Of a stretch of 64,000 nt of DNA, positions 1-64,000 are shown one piece after another. Positions within the stretch are counted from its first letter, which is position 1; every line of letters starts with the position of its first letter. The notes under the pieces are model-generated. The model was given only the letters and a program-made list of their open reading frames with translations, had not been told where the DNA came from and did not search any database. Source of the DNA: Sminthopsis crassicaudata. Lineage: Eukaryota. Where the stretch lies: positions 77,088,937-77,152,936 of the forward strand of contig NC_133617.1 of assembly GCF_048593235.1 (NCBI RefSeq). Direction: 5' to 3'. Both the position numbers and the translations under genes were made by a program.

Positions 1-299
1 GGTTTGTATTTTCTGAGTAGCTTTTGTATGATTGTTTGGTTAAAACTGACCTGGGGACTTTATAGAGGGTCTTTGAAAAAGGGATAATGGTGAGTTTGTA
101 TTTCATAGGGAGGAGGCAAAGTTGAGGAGTGTTGTAGGGGGGAATAAAAGTAGCTCTGATTATATTGGTTGGAAACCCTATGATTGGTTATTACATGGAG
201 GGTGAGATGCAATCATCTTCCTACCCTCTCTGGTTGAGAACATCTTTGGAACCTTGGCCCCTACCCGTGCAAAACCACTCTTGACCTCTTAAATCAGTC

Positions 300-1095
300 C
301 CTTTTTCTTCACTTATAAGGCCATCCTCTTAAATAAGATCTTCATTGCCACTTCTAAAATTGGTTTCCCAAGTCTCTTTCCTTCCCAATCCATCTTCCAC
401 TCAATTGCCAAAGTAATACTCCTAAAATACTGCTCTATTCTAAATCCAGTAGTATTCTGTTACCTCTAGAATTAAATATAAACTTACTTGTTATATTCAA
501 AGCCTTTCACAGTCTGGCCTCAATTTTTCCTTTACTCACTTCTTACTCCAGCCAAACATTATTCCAGCTTATTTAAGCTGTCTTTACCTTGAGATTTCCC
601 CCATGCCTGGAATTCACTCTTGCCTTACCACTGCCATTTAGAATTTTTGTTATCTAGTTGTGTCCAACTCTTCATGACCTTATTTTGGGTTTTTTTGTTT
701 TGTTTTGTTTGTTTGTTTGTTTGTTTTTTGGCAAAGAGACTGAAATGCATTTTACCAACTCATTTTCACAAATGAACTGAGGTAGACAGCTTAAGTGACT
801 TGCACTGAGTCACACAGTAGGTGTTGGAGGTTGGATTTGGACTCTTAAAAATGAGTGTTCCTGCTTCCAAGACCACTGTCCCTAATTGCAACAACTGAAG
901 TAATGTCTTAAACATAAAGCCTTACTAATCCTTTCTCCCAAATGACTTTTTATTTTGTATATGTTTTGATGTATACATGTTGACTCCTATAGAATGTCAG
1001 CTACTTGAGAGCAGACACATTATTTTACTGTTTGTGTCCCCAGGGCTTAGCGCTGCATTCGGCACATAATAGGCATTTATTTAATAAATACTTTC
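300..1095 (+). mobile_element. L2 LINE 3' fragments
   Basis: L2 3' motifs (aaagcctttcacagtctggcc; tgtccccagggcttagc..ggcacataataggc..aataaat), interrupted by a SINE. Confidence 0.55.
730..895 (-). mobile_element. CORE-SINE (MIR/MAR-type)
   Basis: aactgaggtag..ttaagtgacttgc..gtcacacag..ggatttggactc core. Confidence 0.55.
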
Positions 1096-1441
1096 AGAAA
1101 GATACAGTCCATTCAGGGAAAAATCAAATATCAGCCCTGTTGATATTTGTTTCTTTTTGGATTTGGAGTAAAACTAGTAGGGTACATACAATGAAAGAAC
1201 TGAATTGTTTAGAAATCACAAAAAGAAGGTATATAGATAGTTGAGCAGCATTATTTACATAAAAATCAGATCAGAGATTTTGAAGTACAACAGCTGACTC
1301 ATACTCAGGATAGCAAATGAATCTTGTTCTACTTTTTTCTAAGAATTTCTATAGGATTATCTGGTGAAACTATGTGAGAATTTTAAGGTAGTTTGTAGGG
1401 TGTCTGCGGGAACCCACATTAAGATAAAAAGCCTTCGGTGT

Positions 1442-1442
<1 letters not shown>

Positions 1443-1494
<52 letters not shown>
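1443..1494. repeat. (GT)n microsatellite
   Basis: Direct reading. Confidence 0.98.
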
Positions 1495-1496
<2 letters not shown>

Positions 1497-2869
1497 TTAT
1501 GTGCATCTGTATATAAAAATTTTGGGGTGTATCCATTGCAAATAGAAATTTAGCTTCAAGACCAATATTACTGGATTCTGGATATATCAGTTCTGTTGGC
1601 TCATAGATATGCCTATATGAATGTGTTTGAGCCAAGTTTTCACACCATCATACAATATTTAATTACTATGATATTTGAGAATGTACCTGATTCCTTGGCC
1701 TTAATCTGGGTATCAACAGAGGTGGGTCTCTTGTAAGGATAGAAAAATTCAGGACATGTATAGAAAATAGCAAGAAATATAGACAGTTTGGCTTTTGAAG
1801 TATGGGAGTTGGTGGGAGTACATGGCAATTGAAGGGAAATGGTAATAAAATGGGCAAGATGTTTCGTTTTCAGAGTAAGGGTAGTGAGTTTTGTGAAGCT
1901 TAGTACTGATTATTATTGTGATTGGTTCCTGGTACCACAGCAGATGGTTTGTGATGAACTGAAACATATCCAGATGAGTCACTGTGGCATAAAAGAAATT
2001 AAACCATGTCTTGAGCAGTCAAGGAGTATTTAGCACAGAGAAGAGGAGGAAGGGGAAATGGGGTGTTGTTTTATTGGTGGTCTTCAGGTAGCCAGCAGGT
2101 TGGTAGTCAAAGAATAATGATTAGACTTAGATTGCTTTGTTCTAAAAGGGTAGTACTTTACTAATGGTTGAAGTTAGAGATGCAGATATTAGCTTAGTAG
2201 GAAACAAAAAGAAATGGTAGGAATTAAATCTGTACAAAAAATGGAATTAATTTGTATAACCTCTGTTAACTGTTTTCAGAAGTAAACCATTTGTTGGAGA
2301 TGATACAGAAGGAAATTTGTTCATGATTTGGAAGGTTGAATAACCCTCATAGAAGTAGAAAAGACATGAATTGTCATCTAATTCAAACCTTATACAAGTC
2401 ATGATTCCATTGTTTGACTTTGAAGATTTCTAGTGAGAGCTTAGCTCACTAGCCATAAAATAATTTTTTCCACCAATTAGAACAATTCTAATCATTAGTT
2501 TGAAGATGGTGATGATAATTATGTGGTACAGAGCACTTTGCTCAAAAACATTCTGTAAAGTAGTTAATGAAAGGGTTTCTCCTCTACTAGAGGTTTTACC
2601 TTATTGAACATCCTTGAACATAAGAATGTTCAACATTCTTATCAGTGACTTGAAGAAAATCATACTAATGCCCATACAATAGGAGAGGGGAGTTATAACT
2701 AGACAAAAGGCCATGTAGACTTCAGACTCAATGTGAGTGAACACTAGACCTGGTAATTAAAACTGCTAATGTGGTCTTTTTAGGTTTGAATCATTGCATG
2801 TTATGTTCAGTCTGTCAGATTGTAATCTAGCTATAACTTGTTTGTTTTCCATTTTTCCCCCATAAATCT

Positions 2870-3480
2870 TCCACAGAAGGAGGAGGGATTAGGAAAAAGC
2901 ATAAAAGATTTCTGGTAATATGACAGCTATCTTCAAATGTTGATTGTCATGTGTAAAGGAGAGATTTTTGTTTTTGCTTTATCTTAGCTGAACTAGGAGC
3001 AATGGATGAATGTTTGAGAAGCAGACTTGGGCTTATAAAAAAAAATTACAATTTGAGTTATCCAAAAGTGTTATGTACTACCTCATTAGATGAGTGTATT
3101 CCAGAAACAGCTGATGAAGATTCCTTCTCAGGTTGGACTAGATGACCTCTGATTTTTTTGTCTAACTCTTGAGATAAAACTTGTAAATATTGATGCTTTT
3201 ATTTTTCCCATGTTTTTTCTAGTTTGATCTCTATTTCACAATATCTTCTCCAAGCCAAATATCTTCATTTTTGCTAATCTTTTAAGGTTTTTTTCTGGCT
3301 CTGTCACCATCATAGCTGATAAGAGATAGGGTCTAGATGTGATCCAAGTTGTCAGTGTGCTTTCTAAAATGTGTCTAGAACTAACATCTGACGAGGGAAA
3401 AAGTATAGTAAACCTGTCATCTTCATTTTCCAAAAGTATGAAATAAAACCAGTTTAAGGACAGATCCGTGAGGCTGACTA
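2870..3480. mobile_element. L3/CR1 LINE fragments (about 2870-3150 +, 3240-3480 -)
   Basis: CR1 3' motifs (gacagctatcttcaaat; ggttggactagatgacctct; atttggcttggagaaga). Confidence 0.55.
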
Positions 3481-4029
3481 CTAGAGACTTTCCTTTAGAC
3501 ATTAGATTGCTTTTATATCTCCATTTACTGATGTAAACATGAGCTTTTTTTTTTTTAATCACATACCTTGCTGACATCAATATATGCTTAAACAACTCAT
3601 TCTCTTAACTTTTCTGGAAGCTCATAAACTTTAATAATACATGTGAGAATTTAGCCTATGTACACGAGATTACTGGTCTGTAGTTTAATCTCTTGTTCCT
3701 TTGAAAAGAATCATACATTTTCCCATAATCTCAGAGAAGTGGTCTAGTCCAACTATATTATTCCAGCATGTTATCATTATTCAGTCTTTGATTGAGAACA
3801 TCTGATGAGGAGGAACATTATGTTCTGAAGGAACATTCTCCAGATGAAAATAATTTAAAAATTTTTTTTCTTATATCAAGCCAAAATAGAGTTCTTTGTA
3901 ACATCCATTGTTCTTGGTTTTATCTTTTAAAATCAAACCTAATTCTTCCATGTGACCATACTTCATATACTTAAAGATGCTATTTTTCCTACCCCTGAGT
4001 CTTTCCTTTTTCTAGTCCTTTGGCTGATT

Positions 4030-4390
4030 CAAAAACCCTCCTTTATTCTGGTCACAATTGTAAAGTTATCCTTCGAGACTGCCGTCTCAACTCAATCTCC
4101 CAGCCAGACTTTCTCCTTCCAGCCTGCCATCCCAACTCTGTCCCAGACTTGACTACTCTCCAGACCCAATGCCGCCCTCTTTTATCCTCGCAGAGATTGT
4201 AGTGAGAACTCAACAGGGCTTGTGAGAAATACTTCAACCAATGAACTTGCTCCCTCTAACTCCTTTAAAAACATGTAAACTCTCCCTCAGAATTCCAAAG
4301 GTGTAAATTCCCTTTAAAGGCCCAAGCCAAAGGTGTGAATTCTGAGCTAGAGAATTGTTTAGGCAACCTGAGTTCTCACCTTGTAATCCT
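4030..4390 (-). mobile_element. LTR-like fragment
   Basis: Composition and motif layout resemble an antisense marsupial LTR (cttttatcct = TATA-like on -). Family not recognised. Confidence 0.3.
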
Positions 4391-4719
4391 AATACACAAT
4401 TATGGATTGGGTCCAGTTCATCAATATCCTTCAGAAATTATAGAATCTAGAATACAGGAAACAGTACAAAGATTGAGCAAGGTAGAGTATAGTAGTGTTC
4501 TTGCCTCTGCAGTTTTGATAGTAGCCTTAGCACATAGTAGGCCCTTAATAAATGCTTGTTGATTTGATTGGGAAATTAAATTAGCTTTTTAAAATTACAA
4601 TCACATTTTTAGTCTTATATTGAGATTATTAACATAAATTGCTGTCTAGTTTATCTTTTGTTTAAATTGATTTTTTAAAATTATAGGCCTAAATTTGTAA
4701 TAATGACTGACATTTTATA

Positions 4720-4930
4720 GCTCTTTAAGGTTTCAAAAGACATTTATTTGTGCCTCACAACAAAACCTTGTAAGGTAGGTACTACAGGTATTATCTCTAT
4801 TTTGCAGACGAGGAAACTGAGGCTCAGAGAGGTTAATTGACTTGTCCATGGTCACACAGCTGGTAAGTGTCAGAGGAAGGAATTGAACCCCAGGTCTTTC
4901 TGGACTCAGGCTCTAGTACTCTTATCTGCT
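4720..4930 (-). mobile_element. MIR SINE
   Basis: attttgcagacgaggaaactgaggctcagagaggttaattgacttgtccatggtcacacagc core. Confidence 0.8.
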
Positions 4931-7292
4931 ACTTTCTCTAATTCATTCTCATTAAATTTCAATTTAATTTTGACTCAGTGTTCTAACCTATTGAAATCAT
5001 TTTGGATCTTGACTTACATATATGTTGTCTCTTATGATTTATAAATTTGATAAGTATGTCAGTTTATTAAAATCATTGTCTAAGGCTCTGTGTGTGAGAG
5101 AGTGAGGAGGGGTGGAGGGGAATCCCAGAATGGAAACTCTATCCACTAATGCAGATTGGTAATTTATCTATAGTTTCCAGTCTTAGAAGGTGAGTATTTT
5201 GGGTTGCTGAGACGTTAACTGACTTGCCTCAGGTCACAAAGCTAATGTGTTGAAGTAGAGTTTAGGAAGACCTAGGTTCAAAAATACCTTCTGCCCACTG
5301 TGCAAGATGTCTCATTATAACATTGATAAAAAATATTACATAGCCCAGGGCTAAGGATACATCCTTGGTGTTCTCTACTAGCAATTTCTAAGACAGGAGT
5401 GGGGAACATCTGACCATAAGGTGAAATGATTTGCTAAGGTGGTGATGAGCTGAAAGCCAGGTACAATAACCTCCCCCTGCTTGAGTTTTATAACACGATA
5501 ATTTTGTATGATCCTCAAATGATGTTCAATAACCCTTGACACACACACAAAAAAGGTTCCTACCACCCCCACCCCCCACCATGCTCTAAGATGATGTTGA
5601 ATCATTAACTACTCTTTGATTTGGTTGTGGTCCTAAAATGTCATCTAGAAGGAATGCTAGGTATTCCATCTTGTTCAATTCTGTTTTGTAGATGTAAAAA
5701 TGGAGCATTGTAGAAGGAAAGGGGCTTTTGATCCAAGATCACCCAACTAAGAAGTGTGATTTGAACCTTGGTATTCATGTCTCTTGCTAGTCCAGTGCTT
5801 TTCCTCTGTCTTTAGTCTCCCTCTTTCGGCAGCCTCTTTTTACTCATTCTGCCTTTACTACTTCTCTCTGAGGTCTTACCCTGTCCATGCTTTGTACTGC
5901 TGTTTCCAGTTTCCTTCCTTCCTTTCTTCCTTCATTCCTTGCTACCTTTCTCTCCTTTTCTCACCCAGCCCATGGCTTTTGATTGCCTTTCCCTTCACAA
6001 TGCTGAGGTGCATCCACTTGAGCTTCAGGGGTAGCATTCCAGCTCAGTTCTAACAAAGTGACACCTTATCAGTAGTTTCTGGAAAAGTTAAAACATTGTC
6101 ATTACTTTGGGAAAAAAGGTAGATGTTAATCTTAATGCTCTGCTGATCATGACTCACTTAAAATTTCTTGTCAATGAGATGAGGTTTGCACTATTCTAAA
6201 TAGCTTCAAAGATCACTTGTATGCAGATGACTCTTACCTGTCCTCACAGTCTGCCCTACTCATGTCACATTATTAGCACATTACCACATTCTTCTTGGTG
6301 TCTTGATGCTCCCTAAAATGTCAAACTTTGACATAATCAGAATGAAATTGATCATTTTCCCCCTAAAACTCAGTGGTGGTACCTAAGCTTGGATTATAAT
6401 CATTATAATATTGTCATTTACTATATCAAATCAATTTCCAAGTTCTAGCTATTCTAACTCCACAATGTAGATAATTATTATGTTCCTTTTCTCACTTCAT
6501 CACTGTTTGAAACCATCATTTCTCTCTATTACTAGCTTTCTATCTGGTCTCTATGCTTTATACATTTCTTACCCTCCTCAGGACTGCCCAAATAATCTTC
6601 CCAAAGTGCAGATCTGACCATTTAAAATAAGGAAATTGAGACCTAGTGAGGTCATGGGACTTAAAATCACATAATTTACAATTGATGGAGCTGGGATCAG
6701 AACCCAATCTGCTCCATGATATACCTCATTTCTTATCATTGACTTTGGTTGTGTCCCATAGTGCCCTAGCCCTTGAACCTCCTCTTGCTTCCGAGGACAA
6801 CTGTGGTGGCCATGACTCGAAAGTCTTTCATCCCATCATCCCATTCAAGCCTTTGTGCCCGAGAATTTTAGTGTTGGAAAGTATCTGAAAAAGCACCCAG
6901 TCTAGTCGTTCCTGGCATATAAAGATCCTGAAAGTATAAGCTTCAGTAATGGCAGGAAGTTGTAGCAGTTCAAATGTAGGTCAACTACTAAACAAGAATC
7001 TTTTAGGGTGGGAATGGTGAGGGTAGGGCATGGCCCAATATGTAACAAATTTGATTTGGATTTTGATAATTACTAGAAAAACAAGGAAAAGTGTGTGATG
7101 AAATTAGGTGCTGAATGTTATAGTCACGTGGGACCCAAGGTATGGCAGTTGGGTGAAGAAGAGGCCATGGAGCTTTCAGGCCCAACTCTTTGTTTGATTC
7201 CCAAATAACCATTCTCAATGTAAAATGATTTTCTTCCTGGCAGGTACTACCTGTCCTGTGTGATAGGTGGCAGCTGCCCACCATATTCAGCT

Positions 7293-7687
7293 ATGCGTCC
7301 GCTGGTGTTCCTGTGTGCCCAGCAGGTGATCAAAGATGAGGAATCTGCATGCCAGGCCTTGGAGCTTCTGCCACAGGACCTATACCCAGTCCTATTCAAG
7401 GCAGCCTTCATGCATGGGAAGACACTCTTGCTCCAGGCTTTGGTGCATACGTGGCCCTACCCCATCCTCAGTTTCAAGCAATTATTGCAGGATCGGCCAC
7501 ACTGCCGCAGGGCTCTGAGGCAGGACTGGCCACACTGTCTTCGGGCCCTTCTCCAGGAGTGTCCAAATTGCCCCCGTGCCCTGCTTCAAGACCGGCCTGC
7601 AGAGGAGCTGGTACAGGCAATGATCATGGGAGTCAAGGCTCGGCTGGAAGAAGCAACAGATAATGGAACCCAGCAGTCGCTCTATAG
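7293..7687 (+). CDS. LRRC14: LRRC14-like paralogue A (PRAME/LRRC14 family), coding exon 1 of 3; full CDS join(7293..7687,9014..9637,10304..10871), 528 aa
   Basis: ATG at 7293 gives MRPLVFLCAQQV..LPQDLYPVLFKAAFMHGK..VHTWPYPILSF, matching the LRRC14 N-terminus (BC-box/Cul2-box-like). Splice acceptor ttttcttcctggcag|g at 7243 lies upstream; donor AG|gtaaat at 7687/7688 (phase 2). The symbol denotes the family; which copy is the true orthologue is unresolved. Confidence 0.9.
7491..7589 (+). repeat. Coding tandem repeat, 3 x 33 bp (11 aa)
   Basis: DRPHCRRALRQ / DWPHCLRALLQ / ECPNCPRALLQ at 7491, 7524 and 7557. Confidence 0.9.
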
Positions 7688-9013
7688 GTAAATGCCTAAT
7701 TGCTGTTCACCTGAGGTAAGAAGTTGATAATAGCTGGAGAGGCAGTCAGGACCTCAGCTCACAAGAGAGAATCTTTTCAGAACCCATAGTATCTTAGAAA
7801 CAACAGCAGAAGGGGAGAGTCCTGACAACACCATTTATTGAGTGCCTGCTCTTTAGAGATCAGGGCCAGGACCTTGTTAAAGGACATAGTTAAGCACATT
7901 TCCTAAAGTAGCAAATGTTCCAAGTTAGGAAAAAGAGGCTGCTTAGATTTTTTGTTAGACTGTTATGATCTATGGGCCTCTAGCAAGGAGGTTGAAAATT
8001 CATTCCTTCAAGAGCTGCCTGGGATTTATTAGGAAGTGCCTACTAAGAGAATAATCATTGAGAAGTAGGTCCCCACAGCTATTTTTAGGCTAAATTATGA
8101 CCCTAGAGCCAGTCTAATGATATCTAAAGATATCACTAGCCCAGACTATAACTCAGGTGCTGTGGTAGCCAAAGGTTGTGACCCATTATTATGGCCTGTA
8201 TTGATGGAACAGCTTGATATTCTCCCTGTGAAATGAAAGAAAGGGGCAGCATTAACAGCAAAATGTCTACTCTGGTCAGACTTCCATTTTGTTTACATCC
8301 TAACTAAGGACATTGGCTCTGGAGTTTGTCAGAGTACAGGCAGGATGATGGGAGAGGGTTAGATTGCCATTCCTCATGAAACTTGCTGAGAATCCTAAAT
8401 ATTTAAGAGGGGCTGTTGAGGGAAAGATGAATGAGACTTGATCTAGGTTTGATCAGGAACAATGGAACAGTGGATATTAGTTGCAGAGAAACAGATTTTA
8501 GCTTGATTGCTAGGCTACTTGATTGATCATTACCTGTCCAAAACTAGACTGGCGGCTGCTCTTTCACTGGAACTTTTGTCCTTAATACAATAGTTGAATG
8601 TCTTAGTTTTTGTCAAACACTTGGCACTGTTACGGATTCACATGTTTCTGGTCTTGACGTATATCTTCTGTTCTATTTTCCAACCAAATTTTTTATTAAT
8701 AAGTTTGATTTGGTGATTCTAGGCCCCACTGATAATCTTTGAACAAAAGCTGGAAAAACACTTTTTGAATATATTATAGAGAAGATACTTTAGGCATAAA
8801 TTGGATTGACTTCTTAGGAGATCCCTCAGAATTGTGGCATTCTGTGATTGTATTTTACGCTTTTCACTCCCTTTTTCTCCTCTATTTTATCATAGTCTCA
8901 TTTAGTTCTTAAATTTGGTTATTTCCAGAATATGCTGGCTAAATTGGAATGCAATTAGCAGTATTTGGGGTATATTCTGGCACAGGATCTCACCTTCTCT
9001 GTCCATTTCTTAG

Positions 9014-9637
9014 GAGACATCCACTGCAGCTATTAGACATGACTGGACTTCTGGATTATGGCTATGAGGAAGACCTAAAAACTATGAAAATGTGGGCCCG
9101 TACCATGACCATGGCCCAAACAGGCATTTGCCACCTCTTGGACAAAGTCGAGCAGCCAAACGAAAGCCCCAACAAGTGCAGGAAGGTTGAGGACTTGCCA
9201 TGCACACTTCTCCCTGTGGAAGTGCGTGTAGATCTCTGGGTAACCCCTTCTTCCAGTGGCTTTCTGAAGCAGGCCCTGCAAAATAATGCTGTCAGCCCCC
9301 TGCGCTTGTGCTGCAGGGATTTCCGAGCTGAAGACCTCCCACCAGACATCACTGTGGATCTCCTGGGGCTGTTAGACCATTCCAGCTTACGCCGGTTAGA
9401 CCTGTCCTTCTTTACTTTAGAAGCAGGGGGTGTGTGGGAGATCGTAGCTTCCATTATGAAGTTTACTAATCTGCTGAGCTTGAAACTTCAGTACAGCAAC
9501 ATGGATGTGTGGCGACTCTGGGCCATGTTGGAAGGCACCTTTAGCTTCCTGGCTTCAGAGATGAGCAAGCTGAAACGCCTCAAGGAGCTTAATCTGGGCA
9601 CCTCTTGGCTTTCTGGCCAGCTGCGACAGCTGCTCAG
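9014..9637 (+). CDS. LRRC14: LRRC14-like paralogue A, coding exon 2
   Basis: Acceptor ccatttcttag|g at 9013 and donor AG|gtgagt at 9637. Length 624 bp keeps phase. Encodes RHPLQLLDMTGLLD..VEVRVDL..PLRLCCRDFRAEDLP..LKELNLGTSWLSGQLRQLL. Confidence 0.92.
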
Positions 9638-10303
9638 GTGAGTGAGTCTCTTATTCATTTACCTACCCTTGCTCCCAGTAACTGGTCAGGATCCTTAGTG
9701 AAAAGAAGCTTATGGTGAAAGGGAGCTCTGAATGAAGCTCACAAACAGGAACTGTTCAGCTTGAGAGAAATATACTCTCAAATATTTGTCTGAAGATCCC
9801 CTTCCTTTTCTTTGTTTAAATCTAAATTTCTTTTGCTTTTATGAACCTGTTAAGAGTAAAAGAACTATAGAAGACCTGTTCTCAAATCCTTGCCCTAGAA
9901 TTTCTGCTGTTCTGCTGTTCAACTTTGGATAATTGAGTTAACCTGGGGAAAGTGGAAAGGGGGTGATAGTTGATATTCTAGCTTCCTCTTAGAACCAATG
10001 TGAGGAAAACTCTAAACAATGAAGAGACTAGGAGAGTGAGTGTTTCTGTCATTATGCAGAGACAAAATGGCATGTTCCATGGTTCTGTTCCCTGTCTTAA
10101 AGTTTTGCAACTTCTCTCCTGTATGTGCTTTTCCTCACCATGGACCTTGGACAAAACTTGCCCCTTTCAGCCAGGAATAAAGTATCGCTTGGCCAGCTGG
10201 CACTGAAGAACAAGCTCCAGGAAGATGGAGCACTAGCCCAGTTTCCTTGTGTTTATCCCATTTTTCCTGGAAAATAATAGCATTTCTGTGTGTCTCTTTG
10301 CAG

Positions 10304-10871
10304 TGGCCTACAGTGTCCCTTGGAAAGCCTGGAACTTCCCGTCTGCTATCTGCTCCCTGTGGACTTGAGCTACTTGTCCCAGAGTCCCCATGCTCCCCAC
10401 CTCAAGAAACTAGACCTCAGTGGCAACAACCTGTCAGGTGACCTCTTGCCCCCCTTCCAGGCACTCTTGGGGGAGGCCTCGGCCTCCTTGCTGTGTCTGA
10501 AGGTGACAGAGTGCCAGCTTATGGACGTTCACCTCATCAGCACCCTGCCCCTTCTGTCCCGCTGCACCCGCCTGCGGTATCTTGGTCTCTATGACAATCC
10601 CCTTTCCAGCATTGGGCTAAAGGCCTTATTGTCGCGCTCCGAGGTCATGCCTGACCTCCAGCTGGTAGTGTACCCGTTTCCTGTGGACTGCTACAAGGAC
10701 CTGCCTGGGGTGCCCCTGTCTGCTAACCTCTTGGAGGACTATATCGATGAGGAGAAATTTGCTCAGGTTCAGGGAGAGATGCACCAGATGCTGATAGCAG
10801 CAGGTCGGGCTGATGTGCTGTGGACCACCGATGTCTATGGCCCAAATATGCCCGACTACTTTAGCTTGTGA
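10304..10871 (+). CDS. LRRC14: LRRC14-like paralogue A, coding exon 3 (LRRs, C-terminus DYFSL)
   Basis: Acceptor tctctttgcag|t at 10303. Encodes GLQCPLESLELP..HLKKLDLSGNNLSG..YPFPVDCY..WTTDVYG..DYFSL, with TGA at 10869-10871. Confidence 0.93.
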
Positions 10872-11806
10872 CAGGACGGCTTCCTGCCAGGGACAGGGAG
10901 GCCTTTGCAGTCACCCATTCCCCCTGGGCCTGGCAGGAGAGCCTCTTTACCTCCTGGGCAGCAGCTCTTGGGGACAGGTAGGGAGCCACAGAACCTTTGT
11001 TCTTATTGTTGCCTGCTCTCTTCAGACAGGGGAATGGGGCTAGCTAACAGGGAAGCTTCAACCTGTGCCTCAGCTGAAGGGTCCTTGCTAAGGAGGACTT
11101 GTGTGAATGAGGAGCTCTCATCCAGGGGAATAGGCCCACTCTTTTGGAACTACATTCAGTTGATTGTTCCTATGAAAAGGGCATAATTGTATCCATCCCC
11201 CCAGTGAGGGGAGGGAGTTGGCGTATATTATTGAGGAATGGAAGGTCATATACCAAGATGAGGCCCTGAAGCTCTTGAGTTATATCTCAGAAGCTTTCTT
11301 GGTCAAGAATAAGCTGTAGCCTTTCCCTTCCTGACCCACCCTTTGGAATGCACAGCTCCTGCTGTGAACTTCTCTTCTGCCAGGCTAAAGATTCCCACTT
11401 AGTTTCTCATGTCTTCTCTTAAGTTCCTGGTTTCTCTTCTCCAAGTGTTTCTCCAACTTTTTTTTTCTTCTTTTACTCTTCTACCTCATCCTGGGAAGGG
11501 TTTGAGCTTAGGCAGGTGCTAGCCCCTTCTTGAGCTGCATCAGCCTTAGCTACTCCTTCATCTCATCCTTCAGTGGCATGAAGAGGCAGGCAGTGGAAAA
11601 AGGCAGCCTCAGGGATCCTTCCCTGGATCTTCAGGCCTGGTTTTCCTCAGCTCCCCCAGGACTCATGTTCCTCTTTGAACTTGCCAAGGCTTTAATATTT
11701 CATTATTTTCAAATCTCATTTGATTTTTAATCTCTTGGCTTGAGATATCTAGCACCCCTTGGTCCCTGGGACTGCTTGCTCCTCCTGATCTCAGATTGGT
11801 CTATCT

Positions 11807-11810
<4 letters not shown>

Positions 11811-11855
<45 letters not shown>
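11811..11855. repeat. 45-nt poly(T) tract
   Basis: Direct reading; downstream of the paralogue A stop codon. Confidence 0.95.
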
Positions 11856-11858
<3 letters not shown>

Positions 11859-12954
11859 GCTATTGCCACTCTCTAAACTAGTACCTAATTTTGCTTTCAC
11901 TGGTCCCTTTTTTTTCTTCTTAATCCTGTTTCTCCGTACTTCAAATATTGCCTAGAATTCATTCCTGAATTAAAAATTGAGGGTATTGATTTGGAAATAA
12001 TATAACAACCAAGATAATTATAATCAGTTATAACAAAAATTAATTCCAGAACAAACTTTATTATATTTAACTTTCTGAAGTGTTTTCTAGGCTTAAGTTG
12101 GCCCTAGTGAACTTCTTTTCATCTACAAACCTTCCTCACATCCTCTAGGGCCCCAGAAGAGGACAACAAAACTTGTCTCAGAATCCCACTATCTATTTGG
12201 GATTTTCTTCCAACATCAGCTCCCATTTGTAATCAGGATGTTTCCTGATTGATGCTCAAAGATAACACACATTCTTATATAATCAGATTGCTAAATATCT
12301 GTCCTGTTTCTACCCAAATTATGGGAAAAGGTGATAAGGAACTATGTGTCACTGAAGTATTTTTCATTTTTTCATTATTCAGAAACAAGACTAATTCAGC
12401 ATTTTATTTAATACCACTTTGCCCCTGCCAAATTTCACAGAAGACAATCCCTTTTATTTTCAGGATTCCAGGAGTACATGGTGCTTATCTCACTGAGAGA
12501 GGTCACAGTGATAGCTAGTTGTTTCCTCACCCCAGAGGAAAAAGCTGCCTGGCAGAACTAGTGCCTGTCCCTTTCATTCCCTGTCCCTTGCTTCTTTATT
12601 CCTTATTCCCTAGACATTAGAGGAGGAGGAAAGGTTATATATGTGTCTGTGTGTAGACTTTGTTTCCTGACTCCTGAAAGAAACAGCTATGGCTAAGACA
12701 TGCATGGGGACCTGCTGACATTTTGCTTATCCAGGTTGACACAGCATAGACTGCATTGCTTCACAGATGATTCATAATCAACTACCTGGGAGAAACAGGT
12801 AGTGAACCTTCTTTTCTCTGGAGTCCTCACACTGACCTGAGCATATCAAGATTCCAGGGTAGAAGGAAAGTGAAAGAAACCCTTATACCATCTTAAAGAT
12901 GGGAAAATAAAGGAGCGAGAGAGGAAGGTCTCAAGCTATGAACAGGGTAATTGG

Positions 12955-13080
12955 ATTTTTCTCCACATGAATTGTTTGCTGACTTCCCCAGCCAGAGCTG
13001 ATGGAATTGTTCCTGAAGGAAGGACATGACATTCATTCCTGTTAAATTTAATCTCGTTTCTTGGTCCACTTTGTTGGAAT
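12955..13080 (-). mobile_element. L3/CR1 ORF2 fragment
   Basis: Minus translation NEIKFNRNECHVL resembles the CR1 RT C-terminal motif MKFNxxKCKVL. Confidence 0.5.
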
Positions 13081-14029
13081 CTTTGTTGTTTACAGGGAGC
13101 TGTGTGCCAACCAGTTTCTGCCAAGAATTTACGAGTTGAAATCACGGGTCCTCAGATTGCTCTCTGTGGACAGACTATTGGAACTGTTATCTTTGAGTTT
13201 TCTTCATTCCCCTTCAGTACCCACATTGTCCTGCAAAGGCGGGTCGGGGGGAGTTGCACACCAGCATATACGCCTGTGACAAATGTGTGCAGGCATGTCA
13301 AACTCTTGGGTGCTGAGGAGGATTCAAAAGATTGCTTTTACTGAAAAGGATGGAGCGGAGAACCAAATCCAGTCTTATCCTCTAGTGTTTCCTCCTGTGC
13401 TGGAGCAGACAGAGAAATATATAGGTCCTTGGCGTCTCTCTTAAAAACTGAACATTGATGTCCCAGAATTCAACCCCTGGGAGCATCCCAGATTAGAACT
13501 TGTGTAAACCTGATTCTGACCCCAGCATGTTCCCAGGTTCAAAGCTGATCTGTCTGGGGGCATCAATTGTTTTACCTACTCAAAGCCTTTTCACCATCTC
13601 TACCAAGAACCTTAGAGGAAATAGTCCAAAATGGCTGATTCTGAGTAGAATCTGAGTAGAGGTGGAGTCAGGGTAATTGAGGTAGTCCATAAGTGAACTG
13701 CTGCACTGTTATCCAGCCAATATTTAGGAAATTGCTTTGCTTTTCAACCTAAACGAAGGCCTTGATAAATTTTATTTTTTTGATCCATCATTCCAGCCTG
13801 TGAGTTCTTTGGGAATCTTACCTCTGTGATCCATTGCTACTTTGATACTCATTTTCCATTCAACAAACATTAAGTTTGTGGCAGGATTAAGGCACAATGA
13901 TTTGGGGTGGATTATTAAAAGATAAAGACATAGGTCCTGCCCTCAATAAGTTATAATTTAATAGAGGAAATAAGATGGACATAATTCTAAAAGGTTTTGG
14001 AGGGGGAAGAGGTGACTTTCTGCTATAGA

Positions 14030-15370
14030 GGAAATAAAAGACTTTTAATGGCACCTTAGTTGAATCTTGAGAGATTTTAACTGGAAATTTTTGTTTTAGG
14101 TGTGAGGGTGATGTGAACAAAGGCATAGAGAAGGGAAAGGATGAGATAAAAATAATGAATAGTCCCATCTTAGCTGACAGGTAGACTATATAAAGGAGAT
14201 AGGGTAGTATGAAATAAGGCTGAGAAAGTATAGAAACCAGATTGTGGAGGTTTTAAGGACAGGATCAGAATTTTATACTTCATTAAGTAGGAAAGCAGAA
14301 ATTGAAGTCATTTTTAAACACAAAAAGACTATAAAATCAAAGGATAGCTTAGGAAGGGGCAAGACCAGCGACATTGAAGATGAAATGTTTGAGTTGTTAC
14401 GGGAACACAGGCCTGGAATCATGGAGATAGATTAGATCTAGAGGCAAAAGTAGGGAAATGTTTGAGTAACATGATGAGTAGTAGGCCCTGAGAAAGAACA
14501 AAAAGTCTGCCTGGGGGGTACTCTTTGGATTATTGCTTTAGGTGTTGATATTTAGGTTGATAATCATCTGGGTGAGCCTCAGTGCAGTATCTTGGCTCTG
14601 TGAAAAAAGTTATCAATCATCTCTCATCTAGTCATTGAAAATGCGGTTCATGCTGTTGAAAAGCTATATGGACCCTGCAGAGAGAATAGTTCCAAAACAA
14701 GAAAATTGAGTGAGTTTTCATAACTTCACTGTTGCCTCTCAGCAGTTCACATAACTGCAGTGTTGCTTTTCACATAAGGGAGGTTGAAACATGATTGGAT
14801 CCAAGGGAATTGGGATCTAGGAATCTGATGACATCAGCCTTACTCATCTTTCTCACTGCTATTCAACTTCTTAGCCTCACATTCAAGACTCTTAGCTATT
14901 ATGCTTTCATACTTACTATGCAGTCTTGTTAGATACTACATAGGGTGTGCTCAGTGCTTCAGACAATCTGGACTGCTTCCCTTTCTGTCCTTCCCCTCCA
15001 CCTATGTCCAGCTTTTTCCTGCTTCTGTGATTTTGTTTATGTCATTTCCTATCCCTGTCCTCTCCCTTCCCCCAATCATCTGTTTAAAAGCTATCTGTAG
15101 CCCTTTAAGGTCCAACTCGAGTGATGTCTCCCTTCCCCCAGTCACAAAGCTTCTGCTCCCTTGCTCCCTAAACACCATTGCTTGCACCACCTGTCATGCA
15201 CTTATGAACCACAGAATGTTTAGTATTATAGTTACTTGTGTGTAATGCATCCCCTTGTTAGATTGTGAGCTCCATGAGGGCAGAGAGTTTATCTTACCTA
15301 ATCTTTTGTGTCTCCCCTCAACCCAGGCACAGTGTTCTGCTTTTAGAGGGCCCTTGTTAAATGTTTGTTA
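14030..15370. mobile_element. L2 fragments (about 14030-14480 -, 14870-15370 +)
   Basis: L2 tail gttagattgtgagctccatgagggcaga..aaatgtttgtt, plus purine-rich antisense L2. Confidence 0.55.
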
Positions 15371-17639
15371 GAAGCTTATTAAGTGAGGAGGTAGTGGAAG
15401 AACATCTACTTGTAAAAAGAGTTCGAATCTTTTGGGCCTGTTGGAATTAAAAAGCCTAGAGGGTGGTCAACTAGAGCTGCCCAACTAAGGAGAATACAGA
15501 GGAACTTGAAGAAGGTGGCTGCTTAAAAGCAACAAGAAAATACAGAGGCCAGCAGAACAACATCTGGACTTTGTTTAGTTCCAGAATTTGTTTATCTTAG
15601 AACCAAACTCCTCACCTTCTGCTCATCCCCTGCCTGTTATACTACTTCTTCAGCTGTGCCTTCCCTTCAGCTCCCCTGCCTGGATTCCCAGTTACTGAAT
15701 TTCTTTAGTGGAAGAGAAAAATCCCCTTTTCCCTGTCTTGGGAACTTCCCCCTGGCTTTGGGGTCTTTGGACTGGGAAGGTTCCAGTTTTCACCACGGAA
15801 CCTGTTTTATTGTGTGCCGGGATACTTGAAAGAACTTGGTTGGTTATGGGGGAATAGCTATCAGTGTAGCTGGGGGGAATCTTGGTGAGTGGGAGAGGTA
15901 CCCTGGATTTGGAGATGAGTGTGTACTCTCCCTGTATGTCTCCTCTCCTGGTGTCTTCTCAGGCCTTGGAGGAGGGGGGGGGGTGTCAAGGACTGCTTGG
16001 TACTGTGTCTAGATTGTGGGACCTCCAGAAGAACTGTGACTGTATCTTATCCATCCTATGTATCTCCCCTCAGCGCTGAACCCTGGTGCTCTGCGCTTAA
16101 TAAATGTTTGTTAAAGTTAAAAGTTAAAATTTGCTAAAGAGTCATGTTATCACCTCCTGGAGAAGCCAGAGTTCTATTAAAAAAAAAAAACTAAATGTGG
16201 GGAGGCCTGTGATCTGCATTTAGTCTCCCCTTTCTAGTCCTTGTTTCCTTCTGTGCACATTGAGAGGTTTGGAATAGTCACGGAGTTTATGGTTCTATTT
16301 TACAAGCTGTACAATATGTACTATAATACTATATAATAGGTACTTATTGATAAGCCCTACACTGCCTATGACAGACAGGGGCTGAACCACCAGGGCTTGG
16401 TTTTAAGGATTTCTTTTTCCTCACAGAGCTGGTGTTCCTTTGTCCTTTAGGTCTGGGCTGTGGTTGGGACCACTCACTTTTGTACCTACAAAGGCCTTTA
16501 GGCACATAGCCCATCTCATCTCATTTTACAATTAAGAAAGAAAATTGCAGCCCAGAAGTTGTGAACAACTAGAATTTGAACTTGGGTCCCCTAGAACAAG
16601 TCTAACTCTCCTTTCATTGTACCACACTGCTCCTTAAAAGGTAATAGAATGAGGGGTTCAGGGGTTTTCTTTGGTGTCAATCATAGCTAGGGGGAGAGGT
16701 ATGGGTGGGTGGAGGGTGACAAAGCTGGTTTTATTGGAGAGGGACAAATTTCCCATGAATGGAGTCACCCAACTCCACTGAAAGTAAGTTGGGCTGCATG
16801 TCATCTTGGGTCCCTATCACTGTAAGAGCCATGTGTGAGTCCTCAGTGAGAAGGGAGTGTCTGATCTGAGGAATCTCCCGTGTACCCTCAATATCCTTAC
16901 AAGCCTCTAGCTATGTCTGGGACAATTCCTAATCCCATCTCATGTAGGTAGGTCTATAGAGATGTCTCATCTCCAGCTGTGCAGGGAAGAGAGCAGCCAA
17001 TGTGTGCTCTCTGGAACAAGGAACTATCCCACAGACTTCAAAAGAGGAGCTAGACCACAGCATGAATAAGCAATATCTAGAGATATTATGTATCAAGATC
17101 CCTCAGACCAGCCTAAGATTCTGAATTATAAAATCTTGGTTGAAATTCTTAACGTGAATCATTTCTCTAAAATGGGTTCATGAACTTTTTTTAAAAATGT
17201 TTAAAATTTAATTATTTTCCTTTGTAATCCCTTGTATTTTTAATTCCTAAAAACATTCCAACACTCTTGGAACAGGTCCAGAGATTTCTCCAGAGGTGGG
17301 CTAAGAACCCCTGCACAGAAATAAGGTGGGTGGACTATATAATCCCTCAGGTTTCTTTAACATAGGAGGCAGTCTGGCTGTGACATGTTAGGCTGATCCT
17401 AGGACTAGAACCAAGGTCCTGTAGTTCATTCAGTGAGACAAGTATGAATGATATTCTCAGACATTCCTATTTCTCTGTTGGGATGGGGCTGCAGTAATAA
17501 ACTGTCCAGAGTAATATTACAGAATCTCTTATTAATTAATTAATATTACAGAATGAGTTGGTGGTAACTCATAGAATCTCTATAACACCCTAAATCAGCA
17601 TCCAGCCTTCATGTTCATAATAAGTCCCATTCCACTTTT

Positions 17640-18250
17640 GAATCACTTAGTAGTCCAGTCCAAAGAGGCTAAATTTGTGCATGTGCATCTTTTGTTTCTC
17701 ATGCTACCTTTTGGGATAAACCAGAGTAAGTTAAATACGTCTTACTACACGGCCCTCCAAATACCTGAAGAGAGAGCTATTGTGTTCTGAGTCTTCAGTT
17801 TAAATATTCCTTGGTCAATCCATGGCATGGATTGTGATGTCATTCACTATTTGCTATTCCCTTCAGGTTTAGCACTTGTCTTTCTAGAATATGGCATTTA
17901 AAACCCCACATGATACAGGAGATGCAATCTTGGAGCAGAATGCAGCATTAGCCCTCCTTGTTATAGGCAGCATATCTTAAGTCAAAGCTAAGACAGCTTT
18001 TTTTTTTTTTTTTAGTGCCCTAGTGCCCTGATAATTCAGTGAATTCACAGGCCACCGAAACCAAGATATTTTCAGATAAACTGCTCTCCACCTCATTCCA
18101 AGTACTTTCAAAATTCAATATTAAACTTATAGGACTCTGCATTTAATCTTAGAATGAATTTGTCTATAAACTTTATTTGGGATCTTGTCTCTCACCCGTT
18201 AAGTGTAATCCAGCTTTATGTCATTTTTAGACAATTAGCATATGTATGGT
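17640..18250 (-). mobile_element. L3/CR1 fragment
   Basis: Antisense CR1 3'-region motifs. Confidence 0.45.
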
Positions 18251-18799
18251 AGGCTGATGTAGGACACAAACCAGTGGGACTGGAGCAATGAACATAATGG
18301 GTTGTAAGTGCATGATCAAAGATAGCTCCCAGTGGAGATCTGCCAAGCTGACAGAACCATTAGTGATTACTATTATGACAGGCCAGTCCACATACCCACC
18401 ATCCAGAGGCTCAGGCCACCTTGCTTACTGAGACACAGATTGGATCTTGGATCCACTGCATTGCCCGTCTCTGCCAGCCCCAGGGCTACTATAGCAGATA
18501 CCAAGACTGGAAGACCAGGCCCTCTGCTCAGCTTTCAGCTATGGATCTTTACCTTGGATTTTTCCTTATTCAGTCAGTTCTAATCCCCTTTGGCTCTTCC
18601 AGGGCTTGTATTACAGAATTTGACTATCAGAGCAATGCTGCCTGGCCCAACCTTTGCTGGCTACTTTGCTGTCCCAATCCGCTTCAGTTCTACAATTCTA
18701 TATCCCCAGATTGCCCAGTCTAAGAAACTCCTTGATCCCCATCACTACTTCCATTCTCTTTGCCACCCTGAGATTCTCTTGATAAAAATTATTCACACG

Positions 18800-21270
18800 A
18801 TCTAGATACATACTGATAGCTGTTAACTATAGATTCCCAGGACATTCTCCTTCCTCCATGAGTTCTGTGCCTGGCTCGAGGCCATCCTGATTCCTGCTGT
18901 TCAAACTACTCAACTCCCATGATCTATACTATTATGTTCTACATAGATGGTTGTGCCCTTGATCATCTTATAAATTCATTTTCATGATCCAGAACTCTGA
19001 AATTCCTCTATTTAATCATCTCCTGTCTTTCCCTCATTTTCCATTTATCAAGTCTTTTTTCACTATGATCTACAATCTTTCCATTCTTTGGTATTTTGCC
19101 AAGCTATCACTTCCATTGGGGAACCATTCCAACTTATACACTGCCCTTTACTTTCAAATTCCCAGCTCCTTTGTTTTATCACTGTTTATCCCTTGCTAAA
19201 TTATCCCAGAGCTGGATTACTTCCAACACACCTGCCCCCCCCCCTCTCTTAATGTTCCTGGATGGACCTAAAGGAAGTCATATCCATGCTGACTGAGTCT
19301 GCTGTAAATATAATCTAATCTCAGTTGGACTCTTGCTGGAACAAAGATTTTTGGCTTCTTAATTATCTCCATAACAATTTCATCCAATCTTTTAGTCTTA
19401 AGCTTCCTACATCAGCCTCTCCCCTGTCCTCCCAGATGAGGTTCTTGCCTCTCAATTTACTTAAAGAAAACAGCTGGCTGAGATCTTCTCTGCCTCCTTA
19501 CCCACTTGACCCCATTATTCCTTTTTTTTTTTTTTTTTGAAGTGATCTCAAAGCCAACCCTTCTATCCATGCCCTTAACCTCATCCCCTCCTGTCTTCTC
19601 CATGAGATTACTCAGATTATCATCCTCCTATAGAGTCTTAAATATCTCCCTAGGTTCTGGTTCCTTACAGATCCCTAAAAACATGCCCAAGTCTACTCTA
19701 GTCTTAAAAAAAAATCTTTAAAAGCCATATGTATTAGAGATTTGTAGCAGCATATACAATCTTTTTCTGTTGTTCATATGTAGAAATGATTACATTGGTA
19801 TATTAAGTTCATACAGCAGAATACATAAAATATATTTTTTTCTCCCCCTGAGACAGTTGGGGCTAATTGACTTGCCCAGGGTCCCACAGCTAGGAAGTTT
19901 TAAGTGTCTGAGACTGGATTTGAATTCAGGTCCTCCTGACTTCAGGACTCTATCCACTGCACCACCTAGTTGCCCCTGAAAAAAAAATATTTTTAAGAAA
20001 ACATTTGTCCTACACTACCAGATGTCTCCACTTTTCTTTTGCTCTTCATAATCCTTTGAAATATGGCATCTAATCTGGAACTGCTGTCTTCAAAGTTGCC
20101 AGTAATCCTTTAGTTGCTCAACTAATGTCCTCTTCTCAACCTTGCTGCAGCATTTGACTTTACTGACCATCTCTTCCTCAGTCCCCTTTCTCTCTGGGTT
20201 TTCATGACATTAGCTCTCCTAGTTCTTCCAACAGGTTTTTCTCAACATCTTTTGCTGGGTTATTATTCATATCACGTCCTACTGTCCTGGGCCCTCTTAT
20301 CTTGGTGACTTCCATCAGCTCTCTTCATTATCTCTGTACAGATGACTCATACAATAATAACCACTCCTACTTTTCCTTCCAAGCTCCAATCTAGCAGTAT
20401 CCACTGCTTTCTGGACATGTCCAAAACACAACTCATATATTTTCTCCCAACCCCCCCTTCCTTTGAACTTCCTGTTTCTATTGAGAGGACTGCCATCCTT
20501 CTAGTCATCCAGCTTTTTAAGCCCTATTATCCTTACTTGATTCTTACTCACCCCTCATATCTATTAAGTTACCAAACTGAAATAGCCTCCTGATCAATCT
20601 GTCTTGTATTTCTCCATTCTGTTGTTCTTCATCTTCCACAAAACTGCAAAGTGATTTTCCTGAAGCACAGATCTAACCATGTCACCCCCTTATTGTACCT
20701 CATTCCTTTCTATAAACTTTGTGGTCCAGCCATACTAGCTGCTATTCACACATGACACAACCTCTTTACCCTTGTATTGCTTGTCCCCCATTCCTGGAAT
20801 GCTATTCTTTTCCCCTCCCTTTTAAACCTGGCATACACAATCTGTGCAAATAGTTGGTGGATACAGAATACAGAAGATAGTAAGACATACACAGAAAACA
20901 CTAGGGCAACTCATGGCCCTGCAGGCCCCCACATTATGCTCCCAGGGCCATTTTTAGACAATTGATGATAAAATACTTTTTAATTCCATTATCTGCTTGG
21001 GAGAACTTCCTTCTTCCTAAAGGAATAAGAATATAAACTCTTATACCACATTTAAAATCTTAATATTGTGTCTCATCCTTTCTGTAATATCATTTGGACC
21101 AGGGGGAAATCAATTAAACAGGATTTCTTAACTCTCATAACATCTATGCAAACAAGTTTGTCCTCATAATGTAAATTGAGGGCAAGGAGTTTCAAATTTA
21201 TCTTTGTATTCTTAGTGCCTAGCACAGTACCTGATGTGCAGCAAATGCTTAATAAATGCTTCTTGATTTA
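18800..21270 (+). mobile_element. Long degraded L2 LINE interrupted by SINE and L1 pieces
   Basis: L2 ORF2 motifs (ccttcctccatgagttc..gcctggct; gcagcatttgactt..tgaccat; ttcattatctct..gatgactc) and tail gtgcctagcacag..cttaataaatgctt. Confidence 0.7.
19849..19978 (-). mobile_element. WSINE1-type CORE-SINE (tRNA-derived)
   Basis: Reverse complement reads ggggcaactaggtggtgcagtggatagag..ctgaagtcaggaggacctgaattcaaatcc..gggcaagtca. Confidence 0.8.
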
Positions 21271-21889
21271 AGAATAGCTATTGTTCACCCTATGATTTTC
21301 AATGGAATAGCCTCATTTTGTGGGTTCATCTATAAATTTATCTTGGACAGACACTGAAGATGGACATAAGTTAGACACAGAATTCAAGAGGAGGGGTTAC
21401 CCTTAATTGTTCCACCCCTCAACCTTTTGAGTCATTAGGGACTGCCTGGCTTCCATGAAGTATCCAGAACATCCATAGCCATGGTTGATGTTATTGCAGC
21501 TGTAGACGGGCTGTCAGAGGCCAGCCTTGTGGAGGTGAGCAACATCCTGAAGCAGGGATGAGGACTGGAAAGTGAGGAGAAAAGGGGATTCTAAGCCTTA
21601 AAACTTATCAGTGCAGATTACCTTTTTTAGTCCTTGATCTGGACTTGCATCCCAGAACCACCCCTTACTCCTCTTTCCCCCATCCTCATCACACACATAC
21701 CCAAAAGTACATTTTTTCTAATCTCTCTGTCTGCTGGCCCTGGTGCTTCCAAATTCTCTGACCACACCCAAACAACTGAGGGTATGAAGAAGGAAGTTTG
21801 GGGAGAAATAGCTGGAATGAGTAGGTCTTGTGTAGGAGAGCCTAACCTTTTCATTTTCACTATATTCAATAAACTATGTGATTACAGTA

Positions 21890-22725
21890 TGTGAAGGGTC
21901 AGAGCTTGTCAAATGTGGGGTCGTGACCATAAGGAAGTCATCTCGATTTTCTCGATTCCATGTCTGTGTTTTTGAGCAATATTCCCTATCAGTTAAATTT
22001 AGATTCAATCCAGCCATTGCCATGGTGGCAGTTGATGAGCCTGTATTTTCATGATGAGTACCCTCTGGTGGTCAGAGAGGATACTGTAAGCTTTTTGGAG
22101 ATTATAACCAAGCATGAGGCAGAGAATAACTCAGGTAGTTCCTGAGGCCCAATTTAAATATACAGCTATATGCTATTATTGAAGCAAGTTGTGGTCCCTT
22201 TAAGAAACTATTTCCTTTTGATCTGTGATCTTTTTCAGATTCTTCCTGGGCATATCCTCCCTAGACAAGTTATCTTTCCAGGATGCCAGAACCTTTGATT
22301 CAATTAGAAATCCTGGTCAAAAAGCACTCCTTTGAAGTGTTAATTCCAATAGGAGATGTGGGCTGAAAACTGATGAGTCTAAGCCAGGGAACCCAGGCCC
22401 CCACCTGGTCTAACCTTTGTCATTGTGATCTGCTCAGGCTGTCCTAGCCCCCCCACCAAGATACCCAATATAACAGCTTCCTTCAAGTAAGGCCTTTGCA
22501 GATGGACCCAGGTAGCTCACTCAGCTGCCAGGACTTTCTGTCCACTGAGAAAGCATTCTCAGTGCAAAACTCCGTTTTCCAACAGATCGGCCACTATAGA
22601 AGTCAGTCTTTTGGTAAACTGATTTCTATCCAACAATAAACTTTCATTTTGCAACTAATAATTCCGGAATGAGTGGATTCTTTCACTCCTAAAACCTGTG
22701 GCCGATTTAAAAGATATTCTTAACA
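21890..22725 (+). mobile_element. Solo LTR-like element (ERV)
   Basis: TG...CA ends (tgtgaagg...ttaaca), TATA-like aatataa near 22467, AATAAA at 22635-22640 followed by a U5-like tail. The 5' boundary is uncertain and no TSD was found. Confidence 0.5.
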
Positions 22726-23045
22726 ACTCTCATTGTCACTAATCTCTTGACCACCAGGAATTGAGACCACTCAAATGGCATTATCTTGTAGGTTTAACAG
22801 AGTCAGCTCACAAGACAATTTGGACTGGTGCCACTATATGATATTGATTGCCCTTTTAAAATCTATTCTATACCTTAAGCAGCAGCTTTCTAGAATTTTT
22901 CTAGTCATCCCACCAAGTGCAAGTGATAGTGTTTTAACTTAATTTGCTCAAATTTACTTCCTTGTATTGAGATATTTAGCCTAGCCTCTATAACTCAGAT
23001 TTTCTGTATTTGAATCTATAAATAACTAATGGAATGAAAGAAAAG

Positions 23046-23883
23046 TGATAAGGTGAAAATAAGGAAAAGAAATGGAGGTTCCCTTTCTATAAATTTGGCT
23101 GAGAAAGGGAGGAGTGATTTAGATAGTAGCTTTGACGAGGGGAGCTCCAAAACTCACTCTCTGACTTTGGGAAGGAGCCATGAAGTAAAGCACTTGAAGC
23201 TCCTAGAAGGAGAGATTCTCCTTCCACCCTGCCTCAGAGAGAGACCGCCCCAGGGAATCTGATAAAGTGGTTTGTCCAGGTGGGGCTGGTTGAGTCCTGA
23301 GATAAAAAATTCAACTGAAGATCTTCAATTCAGCTCCATCAAGAGCAGCCCCCAGCTTGTAGCCAAGGCTTCTAAAAAGAGCCAATCTTAAACCCTCTCT
23401 TTGCAGAGGAGCGAAAATGCCAATGAAATGCTCGCTCTTCCTGGTATAGCAAACTGTCCGCTGGAATATTCTCTACCAGAGCTACCCGCTCTTTATCCTC
23501 ACCCCAACGAGGAACTTCTCTGCCAGGATTCCTCCACTGAGGAATTCAGCCTTTCTATTCCTGCATAGCAAAGGCTGATTTTCTAATGCCAATAACAAAC
23601 CCCTTATCAATCTAGGTTTCCTTTATGAAGAATCTCTGCTTGCCAGAGGGGGGTTCCCCCAAACTCCCTACCCATGTGCAGAACCCCAAGGGGGTCCAGT
23701 TGGTTCCCTGAACCCTGAACCTGCCACTAGACCTTATCATTTAACTCCCTGACCACCAGGAACCCTCACCTCATTTTGGCTCCCAGAATCTAATCTCGTC
23801 ATTTGGTTCCCCGACAATCCTAAATCTAGACCTCATATTTTGGTTCTCTGACCAAAGGGAACCCCAAAACCTAAACCTCATCA
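23046..23883 (+). mobile_element. LTR-like element with terminal inverted repeats and a reiterated U5/PBS(tRNA-Glu)-like array
   Basis: Starts TGATAAGG; the complementary CCTTATCA ends at 23609 and 23739 and CCTCATCA at 23883. TGGTTCCCTGA-like motifs at 23701, 23804 and 23841. Confidence 0.6.
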
Positions 23884-24089
23884 GCTCGAGGGAATGGTAG
23901 AGAAAAATAGAATTTTTAAAAGGATGAGCATATGCTTCTCTAGGGAAGGATCCAGCGATTGGGGAGAGAAGGGAGATCAAAAAGTGAGGAAAAGCTGGAG
24001 TCGCCTAAAGCTAAATGCGATACTTGGGCTGTCTTTGCTGGACAAGGGCTGGATCCAGGCAGAGAGGAAGGGTGTCTCTACTAGGCACT

Positions 24090-24960
24090 AAATGTCCATC
24101 ACACGTGCCCAAGACGAGGGACAGGGAGCCCTGGACAGGGGCGGAGCAGCCCAGGAAGCCAGGGCAGGCGTATCGCAGCCCGGAAACGCGGCAGGGAAAC
24201 AAGGAATCTTGAGGGACAGCTCCTTGGCCAACCACGAAGGGCGGCGCAACAAAGGGGCACCTGATAGCCAATCCTCTGTGAGCTCTCAGCTCCGACTTGT
24301 CTCCATCCAATGGAGTGTCAAAACGCCATCATCCAGTGCGATCGTCGCCCGCCTAGATTCCCGCGTCATGTTTTTGGCCGTTGGCTGTTGATTACTTCCA
24401 CTAAGAGGATGAGAGCGGGGTCGAGGGGCAGGGCTTGAGGGGCAGCCCCATAAGGGGCTGGGGCTGGCTTCCCTTGTCAGCTGCCCGGCCGCCTTTCCCC
24501 AGCTTTGGCTTCCGGACCTAAGCCTGCGCATAGCCCCTTTTCATTCACGCCTGCGCTGATAGGAAGGGGGAGGGGTTGGGCGCGGTGTGGGAGGCGCGCC
24601 TGCGTAGATAGAATCCCTTCCGCAGAGCCGCGCCTGCGCAGAGGTGCCAGGCTGGTTCCGCAGAAATGAAGTCGCTTTTGGCCTTGTGTGCTGTGCAGGT
24701 GACCCGGTACCAGACGTTGGCTTGCCGGGCTCTGGCTTCCCTGCCTCGGGAACTGTACCCGGTCTTATTCCGGGCCGCTTTCATAAACGGCCAAACGCTG
24801 GTGCTGCAAGCGCTAGTGCAGACGTGGCCCTTTCCGTGCCTGAGCTTCCGGCAGCTGCTCCCCCAGCCCAAGCAGATGGGCTGGCCCGAGAAGCCCCACA
24901 AGGAGAGTGTACAAGCCGTGATCTTGGCGCTGCTCGCGGCGCCGCGCAGGTAAGCCAAGC
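24090..24960 (+). promoter_or_regulatory. CpG-island promoter of LRRC14 paralogue B
   Basis: CCAAT at 24268 and 24307, E2F-like TTCCCGCG at 24358-24365, several NRF1-like GCCTGCGC motifs (e.g. 24522, 24630-24640), GC box near 24139. Confidence 0.75.
24666..24949 (+). CDS. LRRC14: LRRC14-like paralogue B, coding exon 1 of 3; full CDS join(24666..24949,26864..27481,28032..28599), 489 aa
   Basis: ATG at 24666 inside a CpG island gives MKSLLALCAVQV..LPRELYPVLFRAAF..VQTWPFPCLSF..ESVQAVILAL. Donor AG|gtaagc at 24949/24950 (phase 2). Confidence 0.9.
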
Positions 24961-25149
24961 TGGGACTACTCCCTGGCATGGGGAAGGGAACTATTCTTCC
25001 ACTGCAAGGCGCTGTGCGAAGAGCCCTGTAAATTTCTCTGTAGTAGAGAGGGATGTCACATACTCACACCAGAAAGCCTGCTTTTAGGGTCCGGAAAAAC
25101 CAGGGCAGTGGCCTCTGTCCACGGAGCAGATACACACCCACGTGTAATT

Positions 25150-25245
25150 TATTTTTTGGTGAGGCAATTGGGGTTGTGTCTTGCCTAGGGTCACACTTTT
25201 GAACTCGGGTTCTTCCGAATCATTATGCTACGTAGCTGCTCCCTC
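25150..25245 (-). mobile_element. Degenerate WSINE1-like SINE
   Basis: tttttggtgaggcaattggggtt..cttgcctagggtcacac..gaactcggg..gtagctgctccc. Confidence 0.55.
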
Positions 25246-25934
25246 ACGGAATATATTTGATAAATGATCCTTGAAAGAACCTACTAGAGGGGCAAAACAG
25301 GAATTGCGTGGAACTGATGTCATGTGCTAGCCCCTGGAGCCTTCCGGTTCAGACTCTGAAGGGTCAGGGGTGGTTTTGCCTGTGGCTGCAGAAGGGGGTG
25401 GTCACTTTGGCCTTTGGTTTGGAAGCTTCATGCCTCTAATAAGCTCTCTTACGTGGGGTAACTGAGGTATCTGCGCAAATTATCTAAAAGGCTTGTCATT
25501 CCTGAGGTATGTCTCATACTTCTATCTGTGCTTTTCAGGAGGGAATCTAGCAGCATGTAGGGGTCTGACCAACATTCCTTTTTCATGGGGATGAAAGGAG
25601 GAAAGAAAGGGAAAGGGAGCCTGACTTGGGACTGCCAAATTAGGGACTGAACCAGGGCAGAACCCTAGGTCTTCCTTAAGGGTATCATTGCCTAGCTTCT
25701 TAAAATTTGGTTGGTGACCTCATATGGAGGTCTCATAACTGAATGTGGGAGTTGTGAAATTAAGATTTATCAGGAAATGCTTTATATATGTTTTATATAT
25801 CTTTCTTCCTCAGGTCACATAAAAACTATTGGGGTTGTGAGTGGATTTAAGTTTTAAGAAGTCCCGATCTGTTTACTTGTGGAGGTCTTCTAATTGGAGA
25901 GGAAATTAGGGAGATCTTTTTTTCCACCTATATA

Positions 25935-26165
25935 ATAGTTGGCATTTATATGGAGCTTTGAGGTTTGAAAAGCACTTTACATGTTAACTCCTTGAATCCT
26001 CCCAATTACTCTGTAAAGTAGATGCTTATCCCCATTTTTACAGATAAGAAAACTCTGGCAGATAGAAGTTGATTCAAACAGGGTCACCCAGCTAAGTGTC
26101 AGGAAGCTTTTCAAAATTCAGGTCTTCCTAATTCCAAGTTCTGTGTTTTATTCTTTGTATCACCT
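25935..26165 (-). mobile_element. MIR SINE
   Basis: aagcactttacat..ccccattttacagataagaaaact..gggtcacccagctaagtgtc. Confidence 0.7.
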
Positions 26166-26863
26166 ATCTCTAAATCCTTTGGTGTTGTGGCCTTAAAAAA
26201 TCTATGAATCAACTCACTTCACCAAAGACATATCAGTCCAACCATAACTTACATAATAACGTGAAGGATTAATTTTTAGATGACAGCCTGGAAGCAAGGT
26301 CCAGTTAGGTTGAAAGAATCCATGGAAGCTTGGGTCGTGGTAATGGTTGTGGAGGAAGGGATCAAGATTTTGTGGAGATAGACATGGTTAGGACCTGGCA
26401 ACTAATTAAACCTGAGGAATTGTGGAACTGGACATCACTGACAAGTTTATTGGTATTTATGCTGCCTTGAGGATGACTGAGGTGTAGCCACATCCCTTAT
26501 TTGGTTAGTTTGTCTTTATTTCTAAAGGTTTTTACATACCTTCTTCTCCCTTTTTAGGGATCTGGCTATCAAATGGAGGATGGAAAAAGCTTTAAGGAAA
26601 GGAAGGGGTTAGATCTAGAATCCTGAATGCAATGAAAAAGGCAGGCAAGATGTGACTGACCCAGGGATCTACACATCTAGACAGTAGTGGGAAAGTTTTA
26701 AGTACTGAGAACAGGACCTTGAGCTAGAGAGATATTTGAGGAAAAAGGCTAGTTAGGCCTGGAACCCCAAAGCCCTGATCTTCCCCCAGGACATCTGCCA
26801 GCCCCAATTTTCTGTCCAGAGTGAGCTGTCCAGGTCATGGTCACAGCCTTTTTCTCCTTGCAG

Positions 26864-27481
26864 GAAGCCTCATCTTCGAGTGTTGGACATGACTGGTTTC
26901 CTGGATGCCAGCTGTGGGCAGGACCCTACGACCATGAGCATGTGGGCTCGCTCAGTGGCGGTGGCAAGGACTTGTCTCAGTGCCCAGACTCAAGCTAGGG
27001 CAGCTCAACGCTTAGCCAAACGCCGCAAACTGGAGCCTCAAGTCCCTGTTGCTAGTCCTGTGGAAGTGCACACTGACCTGCTAGTGAACCGAACTTCTTA
27101 CAGTGTCCTGAAGGAGGCTCTCCTGACCAGCACTTGTGGTCCCCTTCGCCTTCGCTGCAGGGACCTTTGGGCTGAGGAACTGTCAGGTCCTAGCACTGTA
27201 GCTCTCTTGGAGCTGCTGGATCCAGTGTGCCTGCGCCAGATAGACCTACGCTTCAACAACTTGGGACTTTCAGGCCTGTGTATGGTCGTGCCCCACATGG
27301 CCAAGTTCACCCACTTGTTGAGCCTGAAGCTACAATACAGTAATGTGGATGTGCGGCGGCTCACCACTGAAGCTGAGGGCAGCTTCCAACACTTTGTTTC
27401 CGCGATTGGACAGCTGAAATGCCTCAAGGAACTCAACATGGGCTCCTCTCGACTCTCAGGCCGCCTTCATCAGCTCCTTAG
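26864..27481 (+). CDS. LRRC14: LRRC14-like paralogue B, coding exon 2
   Basis: Acceptor tttctccttgcag|g at 26863 and donor AG|gtgagt at 27481; 618 bp. Encodes KPHLRVLDMTGFLD..TMSMW..DLRFNNLGLSGL..LKELNMGSSRLSGRLHQLL. Confidence 0.93.
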
Positions 27482-28031
27482 GTGAGTGGGCCTAGGTTTC
27501 CCCAAACAATAGATTTTTTTTTATCATCTATGGGAGAGGCACATAAGAGGCCCAATGAGTAGAGCTGCAATTTGACATTTACTGTATTGTTTACTCTGCA
27601 TTTTCGGTAAGTACTTGGGGCACTTGTTAGGGTAAAAACAACCCCAAGTAGAAGTTTTAGTGTTTGGGGAAGAGGAAAATGATTAACACTGTAGGAAAAG
27701 GGAAATAAAATCCCCAGGGTATACAGCTTGGGAGGGAGAATTGGGTAAGGACAAAGTGGCCTAGGCTTGGGAAGGGGGGGGAGGTGTCAGCACAACAGGA
27801 GGGGTTAAAATCCTTATGAGGAATGCTAGAATGGCATATACATGCCTTTTCCCCCTAAAGCTGTATTTTTCTAGGACCAGTGAGCTGACAAAGTAGAGGG
27901 TCTTAGAAACTCTAATGGCTGGAGTCAGAGTGTAAAAGAATTTTAGCTTGGTGCAGCCACGAGGGCCTGTATATCTATCTTGGTTTGTTGAACTATTAAA
28001 ATGACCAGTGCCTATATATATTTCTCTGCAG

Positions 28032-28599
28032 CGGCCTACAGGGCCCTCTGGAAAGCCTGGAACTTCCCTTTTGTGCCCTTCTTTCTGGGGACTTGAGTTA
28101 CTTGGCCCAGAGCCCCCATGCCACCCATCTCAAGAAGCTGGATCTCAGTGGCAACAAACTGTCTGGTGACCTCCTGGGCCCCTTTCAGAAACTTCTAAGG
28201 GAAGCCTCAGCTTCCCTGATATGTCTGGATGTTACAGAGTGCCAGCTCATGGATGTCCATCTTGTTACTATCTTGCCCACCCTATGCTCCTGTACCCACC
28301 TCCGCTACATTGGTCTCTATGGTAACCCTATTGCTAGTGCTGGACTGAAAACCTTGATCCAACACTTACAGGCCTTGCCTGAGCTTCAGCTGGTGGTACA
28401 CCCAGTCCCTGTGGATTGCTATAAGGACCTGCCCTGGCCACCATCTTCAGCCAGTCTCCTAGAGGGTACTGTGGATGAAGAGAAACTTGCCAATGTGCAG
28501 GCTGAGCTGCAGCAGTTGATAGAGTCCATACAGCGCCGTGATGTGATGTGGACCATGGACATCTATGGCCACAACAGTTTTGACTACTTCAGCCTGTAG
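28032..28599 (+). CDS. LRRC14: LRRC14-like paralogue B, coding exon 3
   Basis: Acceptor tttctctgcag|c at 28031. Encodes GLQGPLESLELPFC..HLKKLDLSGN..PVDCYKDLPWPP..DIYG..DYFSL, with TAG at 28597-28599. Confidence 0.93.
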
Positions 28600-28614
28600 A
28601 AGAATGTTTGTATC

Positions 28615-28618
<4 letters not shown>

Positions 28619-28666
<48 letters not shown>
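28619..28666. repeat. Compound (TG)n(TA)n microsatellite in the 3' UTR of paralogue B
   Basis: Direct reading; starts 20 nt after the stop codon. Confidence 0.97.
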
Positions 28667-28955
28667 GGGAATGGGAGAGGAGTGCAGGGAAAGAGAGGCA
28701 GTATATGTCTACTTTGCTACTGATGCAAAAGACCATCCCAAGGTGGCAAGTGAGTGCCTCTTGCTCTGAGTTTTGGCAGAACCAGAATGGGCTACCTACT
28801 CCGTATGTGCTCCTAGATGGGATTGTGTGTTGAGGGTTATAGATTTTTCTATGCCCCTGTCCATGATGGACATGACATTGTGGTTTTTCTAGGCCCTGAA
28901 ATTCAACTTTAGAGGGGAGGAAGGCCACCCTTTTCCTGGGGGTGGGGATGGGGTA

Positions 28956-28961
28956 TTTATT
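28956..28961 (-). terminator. Poly(A) signal AATAAA, probably of the F-box gene
   Basis: tttatt on + about 340 nt downstream of the F-box stop; the first canonical hexamer I found. Confidence 0.55.
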
Positions 28962-29075
28962 TGTAATTCTAGGACCCACGAGTCATTCATTGTACAAAAC
29001 CTGAACTTTTTGGTCCACGACCCCTTCAGTCCACCCCACCACCTGTCACAGACGATCACAGACCACAACATGAAG

Positions 29076-29081
29076 AATAAA
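29076..29081 (+). terminator. Poly(A) signal AATAAA, probably of LRRC14 paralogue B
   Basis: First AATAAA I found on + after the TAG at 28599. Confidence 0.55.
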
Positions 29082-29296
29082 GGCAATACCAATGTAAAGG
29101 TGTCCTCCATTACAAACAGTCCCCAAGAACCCAACCAACCTCCCCTGTTCGGCATTTCCTCCCCGACCCCACTTCCCACTCCAACTTGGCGCTTTTTTTG
29201 AGGGATGGGGGTAACAACTGATTTCCCTACTGTTTGGTGGGCCCATATACCCTGAGAGCTAAGAACATAGGGGAAGGGGGGACCTCCCAGACTCCC

Positions 29297-30433
29297 TCAT
29301 AGGAGCCAGGTATCTGAGTGGCGGGTACAATAGCAGGCCTGGAGTAATAAGGCATGTAGTTCCTTATAGGCCTGCTCCCGCCAGTGAGGCAGCAGGATCT
29401 GGTTATTGAGGACTCTCAGATTGGGAGTCCCCCGGCACAGAAGTGTGTAGAGGCAAGCCCAGCGGCTCTGCAGGGCCAGGCGAGTGCGGCAGTTGAGGAT
29501 AATGCCCCGGACTGTCTTCTTCACACGAAGGGCTTTAAGTGCTGGCAGGTCAAGGTGGCGGAAGACTAGGCCCCGGCTCTGAGACACATCTAGAGTTTCC
29601 AGGGATCGGGACTCGAGTGCATAGGATACACCCAGGTCCTTGACTGGCACAAGTACGTGCAGGACCAGGGTCTTGAGGTTGGGCAGGGCCTTGGTCAGTT
29701 CCTGCATGGTGTCTGGGCACACCCCCTTAAAGCTCCAGAAGTATTTGAGCTCCAAGGTGTGGAGCTGCTGGAAGCGCGTCAGCAGCGCCACTGATCGGGC
29801 GGACCAGTCGAAAGGGAGCTTGGCCCTGCTAAGGCGAGGTGCCCGGACCAGCAGCCTCTCCAGCAGCATCTGGAAGTTGTGGATCTGATCCAGCTTGGTG
29901 AGGCTCACCTGGGTCATGCTGCACGTGCCCGGTGGGTAGAAGTCGGGGGGCTCCAGGTGCGTCAGGGTCCAGTTGAGCTCCAGGTCCCGCAGATCTCCAC
30001 AGTGGACACCCTCCAGGAAGCCAGAGAGGAAGTCGGCCCAGCGGGCCCCCTGGTCAGCCAGATCAAAGCTGGCCCGGAGTCGCAGCAGGCTGGCTCCGCG
30101 GGCCATGAGGTGGTAGGCATACTGGTGCACCCAGTCCTTCCAGCGCTCAAACTCTCGTGCCGACACCAGCACCACCTCGAGGCCGGATTGGAAGGCGCCC
30201 AGCCGCATGAAGTCGGCAGTGCGCCACAGGCGGGGTGTGCGCATCAGCTGGCTCCAAGCGCGGCACACCTCGGCCGCCGTGCACTTCTCCGCCTCCGTCA
30301 GGAAGGAGAAGATGTGCAGCTGGCAGTCCACCGGCAGAAGGCCGAACGGGAAGACGCTACGCCTGCTGGCCCGGCCTTCCTCCCGGCCAGGGACTCCCCG
30401 AACGCCGCCTCGCCGCCGCCGTTTCCGGGGCAT
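29297..30433 (-). CDS. Unnamed F-box protein with LRR-like C-terminal region (FBXL-type SCF substrate receptor), single coding exon, 378 aa
   Basis: Uninterrupted ORF. The first ATG after the splice acceptor at 30470 is at 30433 (MPRKRRRR, NLS-like). F-box motif LLPVDCQLHIFSFLTEAEKCTAAEVCRAWSQL..LW, followed by LxxLxL repeats (LRDLEL, LHTLELKY, LKTLVL, LETLDVS, LKALRV). Ends CYCTRHSDTWLL. AATAAA on - at 28956-28961. Confidence 0.88.
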   Translation of the reverse strand: MPRKRRRRGGVRGVPGREEGRASRRSVFPFGLLPVDCQLHIFSFLTEAEKCTAAEVCRAWSQLMRTPRLWRTADFMRLGAFQSGLEVVLVSAREFERWKDWVHQYAYHLMARGASLLRLRASFDLADQGARWADFLSGFLEGVHCGDLRDLELNWTLTHLEPPDFYPPGTCSMTQVSLTKLDQIHNFQMLLERLLVRAPRLSRAKLPFDWSARSVALLTRFQQLHTLELKYFWSFKGVCPDTMQELTKALPNLKTLVLHVLVPVKDLGVSYALESRSLETLDVSQSRGLVFRHLDLPALKALRVKKTVRGIILNCRTRLALQSRWACLYTLLCRGTPNLRVLNNQILLPHWREQAYKELHALLLQACYCTRHSDTWLL

Positions 30434-31160
30434 CGCTCCAGCCGAAGCTTCCCGCGGCTCGGCGGGGTCCTGAGATGGGGCATGGTGGGAGTGAGGGAGC
30501 GCCGGGAGCCTAGCCCAACGGCCCGCGGCCGGCTGAGGCCCAGCCCCAAGATCCGCCCCTGAGCCCCGCCCCCTGGTCTCTTCCCCTTGACCCCGCCCCG
30601 ACCCCGCCCCTCCCCCTCCCGAGGCCTGGGCCCGTCGCTCCACCTCCAGCACAGCCTACCTCTGAGGGAGTGGATCCCACCCCTCAGCCTAAGGCCCGCC
30701 TCACCATGGGAACACCGCGGCCGGCCCCTCCCTCCGGCCGGCCGGCCCTCCATCCCAGCTACCCCTTACCTGGTAGTTCCGGGCACGGGCGATGCCTTTT
30801 TTCTGTCGCGGCGCCAGCCTAGCGCGTCTCAGAAACCGCCAGAAGAGGGAGGAAGGAGCCAGGTTGGCTCTCTTCAGGAGTCACCAGTCGGCGCGCGCAC
30901 TCTGTCGGCTCTCACTTCGGAGCAGACGAGTTCGCAGCCTAGAGTGCCACCTTCCCGCCCTCTTCTGACGGAAGTGACGTAAAGCCGGAGACTAGGGAGT
31001 CTCTAAGACTGAGAAGGGTAGTGTGAAAATCTCCCTGGCGGGGTTGGGGGGGGGGGGGAAAGAACTCGGCCAAGAGGTGATGCGATTCCCACCCATTTGG
31101 GCGTCCTCGGCGCGCCCTTCGTTAACTCCGGCTCATAGCCGAGGCCACTAGGGGGCGCTG
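30100..31160 (-). promoter_or_regulatory. CpG-island promoter of the F-box gene with ETS-CRE composite motif
   Basis: CpG-dense. CGGAAGTGACGT at 30969-30980 and an E2F-like TTCCCGCC near 30952. Confidence 0.7.
30770..30950 (-). other. Non-coding 5' exon of the F-box gene (300-bp intron 30470..30769)
   Basis: On the minus strand: donor CCAG|gtaagg at 30770/30769 and acceptor catctcag|GACC at 30470/30469. No ATG seen in the exon. The upstream boundary (TSS) is approximate. Confidence 0.65.
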
Positions 31161-31345
31161 TGAATAGAGCACGGGACTTGCAGTCAGGAAGACCTGAGTT
31201 CTAATTCAGCTTCACATCTGGACTCACATGATCTTAGGCTGATCATTTCTCTTCTGCTTTAGTTCCTTTATCTATAAAATGGGAATAATCCTGCCTCACA
31301 GGATTCTGAGGATAAAATATTTGTAAAGTCCTTAGCAAAGTAGGT
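31155..31345 (+). mobile_element. MIR SINE
   Basis: gacttgcagtcaggaagacctgagttctaattc..ctataaaatgggaataat..ttgtaaagt. Confidence 0.7.
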
Positions 31346-31840
31346 GCTAGGTAACTTTTTCCCTTCTCCCCATCCCCTCACTCCTTTAGAGATGGCGGAG
31401 ACTTTAGAGCTCCTTCTGTGGAATTTGGGGGCTGCTTCCCCTCGGAGGGACCGCACCTACCCTTGCCTAGAACCCTGCTGGAAACCTCTAGTACTTCCCT
31501 ATTGTGCATGACTGAAGCTGGGGGGGGGGGGGGAAGGGGTAGATAGGAAGTTTATCATAAACCGCAGTCAGCTGTTGCTGCCACTCCGCGGCTCCGCTCC
31601 CCAACTACACCCAGTCACCCGGCACCTAGCGGGTCCAGGGGCAACAGCCCTTCTCACGTGCCTGCCCAGCCCAGGGTTCCCACGATCTCTAAAGGCCCCT
31701 TCTTGTTTGTGCCCACTCGGACTTCCCGTCAGGCCTCTGCGTGCCCCCTTTTCTGCACGCCCCATCCCTTCTTGGGCATGCTCTCCCCATCTGGTCTTTG
31801 CACGTTCCCCTCCCCCTCCCCCCCGGTCCGGCCCAGGTCC

Positions 31841-32799
31841 TCAGCAGTGGATTTCATAGGCAATCTGTGACTGGAACAAGAGACCCTGGTCTTGGAGGGG
31901 CTCGGAGCTGGGGACCAGGCCTGGGCGCCCGGTGGGCGGTCCTTCCCCGCTCTCCTCATAGGTCGGGAAGAGAGGCTTGTTTCGGTTGATGACGAACATC
32001 TCGTGGCCCCGCTCGTCCCGGTACTCTTCCAGCTGGGCAAAGGTGGTGGGCCCGTCCGAGTAATCATTGACGTAGAGGACGCTCTCCTCCTGTTTGGCTT
32101 TTTTCCTCTTTCGGTGCTTCCTGCAGATCATGACGGTCAGCAGCAGGGCCGTGAGGGCCAGCAGGGAGATGCCGGCGGCTATGGCCGTCTGCGTGGCGGC
32201 GCCCAACGCGCGGAAGTCCATGCTGCCCGCCTCGTAGAGGGGCTCCCGGCTGACGGCTCCCGAGGCGGGGGGCGGGGGCCGCGGCGGTTGCTGCTGGGAC
32301 AGGTTCACCAGCAGTTGGAAGGGCACCCGAGTGCTGCCCCCCGGGTTGCTGGCTTCGCACTCATATTTTCCAGCGTGGGCCATGGTGATGTTGGTGAGGG
32401 AGAGCATCCCACTGCCCGTGTCTGAGGCCAGGTGCTCCCCTAAGCTTCCCTCGCTCCCCCCCAGGGGCCCGCCCACCGAGCGCACGCTGGCTCTAGGCAG
32501 CCCCAGCCGGGACTGGGCCACCTTCCTCCAAGTGACCAGAGGCTGGGGGTAGCCGGAGGCCTGGCAGGAGACCCGCAGGTCATCCCCGAGCCGGGCAGTA
32601 GCCTCCACTGGCTCCACGTGCACTGTAGGGGGGATGCAGATGAGGCTGTTGCCCGAGATGTCCAGGAGGCTCTGATGGGCCAGACGTGGGGGCTCGGAAC
32701 ACACAATCTTCTTGTCCAGAGAGCTCAGGAGCCTCTGCCCTCCTTCCTTGATCCAGGCCCCAAGCCAGTGCAGAGCGCAGTCACAGCGCCAGGGGTTCT
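31841..32799 (-). CDS. LRRC24: LRRC24 coding exon 4 (LRRCT, Ig-like domain, TM helix, cytoplasmic tail)
   Basis: ENPWRCDC..CQASGYPQPLVTW..AGKYECEASN..TAIAAGISLLALTALLLTVMIC..ERGHEMFVINR..AYEIHC; TGA at 31841-31843. Confidence 0.96.
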
Positions 32800-33875
32800 C
32801 TGAGGGGAAAGGTCAGAGGAGTTGACTCCCCCACCCCCCCAAATCCCCATTCATACATGGAGTCCTGCTGCCCTCCCTCCCTTCCCCCCCACTCCGGTCT
32901 TTCCTGACCCACCCACTCTCCTCTAAGACCAGCGAAAACATCTCACCATTGATAAAAACCAAGCCAGGCAAGAGCTGGTGCCCTGACCATCTTCACTCTT
33001 ATCCCAGCATCCCCCCCGCTCACAACCTTCTCTGAGACTGTTCCCCTACTCTGTCCCACTGAACCAGGACCCCCAGTGCCCAGCAGCCTGGCATGGTGCC
33101 TCGGGCTGCGCCAGAAAGGCCAGACAGTGACCCTGTCTGAGAACTGGGCACATTCTCACACAATATGGGGCCTTGGGGTGGCAGGGCTGGGCTGCTCCAC
33201 TTGGACTTTCCCATTGTCTCATCTTAGCATGGGAGAATCCAGTTTGTAAAAGGATGGAGAGTCTTCCTGACTTTGTTCTTTGAGGGGTAGACCGCATCCC
33301 CAACACCCTTATTATCCTTTTAGACTTCAGGGATCCCTTGGGGTCATAGCTGCGACTCAAATCCAATTAAGTGTCTCCCTGTCCATTTGGGGGCCCAGCT
33401 CTGCCATGCCCAACAGAAAACAGTGTGGGGTACAATGTAGCTGGTCTGAGGAGCTAGGCTTGGCTACCTGTTTAACTTTGTTTTGGCAAGTCACATAGTT
33501 GGTGTTTTTTGTGGGCGCTAAAAATGGAGATATGTCTTAGCTTCTCCCTCTGTAAAAAGAGGGGCCTGGACTAAGCTCCTAGCCAGGGCTCCTTTTAGCT
33601 CTAAATCTCATATTCTCTAACCTGTGGGGCTTCCTTTCCCAAAGTTGTTGGAAGGGACTGTCCTCATTTTCCCCTTCATATTCAAAGTGTCACACAAGAG
33701 GACGTTATTATCGTTAGTGAGTTCAGTCTTGGCTCCTTCATGTCTGTATGTGTGCCCATTTTGTGGTTTGTGAACTTTGTGCTAGGAATGGTGGGTGTGC
33801 AGGAGTGTGGGACAGGGAGAATGGCTGGGCCCTGCCCACTCCCCTGCAGCACGGCCCCCTGCCCTTATACAGTAC

Positions 33876-34044
33876 CTGTGAGGCGTAGGACTTGCAGACT
33901 GGCCAGGGGGACCAGGGCATCTCGACTGATGGTACTCAGCTGGTTCTTGCTAAGGTCAAGCAGAGCCAGGGAGGAGAGGCCAGCCAGGGCCTGGTCTTCC
34001 AGCAGTTCAATACTGTTTTCCTGCAGATGCAGCTCCTGCAGCCT
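33876..34044 (-). CDS. LRRC24: LRRC24 coding exon 3 (LRRs)
   Basis: RLQELHLQENSIELLEDQALAGLSSLALLDLSKNQL..LQVLRLT; tttcag| and G|gtact boundaries; 169 bp (phase 1). Confidence 0.95.
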
Positions 34045-35173
34045 CTGAAATGGAGGGGAAAGACCATGGAAGGAAGGAAGCTCAACAAGGAAAGCAGCTG
34101 GGATAGTCTTCAGCAGCTCTACAGTTCTTCCTCCCCTTCTAGAAAATTCTTGGGGACTCCTGATAGGCAGTGGTGCTGGGGCCTTTTCACTGCTCAGGAC
34201 TAAGTGTGGCATGGTCAACAGGCTACAAACCTTCTGAGGACTTGGACAGCGTGATTTGGAGTCAGAGGATTGTGCTTTTAACCCTGGCATTGCTTTAGTG
34301 GTCAATGTGACTGTAAGGAAGTTACTTAACCAGTCTAGATTTCAGGTGCCTAATCTTTAAAGGGAGGAGGTTACCCTGGATGGCCTCAGAGTTGCCACCA
34401 TGAACACCAGTGCTCTTCTCTCGGCACATTCTGGTTTTCTGGGGCTCCTTTTGCCAATCAAGTAAAATTTAAGCTGCTTCTTAGTGTTTTCCCCTTAAGA
34501 AAAGGCACTTTACCTCAGCCTCCATTTCCTTATCTGGATTATCTGAATAGGATTAGTATTTTTATTGCTTTCCCAGGGTTATCATGAGAATCAAATGAAA
34601 CTACACAGAAGCCATCCCAGCACTAGCAAACAGACAAACATTTGTCCATTTATATGTTGTATCCCTTCTAAAAGCATAGGAGTTTTTGTGTTTTATATAC
34701 CCATTGGCCACCAGTACCATGCCCAGTGTGACCCTTCTCTGTATGCTTTCCTCATGTCCCCAGTCAATTCTGCCCTTGGGCCTGACCCTGTACTTTGTTT
34801 TCTGCCTCTGGCTCACTTTTCATGTCCTAATTTAAATTATGTTTATCTCAGGTTTCTTTCCTTATGGACATGGTGGCTTTTTTGGACTTTGGATCTCCTC
34901 TGGGAATTAGCAGGTGATTAATAGATGTAAACAAATAAATTGAGTTGAATTCCTCTGGCTCTGGTTGGAGCAGTGACTCATTAGATTCCCAGAACACTTA
35001 CCCTCATGGCCACCTACTTCCAAGTTGGTTGAGTGCCTGCTAAGGCTGTCCTGCCTCATTGCTGCCCTCCAGCCAGGCAGGGATGGGCAGGCCTTAGGCC
35101 TCTCCCTAATGGAGTTGAGGAGGAGGGATGCTTTTCAGAGCTGGGCCTGGCTGGGGAACCATGTGATGCTCAC

Positions 35174-35452
35174 CGGCAAATAGCAAAAGGTGAAGTCAAG
35201 GAGCCGTGTGATCTGATTCCCTGCCAGGTAGAGCACCCGAAGGTGGTCCAGGCCCTTGAAGATGCTGCTGTTGAGCAGGTGAATGCGGTTCCGGTTGAGG
35301 GCTAACTCCAGAAGTTGCTGCTGGCCAAGGAAGGCGCCCGGCTCTAAGGCCCACAGGCTGTTGTTCTGCATGTAGAGGTACTGCAGGCCTGAGAGTGGGG
35401 CCAGGTCTGCCTGGTGGATCTGAGTAATGCTGTTATCCTGCAGGAACACTGT
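35174..35452 (-). CDS. LRRC24: LRRC24 coding exon 2 (LRRs)
   Basis: TVFLQDNSI..LRVLYLAGNQITRLLDFTFCYLP; cccag| and |gtgagc boundaries; 279 bp. Confidence 0.95.
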
Positions 35453-35795
35453 CTGGGAAGGACACACACACATCAGAGTCAAGCTTGGGATCCCTGCTCA
35501 GGCTGGGAATAGGAGAAGCGAGGGACGCCCAGTGAGGGAAGACAGAATCAGTCACCTCCTCCAGAGGTTCCAGGCCTCCTCAGTAAAAAGAGGATAATTT
35601 TTGCATTCTATAACTCAAAGGACTATTGTGAAGAAAGTACTTTGTAAACATTACAAGTCCCATGAGAAAGGAAATTATTGTCATATACGGTTACTGCCTT
35701 CATATTCCTAGGCTGGGCTCTACTTATTCCCCAGAGATCTATGGACCGGGTCCAGCCTTCCCTGGTGAGGAAAGCCTCGAGGTCCACTCCTGTAC

Positions 35796-35960
35796 CTGAG
35801 TGATGGGTGGAATCCCAGGCGGAACGTGCTGTAGGCTCAGTGAACCGCATTCCACAGTCATGCTGTAGCAGCGACAGCCGGTGGGGCAGCCCTGGCCCCT
35901 GAGCAGCAGGAGGCTCAGGATGGGGAGGAGGCTGGCCAGCATGGACTCCCCCAAGGCCAT
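35796..35960 (-). CDS. LRRC24: LRRC24 coding exon 1 (signal peptide, LRRNT); full CDS complement(join(31841..32799,33876..34044,35174..35452,35796..35960)), 523 aa
   Basis: MALGESMLASLLPILSLLLLRGQGCPTGCRCYSMTVECG..GIPPITQ. Acceptor tctctgacag| at 35971 upstream of the ATG; donor CAG|gtaca at 35796. Confidence 0.93.
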
Positions 35961-36544
35961 CTTAGAGGAGCTGTCAGAGAGAACAGAAAGGCTGTGAGGC
36001 CAGCACCCTCACTCACATATACCACCCCTTCCCTAGGGGGATCTGAGAGGGGTGGCACATGCCTGCAGTCACTGGATCTCCTAACCCTCCTATACCACTC
36101 TCTTGGACACGTTGCCAACATGCAGATAATCTCATCTAGCTAGACTGCTTGCAGCTGCTCTTCCCATGGCTGGTGACCCCAGTCTTCAAAGGCTGGCTCT
36201 GCCTCTTTCATGAGAGAACCCTAAAGCTCCTACTCCATTATGACCCACTCCCTTGGACCTCACATCCTTTTCCTTTTGCAGCTCTATAAACGCACTTAGG
36301 ACACAATGGTGAATAGTATACTTGTCCATATTTCCCTCCCTCTGTCCACCCCCCCCCCCCAGCAGCAAGAGGGCAGAGTCTTGCCTTGGCGTTCTGTTCA
36401 CAGCAAATACTCAACCAGTGTTTGGTGAGTAAATGCTGACAGACCACCTCATCCTGTTGCCCTACTTTAGGGATAAAGTCAGGAACTGCCTTGTTCAGGG
36501 TCAGCATCTCCCAACCCAGCCTGGGTTGATGCCCATTAAGTCCT

Positions 36545-38470
36545 CACAGTAGTGTGACCCTGGATTACTCGTCTGCCTCAGTTTTCTCAAGCATAAAATA
36601 TAGAAAATAACTCCCATAGTTGTGAGGATCCAATGAAATAATGATTGTAAAGTGTTTAGTATAGGGCCTAGACAGAAAAAGCAGTAAATAAATGTAAACT
36701 GGGTTCCCAGGCTGGTCAGGGCCACCACTGAAGGGGAAGGTGTAACAGGCCCCCTGCATTAGGGACTATCAGCTGGTCAGGACAGAAGTTTCCTCAGCTC
36801 TGAGACTTCCCAAACCGTGTCCCATGTAGTTAAATATGCTAAGAGTTTGGTCATAAGACTGAGGGCACCAGAGGAGATGCTCAATCTGGACTTGTGGCCC
36901 CCCATCAGGACTTGATGTGAGGGCCTTTTCTCCCTACTCCTTAGACCACAGAGGGCAGGGAGTTAAGGAGGGAGGAGTAAATCTGAGCTACTTCCAATTA
37001 AAACAGTGACATAGTGGGTCTGTTGGAGGGGAGAGGATGGTGGGGGGAAGCCAGGCCTCCTCTGCCCTCTCTGGAGTACTGGAGGAAAAAGCATGAGTTT
37101 GGGGTCAGGAATTTGCATTTGAAATCCAATCTAGCCTCAGATCCTTCCTAGCAGGATGACCATGAACACTTAAGTCATTTAGTTTCAGTTTTCTCCCCTG
37201 TAAAATGGGCCCAATAATAAATCTTCTTCTCAGGGTTGTTGTGAGAATCAAATGAAATAACATTTGTAAAGTGCTTTGCACAACTCTGGGCCCACAGCAG
37301 GTGCTTAATACAAGCTTGTTCCCTCCCTTCCTTCCCCTTTCAGAAGCTCATCTCTAGCCCAGGGCCATTTCCCCTTTGACTGCAGGATGAACATAAAGGT
37401 ACCTTCACTATAATGTTCATTGACTAAAAGAGGTGTCAGAGTGTCTCCCCACATAAAACGAGAAATCTTTACAATCTGAGGAGGTTGCTTGTTGGGTTGG
37501 CCATTCTGGGTCTTGCTGGGGATTTAAGGGTCTAAGAAAAGACCTGGGAAATCGGGGCTAGTGGGAATTGATTCTAGGACTCTAGAGAAGTCCCTTATTC
37601 TGTGGTCTTCCTTTCCCCTTTAACCAGGGCTTGTGTTGCTGTAGCTCCTTCTTTGTCTTTGGGATGTTTCTCATCCCATCCCAGCAGAAATTCTATCCTC
37701 TTCTAGAGGTCAGAAAGCTTCTAGAAAAACAGATGATTTCTCTAGTTGCCAAAGGTGCCCAAAGTCAGTGACCACTGGGGTGGTGAAGACAGAGAACTCC
37801 TGAATAGTACAGGACAGAATTTGTCAGCCTCCAGGCAGGAGGCTTACTCCTAGGCACAGTAGGTTCATAAGTGGACACTGTCTACACACCTGCTAGGAGA
37901 CTGGGCCCCATGCTAGGGTGATGTTTTCAAAAGAAAGCTCTGGAGAAAGGGAGAGTTAAAGAGGCAATGAAGGCACGTTCCTGAGAGAGACATTTAGAGC
38001 TGAGATGTCTGATTTCTAGCTTCCTTCACTCACTGGGTGACTGGAGGTGGCAGCTAGCTAAGCTAGTCCCAGCTCCCACTCCCATTTTTATTGTGCACTT
38101 CTGATTCCTGGGCCTTATTTATATTCTGGAGAATGAAAGGAGCGGGGAGACAGACAGACACACATACACGGAGCACATGAGATAAGAGAGGAGAGAGAGA
38201 ATATTAACATTTTATGTAATACCTACATAAAATACCTATTGTATGCCAGACACTGTGCTAAATGCTTTACAATTATTATCTCATTTGAATCTCATAATAA
38301 CCCTGAGAAACAGGTGCTATTATTATTATTTCCATTTTACAGAGAAGGAAACTGAGACAGAAGAGAGACTAAGTGACATGCCCATGGTCATACTGCTATC
38401 AAGTTTCTGAGGCTGTATTTGAAGGAACTTCCTGCCACCTCACTCACTGTGCCACTTAGCTGCCCTGGTT
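36545..38470. mobile_element. Cluster of MIR/MAR-type SINEs (about 36545-36690 +, 37080-37320 +, 38200-38470 -)
   Basis: Repeated CORE motifs (ctcagttttctc..tgtaaaatg; gaaactgagacag..aagtgac..cccatggtcata). Confidence 0.65.
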
Positions 38471-38869
38471 CCAGAAGGATTGGCAGATAGGACTGATAAG
38501 ACGATGGCCATGATGCCCACAAACAGTGGAGAATGGGAAAGGTATTGGAGGACAAACACCCTTACCCACAAGAATCAGGATCTGGCACACAGGAATAAGG
38601 ATGAGGGCTGGATCTGGATTTCACTGTTATACAGAACTTCCAGGTGAGAAACTGTCTCCACTAATGTAGGTCCCTGATTTTCTTTGTAGCTTAAAGAATC
38701 GCCTAGAACCCTGAGAGTAAGCACTGGTCTGAGATCACATAATTAGTATGTGTAAGAGGAGGAACTTGAAATCTGTCTTCAAGGACAGCTCTCTCTCTTA
38801 GCTGCCCGCCAAGTTTTACATAATGAATGTATGCAGGTCAATTTTTTAAAAAGGGAATTGAATCAGTCT

Positions 38870-40450
38870 GTGGACTCCAGGTCAATGAACTTGGCTTTGA
38901 TTTGATAAAATTATGGAACATATTACTAAAAAGGTAGTTAGTAAACATTTAACCAGAAATGGTGATCATGGAGATTTCATTTTGGGTCAGGGCAAATTAA
39001 CATTTCTTCTACATTGTACAAGATGTTCCTAAATTTTCAGTTTTCACCTTAAGTGGCTTGACCATTAATGGGTTATTAGATTGATAGGTGAAGGCAATGC
39101 TATTGACAGGGTTTATCTATCTATTTATTGTAAAGAAGAAATCTGGTCTCTCAACACTTTGGTTTAAGTGAAGTCCATATGTAGATACCAACAAAATTAG
39201 AGGAAAAGGAAGAAATAAAATGCATTGAAAGGATCATCAATTCAGAACTGGATGGGGTCTTAAAGTTCATCCATTCTGATCCCCCGGCCTCAAAGTCAAA
39301 GTCCTACAGGCAGTAAGTAAGGAGCAGAGGCAGAATCTGAAGCCAGGCCTCTGACTGCAAGTACCGGATGCCTCAGAGATCCACTTGCCCTCACCAACAG
39401 CCCCAGAGAAGTGTGCCTTCTACTTCTGTCATTAGTCCCTCGCACAGTGCATGTTGTAGAGAGTTGATGAATATTCCTTGAAGTTAATAAGCACTCTCTG
39501 GATCATTTACAACAAATGTTCAATCTCAGGCTGGAGTGGGGTCTGATCGTTTACTGGCAATATGGCCTGATTTTTAGGCAGCGATCTGGAAATTAGGTTT
39601 ACTTAGATAGTTAAGAATGTCCAACAATCACAGAATTGGGAATTAAAGGGATGTAGCACCCATTCTGTCCAACCTGGAAGGAACCTTGACTCTAATGTAG
39701 CCAGTAAGTAGTCATCTAGCCTCTGACTGAAGAACTCTATAGAGGCCAAACCCTGGACCTTGGAGGCAGCCTAGTTCACTTTTGCCTAGTTCCAGTCATT
39801 GGGAAGTTGTCCCAAGGCCTTCCCTATCTTGCTGCTTTCCTCTGGACACTCCCCAGTGCCCACAATGGACTACACCATCCCTTGCAGTCTGACCAGGGCA
39901 GAGGCTGCTGGGACCACTGTCCCCCTTGTTGTGCCTCCTGCTTTCTCATTGACTGCTTTCAGTCCACTGAACCCCCTCCCCATCTTTTAGAGAACAACTA
40001 TCTCACCAAGTTACTGCCCAAGATGATTTGGGAGGGGGGTATCTCAATGTAAGACTTTACATCAAGACTAATTTTCCTTTTGGCAGCTTTCATTTAGGAT
40101 CCTGACTCTATAATCCAGTGCATTAGTCAAGCTCTGTCATCAGCAAAGTTTATGAGCATGCCATTTATCCCTTTATCCATATCCAAGTGAGTGATTAAAA
40201 TGTTAAGCAAAGCCAAGGGCAGATCCTGGGGTGCTCCACTGCTGCTTCTGCCACGACAACATTCAACCATTAATGAGTCCAAGGTTGGCTAACCAACTTG
40301 TTGTGAAGACATTAAATTGGATTATTGTCTAGTGCCCATCTTACTTCTATCTTTTCCACAAAAATACTGAGATATTTTATCTAAAGCTTACTAAAAATCC
40401 AGATAAACTATATCTAGAGTATTCCCTTCATCTCCTAGTTTAGTAATCCT
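38870..40450. mobile_element. L3/CR1 RT-region fragments (about 38870-39200 +, 40090-40450 -)
   Basis: gctttgatttgataaa (AFD-like motif of the CR1 RT) and antisense CR1 motifs. Confidence 0.45.
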
Positions 40451-41699
40451 GTCAAAAAAATAAAGAGGTTACATAACCTGGATTTCTGCCCATTTTCCTT
40501 CTTCCCTGCATCGAGCTGCCCCTTCCCTCTACTCTGCTCAACACTTCCTCTCCTCCCTCTGTACCAGTCTTGTCAGAACATTAAATTACATCTGATTTGG
40601 GCCAAGAAGGAGCTGCAGCTGTCCAATTAAGCTAATCAGAGCCAGCTTGACAGCGGGGAAGGAAGATCTTTCACCAATTCTCCAGCCTCCTATTGACAAT
40701 CTATTTCCTTTGCCATCTCAAGTCTCCCACTTAACTTTCTCTCTTTTTCTTTGGCCCTGGCCTTTGAGCTTGCTTTGCTAAAGTTTTGAGTGGTTGAGGA
40801 GCCCCCAAAGAATATATACAGTTTATATGAAGAGACTTTACTGTGTTTTGTTACTAGACTAGAAGCCATAGGGAAAAAAAAAAAAAAAAAAAAACAACCA
40901 CCACTACCTTGGACTAAACCAGAGCAGGTTTAGATCATGGGAAGGTCTCAGAATGAAGAAATTGTAACAAATTGGAGGTGGAGAAAATCCTGAGCAGAGC
41001 GATTCAGCGTTGAGGGATTCAGGTATGAGGGATAGTCATTTGAGGACAGATTCAAAGGATGTTGCACCTACAACTTGGAAAGATACCAGCTTAAATGGGG
41101 TGAAAATCTGGGTACAGACCCAAACCAGGAGGACACATCAGGCTTTTTACCTTTAGTCTCCAGCCCCAGCCTCTTGTTACACTATGTGGCCCCCCAAGTC
41201 TGACTCAGGATACTTACCTCCCATTCCCCTTCAGCCTTTCTCTCAGGGTATGATAATCAAATCTCCAAACAGAGGCCTGACCATAGCCTGGAAGGGTGTT
41301 TCCACTCTAAGGTCCTATAGTTAGGAAGCTCATCTCCGGGCAGAATCTCTGGAGCTCTAAAATGCCCAAATGCAAACTCTTTTCCTGACTACCTGCCACT
41401 TCTCACTTCCTTATCCCTGTCCACATCATCCCTAGGCTTCCCTTTTCCCTGCCTTGCTTTGGCCAGTCTTGTCCTTTGATCCTGTCGATGGCTCTTCTCT
41501 TGTTAACAATCTGTCATTTATACCAGACCTCTAACTTCTTCCAGGAGACACTGAATCCATCCCTGGCTATTCTTTTCAGTGCTGGATGTACTTTCTCTAT
41601 GGCCTTAGACAACACGGGTCAGGCAGAGCCACCATGCTCCTGGATCCTCACTGCCACCTTGCTCCCCTGTCCCTTTGCTTCTATGAGACTCCCTCTTCT

Positions 41700-44600
41700 G
41701 TCCAGACTCAGGTAGCCGAGCTGCAGGGCCATCCTCTCCCAAGTCATTCAGTGCCCGGCTCACACTTCTCTTCACCTCCACCTTGCTCTTTTACTTGGAG
41801 ACATCAACATCCATGCTTATTTCTCCTTTGGGCTCTTGCTTTCCAGTTACCACCCACTTCAGCCATTATGGTCATCTGTACTTCAGTTGACCTCTGCCAT
41901 GAGGGGTGTTCGACTTCCTCAGTGCAGAACGCTGAAATCCTTCTAACACTTCTCCTAAAAAGCAAAACTTGTCAGATAACCTCCATGGTGTCCTCATTGA
42001 TGCCCTCTAATTCTTTTTCTCTTCCTTTACTGACACTTTATCTTAATCCCCACAGCATCTGTTCCAAATCTTTACTCAAATAATCAACAACAATTTATTA
42101 CATGGCTTTTCTGGGTCAGCACTGTGCTAGGCTCTAGGAATATGAAAGCAAAAATGAGGCGATCCCTCAAAGAGCTTTACCATCTGTCAGGGAGACACAA
42201 TCACTTAAGTGAATATATGGACAAGGTAATAAATAGCTTTATATTTACAAATATAGTACAATATATACAAGATGAGTTTTTTGGGCAGGTCACTAAAGTA
42301 GCTTGGGGATCAAGAGTCAGAGAGTAGTTCTGAAGAATTTTGAAGGAAACAATGGCTTTGAAGAATTGAAGCTAAGAAGAACTGTACTCTTGTTTCTAGT
42401 TCCTCACCTCCAACTCATTTCTCAATCCCTTTCAATTTGGCTTTCTCTTTGTCCCTCAACTGAAGCTGCTCTATTCTAGATCACCACTGATTTCTTACTA
42501 AATTTTTATCCATCTTTATCCTTCTTTAGTCCTCTATAACTTTGACACTTGACCTCCCTCTCCTTCTGGATTCTAACTGCATTTCAATTGAACAGATCAT
42601 TTATTAAAATGCCTTATTAATGTGGTAGTTACTATTCTGGGTTCTGGATATACAAAGGCAACAAAGCAGTTCCTGCCCTCAAGGAGTTCCTATTTTATTG
42701 GTTTCTCCTTTCTGGGTTTTCATGGTATGACCCTCTCCTGGCTGCTCTTTCTCAGTCTCCTTTCAGGGTCATAAACAATATTTCACCCCCATATATGGGT
42801 ATACCCTAGAACTCTGTTCTGGAACCTCTTGGAACACTCTCTTTGAACGCTCCCTTCTATGCAAATGATTCTCAAATCTACTTTCTCCCAAATTCCTCTC
42901 CTGAATTGCTAGCTCCAAGCCTATATTAATTGTTGTAAATTTTCACTTGCTTGTGCATATACATCTGGCTTCTCTAATTCAATGTGTCTAAATAAGAACT
43001 CTGATCTTTCACTCTCTTCTCTCAGGGTATTTGTGACACTGCTCTATCTTAGTCTTGTTTCCATCTGGCCACTCTTTGATCTTGTAGCAAAGGCTCACCA
43101 TTCATAAAATACCTCTTGTCCTATTCCCCCCCCCCCTTTTTTTTTCTCTTGATCTCACTTGATTTGGGTTTAATAATCATCTCAATGTAGAAGAGAGAAG
43201 ACTCTCTCTCTCTAGAGCTATAGCAACCCATCTTCAATTTCCTGCTGGTTTTGAAGTGGATGTCCTAAGGGCATCTCAAGCACTTTATGTCTCATACAGA
43301 ATGCAACATCTTTCTTCCGTTTTTCTGATAAGGGTATTATTACCTTCCAGTCATTAAGGTTTACGATCTCAATGAGATTCTTTGCCCTACAAATGCCAAA
43401 TTTTATCATTTCTACCTTTACAACCTCTGTGACATCCATTCCTCTTCTTTCTCTTTATTTATACACCTACCAGTCTAGGTTGAGTTTTCAGGGACTCAGC
43501 ATGGACTGTGACAATAGCTTCTTAATAGTTTTCCCTACCTCAACTCACTTCCTACTCCCATCCAGCCTCCAAGCAATTGTTAAAAGTCATTTTCCTAAAG
43601 CACAGGTATGGCCGGGTCACTCCCTTACTCAAGTAATGTCACTGGCTCCCTAAAACTTTCAGGTTTAAATGTAAAACACTGCTTGGCTTTGAAACATTCA
43701 CAACCTGGCTCCCAGGATGCCTTTCCCGTTTTTTGATTATACATTCGTCCTCTTTCTGGGCTCTACGGTCCACCTTAAGCGTCTTGCTTTTCCTCACACA
43801 TGACATACACTGGCTTCCCTCTATGTCTCCCTGTGGACTATACCCCTCCTGCACTCTCTCTCCTCACCTTTGAGGCCTTCAAAGCTCCCCTCCCATGTCA
43901 CCTTCTATAGGAAGCCTTTCCTGACCCCCCCACCCGCGTCCTCGCCGCCAGCGCAAATCAGTTCACACATGTGCCAGCTCTCCATATGTAGCCAGCCCAC
44001 GGTTGCCCGGGAGCCAAGCGGAAGGAGCTGGATCTTGGAATCTACGTCTTTCGCCTCCCACTGGGCTTCCTTCAGTCACTCTCCCTATGCCCACACCCCG
44101 CTCTTCTTTGGTCAGAGGGCCAGAGCGGGGGCAGGAGGGAACGTACTGGGTACCACAACGGGCTCATTCTAACTGAGGTGCCCAAAGAACAAGTGCTCAT
44201 AGTCCATGTAGATCCCTTTCCCTGCTTGCTTAGAACTGGCTTACGTAATGATAAAAAGTCATTAATAAAATCATCCCAGCTGGAGCCCCCAGATTAATTC
44301 CTGCCACGTGAACAGATTTGAGTATTCTTCCTGCTAGGAATCGCCTCTCAGTTTTCCCCCTTTTCTCCTGTGGATTATCCTATGTGGACACACGGTCCTT
44401 CTTGATAATGATTGTTCTTAAAGTGACGGAAAAGCATTTTCACAGAAACACAAGAGGGATTATAACTGACAAAAGAAATAGGAATCTAGCAGTAAAATTC
44501 CTGCCATTTGTTGGTAGAGAGAAAACAGGAGGAGAAAGGAAGGGTTGAAGTTCGTCACAGCTTTCCCAGCCCGGGGCGGGGAGCGGGGAGAAGGGAAGGA

Positions 44601-45130
44601 GCTGGGGGGGTAGGGGAAGGGGGAAGAGGGGTATTTAGCTCCCCTTTCTCCGCCTGGTTCTCCCTTAACAACTGCAGATGCTTCCGCCTCCGGCTCCTTT
44701 CTTCCCTCACCCTCCCCACGGCCTCGGCTCCGGCCCTCCAGTGCAGGCTCACGCCTGCGGATTTCCTCACTGGACTCCCTTCCACACAACTTCCAAACTG
44801 ATGGACCTAACGCAAAGGTTCCGCGCGTCCTACAGCTCTCACTGGCTCCCCATTGCTTCGGGTTAAAATAGAAACGCCTTTCGAAGACTGACTCCAACCT
44901 ATCACTCCAGACTCACAACACGCTGCTCCCAGTTAAATCACATCCCGCGTTCCTTCTAAAAGAGTTATTTGCAACAGTCCAGTTCCACTGCACAGACTAT
45001 CTCTGAGGCCCGGCCCAAGCTCTCTCTCCTTATCTTTTGCCTCCAGGAAGCCTAATCTCCACCTTGAGATTCTGGTCAAGTGTTATTTTCCAAAGGAAGT
45101 CTTTCCTGACTTCCCTAGTTAGTAATAACT
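41700..45130. mobile_element. Mosaic of L2 fragments
   Basis: Several L2 ORF2 and 3' motifs (ttggagacatcaacatccatg; tttcctaaagcacagg; ctcactggctccccattgc; gaagcctttcctgac). Confidence 0.65.
43930..45020. promoter_or_regulatory. Orphan CpG-enriched segment (possible alternative promoter or enhancer)
   Basis: Local CpG excess, GC box GGGGCGGGG at 44573-44581, E-box CACGTG at 44305-44310, TTACGTAA at 44241-44248. Confidence 0.45.
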
Positions 45131-45179
45131 TCCCCTCCCAGAAATGATTTTATTTAATAGAGTATTTTATTTATTTATA

Positions 45180-45181
<2 letters not shown>

Positions 45182-45214
<33 letters not shown>
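45182..45214. repeat. (TG)n microsatellite
   Basis: Direct reading. Confidence 0.97.
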
Positions 45215-45216
<2 letters not shown>

Positions 45217-45234
45217 ATCTTGTTCCTGCCCAAT

Positions 45235-45620
45235 TAAGTATTACAGAATGAAGTTTAATGGGGATATGAGGGTTTTAGTGGACCAAAAGATCAACAACAG
45301 TTGACATGGCAGCTGAAAAAATTAAAGCCGTGTTATCCAGAACAAAAGGGGGCGGGATAGACCATCTCTGGGGGACTGCATTCCCTTCTCTACATGGATG
45401 AAAGAGAGCGTGTCTGGGGGCAGCAGCTAGCATGGGAAGCAGCCCGAAGGCCTCACTCCTGCAGAGCAGCAGTGCAGGATGTGGCTATATTCAGACTGAC
45501 TGTACCAGACTCTGGGGAGGGGGGGGAGAGTCCTTCTGTTCTGCCCCAGAAGGTAGAGTCCAAGGCCGGGTTGATTGCAAAGGCAGATAGATGTCAGCCT
45601 AACAGAGAAGAGCTGTCCAG
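45235..45620 (+). mobile_element. L3/CR1 3' fragment
   Basis: ttttagtggac..gacatggcagctgaaaaa..; continues the CR1 3' pattern. Confidence 0.5.
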
Positions 45621-45639
45621 AACTGAAGCAGGTGGACTC

Positions 45640-46360
45640 CTGAAGTTGTGGACAGAGTGTAGTGTGAAGAGAGCTGGACTTCCAGGCAGAAAGACCCAAA
45701 TTCAAATCCCACCTCAGACACTGACTAGCTGTTTGACCATTCACAAGACATAATTTCTAAAAGCCTGTTTCTTCAATTATAGAATGGACCTGACAGTAAA
45801 ACCCACCTCATACACTCGTGAGGATTAAATGAGATTGTACACACCCATACACATATATGTATATATATAGTTATATGTGTACTTACTTATTACATATATA
45901 AAATACTTGCAGACCTTCAAGCACCCCATAATGTGAGCTAATATCATTATCACTGGAGGGTTTTGAGCAGAGCCTAGATTTTGGGTCAAGGATGTTGTGC
46001 CTCCAAATGGACAAACCAGAAATACCATTATATACAAAAGGGACTGTGTCCCAAAGTCCAAGCTGTGTGAATGACTCCTGCCTTGATGGTTTCCCCCAGT
46101 TGTGGACCAAGAGGCCGATGGCCCTGAGGCTGATGGTGATGTAATGGGGGGAGCTCTGGACCTGATGTCAGGAAGATCTGCATTCAGATCTGGCCTCAGA
46201 CACTAGCTGTGTGATCTTGGACTAGTTAGATAATCTCAGTTTCTTCAACTATAAAATAGGGATGATAACAGCACCTACATCCAGGGTGGTTGTAAGGTTC
46301 AAATAATTTAACATTTGTGAAGTGCCGGGCACATAGTAGATGCTTAATAAATACTTATTC
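45640..46360 (+). mobile_element. Two MIR SINEs (about 45640-45840 and 46160-46360)
   Basis: ttcaaatcccacctcagacactgactagctgt..; ttcagatctggcctcagacactagctgtgtgatcttgg.. Confidence 0.7.
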
Positions 46361-46584
46361 CCTTCCATTCAACCCATTCTTCTAAGATTTCTCAGATAAA
46401 GGTCCAAGGAAAGGAACATTCCTGTTCTCTAATGCTCATTTTGCAGAGCAGAGCACCCAGCCAGCATTGTGAAAAGTGTGGCCAGAGCAGCTGAAAGACC
46501 CTGTTTCAGGGGGAACAAGTGAGCACCAGCAGGATTGTGGAGTTGTCACTGGTGCTTCTCGAGAAGGAAAGGTCAATGACATCA

Positions 46585-46710
46585 AGAGGGTGATGTCTTG
46601 TCTTGCAAATGAGTTGGAGTTAAGTGAGCTAGAGCCATCCAGATCTCACATCTAGAGTCATTTGGAGTTCAACAGCAAGACACAGGTCAGGACAGCTGGC
46701 CATGGCCTTG
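46585..46710 (+). mobile_element. RTE-related marsupial SINE fragment (MAR1/RTESINE-like)
   Basis: ggtgatgtcttgtcttgcaaatgagttggagttaagtgag..ggtcaggacagctggccatggcc motif. Confidence 0.5.
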
Positions 46711-47060
46711 GATTAGAATGAACAACATTAGAATAACAACATCAGCAAAAAGAATTTAAAAAGTGAGGAAAGACAAGTCTGTGTGCATGATGCACTCATC
46801 CCTGAAAGGAAGGGCTGTGATACATTCTCCCTGAATCTTTCTGGGGAAGGACCAATGAGACGGGAAGAAAAGCATCCTGTGGAGATGACAAAGTTTGGGG
46901 AAAGAGTATGTCTGTAGAACGAGAGATGCCAATTCAAGAACTCTGTGGCCAAAATCTCAACCTGAAAAAGTTAGCACACACACAAGCGTGCACCCATGAG
47001 TGCACATACATACCCCCCCACTCTCTTGTGGGTTAGCCATTGCCCAGGGGAGCAGAGGGG
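46711..47060 (+). repeat. Inverted repeat, left arm
   Basis: Reverse complement of 48714-49083; 46822-46928 is identical to revcomp(48879-48985) over 107 nt. Confidence 0.95.
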
Positions 47061-47499
47061 CTGCCTTTTTAAGCTCGGGTCCTTCCAGGGTCTCAGTTTG
47101 TTTGAGAGAACACAGATTCAATGATTAAAGCCTAGGGTAAGAATTGAGGCAAAAGATAATCTAGTTTGACTCCCCAGAAGAATCCATCTGGGAGAAGAGC
47201 TTCAGAGTTTCTGGCCAGAACAGAAACTCTTCTGTTGTGAAGTGAGGGCAGCCGGGAAGAGCAGGGTCTGCATGGTTGAAAAACATGGAGAGAACAAATG
47301 GATCATAGAGACTGGGGCTAGCTACACCAAAAGAAAAGCAGTAATAAATAATCCAGGACTGTTCTGGAGCCCACGCCTACAGGCTCCTAATGGTTACATC
47401 TTCAGTGGTAGCTTTTAAGACCTCAGAAATCAACAAATGCTACAAATCAGCCTTGATTTAGTGCTTTGTACAAACTTAAGTGATTGAGAAAATGTTAAT

Positions 47500-47960
47500 A
47501 ATGCAGATTAAACTTAAAGGTATGTCCTGTATTTTAAAAAATCTCCATTTTGGTATATGAATATAATGGAATATTATTATTCTATAAGAAATGAGGAGCA
47601 GGCTGATTTCAGAAAAGCCTGGGAAAAACTCACATGAACTGACGCAGAGTGGAGTGAGCTGAATCAAGAGAATGTTGTACACAGTAACAAGATTATATGA
47701 TGATCAACTATAATAGACTTGGCTCTTCTCAGCAAGTCAATGATTTAAGACCATTTCAATAGATTTAGGATGAAAAATGCCATCCACATCCAGAAAGAGA
47801 GCTATGGAATCTAAGTGGGGATTGAAGTATAGTGTTTTCACCTTTTTTTTTTTTTGGCTTTTTTTTTCCTTTTTTGGAATGATTTTTCTTGTATAGCATA
47901 AGAAATATGGAAATATATTTTAAAAGATTGAACTTATTTAACCTATGTTAGATGTTTAGC
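47500..47960 (+). mobile_element. L1 3'-end fragment inside the inverted-repeat spacer
   Basis: tataatggaatattattattctataagaaatgaggagcaggctgatttcagaaaagcctgg..catgaactga, a marsupial L1 3' UTR motif. Confidence 0.7.
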
Positions 47961-48089
47961 AAATGTTAATAGTTTAGCTGTTTTAATGATAAAATGTTCT
48001 TTGCTTAAATAAAAGTCAATACCACCAAAAAACTCTCCATTTTTTGAACTGATTCTTGAACATTTACTAACATATCTTGATAGTAACTG

Positions 48090-48315
48090 AAATTTCTAAC
48101 AGTTTAAGGTTTGTAAAGCACTTGGCATGTATCTCAGTTGATTCCACAACAACTGTATTATGGTAGATGCTAATGTTATCTGCATTTTACATAAGAGAAA
48201 ATTATGGCTGAGAGTAAGTGACTTGCCCAGCATCATATAGTTAGCAAGTGTCTGAGGCAGGATTTGAATTAAAATCTTCCTGACTCCAAGTCTAGCCTTT
48301 TATCCATTGGGTAAT
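48090..48315 (-). mobile_element. MIR SINE inside the inverted-repeat spacer
   Basis: ttttacataagagaaa..aagtgacttgcccagcatcatatag..ggatttgaa..tcctgactccaag. Confidence 0.7.
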
Positions 48316-48713
48316 TAAGATTCAAATGTGATAAAGATGCATAGCAGGATACTGAACCCAGTGTTAGCCTCAACCCCATCTTCCATAGTATAACAGGAGC
48401 CTGGCCAGCTGTCCCCCTTTGGGCTGTCCTGGTCCAGGCACTGCCCCCACCTTTCCCCTCTCAAGTAAGAGAGTAGATGAACCCAACTTGATGCCCCATA
48501 TCTGTCTCCCATCAGGACAGGGGTGGTTGGGACTGAAGCTGCTGCTGCCTCTCCATCTGGGATCCCCACTGATGAAATCTGCACCTGTTCTAGAATCATC
48601 CCCTACAGAAGGGATTAGAACCACATATTAGACTCCAACTGGGCACTTTCAGGATAATCTTTCTGATGGGCCTGGGCTACAGCTGCAAACCAGTTGTCCT
48701 TAGCTCTCAAAAT

Positions 48714-48757
48714 CCCCTCTGCTCCCCTGGGCAACCCACAAGGGAGTGGGGTGTGTG

Positions 48758-48804
<47 letters not shown>

Positions 48805-49083
48805 ACTCATGGGTGCACGCTTGTGTGTGTGCTAACTTTTTCAGGCTGGGACTTTTGGCCACAGAGTTCTTGAATTGACATCTCTCGTTCTACAGACATA
48901 CTCTTTCCCCAAACTTTGTCATCTCCACAGGATGCTTTTCTTCCCGTCTCATTGGTCCTTCCCCAGAAAGATTCAGGGAGAATGTTTCATAGTCCTTCCT
49001 ATCAGGGCTGAGTGCACCATGCACACAGACTTGTCTTTTCCCTCACTTTTAAAATTCTTTTTGTTGCTGTTGTTATTCTAATC
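48714..49083 (-). repeat. Inverted repeat, right arm (with expanded TG microsatellite)
   Basis: Partner of the left arm at 46711-47060; the (TG)n at about 48752-48798 is expanded only in this arm. Confidence 0.95.
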
Positions 49084-51292
49084 TTAACAAATATCAAGTA
49101 AAAGCACATTTCCTTATACGTGCTAGAACAGAAAAAGATTGTACATGAAACTAGGAGTCTCTTACAATTTGCTATTCTAAGTTGAGAATAAATCCAACAT
49201 GAAACTTTAAAATTCTCTTGTCTATCTGTGATTCTTTCTGATCTTTCTTCTATTCTTCTCTGTGCATTCTTTTAAAATGACAAATAGGTTTTCACAAGCC
49301 CTTGTTATGAAATTCTGATTTTATCTCAGCAGCCCAGGACAAACACTGTTGCCCCTTCACTCTTAACAATTTTGGTCTCCTCTAGAGGAAGTCCTCAATA
49401 GTTGGTTTCCATAGCAGGATCTGCTCTCTTATTACCCATATTATCTGACAGAAAGAAGGGAGCCAAGCCTTGAGAGTGGCTCCCTAAAGCTCAAGGTAAG
49501 GGCAAAGTTGGCAGTGGGGGAAGCTTAGAACCTGAGCTAGCTGCACTTTGAAAGGAAGGCTCCCACAGGCTGTGGAGGGAGTGGGAATGCCAATGCATTT
49601 GATAAAGGAAGCATCCCCTTGTTTGAGTAACTTTCTGGGGGACTAGGGGCATCAGGGCTTTTACTTCCTTCCTTGCACCCAGGATTTAATCTGTTGCCTG
49701 TGTTCCTGAGGGCAGAAGAGCTCTCCCAGTGCTGATATGGATCTGTAAGAGGATATAATTGATTCTATTTTGTTGTCAAACTGCAGAACTAGTTGCAGCA
49801 GTTGCTTTCCTTCATTGTCCTTTTTACTCTTCATTGGTTACAAAGAACTACTACAAAAAGAAGGCTTCACCAATTCAAGAAATGTTCCTTCCCTGTACCC
49901 TGCCTGAAGGTGGGTGTGTAGTTAGTTCCTTTTAATTTAGTACAACTAGCTCTACTAATAAAGATACATCCTTTCTCTAGCTTCGATAGTTAGTGATGTG
50001 CTTTCTTCTTCATGAGCACACCTTAAAAAAATAATCACCTATCTGCAGCCATCTTTTTATTTTTTTCACATGTAAATATTAAGAACTGAATTGTGAATGA
50101 CACACATTTCTACAACTTCTGATAGAGTGTGTTAACCTCAGAGTGAACAAACTAGTCAAATCTGTTTCTGGCTCATGCTGACTTATTGGCTGTGGCTAGT
50201 AGATGGATTCATGCAAAAAGTTTTCCCACAAATAGATCCTGTGGGGGAAACACTTTCTATTTCTTCACAAAACAAAAACAAAACTCCACTGTGTCATAAG
50301 TAAAAAATTGTAGTAAAACTCTATCAGCTTTTAAAACAGGTTAGGGTTGGTTAGAGACCTGGAGTTCAGATCTAGTTTCAAACATTTAAATGTGTGACTT
50401 GCTACAAGATACTTCACCTCCCTCTGCCTAGGAGGCAGCCAGGTGGTTCAGTGAATAGAGGTCAGGAAGATCAGAATTCAAACCTATCCTTAGATGCTTG
50501 TGTGTGTCCTAGGCAAGTCACTTAATTTCCACCTTAATAACTTGGAGGAGGAGATGGTGGACTGAACACTGCAGTGTTTTTGTCAAGAAAATCTCATAGA
50601 CAGTATGGCCAACAACTGAACAACAACAAGGGTTAAGGGTCTCCGAACTTTAGAAAATCTCCAGGAAAGCCAAGAAAATTTTTATGGCCAATTTCTGGTC
50701 AGCTTTGGAAGGTCTGAGCACTATTCAAAATAAGAAATAGTTAATTGATGACTGGAAATAAAAACATTAGTTAAAAGGGTACTAAACAGTAGCTAGTTAT
50801 TTGTATTTCTTTAACTTGCTTTAAATTGCAAATCACTTTATAGTAGATTAGAAAATACTTATTGCATTGAACTATTTCACAAGTTTAATTTTTTTATAGA
50901 AAAATTATTCTTGAGTAGTGGAAGCATGTATTATATTAAGAGATGCCTTATTGGGAAACTTGTGTGGCTTCCCTGTCTCCTTGGTGACAACTACTCAACT
51001 CCAGGAATAGAACCTTGGAGAAAATACCCTCACAGGGACCTGATTTGTAGATTTAGGGACCAAACCATGAGCCAACTTAGCAAAGGGTCCAAAAGGAAGT
51101 TCCTGCAAAATTTGTGAGAGTTTGGCAGGGTGAAGAAGGGCAGGCAGCTCTCATGGTGGGGTCTCAGTCCAGAAGGTCTGGGAAAGAAAGTAGAGATGGA
51201 GTGCTGTCTGGCTAGGTGTGTACATTATAGTCTGAGGGACTGTCTGTTGATATGTGCAGTCTCTTTCTTTTTTTTTTTCAGATTAAAATAAA

Positions 51293-51298
51293 TTTATT
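51293..51298 (-). terminator. Poly(A) signal of an orphan minus-strand 3' end
   Basis: Minus strand reads ataAATAAAtttattttaatctg followed by an A-run (T-run 51268-51278 on +), at the end of a U-rich stretch. Confidence 0.5.
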
Positions 51299-54200
51299 AT
51301 ATACAAAAATATGCATGCTGGAAACAAATGGTATATTAAGTATACAAAACAAAAGAAAAAGATACTAAATAAAATAAATGTTTTAAATGTAAATACTCAA
51401 ACAAAATGCACAATATTTATGCGGAAAAACAAAGTATTTAAAGAAATGTATATTTCAAATAAAATGTCAATAATGCTAAATAAAAACATACTAACTTCTA
51501 AATGCTTGTAAATCAAGAATCACTATCAGTAGGAAACAAATGAAACCCAACAATCATAGACATTTTTAAAGGATTATCTTGGGAAAAGTACTGGCAATAC
51601 TAACTGATACAAGATAAAACCTTTAAGCCCCTGGCAAATGTTTTTTTTTTTTTTTTTAATATATAAATGTTTTGGGTCCTATTCACAAAGTATCTTCCCT
51701 CTCATTTCATTCTCTCTTTTCTTCAATGAGTGCATAGTTTCTTAAAATTTTTTTGACTCTTGTCCTGTAAATTGATGGGGTAAATTGACATGTGCAATTT
51801 TACAAGAATGATGATCACCTGGTCCTCTCTTCTCTCTACTGTAAAAGGAGGCAGCTGACTTATACAGATAAATACAGTAACAGACTATCTGCAGGTGGAT
51901 TGCTTTCACCCAATATTCTCTCACATGAGGAGGGGTCATTAATTACATTCTGGTTCACTCCTTGAGCAGCTGGCATGAAGTTGCATCAAAGCCCTGGCTT
52001 TTCCTTTATCATACAGTTTCAGGCTTTCAGGTTAAAGCAGGAGAACAATTGTATTTGGTCTTAAATCTATTACTCATCAGAAAGCACCTCACAGCTCAGT
52101 GCAGCTCAGAATAAGGCAATGGGTGAGGATGGAAGGAGGGGAGGAGAGGATGAATTTGGGCAGAGATGCTGATCATTAGCACTCTGCAGATTGGATGACT
52201 TTCCAAGGGTGAGTCAGAGACAAGGTTATGGGGAATAGATATATGTATGATGAGTTCTTTTTGCAGCCTGAGTTTTTGTCCTCTATATTAATACTCTCTT
52301 CTCTGACAGGCAGTCCTAAGGAGGTCATTCCCTCCACAATGAAAAGTTTAAGGGACGATATAGTTGTTAGGTCAAAACCTTCTGGGTCCTGTAGATGTCA
52401 GTCTCTTCGGCTGTCACTCTGACTTCTTTCCCTGGCAGAGAATCCATTAATCCTGAATTTTGAGACTGCAAACTCAAAAATAGTCAGGAGCCTCATAATG
52501 TCATCTGCTTTGTTGACATTCTTTCTGCACAAGGAACCTTTCTGGCTAAATCAGAAAGTACAGCACGACTTGGAGCAATGAACCACATAAAGTAATGAGA
52601 AAAAATACAGTAGGGTAAACAACCCTGCAGGGTTCAGGGGTTCTTGCCTCATGATGCATCTATTGATTACTCCTGAGTCGCAGGTTGCATTTTATGGAGT
52701 ATCCCACATAATTTGAGCATTTAACGTTGATTATGGCTCCTGTTGGTCCTGTCTCACCAACAGGAATATAAGCTGGCAAAGTCTAGCAAGAGAGTTATAT
52801 GGTCATATGGATGGTTATAGTTTCCAGCATATGTGATTTATATGACTGAAATCACTAGAAGAGCCCAGCGTAGTCCTACTGATTTATGCTCTAAAGGAAT
52901 TTTTGACTGAAACAAATAAACATGTCTATACTCCCTTGACTTCCTGAAGGATCAATATAACCACGATTCTCCTTTTCTCCAATTTCATATGCGTCACAGA
53001 AACCCTTTCATTAACCCTTTTTACTAACCTGCCCTCGATTCTTCTTCTTGACCTTCCAAATCTTTTCCTAGCCCCCTAAAAATAATAGTTCTCCGTAGAC
53101 CATAATCTGAGCAGAAGAAGGAGCCTCTGGGCACTACAGAGAGGCAGCAGAGTCCTAGTCTCACTTGTAATGGGTAGGTACTTAGTATGACTAGGTAGTA
53201 CACTTCTCTCAGGGCTTTAGTTTCCCCATGATGGGATTGAAATAAACCCTTTCAGCTCTAAATTAAATCCTAAATTATTAATTAAAATGCAATTTCTGGT
53301 CACATTTGGAAGGTCTGACAAAAAGAAAGGCTGTACACCAGGATTGTCCTTGGAGTCAAGGGCTTTTATATGTTGATCTGAATATGGGTCTTCAGATTTG
53401 CCCATGGGCTTCTGGATGAGAGCTTTCAACCGCACAGCAAATTTCAATTACCATACAAGTCAGGGGAACAGGTAAAACTCCAACATAGTGCCTACCAGCT
53501 GTCTGGCTGACAACCTGCTTCACAGGAGGCTATTTGCCTAGCACTAGCCATTCCTGTAAATCCAGACCACGTCACTGACAAGTCCCGGTAGAGCTTTAGC
53601 ATCTGAAAGAAACCAACCTCTGGCACTCTTGACTCCTCCTACCTTTTCTGAACCAACCATATTTAATTAGCCCCTAGAATCCTGGGGGTAATTTACTACA
53701 AGAAACACCCTGAGTCCCTGCCCCCCCAGTTTGCTAGTCTAGAATCTCTGACATAGCCAAACTTTTGGATGGTCCCTGGAATAGAGGGAAGAGACTTGTT
53801 CTGTTTGGCTCTTGAGGCTCAAACCGAGCACAATATAAATTGCAAACAAGAAAATTTAGGCTCTGTATATTGAAAACCAAACAATATGAGCTATCCAAAA
53901 GGGGACTGTGCTTCCTGGGGACATATTGGACTCCCCCTCGTTGGAAGTGGTCGAGTAAAGGTTAAATGACATTTATTGGCTAGGATGTAGAGGGGAATTC
54001 TTGTTCTGCACAAGTTGGAAGTAAATGGCCTCTGGGATTCTTCCAACTCTTAGTTCCTGAAGGAGACACAAAAGGGGGCAGCAGCCAACAGCCCCGCCTC
54101 TCTAAAAGCCATTTGGATACAAAATCCAGGGCGTATAGAAAGTAGCAGTCTGTCAGGACACCTGATGGACTCCTGAGATAACCCTGGGGACCAAAGCCTG

Positions 54201-54619
54201 CTGCCGACCATCCTGCAGGCTGGGAGGATAAAGAAGCTCCCGAAGACTGAGCACATGAAGCCTGCTCCCACTGACTACTCCATTCATTCATTCATTCATT
54301 CAACATTTCTTAAGAACCTCCATCCACTGTGCTGGGAAAGGGTAGCGAAGGCTGCTAGTGCTTGGATTACAAGCAAGGGGTGGAAGGGAGAACGGGGTTT
54401 AGCCAGATTCTTCCCGAACCCGATTCTTGTGCCAAGGCCAGTCAGCCCATCTTGCCCACATTTAGCTTTATTAAGGACCAACTCAGCTGGGGAAAAGCTG
54501 CCCAGAGTGGAAAGGATGAGTGGGAGCCGAAATGCTAGGAGAGAGACCAGGGATGGATGGCTGCCCAGGGGATCAGTGTCATTATCAGGGGGAGGGGAGT
54601 CAGAGGACAAGGGTTTAGA

Positions 54620-55450
54620 TTAGGGGTGACGGCTCCGCCGGGAGTTGGGGAGCGGTAGGGAGATGGGGAAGTGGGCAGCCGCCCAGGGAACTAGGGCCAG
54701 GCGAGGAGCTTGAGTGGCTCCCAGAGGTGGGGGTGCGAGAATCCCGGCTGCCGGCAGACTGACCTTGGGCTGGTCTTCCTGGGCGCTGCCCCGGAGCCCA
54801 GCGGTCCTCGCAGAGAGGGAAGGGGCCTGGAGAATGCTGACACTTCTTCCTCCTCAGCTCCCCCTAGGGTGCCTGCCTTCCCTTCCCCAAAGCCCTCCCG
54901 ACCCTCGGGCCCCTCACCTGTCGGGTCCCCCGGCGAGCGGCTCCCGCCATGGCCCCGCGGCACCTCGGCCCCGGGCGGGCGGGGTGGGCAGAACCGGACC
55001 AGACAGGACTGGACGGGACACCAGAGGGAGGACGCGGGCCCGGCAGACCAGACGCAGACTGATCCAGAGAGCGGGTCGGGCCACGCGCCCAAAGGCCCGA
55101 GCCGTTGCGCGTGTCTGCGCGTGTCGTGCGTGTGAATTGCTACAGAGGGGAGGGTGCCCAACGTTCCGAGCGCGTGCGGGTAGATGGAAGCTAGTGCGCC
55201 TTCCCGGACTCGTCCACCCCTCCCCCTTCCTTATCCTCGCCTCAAGCTTCCTCTTCTCCCCACCTCAGATCTAGTCTTTTCAAGTCTTGAGCCCCCCATG
55301 GATCGCGTCATGGGTTCGCCAGGCCAATCGCAAGGCCGCCTCGTGATGTCAGGGCCACGGGGGGGGGGGGGAGGGAGGGTTAGGGAGCCCTCTCTCCTTA
55401 ACTCTTTCCACGCTCCTCTGGGATGAGGGGAGCCGCGGGAGGAGACCTTG
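54620..55450 (-). promoter_or_regulatory. CpG island with a minus-strand first exon (donor at 54918); probable distal LRRC24 promoter
   Basis: CpG-dense. On - reads gccATGg at 54950, then CAG|gtgagg at 54918/54917. LRRC24 coding exon 1 has an acceptor upstream of its ATG, so it needs an upstream exon. Confidence 0.6.
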
Positions 55451-56559
55451 ATCTGTTTCCCTTTTCGTCTCCCCACTAGGGAGCCTTTCTCCAGGCACGT
55501 GACTCGGGTACCCAAACAGACCTGGGGAGGAAGGTGGGGAGGTTTTCCGTGTCTCTGAGGAAAAGATCTCTCTATGGCCGCAGATGAGAAGGCTAGGGTG
55601 GCCACAGCTACAGCTTCTCCAACAGATCGTTCTGTAAATTCCTTAGAAATCGGAGCCACTGCCACAAGCACCCAGGGTTCCGATCGGCAGGAAGACTAGG
55701 TCAGGAGCTTGGAGATCCGCATCAGAACTAAGCTTTCTCAACTGCGGGTGTTCAAGTTTTGCATTTCAGGCCTAATAGTGACTGGAGTCCTCAGCACCAC
55801 GGAGAGCTCTCTCATCCTAGCCCACAATTACCGTGTGGAACGAGACAATCATCAAAGTGTGTAAAGTTGAATTGAGTGTTGGGGGAAAGTGAGTATCTAA
55901 GGGAAAGGGACTGATGGGCCTGGAATTCCTCCTTTCATATTCGGGGTCTCCTTCCTCCTCTATAATTCTCCCGGCCAAAGCTGACAAAATATTTAGAGGG
56001 TGAAGAGAGGGAACATTCAGAGGCTACCTCCGTAGATTTGTAGATTCTACTAAGATTAAACATATAAAGAAAAACACTCACACAGCTACAGAAAGCCCGT
56101 GTGAAACATAGATATTTGGATACATGCATTTACAGTTGTGCAGAGGCAAAACTAAGGATTCAGATGTGCACATGGTGCATCTACTACCTTCTTCAAAGAC
56201 TGTGAAAAATAAGAGCCTTTTTATATTTTCAAAGTACCTTTCCCACAACAGTTCTGTATGGTAAGTAGAACAAATACTGTTTTCATATTTCAAAGATAAG
56301 GAAAGTGAGACTCAAAGATGGCAAGTCACTTCCCTTAGGATCATACAGCTAGCAACAGAACTGAAGACTAGAATCCAGGTCATAGGAACATAGATCCAGA
56401 ACTGGAAGAGACCTTGGAGATTATTAAGTCTAACTTTATTTTAAAGATTGGAAATTGAGACCCAAAGAGGTTGAATAATTTGTCCAATGTCAAAGATGTA
56501 ATATAGCAGAGCCAGGATTTGAAACCAAATCTTCTGATTTCAGATCCAGCATTCTTTCC

Positions 56560-58150
56560 ATTGAACCAATAGATTTTAATCTACAAGATTTAATTTTTCC
56601 TATTAACAAAAATATCTTTCCACTTCTTCCTTCAATTGGGAAAAAGAAAAATCCTTATGATGATTATGCAGTCAAGAAAAATAAATTCTCACATTGAATA
56701 TATTTTTTTAATTGTCTCATTCTATATCCTAAGTCCATTCTCTCTCCATCAGGAGGTTGGCAGCAAGCTTTGCAATAATGGCTAGTCTTAAATCTTTTAA
56801 AGTTGTTTTATTTTACAGTTATTGTGTAAACGATTTTCATCTGCTCATTTCCTTCTGCATCAGGTCATACATGTCTTTCCATATTTCATTGAAACTATTC
56901 CTTTTATAATTGTTTATGGTGCAATTCCATCACATTCATATGTTGCAATTTATCAATTCATTTCTTAATTGATGGGCACCCCCTTAGTTTCCAGTTGCCA
57001 CTACAAAAAGAGCTGCTCAATTTGTTGAAGATAGAGGTCTTTTTCTTCTTTTTTGATCTCTTTGGGGTGTTGGATCTAGTACTGATATTTCTGGGTCAAA
57101 AGATATGTAATTTAGTGACTTTTCAAGCATAGTTTCAAATTGCTTTCTAGTATAGTTAAATCATTTCAGTCAAGGTGGCGAAATGGATAGAGCACCAGCC
57201 CTGAAGTAAGGAGGGACCTGAGTTCAAATGTGACCTCAGACACTTAACACTTCCTAGCAGTGTGACCCTGGGCAAGTCACTTAACCCAAATTCCCTGGGG
57301 GGGGGGGGGAACTTTATTAGAAAAAGATCTCTCCCCCCATCCAGTGATCTGCTTTCTTTTAAATTTTAGATGAAATGGTGTGTAAAATGTTCTCTCATTC
57401 TTTCTAATTCTTGTTTTGTCAGTTCATTTCCTGTTCATTGATCCTTGCTCCACTAATATATGCTTCCTTTTTTTGGTCTAAATCACATACCTTTTTTGCC
57501 CTTTATTGTTGTTTTTTTCAAGTGAATGCTTGGCTCAGTAATGGGATTCTTAGGTTTATGAAACTCTATGGACTGCATTTGCTTCTCATTGTTGTGAATT
57601 TATTTCACTGATCAATCTATCAAAATCAAATCATTTTGAGGATTACTGCTCTATACTATAGTTTAAGATCTGGTACATCTAGCTTCCTTCCTACTTTTCA
57701 TAATTTCCCTTTTTATTTTTCCACCTGAATTCCTCCCCCCCCCCCCCCACCTCAGCTCTATAAAGTATCCTTTGGTAGCCTGATTGAGAGCATTGATTTA
57801 TGTATCATTGTCATTTTTTATGTCTACTCATGAATTAGCTGACTCCCCCCCCCCAATTATTTAGGTCAATCTTTTTTTTTTTTCTACGAATAGTATTTAT
57901 ATAGTTTTTATGTGTCTTGATAGGTAGCCTCCCAGCAGTTATTTTATTGCTAATATACATATACCAGTTGATTACAAGATACAGAAAGCCATGGAGTAAT
58001 TTTCATTTTTATATCCCTAGCACTTAGTTTTTGCCCACAGAAGGCATTGTTTGCTGGATTGAGAAAAAAATCATCGTACCATCTTTGTGCTTCTGTATGG
58101 AGTCCTACCTGTTTGTAGGGATTTTTCCACTAAAAGAATGCTTTGTAAAT
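56560..58150 (-). mobile_element. Antisense L1 fragments
   Basis: T-rich antisense L1 motifs (gggcaccccttagtttccagtt..gccactacaaaaagagctgct; gcattgattt). Confidence 0.6.
57168..57310 (+). mobile_element. WSINE1-type CORE-SINE inserted in an L1 fragment
   Basis: ggtggcgaaatggatagagcaccagccctgaagt..gagttcaaat..cacttaacacttcctagc..gggcaagtcacttaaccc. Confidence 0.85.
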
Positions 58151-58879
58151 TATAATGTGCTATGTAAATTAATGGCATTTTGGTATGGTGAAAAGAACAA
58201 TGGACTTAGGAGTCAGGTGCCCTTACTATTCATAAGGCTATAAGTTACTTTCCTCTGAAATCTTTGTTTCTTCATTTTACAAATGAGGAAAATTGTTTCA
58301 TACTTCTACTAAAGCCCTCTTACTATGACTCCTCATGGCAAGGTGACCAGATTCTCAGACTGTCAGAAGTGTACAAATTCTGCAAAGTCTTACTAAGTTA
58401 GATTCTTAAGTACAGTTCTGGTGATGAATTATGTTCTTGCTCTTTGAGCACCAGTCTGGTGGTAAAAGTTCATAAGATGGTTTGCCACTGAGGGATGAAT
58501 TTTTTGGTCTTAGCAACTCAGGAAGAAACATTTATTAAGATGTGGAAACTGATGCAATCTCTACTGGTGAAAGGAGGACTCAACTAGATCACTGACTCTA
58601 ATAGTCTGAATATTCCAATAGCCAGTTTTCTCCCCCCAAAAATCTCTTATTAAAAGACTTTGAAATACTGAAGCAACTAATATTTGCACTCCTTCCTTCT
58701 GGAGCTATTGTGATGAAAATGCTGAATAAGAGCTTTTGTTCTCATTTTGCTGATAAGTGTACAGAGATCTGTATGCATGTGTATTTTCTGATAGAACCCA
58801 TAATCCTAAAAGGTGCTTTGGAACTCATATTGGTATGCACATAGTGGAATGAGGCTCTGCTAAAGCAGCTCTGAGTTTA

Positions 58880-60240
58880 GTTATATAATCTTCCACTCTC
58901 ACATCTCATCTTCGCTGGCTTTCTCATACTGACAAACTTTAATGGTGGATTACTTCCATCATAGATAACTTTGTAATTTAACTTCAACTGGGTTCATACA
59001 TGTTACTCCTCCCTAATTCACTATCCCACTCTTCATGATTCTAAACCTCTATTTTCCTTTCTCATTTCCACACACTATATCCTTCCTCCATCCTCTTAAC
59101 TGAGGTTTTCATCTTCCACCTGGCATCACCTGCCAATATTTCTTTACTTCAGTCTCCAATGAAGAGTGGGATCCCCTTTCATCCCAAGACCAATACTTCA
59201 CTAGGTACCCTTGATCTCATTTTTTTTTTTTTCTTCAGAAAACTGTCTCCCAGTACCACCTTTAATCATGCCCTATTACTTCCTTATTTATAAATACACC
59301 CAAGGCCCTATTCTCAAAAATCCCTCCTTAGGTGCCACCATCAATGCTGCCTTCCTCTCCTTTTCTTAACATCAATGCTGCCTTCCTCTCCTTTTCTTAA
59401 CTGTACTCTGGAAATTCCATCATTTGGATCCTCAGTTTCCTCTTTTTTAAACCTTCTGTAAATATGGCTCCGACTCCATCATGCAACTGAAATTGCTCTC
59501 TCCAAAGTTACCAAGAGTCTCTCTTAAACCAAAGAGTAAAACCCAAACGTTTGACTGAGTACTGTCCTCTTCTTCGTCGGTATGTCTTCTGAGTTTTGGG
59601 AACACTGCCCTGTTCTAGTTCTCCCACCAACCCCATCTGCTGCACTGGAGGACCATCACTCATAGCAAAGCCCCTCGGGTGCTCCACATAACTATCCTGA
59701 GTCTTCTCTTTTCTCTCAAAATGCTCACTTAAGTGACCTCATCAGATCAAGCCAGAGGATATATGCAAAACTGCCAAGTACTGTATCGGTGCTGTTTAAA
59801 TTCATGGGTTTAAATATCTCATAAAGGCATTACTCTATTCAGTCTCTCTTCTTCACTTCTGGTTTCGACACTACTATGCTTCCCATTTCCGAGGTGTGCA
59901 ACTTTAGTCTATATACCCAAATGGCTGTCAAATTTTCTAATTTTTAGTTCCACATGTCTTGGATACAATTTCTTCTTTCTACTCACACAAGTATCCCTTC
60001 CAAAACCACTTTCTATTTTGTATTTTTATATTTCAGTCTTGTCTTTGTATCCCTACCACCTGGCAAAATGGATGGCACAGCAATCAGTGCTTTGGGAAAG
60101 GAGGGAGGGCATGAGTAATCAGGGCAATCAGGAAAGACAATGTTGATTTTAAGCTCCACGAGAGCAAACTGTTCTTTTTAATGCTTGTATCTTTAGTGCT
60201 CAGAATAGGGCCTACCATATAGCAGCCACAATGTTTTTTG
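58880..60240 (+). mobile_element. Degraded L2 LINE
   Basis: caactgaaattgctctctccaaagttacc motif and L2 tail (cttgtatctttagtgctcag..). Confidence 0.6.
59339..59400 (+). repeat. Perfect 31-bp direct tandem duplication
   Basis: catcaatgctgccttcctctccttttcttaa repeated twice. Confidence 0.95.
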
Positions 60241-60768
60241 ATTTAAACTGAATTCAGGTGTGCAGAGTGTGAAGCCTGAACCACCCCTGCTTCCATCCTC
60301 AGGAAGAAGTGGCAAAGGCCCAAGGTGTTTACACAGGGACAGGTGGGGATGAAGGCCCTTTCCTTTAAGGCCTTGTCATTAGTCCTTCTCTTGGCACAGT
60401 GCAACAGGACTCTTTGTCCTTCTATCCCACAGCTCCCCAAGGCCATTCCAGAATCCCCACTGCTGGGAGAACGCTCTGGTTCTAACGCTTCCACTCTACC
60501 CTACTCACCTTCCTTTGATCAGTGGGCTGTACCAGCCTCAGTCACAAAAAGGCAATAAGCACATCACAGGAAGGAATTTCTCTTAATCCTTATTAGGAAG
60601 CTTTAGCTCCAGGAACTATCTTTCCTAAGACTCTCCTCCCATTGTCCTTCTCAGGAACAGCAACCTCGGGGCCTTAGGCTGGTCATGTCCCTGAAGGTTA
60701 CTACCTGTTTGGACCTCCACCTTCCTGAGGCAGAGGAAGACAGCAGGTGAAGAAGGGGGTCCAATGCT

Positions 60769-61214
60769 TCAGGGCCCACAGGATTTAGGAAAGAGGGATG
60801 CAAGGTCCATGGTTAGGGGATATTTCTGGCCTTGCCACAAGATATGGGTGGGCAGGGTGGCCCCTCCTGGTGGGTACTGGAAGCAGCTACTGAGCTCAAA
60901 GGCCAGGGAAGAGCGGACCAGCCCCACACCACCAGCCAGTTTGGGTGCTGGGTGATAGAGACGTCCGTTGGCAGGGAGGGGCATCAGTCGGGCAGGTTCG
61001 AAGGGTACAGCCAGGGCCTCTCCCCCTCCCCCATAGGAGAGGCGTGCGGGTCCCGGACCATCTTCCAGTAGGTGTGTGAAGACCACGGGGAGATCGTCAC
61101 AGCGCACAAAATTGCGTTCACGGCCACAAAGCGAGACAAAGGGAAAGGCATCTTCATAGCGACCACTTTGGTTCTTCCTCAGGCGGGAGAAGAAAAAGAC
61201 CAGGAACTGTCGGT
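60769..61214 (-). CDS. C8orf82: C8orf82 coding exon 3
   Basis: DRQFLVFFFSRLR..CGRERNFVRCDDLPVVFTHLL..GGVGLVRSSLAFELS; TGA at 60769-60771. Confidence 0.94.
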
Positions 61215-61962
61215 CTGCAGGGTAGAGGATATAGTGGTTAAAAAGCCCCTAAATGAAAGAGGGAGAGAGAGTCACAAAATCAAAGAATACTGGAGTTTGA
61301 AGATGATCCAGTTCAATCCTCCTATCTTAAGTCTGTTAAAGCTAAAGGCTCGGGTGGGGAAGAAATTCACCTGAAATCACATGGCTGAGTCTTGGCAGTG
61401 GGAAAGCGGTAGTGAAGGGAAGAGGCAGGCTGGCTGGGCACCGGGAGAGGTCCCCATTATTACTGACGCCTGTGCTGCCCAAAAGGGAGCCTGCCTGCTG
61501 CGGGGGAATCTGGATTTGAATCCTGCCTCTTTTATAACGTGTGTAACTTTAGGCGAGACATTGAACTTGTTGAAACCCCGTTTCCTCCTCTGTAAAATGA
61601 GGTTTGGATTATAGCCGTCAAGGTCCCTTAATCCTATCAGGGCCGGTCCTTTGCTCACCTCCGCAGAAAACGGGTGCTCTTAGACAGCCCATATAATTTT
61701 TTCTCCCATTTCAGGCAGACATGAGTCTGGGGAAAATGAGGGAGGCAAGTTTCTTGAGATTCATCTCCCTTGTTAGGGACCCTGAGAAGATCAGACCCAA
61801 CACGCCTTGGTGCTGGAAGCCAGGAAGCTCGCTACTCATCATCTTCAGAAAAGGGAATAGGGAAGGGAGCAGGAGTCCTGGGAAGAGACCTGGGTTCACC
61901 CACAGATGAGGTGGCTCTCAGTGTCCTGATGGGTCAGAGGCCTGGGAGCAGGTGGTCGGTAC

Positions 61963-62011
61963 CTTTGAAACAGGTGATAAAATTCTTCACTTTAGCATCA
62001 TCCAGGAAAAG
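61963..62011 (-). CDS. C8orf82: C8orf82 coding exon 2
   Basis: LFLDDAKVKNFITCFK; ctgcag| and G|gtacc boundaries; 49 bp (phase 1). Confidence 0.92.
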
Positions 62012-62049
62012 CTGCAGGACAGGCAGGAGAGAGACAGAGAAAGAGGGGT

Positions 62050-63650
62050 GGGCGGTGGTGAGCCTGGAGGGTCCCCGTGACTGAGCCCGCTCCCCCGCCG
62101 GCCCGGCGTTTGGGTGTATCACGAGGCTTCTGCACTGCCATTTTACGGCCTTTTCAGGCCTTGCTGCTAGTTCCCCCAGGGGTCGGCGGCATCTTTATCC
62201 AGGGCCTGTCACATTGCACTTGAACATTTCAAGGAGCTCTTTGACCACGTTAACGAGGGATTCTCTCCCGCACCGGCCCCTTTCTTTTAGCCCGTGCCCG
62301 CCAGGGGTCCTCCGCGGGGGAGGCCTGGGCGGGCACTCTCTTCGGAGGTTTTGTGGGTCCTGTCTGTGGTTCCCTTTTGCCCTCTCTCTTCTGCGATCTT
62401 ATCCCCCCGCGTCACTTTTGTCCGCAGATCCCTCTACCTACACCTGCCAGGCTACTCCCGTCAATCTACCTCACGGCTCTTCAGAAATGGTGGCGCTCCA
62501 AGATTCCCGAGCACACAGCACTACCGGAAGAGCACTTTTGTGGGGGGGGGGAGCAACTCGGGCCCTTCAAGTTCCACGCGCCTCTCCCAAACACTGCTCC
62601 GTCCCTCTGCACCTGGCGGAGTGGCGCCGTCCGGGCCACGGCCTGCCGGGCTTCCGGAGCGCCAGCGAGCACGGGGCTCCCGCCCCCTTGGCTACCCCGG
62701 GCTGCCGGAGCGGCAAAGCTGCGCGTCCCACTGTAAGCGGCAGTGCTAAGGGAGGCTGGGGCGGGACAACCTTCCAGGCAGGGAAGCGCGGGTCTCAGGT
62801 GCTTAATAAGCCAGGAGGAGTCCAACTGCAGGAACACCCGCGCGTCTGCCGGGGCCGTAACACACACAAAGCCCTCCCCCACGAACCGCACCACCCCGCC
62901 GGGGGCCCTCCTTCGGGAGCACGGCGGCTGGCTCCTCCCTTCTGGCCCCCACTCCCCTTCCTCCTCCTCCTCCCCCCCCTCCCCCCCCGCCTGCCTCGCT
63001 TCCCCTCCTTTCTTCTCCTCCCCACTCCCCGCCCGCCCCGGCTCACCTGGCCTTGATGGTCGATGTAGTAGAAATACTCGCGGGTTCTCGGCTCAGGACT
63101 CTGGCCCTGGGTGTAGGAGGGACCCTCGCTGCTGGCTGCCCGGGCCCCGACCCCGCGAAGAAGGGCCAAGGGCAGGGCTCCGGCTCGGAGCCTGAGGCCG
63201 CCACTCACCGGCAACATGCTCCCGCAGCCTGACCCCTGTCGGATCTGGCCCGGCCTCCCGGGCCGGAAGTTGCCGGTCGGTCACGGATGGGGGGGCGGTG
63301 CTGTGGGAGCACTTGTCTCCCGGCCGCGGACACCCGTCGGTCTGGAGTTCCGGGGGGAAGGAGAGGAGAGGAGCGACCTGGAGCGTCGGGACTGGGGCTC
63401 TTCTCGGTTGTGGAATATTCTGAGCCTGTTTACACGTCACGTGCCCCTCAGTAAAACTCTTACCTTTATTTGATCCTTTGGAAATTAATGGGGTTTCGAG
63501 ATTTACTTCTCTGGGCGTTTGCCCTTTTACAAAACGCAGGTGGGAGGACTTAAGTCATTTGGCCAGTGCTCCCGGGGGCAGGCGGCCTGGAAATCCCGTG
63601 AGGCGCCTTCTAGCGGCCAATCCGTGACTTGGCTTCCAGTCTCACCATTT
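62050..63650 (-). promoter_or_regulatory. CpG island / promoter of C8orf82
   Basis: CpG-dense. ETS CCGGAAGT at 63263-63270, overlapping CRE/E-box CACGTCACGTG at 63433-63443, CCAAT at 63617-63621. Confidence 0.75.
63047..63217 (-). CDS. C8orf82: C8orf82 homologue (UPF0598) coding exon 1; full CDS complement(join(60769..61214,61963..62011,63047..63217)), 221 aa
   Basis: MLPVSGG..SYTQGQSPEPRTREYFYYIDHQGQ; donor CAG|gtgagc at 63047. Confidence 0.93.
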
Positions 63651-64000
63651 TGCAAAATTAAAGATCCCTTAATGCCAAATCTGCCTTGGTCCTGCTTGCC
63701 CTCTGGGCTGTATTTGACAGTTTACTGCCCTCTCTTCAGACATTCTCCTCCACGGTGTTTTAAAAAGGATATTTCTTGATGCTGGTTCTTGTCAGATCCC
63801 TCACTTTCCTGTCTAACCGCCTCGAGTATAATGCCCTCCTCCTGTTTGTTTCTTAAACAAACCACGATTTCCTTCCAGATTCAGCTCAAGGACCACCTTC
63901 TTCACAAAGCCTTTCCTGTCTACTTTGGTGTCCCCAGTGCTGAGCACAGTATTGACATGCATCCTCCCTTCTTTCCCCCACCCCATTAAATCACTCCTCC

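What the first reader, a model, noticed from the sequence alone, without database searches (positions are those of the whole stretch)
7293..28599. Tandem LRRC14 duplicate pair with mosaic, complementary divergence (a PRAME-like innovation?)
Seen in sequence: two complete three-exon LRRC14-family genes 14 kb apart with identical intron positions and phases (2,2), the same 568-bp last coding exon and the same DYFSL end. I could not align their introns, so the duplication is old. Against human LRRC14 as I recall it, copy A is closer in exons 1 and 3 (QECxxCxRALLQ; YPFPVDCY; GRADVLWTTD), while copy B is closer in exon 2 (TMSMW, DLRFNNLGL, which is DLSFFTLEA in A). Established: LRRC14 is the closest relative of the eutherian-expanded PRAME family of CRL2 adaptors. 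Inference: subfunctionalisation, or a marsupial parallel to the PRAME expansion, with an altered LRR substrate surface in copy A.
Basis: partly seen in the sequence, partly recalled or inferred. Interest (0 to 1): 0.7.

Follow-up and report, generated by a model that had tools for sequence, protein, structure and literature searches.

The report
Two ancient marsupial LRRC14 paralogues
The window holds two intact, very old copies of the LRRC14 gene that all marsupials share; copy A changed heavily early on and has since stayed almost identical across marsupials, so it is not a fast-evolving PRAME-like gene, although its sister lineage elsewhere in the genome is.

Summary
There are two complete three-exon LRRC14-family genes: A at 7293-10871 (528 aa) and B at 24666-28599 (489 aa). 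Both have phase-2 introns, a 568-nt last exon and a DYFSL end, and only their exons align. The pair is not the whole story. Marsupials carry four LRRC14-derived lineages, all RefSeq "LRRC14-like" models:
- A and B, in this window.
- C, a conserved 495-aa gene outside the window, probably upstream.
- D, a multi-copy, fast-evolving clade elsewhere.

Copy A is 98.9-100% identical in protein across marsupial orders (526/526 window residues match koala and devil; 523/526 match opossum). B is 87-98% and C 93-98%. A sits on a long stem, with 28 changes at sites otherwise conserved in tetrapods (16 in exon 2) and a triplicated 11-aa motif. So it went through a burst of change and then froze.

Synonymous sites between A and B are saturated, so there was no recent gene conversion. 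The exon 1-2 junction of A is present in one RNA-like run. Both copies keep BC-box and Cul2-box motifs, so they are probably CRL2 substrate receptors (inferred).

A is not PRAME-like. Its sister clade D is the marsupial parallel to PRAME. The dating of the duplications relative to placentals is unresolved.

The parts
7244..7687 (+). Copy A, first coding exon. The 5' UTR part is 7244-7292, the ATG is at 7293 and the donor GT at 7688. Further 5' UTR exons lie upstream of the window.
   Evidence: Sequence. An acceptor-like site ends at 7243. A contig of run X9 starts at 7243 and joins 7684/7687 to 9011/9014 with GT..AG. The long RefSeq isoforms read through 7244-7292 and their upstream exons find no match in the window.
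7299..7394 (+). Copy A residues 3-34, holding a BC-box match (residues 3-12) and a Cul2-box match (residues 26-34).
   Evidence: A regex with the consensus from PMC4878042 matches at the same positions in A, B, C, echidna, turtle and placental LRRC14. This region has pLDDT 80-92 in the model.
7488..7586 (+). Three tandem 33-nt (11-aa) units found only in copy A: QDRPHCRRALR, QDWPHCLRALL and QECPNCPRALL. Other family members have one unit.
   Evidence: The units share 21-23 of 33 bases, against a mean of 8.6 and a 99.9th percentile of 18 for random in-frame 33-mers. The alignment shows a 22-aa insertion in A only. The region is predicted with low confidence (pLDDT 38-48).
9014..9637 (+). Copy A exon 2 (linker plus the first LRRs), the most diverged part of A.
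   Evidence: The stem length of A in the exon 2 tree is about 0.89, against 0.29 for B.
9405..9449 (+). Remodelled LRR of copy A (residues 263-277). Seven changes hit otherwise conserved sites, including loss of the repeat's asparagines (NN to FT).
   Evidence: R263S, N265F, N266T, G268E, L269A, L272V, P277A.
10304..10871 (+). Copy A exon 3 (C-terminal LRRs and tail, stop TGA).
   Evidence: LRR_4, LRR_6 and LRR_1 hits. 188/188 residues are identical to koala, devil, tammar and wombat proteins.
24001..25000 (.). CpG-rich promoter region of copy B.
   Evidence: GC is 0.60-0.63 and CpG observed/expected is 0.58-0.73. This is the only such stretch among those profiled, 1-12000 and 22001-30000.
24666..24949 (+). 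Copy B exon 1 CDS. The BC box is at residues 3-12 and the Cul2 box at residues 26-34. The C..C.RALL motif is lost.
26864..27481 (+). Copy B exon 2.
   Evidence: 205/205 residues are identical to the Sminthopsis crassicaudata protein P0190.
28032..28599 (+). Copy B exon 3 (stop TAG).
29297..30652 (-). Context: a single-exon F-box gene lying tail to tail with copy B.
   Evidence: F-box-like Pfam hit, 7.9e-11. Earlier finding s1-189148.
31841..35482 (-). Context: exons of an LRR + LRRCT + Ig gene, as expected for LRRC24. It places copy B at the LRRC24 side of the locus.
   Evidence: Pfam LRR_8, LRRCT and Ig_3 hits on ORFs. The name LRRC24 comes from the domain architecture and the earlier finding; it was not checked by a homology search.

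Best explanation
The two genes are members A and B of a set of LRRC14-derived paralogues that arose before the last common ancestor of living marsupials.

- Copy B (489 aa) has a CpG-island promoter and lies next to the F-box gene and the LRRC24-like gene. It is the conservative copy: it stays closest to the ancestral tetrapod sequence and evolves at an ordinary rate, 87-98% identity among marsupials.
- Copy A (528 aa) belongs with type C (outside the window) and with the multi-copy type D clade.
- After the duplication, A went through a burst of change. An 11-aa Cys/His motif in exon 1 was triplicated, one LRR was remodelled, and 28 sites that other tetrapods conserve were replaced.
- A was then held almost invariant: 0-6 differences in 528 residues across marsupial orders. 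This is the pattern expected of neofunctionalisation followed by very strong purifying selection.

Proposed mechanism (inferred). Like PRAME, both proteins are substrate receptors of Cullin-2 RING ligases. The N-terminal BC box and Cul2 box would dock Elongin B/C and CUL2, and the RI-type LRR horseshoe would bind the substrate. A would then recognise a new and itself invariant partner.
For: Shown:
- Gene models and intact ORFs.
- Homology to LRRC14 over the full length.
- Types A, B and C are each present in both American and Australian marsupials.
- Window A pieces match the koala/devil protein at 526/526 residues and the Monodelphis protein at 523/526. B is 86.9% and C 94.1% for the Sminthopsis-Monodelphis comparison.
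- A is a single 90% cluster, and the next best hit is C at 59%.
- Trees give A+C+D 100/99 and 95/99, A+D 99/93 and 90/88, an A stem of 0.29-0.30 and an A crown depth of about 0.005.
- A has 28 fixed changes at 198 conserved sites, against 11 for B and 13 for C.
- The 33-nt triplication is real.
- Synonymous sites between A and B are saturated.
- A spliced exon 1-2 contig at depth 78, against about 10 in the flanks, occurs in one run.

Supporting the inferred mechanism:
- BC-box and Cul2-box matches at conserved positions, using the consensus from PMC4878042.
- The N-terminal boxes of PRAME and PRAMEL7 are required for CUL2 binding (PMC4878042, PMC10933316).
- Pfam LRR_6 hits and an AlphaFold model (pTM 0.78) that matches ribonuclease-inhibitor and NLRP LRRs.
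Against: - Between-species dN/dS and dS for A were therefore not measured. 'Purifying selection' rests on protein identity compared with B and C, which lie on the same chromosome or contig in most species.
- Positive selection on the stem of A is not shown; a period of relaxed constraint would also give a long stem.
- The BC/Cul2 motif pair is not very specific: 6.8% of shuffles of the first 60 residues contain both motifs.
- No binding data exist for any marsupial copy.
- The published function of LRRC14 is IKK binding and NF-kB attenuation (Wu 2016, cited in PMC12589100), not ubiquitin ligation.
- Transcription evidence is one contig in one run of a closely related 'organism B'. Exon 2 and exon 3 contigs were absent from all four runs, possibly removed by the tool's filter.
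- The tissue of expression is unknown, and expression of B was not tested.
Confidence: 0.72

Rival explanations
1. Subfunctionalisation. A and B split the roles of one ancestral LRRC14 through complementary, mosaic loss: A degenerated in exon 2, and B in exons 1 and 3.
For: A keeps the C..C.RALL motif that B lost, and B keeps the canonical DLRFNNLGL repeat that A lost. A is slightly closer to placental LRRC14 in exon 3, 62-64% against 59-60%.
Against: - B is evenly conservative, with 3/4/4 changes at conserved sites in exons 1/2/3, while A carries 7/16/5.
- In exon 1, B is not further from placental LRRC14 than A.
- There are four lineages, not two, and A is sister to C and D, not to B.
- The near-invariance of A is stronger constraint than the parent gene shows anywhere: placental LRRC14 is 88-95% identical among orders. 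That fits a new, tightly constrained role better than a share of the old one.
Confidence: 0.12
2. Copy A is itself a marsupial counterpart of PRAME: a germline, fast-evolving, expanding CRL2 adaptor.
For: A derives from LRRC14, has an altered LRR and keeps the BC and Cul2 boxes. Its sister clade D is multi-copy and fast evolving.
Against: A is one cluster with 98.9-100% identity across marsupials, the opposite of PRAME dynamics. A never groups with PRAME alone in any tree.
Confidence: 0.04
3. The split between B and the rest predates the marsupial-placental divergence. B would be a second therian LRRC14 lineage that placentals lost, or that became PRAME, while A, C and D are the co-orthologues of placental LRRC14.
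For: Placental LRRC14 groups with C+(A,D) to the exclusion of B, at 92/96, 77/91 and 93 in the exon 2 tree. PRAME joined B at 84/72 in one tree.
Against: - The AU test does not reject a single marsupial clade (delta lnL 13.1, p 0.14).
- PRAME moves between trees: with B, with the placental+ACD group, and with placental LRRC14 at 65/64.
- PRAME plus placental LRRC14 is not rejected (p 0.37).
- The long placental and A/C/D stems could attract each other.
Confidence: 0.3
4. Gene conversion between A and B explains the highly similar 5' half of exon 3.
For: Amino-acid identity is 80-83% in the first 75 codons of exon 3, against 47-60% later. Synonymous divergence is lower in exon 3 (pS 0.61) than in exons 1-2 (0.74-0.77).
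Against: pS in that part is still 0.47-0.61 (dS 0.7-1.25) while pN is 0.07-0.13. The same residues are conserved in placental, monotreme and reptile LRRC14. Exon 3 of A is identical in koala, devil, tammar and wombat, while exon 3 of B varies among species, so there has been no ongoing exchange.
Confidence: 0.05

Closest known systems
Placental LRRC14 (human 8q24.3; reported to bind IKK-beta and attenuate TLR/NF-kB signalling, Wu et al. 2016 as cited in PMC12589100)
   Same: Homologous over the full length: about 55% identity for B and about 51% for A. It shares the N-terminal BC/Cul2-box motifs, the RI-type LRRs and the DYFSL tail. B has about the same length (489 aa against 493-495 aa) and the same position beside an LRRC24-like gene.
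   Different: Marsupials have four derived lineages instead of one gene. A carries a 22-aa motif triplication and a remodelled LRR, and it is far more conserved (98.9-100%) than placental LRRC14 is among placental orders (88-95%). One-to-one orthology of either copy is unresolved.
PRAME family (placental; CRL2 substrate receptors; multi-copy, fast-evolving, germline/cancer-testis; reported absent from opossum, platypus and chicken, PMC3037382)
   Same: It derives from within the mammalian LRRC14 clade (100/100) and has an N-terminal VHL box followed by LRRs.
   Different: A and B are single-copy and slow or ordinary in rate. The marsupial clade that behaves like PRAME is type D. It has at least 4 copies in Sminthopsis, 6 in Antechinus and 4 in devil, and the copy pair compared between Sminthopsis and opossum is only 40% identical (orthology not established). 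Type D is an independent expansion, sister to A and not to PRAME (a D+PRAME grouping had only 56% support in the quick tree).
RefSeq 'leucine-rich repeat-containing protein 14-like' models of marsupials (for example the 528-aa protein shared by koala and devil, and the 489-aa Sminthopsis crassicaudata protein)
   Same: These are the same genes. Window A pieces match the 528-aa model at 526/526 residues, and window B pieces match the Sminthopsis model at 487/487.
   Different: These are annotation only. No paper in the searched library mentions LRRC14 together with marsupials.
LRRC14B
   Same: It belongs to the same family and was used as the outgroup.
   Different: It is a separate vertebrate-wide paralogue, with a branch of 0.86-1.37 to the LRRC14 clade. 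Neither window gene belongs to it.

Membership tests
LRRC14/PRAME family | Full-length sequence homology to LRRC14 proteins | tested here: met
   An exon 3 profile finds LRRC14 proteins at E values from 1e-100 to 1e-60. Every exon of A and B aligns to named LRRC14 proteins. Database proteins identical to A and B carry the precomputed family domains PF27089 and PF27091.
LRRC14/PRAME family | Ribonuclease-inhibitor-type leucine-rich repeats forming a horseshoe | tested here: met
   Pfam LRR_6, LRR_4 and LRR_1 hits in exon 3 of both copies. The AlphaFold model of the A protein has pTM 0.78 with alternating strand and helix from residue 200. The best Foldseek matches are NLRP and ribonuclease inhibitor LRRs.
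LRRC14/PRAME family | N-terminal VHL box (BC box plus Cul2 box) | tested here: met
   The consensus motifs are present at residues 3-12 and 26-34 in both A and B. This is a motif match only, and the motifs are of modest specificity.
CRL2 substrate receptors | Physical binding to Elongin B/C and CUL2, and ubiquitylation of a substrate | not testable with these tools
   Inferred from the PRAME and PRAMEL7 literature (PMC4878042, PMC10933316).
PRAME subfamily (PRAME-like behaviour) | Groups with PRAME in a gene tree | tested here: not met
   A groups with C and D (100/99 and 95/99). B joined PRAME in one tree only (84/72), and that grouping was not stable.
PRAME subfamily (PRAME-like behaviour) | Rapid sequence evolution and lineage-specific copy-number expansion | tested here: not met
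   A is a single cluster at 98.9-100% identity. B is 87-98% identical, with single extra dispersed copies in dasyurids and in Trichosurus.
PRAME subfamily (PRAME-like behaviour) | Germline- or embryo-restricted expression | not testable with these tools
   The runs are coded and carry no tissue information. Only one spliced contig was seen.
One-to-one orthologue of placental LRRC14 | Conserved position next to LRRC24 | tested here: met
   This holds for B: the F-box gene and an LRR+LRRCT+Ig gene follow on the minus strand. In a tandem array this does not single out one copy.
One-to-one orthologue of placental LRRC14 | Sister to placental LRRC14 in the tree, to the exclusion of the other marsupial copies | tested here: inconclusive
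   The ML trees put A/C/D, not B, next to placental LRRC14 (92/96, 77/91). A single marsupial clade is not rejected (p-AU 0.14).

The most novel reading that the evidence does not exclude
Marsupials independently re-invented a PRAME-like system from LRRC14. One duplicated lineage split into two. The first is a frozen, essential, marsupial-only CRL2 receptor: copy A, created by an adaptive burst that included a triplicated Cys/His motif and then held invariant for the whole marsupial radiation. The second is a multi-copy, fast-evolving clade (type D) that parallels the placental PRAME family. This would be convergent evolution of the same gene-family strategy in the two therian branches.
Probability: 0.35. 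Interest if true: 0.75.

Novelty: new member of a known kind. Interest (0 to 1): 0.55.

Why it matters
PRAME is treated as a placental-only family (PMC3037382), and nothing in the searched literature discusses what marsupials have instead.

The data show that marsupials diversified LRRC14 into lineages with very different evolutionary rates. One is nearly invariant (A), two are ordinary (B and C), and one is multi-copy and fast evolving (D). A 528-aa protein that is a lineage-specific duplicate yet is identical in koala, devil and the window species is unusual. It points to a tightly constrained marsupial-specific function that could be tested by knockout in opossum or dunnart.

The A/D sister pair is a natural experiment on how one LRR adaptor scaffold gives rise both to a fixed receptor and to an arms-race-like family. 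For annotation, 'LRRC14-like' hides four distinct genes.

Tried and rejected
No DNA of other marsupials was obtained, so there is no between-species dN/dS. The position of type C relative to A and the neighbourhood of type D could not be read either.
- The C-A-B order rests only on consecutive RefSeq accession numbers in Petaurus, tammar, Macrotis and Monodelphis, and on shared contigs.
- A metagenome scan for host-derived contigs encoding exon 2 of A found nothing.
- Tandem Repeats Finder and the repeat finder missed the 33-nt triplication. It was shown by direct comparison instead.
- A PDB sequence search found no solved LRRC14 or PRAME structure, only generic LRR proteins.
- Rfam found nothing in the window.
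- My early idea that A lacks a CpG promoter was dropped. The 5' UTR exons of A lie upstream of the window.
- 'B is the PRAME orthologue', suggested by the first careful tree, was not kept. It was unstable across data sets and the AU tests were non-significant.
- The wombat fragment that is 92% identical to exon 3 of A (P0001) is a second, slightly damaged A-like prediction, not evidence that A varies.
- The spliced window models were never joined. Window sequence was searched and compared exon by exon, by reference. Full-length trees, the alignment and the fold used database proteins whose sequences are identical to the window's exon translations.

Full report
**What is in the window.**
ORF listing and reading of the splice sites give two complete genes on the + strand.
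- Copy A: CDS 7293-7687, 9014-9637 and 10304-10871, which is 395 + 624 + 568 nt and 528 codons.
- Copy B: CDS 24666-24949, 26864-27481 and 28032-28599, which is 284 + 618 + 568 nt and 489 codons.

All introns are GT..AG and phase 2, the last exon is 568 nt in both genes, and both proteins end in DYFSL. Exon-by-exon BLASTP gives 43%, 47% and 68% identity. At DNA level only exon pieces align.

**Method notes required by the operators.**
- The spliced models were never joined. Window sequence was searched and compared exon by exon, by reference.
- Full-length analyses used database proteins that are identical to the window's exon translations: P0298 for A (526/526) and P0190 for B (487/487).

**What the genes are.**
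A profile of exon 3 searched against 1.84 billion representatives, followed by word-indexed searches with database proteins and cluster look-ups, shows that marsupials carry four LRRC14-derived lineages. All are annotated by RefSeq as 'LRRC14-like'.
- Type A is window copy A (528 aa).
- Type B is window copy B (489 aa). It is 100% identical to the Sminthopsis crassicaudata protein, so the window is most likely that species. Dasyurids and Trichosurus have extra dispersed B-like copies.
- Type C is a 495-aa protein found in 12 marsupial species. It is not in the window (tblastn), but it lies on the same chromosome or contig as A and B. Its accession numbers are consecutive with those of A in four species, which suggests a C-A-B array.
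- Type D is a divergent clade with at least 4 copies in Sminthopsis, 6 in Antechinus, 4 in devil, 2 in Dromiciops and 1 in Monodelphis.

Downstream of B lie the F-box gene of earlier finding s1-189148 and an LRR+LRRCT+Ig gene, as expected for LRRC24.

**The main result: copy A is nearly invariant.**
The three translated pieces of window A match the koala/devil protein at 526 of 526 residues, wombat and Macrotis at 525, tammar at 524, and Petaurus and Monodelphis at 523. Pairwise identity across seven species is:
- 98.9-100% for A;
- 87.7-98.2% for B;
- 93.1-98.2% for C;
- 40% for a D pair;
- 88-95% for placental LRRC14 among placental orders.

A, B and C lie on the same chromosome, or on one 753-kb contig in Petaurus. 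A regional difference in mutation rate is therefore an unlikely cause, although their spacing could not be read. A forms one 90% cluster, and its next relative is C at 59%.

In the trees A sits on a long stem (0.29-0.30 substitutions per site, plus 0.09-0.12 shared with D) above a crown depth of about 0.005. At 198 sites conserved in placental, monotreme, sauropsid and amphibian LRRC14, the fixed changes are:
- A: 28 changes (7/16/5 in exons 1/2/3);
- B: 11 changes (3/4/4);
- C: 13 changes (1/10/2).

Seven of A's changes fall in one LRR, at residues 263-277. A alone carries two extra copies of an 11-aa Cys/His-containing unit in exon 1. The units share 21-23 of 33 bases, against a 99.9th percentile of 18 for random in-frame 33-mers. 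The pattern is a burst of change followed by a freeze. That the burst was adaptive is an inference.

**Age and gene conversion.**
Between A and B, the proportion of synonymous differences (pS) is 0.74, 0.77 and 0.61 in exons 1, 2 and 3. In the similar 5' part of exon 3, pS is still 0.47-0.61 while pN is 0.07-0.13. The same residues are conserved in other vertebrates. So the similarity comes from constraint, not recent conversion, and the duplication is old.

**Phylogeny.**
Two careful IQ-TREE analyses (LG+C20 PMSF, LRRC14B as outgroup) agree on four points:
- a mammalian LRRC14 clade that includes PRAME (100/100);
- A+C+D (100/99 and 95/99);
- A+D (99/93 and 90/88);
- B outside a group made of placental LRRC14 plus A/C/D (92/96 and 77/91).

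PRAME is unstable. It groups with B at 84/72 in the first tree, with the placental+ACD group in the exon 2 tree, and with placental LRRC14 at 65/64 once D is densely sampled. The AU tests reject neither a single marsupial clade (p 0.14) nor PRAME plus placental LRRC14 (p 0.37). So whether the split of B predates the marsupial-placental divergence stays open. D and PRAME look like independent expansions.

The stem of A is about 0.89 in exon 2 and 0.25 in exon 3, against 0.29 and 0.19 for B.

**Expression.**
The single read-laying run was used on 5500-11400. In run X9, from a closely related 'organism B', a 472-nt contig at depth 78 covers 7243-7684 and continues at 9011. It skips 1326 nt with GT..AG ends, which is exactly the predicted exon 1-2 junction. 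Flanking and intronic contigs have depth 6-10.

That contig starts at the acceptor-like site ending at 7243. This agrees with RefSeq isoforms whose upstream exons are not in the window. Exon 2 and exon 3 contigs were absent in all four runs, and the tool warns that its filter can remove conserved gene sequence, so the absence carries no weight. B was not tested. It has the only CpG-island-like stretch among the regions profiled, at 24001-25000.

**Mechanism.**
Both proteins keep matches to the BC-box and Cul2-box consensus (PMC4878042) at residues 3-12 and 26-34. The same holds for C and for monotreme, reptile and placental LRRC14. In PRAME and PRAMEL7 this N-terminal VHL box is what binds Elongin C and CUL2 (PMC4878042, PMC10933316).

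The AlphaFold model of the A protein (pLDDT 79.7, pTM 0.78) has a confident N-terminal helical module and an RI-type LRR horseshoe. The A-specific repeat is predicted with low confidence. The likeliest reading is that A and B are CRL2 substrate receptors and that A has acquired a new, invariant partner. This is inference: the motifs are of modest specificity, and the one published function of LRRC14 is IKK binding (cited in PMC12589100).

**Comparison with what is known, and novelty.**
The genes are members of the LRRC14/PRAME family and already exist as RefSeq models. The literature searched says that PRAME has no orthologue outside placentals (PMC3037382), and it has no paper linking LRRC14 with marsupials. 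Three things appear unreported:
- the four-lineage structure;
- the extreme conservation of A;
- the PRAME-like behaviour of its sister clade D.

**Verdict.**
The finding is of moderate interest.

Noticed in passing
outside the window (proteins P0036, P0357-P0372, P0328): There is a multi-copy, fast-evolving marsupial LRRC14-derived clade, type D. It has at least 4 copies in Sminthopsis, 6 in Antechinus and 4 in devil, and a Sminthopsis-Monodelphis pair is only 40% identical. It is sister to copy A and behaves like the placental PRAME family.
   Followed up: partly
outside the window (proteins P0002, P0151-P0161): A third conserved paralogue, type C (495 aa), is 93-99% identical across 12 marsupial species. 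It is probably the upstream neighbour of copy A, judging by consecutive accession numbers and shared contigs. Its position could not be read.
   Followed up: partly
window 5500-7272: RNA-like runs X10 and X9 each hold one long contig (2.1-2.4 kb, depth 10-12) covering the region upstream of A's first coding exon and ending at 7272. This may be a retained intron, pre-mRNA or DNA background.
   Followed up: no
outside the window (proteins P0189, P0318, P0199): Extra B-like copies sit on other chromosomes in dasyurids (devil, Antechinus) and in Trichosurus. They are lineage-specific dispersed duplicates of type B.
   Followed up: partly
outside the window (proteins P0001, P0311, wombat): Wombat has a second A-like prediction with an 8-aa deletion and a few substitutions, and another on a 20-kb contig. 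This is a partial duplicate, a haplotig or a mis-prediction.
   Followed up: partly
window 29297-30652 (-): An intact single-exon F-box gene lies tail to tail with copy B. It is already the subject of earlier finding s1-189148.
   Followed up: partly
window 11811-11855 and 28610-28670: There is a run of 45 T between the two genes, and a (GT)n(AT)n microsatellite directly after the stop codon of copy B.
   Followed up: no
window 7244-7292: The long RefSeq 'isoform X1' proteins of type A (553-687 aa) arise from reading the 5' UTR in frame from upstream exons. The conserved start is the ATG at 7293.
   Followed up: partly

What the first reader, a model, noticed from the sequence alone, without database searches (positions are those of the whole stretch)
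29297..30433. Intact, unnamed F-box/LRR gene between LRRC14 and LRRC24, where human has no gene
Seen in sequence: a 378-aa stop-free ORF with an N-terminal basic NLS-like motif (PRKRRRR), a clear F-box (LPVDCQLHIFSFL..AAEVCRAWSQL..LW), several LxxLxL repeats and a C-terminal CYCTRH motif. It has its own CpG-island promoter, a spliced non-coding 5' exon and an AATAAA, so it looks like a live gene rather than a dead retrocopy. Established: F-box proteins recruit substrates to SKP1-CUL1 ligases. From memory, human LRRC14 and LRRC24 are directly adjacent, and this protein does not match FBXL6 or other FBXL proteins I recognise. Inference: either an ancient SCF receptor lost in eutherians or a marsupial gain, nuclear and with an unknown substrate. 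The terminal Cys/His cluster could bind a metal.
Basis: partly seen in the sequence, partly recalled or inferred. Interest (0 to 1): 0.85.

Follow-up and report, generated by a model that had tools for sequence, protein, structure and literature searches.

The report
Ancient F-box gene lost in placentals
This marsupial has an intact, transcribed and strongly conserved F-box/leucine-rich-repeat gene between LRRC14 and LRRC24; it is an ancient, unstudied animal gene (zebrafish si:dkey-12e7.1) that no placental mammal in the protein searches carries and that echidna keeps only as a wreck.

Summary
A 378-codon ORF lies on the minus strand (ATG 30433, stop 29299-29297). It has a Pfam F-box, a basic N-terminus, a predicted LRR solenoid and a terminal CxCxxH. 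A CpG island, an AATAAA and a non-coding 5' exon are present, and RNA contigs from three runs show that exon spliced on.

It is not a marsupial gain. Full-length orthologues occur in sharks, ray-finned fishes, coelacanth, lungfish, amphibians, turtles, alligator, tuatara, birds and ten marsupials, all named "uncharacterized". Relatives at about 30% identity occur in molluscs, annelids, brachiopods and echinoderms. The gene tree follows the species tree. The position between LRRC24 and LRRC14 is shared with alligator, and in a shark the gene lies 6 kb from a PRAME/LRRC14-type gene. Marsupial dN/dS is 0.02-0.07.

No eutherian, monotreme or squamate protein was found, although the same search with neighbouring LRRC24 finds all three groups. 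In elephant the LRRC24-LRRC14 gap is 1.1 kb with no trace of the gene. Echidna keeps a decayed relic at the syntenic spot.

The best reading is an orphan FBXL-type SCF substrate receptor, probably nuclear, with an invariant Cys3-His site that probably binds metal. The substrate is unknown. No human FBXL or FBXO protein is its counterpart, and no paper was found. The scan had not noted it before.

The parts
29297..30433 (-). Complete coding sequence, 378 codons plus stop, in a single coding exon
   Evidence: identical gene structure (gene span = CDS length) in Antechinus, Dromiciops, alligator, shark and toad
30770..31007 (-). Non-coding exon 1. The 3' end at 30770 is exact; the 5' end is approximate (contigs end at 30944, 31007, or run on). 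It holds no ATG.
30470..30769 (-). 300-nt intron in the 5' UTR, GT..AG on the minus strand
   Evidence: joint in RNA contigs of runs X5, X9 and X11; same junction in Monodelphis RNA contig L001; sequence
30434..30469 (-). 5' UTR part of exon 2 (36 nt), with G at -3 of the ATG
30200..31200 (.). CpG island over the promoter, exon 1, the intron and the start of the CDS
   Evidence: GC 0.60-0.755, CpG observed/expected 0.6-0.94 in 200-nt bins
30410..30430 (-). Basic N-terminal motif PRKRRRR (residues 2-8), NLS-like. A basic cluster is kept in sharks, coelacanth, lungfish, turtles and alligator, and is weaker in amphibians and teleosts.
   Evidence: alignment A1; function inferred
30212..30340 (-). 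F-box (residues 32-74)
   Evidence: Pfam PF12937 E=5.6e-11 and PF00646 E=2.3e-7; aligns to the F-box of SKP1-bound FBXL17, FBXL5, FBXL3 and SKP2; L33, P34, L45, V56, C57, W60 and W70 are 91-99% conserved in 164 family members
29336..30166 (-). Irregular LRR-like solenoid (residues about 90-366; about ten short beta strands alternating with helices). The most conserved block is residues 201-310.
   Evidence: AF2 model, pLDDT 84, pTM 0.81; VIA Z 13.8 to FBXL17, 13.4 FBXL2, 12.8 KDM2B, 11.5 SKP2; regional identities
29318..29335 (-). C-terminal CxCxxH (C367, C369, H372), the hallmark of the family
   Evidence: present in nearly every full-length hit of the exhaustive profile search
29453..29455 (-). 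Codon of C327, the invariant fourth candidate metal ligand
   Evidence: 164 of 164 family members, and this residue was not used to select them
28956..28961 (-). Poly(A) signal AATAAA of the F-box gene, giving a 3' UTR of about 340 nt
24666..28599 (+). Convergent neighbour of the PRAME/LRRC14 family (LRRC14 position). Its AATAAA at 29076 puts its 3' UTR tail to tail over that of the F-box gene.
   Evidence: PRAME_N/PRAME_C in the orthologous neighbour of 6 marsupials, alligator, elephant and echidna
31841..35940 (-). Upstream neighbour LRRC24 (LRR_8 exons, LRRCT, Ig, TM). Its last exon is 31841-32799.

Best explanation
This is a functional protein-coding gene, the marsupial orthologue of zebrafish si:dkey-12e7.1 and of the many 'uncharacterized LOC' genes of other vertebrates. 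It belongs to an unnamed F-box family that predates vertebrates. The protein has the FBXL architecture: an F-box directly followed by an irregular leucine-rich-repeat solenoid. It most likely works as the substrate receptor of an SKP1-CUL1-RBX1 (SCF) ubiquitin ligase. In that reading the F-box docks on SKP1, the highly conserved central repeats (residues 201-310) hold the substrate, the basic N-terminus takes the protein to the nucleus, and the invariant C327 plus C367-x-C369-x2-H372 hold a metal ion, most likely structural zinc, that fastens the C-terminal cap to the last repeats. The gene stood beside a PRAME/LRRC14-family gene in the jawed-vertebrate ancestor and between LRRC24 and LRRC14 in the amniote ancestor. 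Marsupials keep it under strong purifying selection. Eutherians have lost it, and elephant shows no trace. Monotremes lost it independently, and echidna keeps a relic. Shown here: gene integrity, splicing, conservation, orthology, synteny, F-box and fold class, and the pattern of presence and absence. Inferred: SKP1/CUL1 binding, nuclear location, metal binding, and the substrate, which is unknown.
For: The ORF and its motifs are. Transcription with a GT..AG splice is seen in three runs and in Monodelphis. Three polymorphisms in the RNA contigs are all synonymous. dN/dS is 0.020-0.073 among four marsupials and 0.14-0.22 against alligator. There are 57 full-length orthologue clusters from sharks to marsupials at 55-97% identity, and ten marsupial species sit in one 90% cluster. 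The gene tree matches the species tree. The order LRRC24, F-box, LRRC14 is found in six marsupials and in alligator, where C8orf82 and RECQL4 flank it. In shark the gene lies 6 kb from a PRAME-family gene. The exhaustive profile search gives about 100 clusters at E<1e-30, including Owenia, Asterias, Pomacea, Capitella and Lingula. The model is confident (pLDDT 84), and its best structural matches are SKP1-bound FBXL17, FBXL2, KDM2B, KDM2A and SKP2. The F-box residues and C327/C367/C369/H372 are conserved family-wide. Loss: no eutherian, monotreme or squamate hit, while the LRRC24 control finds all three groups. The elephant gap is 1.1 kb without a remnant. The echidna relic scores E=9e-9 at the syntenic place.
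Against: No biochemical datum exists for any member of the family, and no paper was found. Pfam LRR models do not hit the protein, so the LRR assignment rests on the predicted structure. TM-scores to every named FBXL protein are below 0.5. Model coordinates could not be read, so the spatial closeness of the four Cys/His residues is untested. The NLS is a motif only and is weak in amphibians and teleosts. Eutherian loss was checked at DNA level in one species (elephant). The human and mouse intervals could not be examined with these tools.
Confidence: 0.75

Rival explanations
1. The protein binds SKP1 through its F-box but does not act mainly as a CUL1-dependent degradation receptor. Instead it serves as a scaffold in another nuclear complex, as KDM2B (FBXL10) does with SKP1 in PRC1.1.
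For: KDM2B and KDM2A F-box/LRR modules are among the best structural matches (Z 12.8 and 12.1). The N-terminus is basic and NLS-like.
Against: The protein has no further domain, such as a chromatin-binding one. At 378 aa it has the minimal receptor layout of SKP2 and FBXL2, whose SCF role is established.
Confidence: 0.15
2. The invariant Cys3-His site is not a passive zinc staple. It would instead be a sensing cofactor site, such as an iron-sulfur or redox-sensitive metal centre, that switches substrate binding, in analogy to the C-terminal cluster of FBXL5.
For: C327, C367, C369 and H372 are, with P297, the only fully invariant residues across 164 members. They lie in the C-terminal cap next to the most conserved repeats. 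FBXL5-SKP1 is among the structural and sequence hits. The FBXL5 cluster itself is recalled from memory.
Against: Cys3-His with CxCxxH spacing is typical of structural zinc. No sequence similarity to the FBXL5 C-terminus was seen beyond the F-box.
Confidence: 0.1
3. Eutherians still have the gene, either moved elsewhere or so diverged that it carries a known FBXL or FBXO name.
For: Only one eutherian locus was read at DNA level. FBXL6 lies in the same human chromosome band (from memory) and is a middling structural match.
Against: Two searches of 5.8 billion protein clusters, and an exhaustive profile search, gave no eutherian member. The score falls from E=4e-68 to E=4e-5 (F-box only) outside the family. 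Identities to named FBXL proteins are 12-19%. The LRRC24 control shows that eutherians are well sampled.
Confidence: 0.03
4. The gene is a marsupial gain or a retrocopy of a multi-exon parent.
For: The CDS is intronless.
Against: The intronless CDS is shared with shark, toad and alligator. Orthologues in the same synteny predate mammals. The gene has its own spliced 5' exon.
Confidence: 0.01

Closest known systems
Zebrafish si:dkey-12e7.1 and the 'uncharacterized protein LOC...' genes of marsupials, reptiles, birds, amphibians and fishes (e.g. Monodelphis LOC100019770)
   Same: This is the same gene. Identity is 55-97% over the full length, the CDS is intronless, the F-box and the C...CxCxxH residues are the same, the gene tree equals the species tree, and synteny is conserved.
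   Different: Nothing differs in kind. None of these genes has a name, a paper or a tested function.
FBXL-class SCF receptors with solved SKP1 complexes: FBXL17, FBXL2, SKP2, FBXL3
   Same: An F-box is directly followed by an LRR solenoid. Z is 11.5-13.8 over 235-254 residues starting at the F-box. The F-box aligns by sequence at E=5e-10 to 1e-7.
   Different: Identity is only 12-23% and TM is below 0.5. The repeats are irregular and are not recognised by Pfam LRR models. The invariant C-terminal Cys3-His signature is specific to this family. No orthology to any of these proteins was found.
FBXL5 (iron-sensing F-box/LRR protein)
   Same: It is an F-box/LRR receptor in which Cys residues of the C-terminal LRR region hold a metal cofactor (from memory). 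The IRP2-FBXL5-SKP1 structure is among the hits.
   Different: FBXL5 has an N-terminal hemerythrin domain and is far longer. Only the F-box aligns by sequence. The ligand set and spacing here (C-x39-CxCxxH) differ.
KDM2A / KDM2B (FBXL11 / FBXL10)
   Same: The F-box/LRR module is structurally similar (Z 12.1-12.8), and these are nuclear proteins.
   Different: KDM2 proteins carry JmjC, CXXC and PHD domains, which are absent here.

Membership tests
F-box protein superfamily | An F-box motif of about 45 residues recognised by the Pfam models | tested here: met
   PF12937 scores 42.5 bits (cut-off 24.3) and PF00646 scores 30.9 bits (cut-off 20.5), at residues 32-74. The consensus positions are 91-99% conserved in the family.
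F-box protein superfamily | Binds SKP1 and, through it, CUL1-RBX1 | not testable with these tools
   Inferred from the F-box and from structural similarity to SKP1-bound FBXL proteins. No complex prediction or experiment was possible.
FBXL class (F-box plus leucine-rich repeats) | LRR domain C-terminal to the F-box, recognised by sequence models | tested here: not met
   No Pfam LRR family reaches E<=1. A profile search of the PDB aligns SKP2 over profile positions 43-337 only weakly (E=1.5e-7, driven by the F-box).
FBXL class (F-box plus leucine-rich repeats) | LRR solenoid fold following the F-box | tested here: met
   The AF2 model (pLDDT 84) has about ten strand/helix repeats. The best matches are FBXL17, FBXL2, KDM2B, SKP2 and plant TIR1/COI1/D3. 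The model is predicted, not solved.
A named human FBXL or FBXO orthologue group (FBXL6, FBXL18, FBXL3/21 and others) | Reciprocal best hit or clear sequence orthology to a human protein | tested here: not met
   There is no human or eutherian hit at E<=0.001 beyond the family. Identity to Swiss-Prot FBXL models is 12-19%.
si:dkey-12e7.1 orthologue group | Full-length similarity with a gene tree that follows the species tree | tested here: met
si:dkey-12e7.1 orthologue group | Conserved genomic position | tested here: met
   The gene lies between LRRC24 and the PRAME/LRRC14-family gene in six marsupials and alligator, and next to a PRAME-family gene in shark. Nothing was seen within 10 kb in the toad.
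si:dkey-12e7.1 orthologue group | Family signature: invariant Cys (C327) plus C-terminal CxCxxH | tested here: met
Zinc-binding Cys3-His site | Four ligands close in space and bound metal | not testable with these tools
   Only invariance and placement in the confident C-terminal cap are available.

The most novel reading that the evidence does not exclude
The family is a distinct, ancient class of metal-dependent F-box/LRR receptor that serves one conserved nuclear substrate or pathway. That pathway became dispensable or was replaced at least twice among amniotes (eutherians, monotremes) and possibly a third time in squamates, while it stayed under very strong constraint in marsupials, turtles, crocodilians, amphibians and fishes. 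Finding its substrate would expose a ubiquitin pathway that human and mouse biology cannot show.
Probability: 0.3. Interest if true: 0.65.

Novelty: new member of a known kind. Interest (0 to 1): 0.5.

Why it matters
F-box proteins decide which proteins an SCF ligase destroys. The human and mouse sets are treated as the reference catalogue. Here is a receptor that is older than vertebrates and as constrained as a housekeeping gene in the lineages that keep it (dN/dS 0.02-0.07, 60% identity between shark and marsupial). It is absent from the two model mammals, so it has never been studied.

Its repeated loss in eutherians and monotremes, and apparently in squamates, gives a natural experiment: whatever it regulates was rewired or dropped in those lineages. 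It can be studied directly in zebrafish, Xenopus, chicken relatives and Monodelphis. The invariant Cys3-His cap is a concrete structural hypothesis to test.

Tried and rejected
- **Neighbour naming:** Atlas feature searches returned only generic Ig and LRR clusters. LRRC24 was named by homology search instead. LRRC14 was identified by PRAME_N/PRAME_C and synteny.
- **Read laying:** I laid 28400-31200 instead.
- **Literature:** Searches for the zebrafish name, LOC numbers and F-box loss in mammals found nothing relevant.
- **Elephant remnant:** The best tblastn hit in the elephant gap (E=1.1, 33% identity) lies on the wrong strand, so I rejected it as chance. hmmsearch and blastn found nothing there.
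- **Missing DNA:** dN/dS therefore rests on four marsupials plus alligator.
- **Metal site:** Model coordinates are not exposed, so the geometry of the metal site could not be measured.
- **Invertebrate members:** Cluster look-ups of invertebrate hits mostly returned unnamed metagenome or Logan proteins. No named invertebrate member was found.
- **RECQL4:** It was not detected in the window by tblastx.
- **Retrocopy idea:** Rejected, because the intronless CDS is ancestral.

Full report
**Observation.** The stated span holds a 378-codon ORF, but on the minus strand. The ATG is at 30433 and the stop at 29299-29297. The plus-strand reading is full of stops. Pfam recognises an F-box at residues 32-74: F-box-like E=5.6e-11 at 42.5 bits against a cut-off of 24.3, and F-box E=2.3e-7.

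A CpG island covers about 30200-31200, with GC 60-75% and CpG observed/expected 0.6-0.94. AATAAA lies at 28961-28956 on the minus strand.

**Transcription and gene structure.** Public RNA runs of the same organism hold the locus. In three of the four runs laid, from three studies, the assembled contigs skip 300 bases. With the sequence this is a GT..AG intron at 30769-30470. It joins a non-coding exon 1 (about 31007-30770, no ATG) to exon 2 at 30469, 36 nt before the ATG. The fourth run holds an unspliced contig.

A Monodelphis RNA contig (L001) shows the same junction. Three variants seen in the RNA contigs within the CDS are all synonymous. The neighbouring gene's AATAAA at 29076 on the plus strand means the two 3' UTRs overlap tail to tail.

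**Orthologues.** A search of 5.8 billion protein clusters gave 57 hits.
- One 90% cluster holds ten marsupial species: Monodelphis, Gracilinanus, Dromiciops, Antechinus, Sarcophilus, Vombatus, Phascolarctos, Trichosurus, Petaurus and Notamacropus.
- Turtles, alligator and tuatara are 75-79% identical, and emu is 73%.
- Frogs and caecilians are 67-70%, and lungfish is 69%.
- Coelacanth, sharks and ray-finned fishes are 55-63%. Among these it is called si:dkey-12e7.1.
- Every name is "uncharacterized".

A maximum-likelihood tree reproduces the species tree. It places the unlabelled transcriptome hits among birds, amphibians and teleosts, and none is mammalian.

**Wider family.** An exhaustive profile search of 1.84 billion representatives found about 100 clusters at E<1e-30. 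Those that carry names are from an annelid, a starfish, a snail, Capitella and a brachiopod. The family therefore predates vertebrates.

**Selection.** Nei-Gojobori dN/dS between the window and Antechinus, Monodelphis and Dromiciops, and among those three, is 0.020-0.073. Against alligator it is 0.14-0.22. The window is closest to Antechinus (dS 0.12), so it comes from a dasyurid.

**Synteny.** The last exon of the upstream neighbour is LRRC24 by name, 93% identical to Monodelphis LRRC24. The convergent neighbour belongs to the PRAME_N/PRAME_C family and aligns with the gene in the LRRC14 position of alligator and elephant.

The order LRRC24, F-box, LRRC14 is seen in six marsupials. In alligator it is flanked by a DUF4505 gene (C8orf82) and a RECQL4-type helicase. 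In catshark the F-box gene lies 6 kb from a PRAME-family gene. In every genome the gene span equals the CDS length, so the intronless CDS is ancestral and not a retrocopy.

**Loss.** Neither the single-sequence search nor the profile search returned any eutherian, monotreme or squamate protein. Outside the family the score drops from E=4e-68 to E=4e-5, which is F-box only. As a control, the same tool with the LRRC24 exon returned dozens of eutherians, echidna, and many lizards and snakes.

I then read two syntenic loci at DNA level.
- **Elephant (L006).** The order is ARHGAP39-type gene, C8orf82, LRRC24, LRRC14, RECQL4. The gap between the LRRC24 and LRRC14 coding ends is 1.1 kb. tblastn, profile hmmsearch and blastn find no credible remnant there; the best hit has E=1.1 and lies on the wrong strand.
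- **Echidna (L007).** The gap is 8.3 kb. It holds, in the expected orientation, a relic at 29482-29765.
  - Residues 223-263 align at 56% identity (tblastn E=9e-9; profile E=2.5e-4).
  - A DNA match to CDS nt 127-183 is joined almost directly to that block, which implies an internal deletion of about 560 nt.
  - There is no F-box integrity and no CxCxxH.

Because marsupials keep the gene, the monotreme and eutherian losses are independent. The human interval itself could not be examined with these tools.

**What the protein is.** AlphaFold2 with the orthologue alignment gives a confident model (pLDDT 84, pTM 0.81). It has three F-box helices followed by about ten strand/helix repeats and a helical C-terminal cap.

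The best structural matches are SKP1-bound F-box/LRR proteins: FBXL17 (Z 13.8), FBXL2 (13.4), KDM2B (12.8), KDM2A (12.1) and SKP2 (11.5). The plant proteins TIR1, COI1 and D3 also match.

No named protein is close. Identities are 12-19% to the Swiss-Prot FBXL models and 12-23% to the solved structures, TM is below 0.5, and Pfam LRR models do not fire. AFDB clusters show only the protein's own family above background. The protein is thus FBXL-like in architecture but an orphan family.

Conservation is highest in the F-box and in repeats 201-310. These show 72-73% identity to non-marsupial vertebrates and 53% and 34% identity to invertebrates.

**Metal site.** Nearly every full-length family member ends in CxCxxH. 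In 164 members chosen for that motif, C327 is also present in all 164, although it was not used for selection. Together with P297 these are the only fully invariant residues. This supports a Cys3-His metal site in the C-terminal cap. The geometry could not be checked because model coordinates are not exposed.

**Mechanism.** My reading is an SCF substrate receptor. The F-box docks on SKP1, the conserved central repeats bind the substrate, an N-terminal NLS directs it to the nucleus, and a zinc ion staples the cap. Only the domain identities and their conservation are shown. The binding partners, the location, the metal and the substrate are inferred.

The rivals are a non-degradative SKP1 scaffold as with KDM2B, a sensing cofactor as in FBXL5, a hidden eutherian orthologue, and a marsupial gain. 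The last two are essentially excluded.

**Novelty.** The gene is predicted in many genomes but is unnamed. It is a new, uncharacterised member of a known kind: an F-box/LRR receptor with a family-specific Cys3-His cap and an unusual pattern of repeated loss.

Noticed in passing
window 7260-10871 (+): A second PRAME/LRRC14-family gene lies about 14 kb upstream of the first. It has apparently intact ORFs in three exons laid out like the neighbour at 24666-28599, so it looks like a tandem paralogue. In some exons it matches alligator and elephant LRRC14 as well as the copy next to the F-box gene does.
   Followed up: partly
L007 (echidna) 29482-29765 (+): A decayed relic of the F-box gene lies between LRRC24 and LRRC14. 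About 45 codons are recognisable, there is a large internal deletion, and the signature motifs are gone.
   Followed up: yes
window 28940-29100: The 3' UTRs of the LRRC14-position gene (AATAAA at 29076, plus strand) and of the F-box gene (AATAAA at 28961-28956, minus strand) overlap tail to tail by about 150 nt, so convergent transcripts are complementary there.
   Followed up: no
window 28603-28677: A (TA)n(CA)n microsatellite starts directly after the stop codon of the LRRC14-position gene. All RNA contigs break there.
   Followed up: no
L001 (Monodelphis RNA contig) 2-197 vs window 52080-52305: The 5' end of the opossum transcript contig, upstream of exon 1, matches a window segment about 21 kb further upstream at 69% identity. 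It could be a distant alternative first exon, a shared repeat or a chimeric contig.
   Followed up: no
searches: No squamate orthologue of the F-box gene was returned, although tuatara has one and squamate LRRC24 is well represented. Neognath birds (duck and two unlabelled hits) sit on a very long branch (0.9) with deviant composition.
   Followed up: partly
window 36000-60800: About 25 kb separate LRRC24 from the C8orf82 (DUF4505) exons at 60805-63187. In elephant the gap is about 2.4 kb. The content of this stretch was not examined.
   Followed up: no
window 31045: Two RNA runs carry two extra G after 31045, in a homopolymer tract upstream of exon 1. This is a length polymorphism or an assembly difference.
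   Followed up: no
window 28678-31073, run X1: One 'RNA?' run holds an unspliced contig across the 5' UTR intron at the highest depth. This could be intron retention, nuclear RNA or DNA in the library.
   Followed up: no
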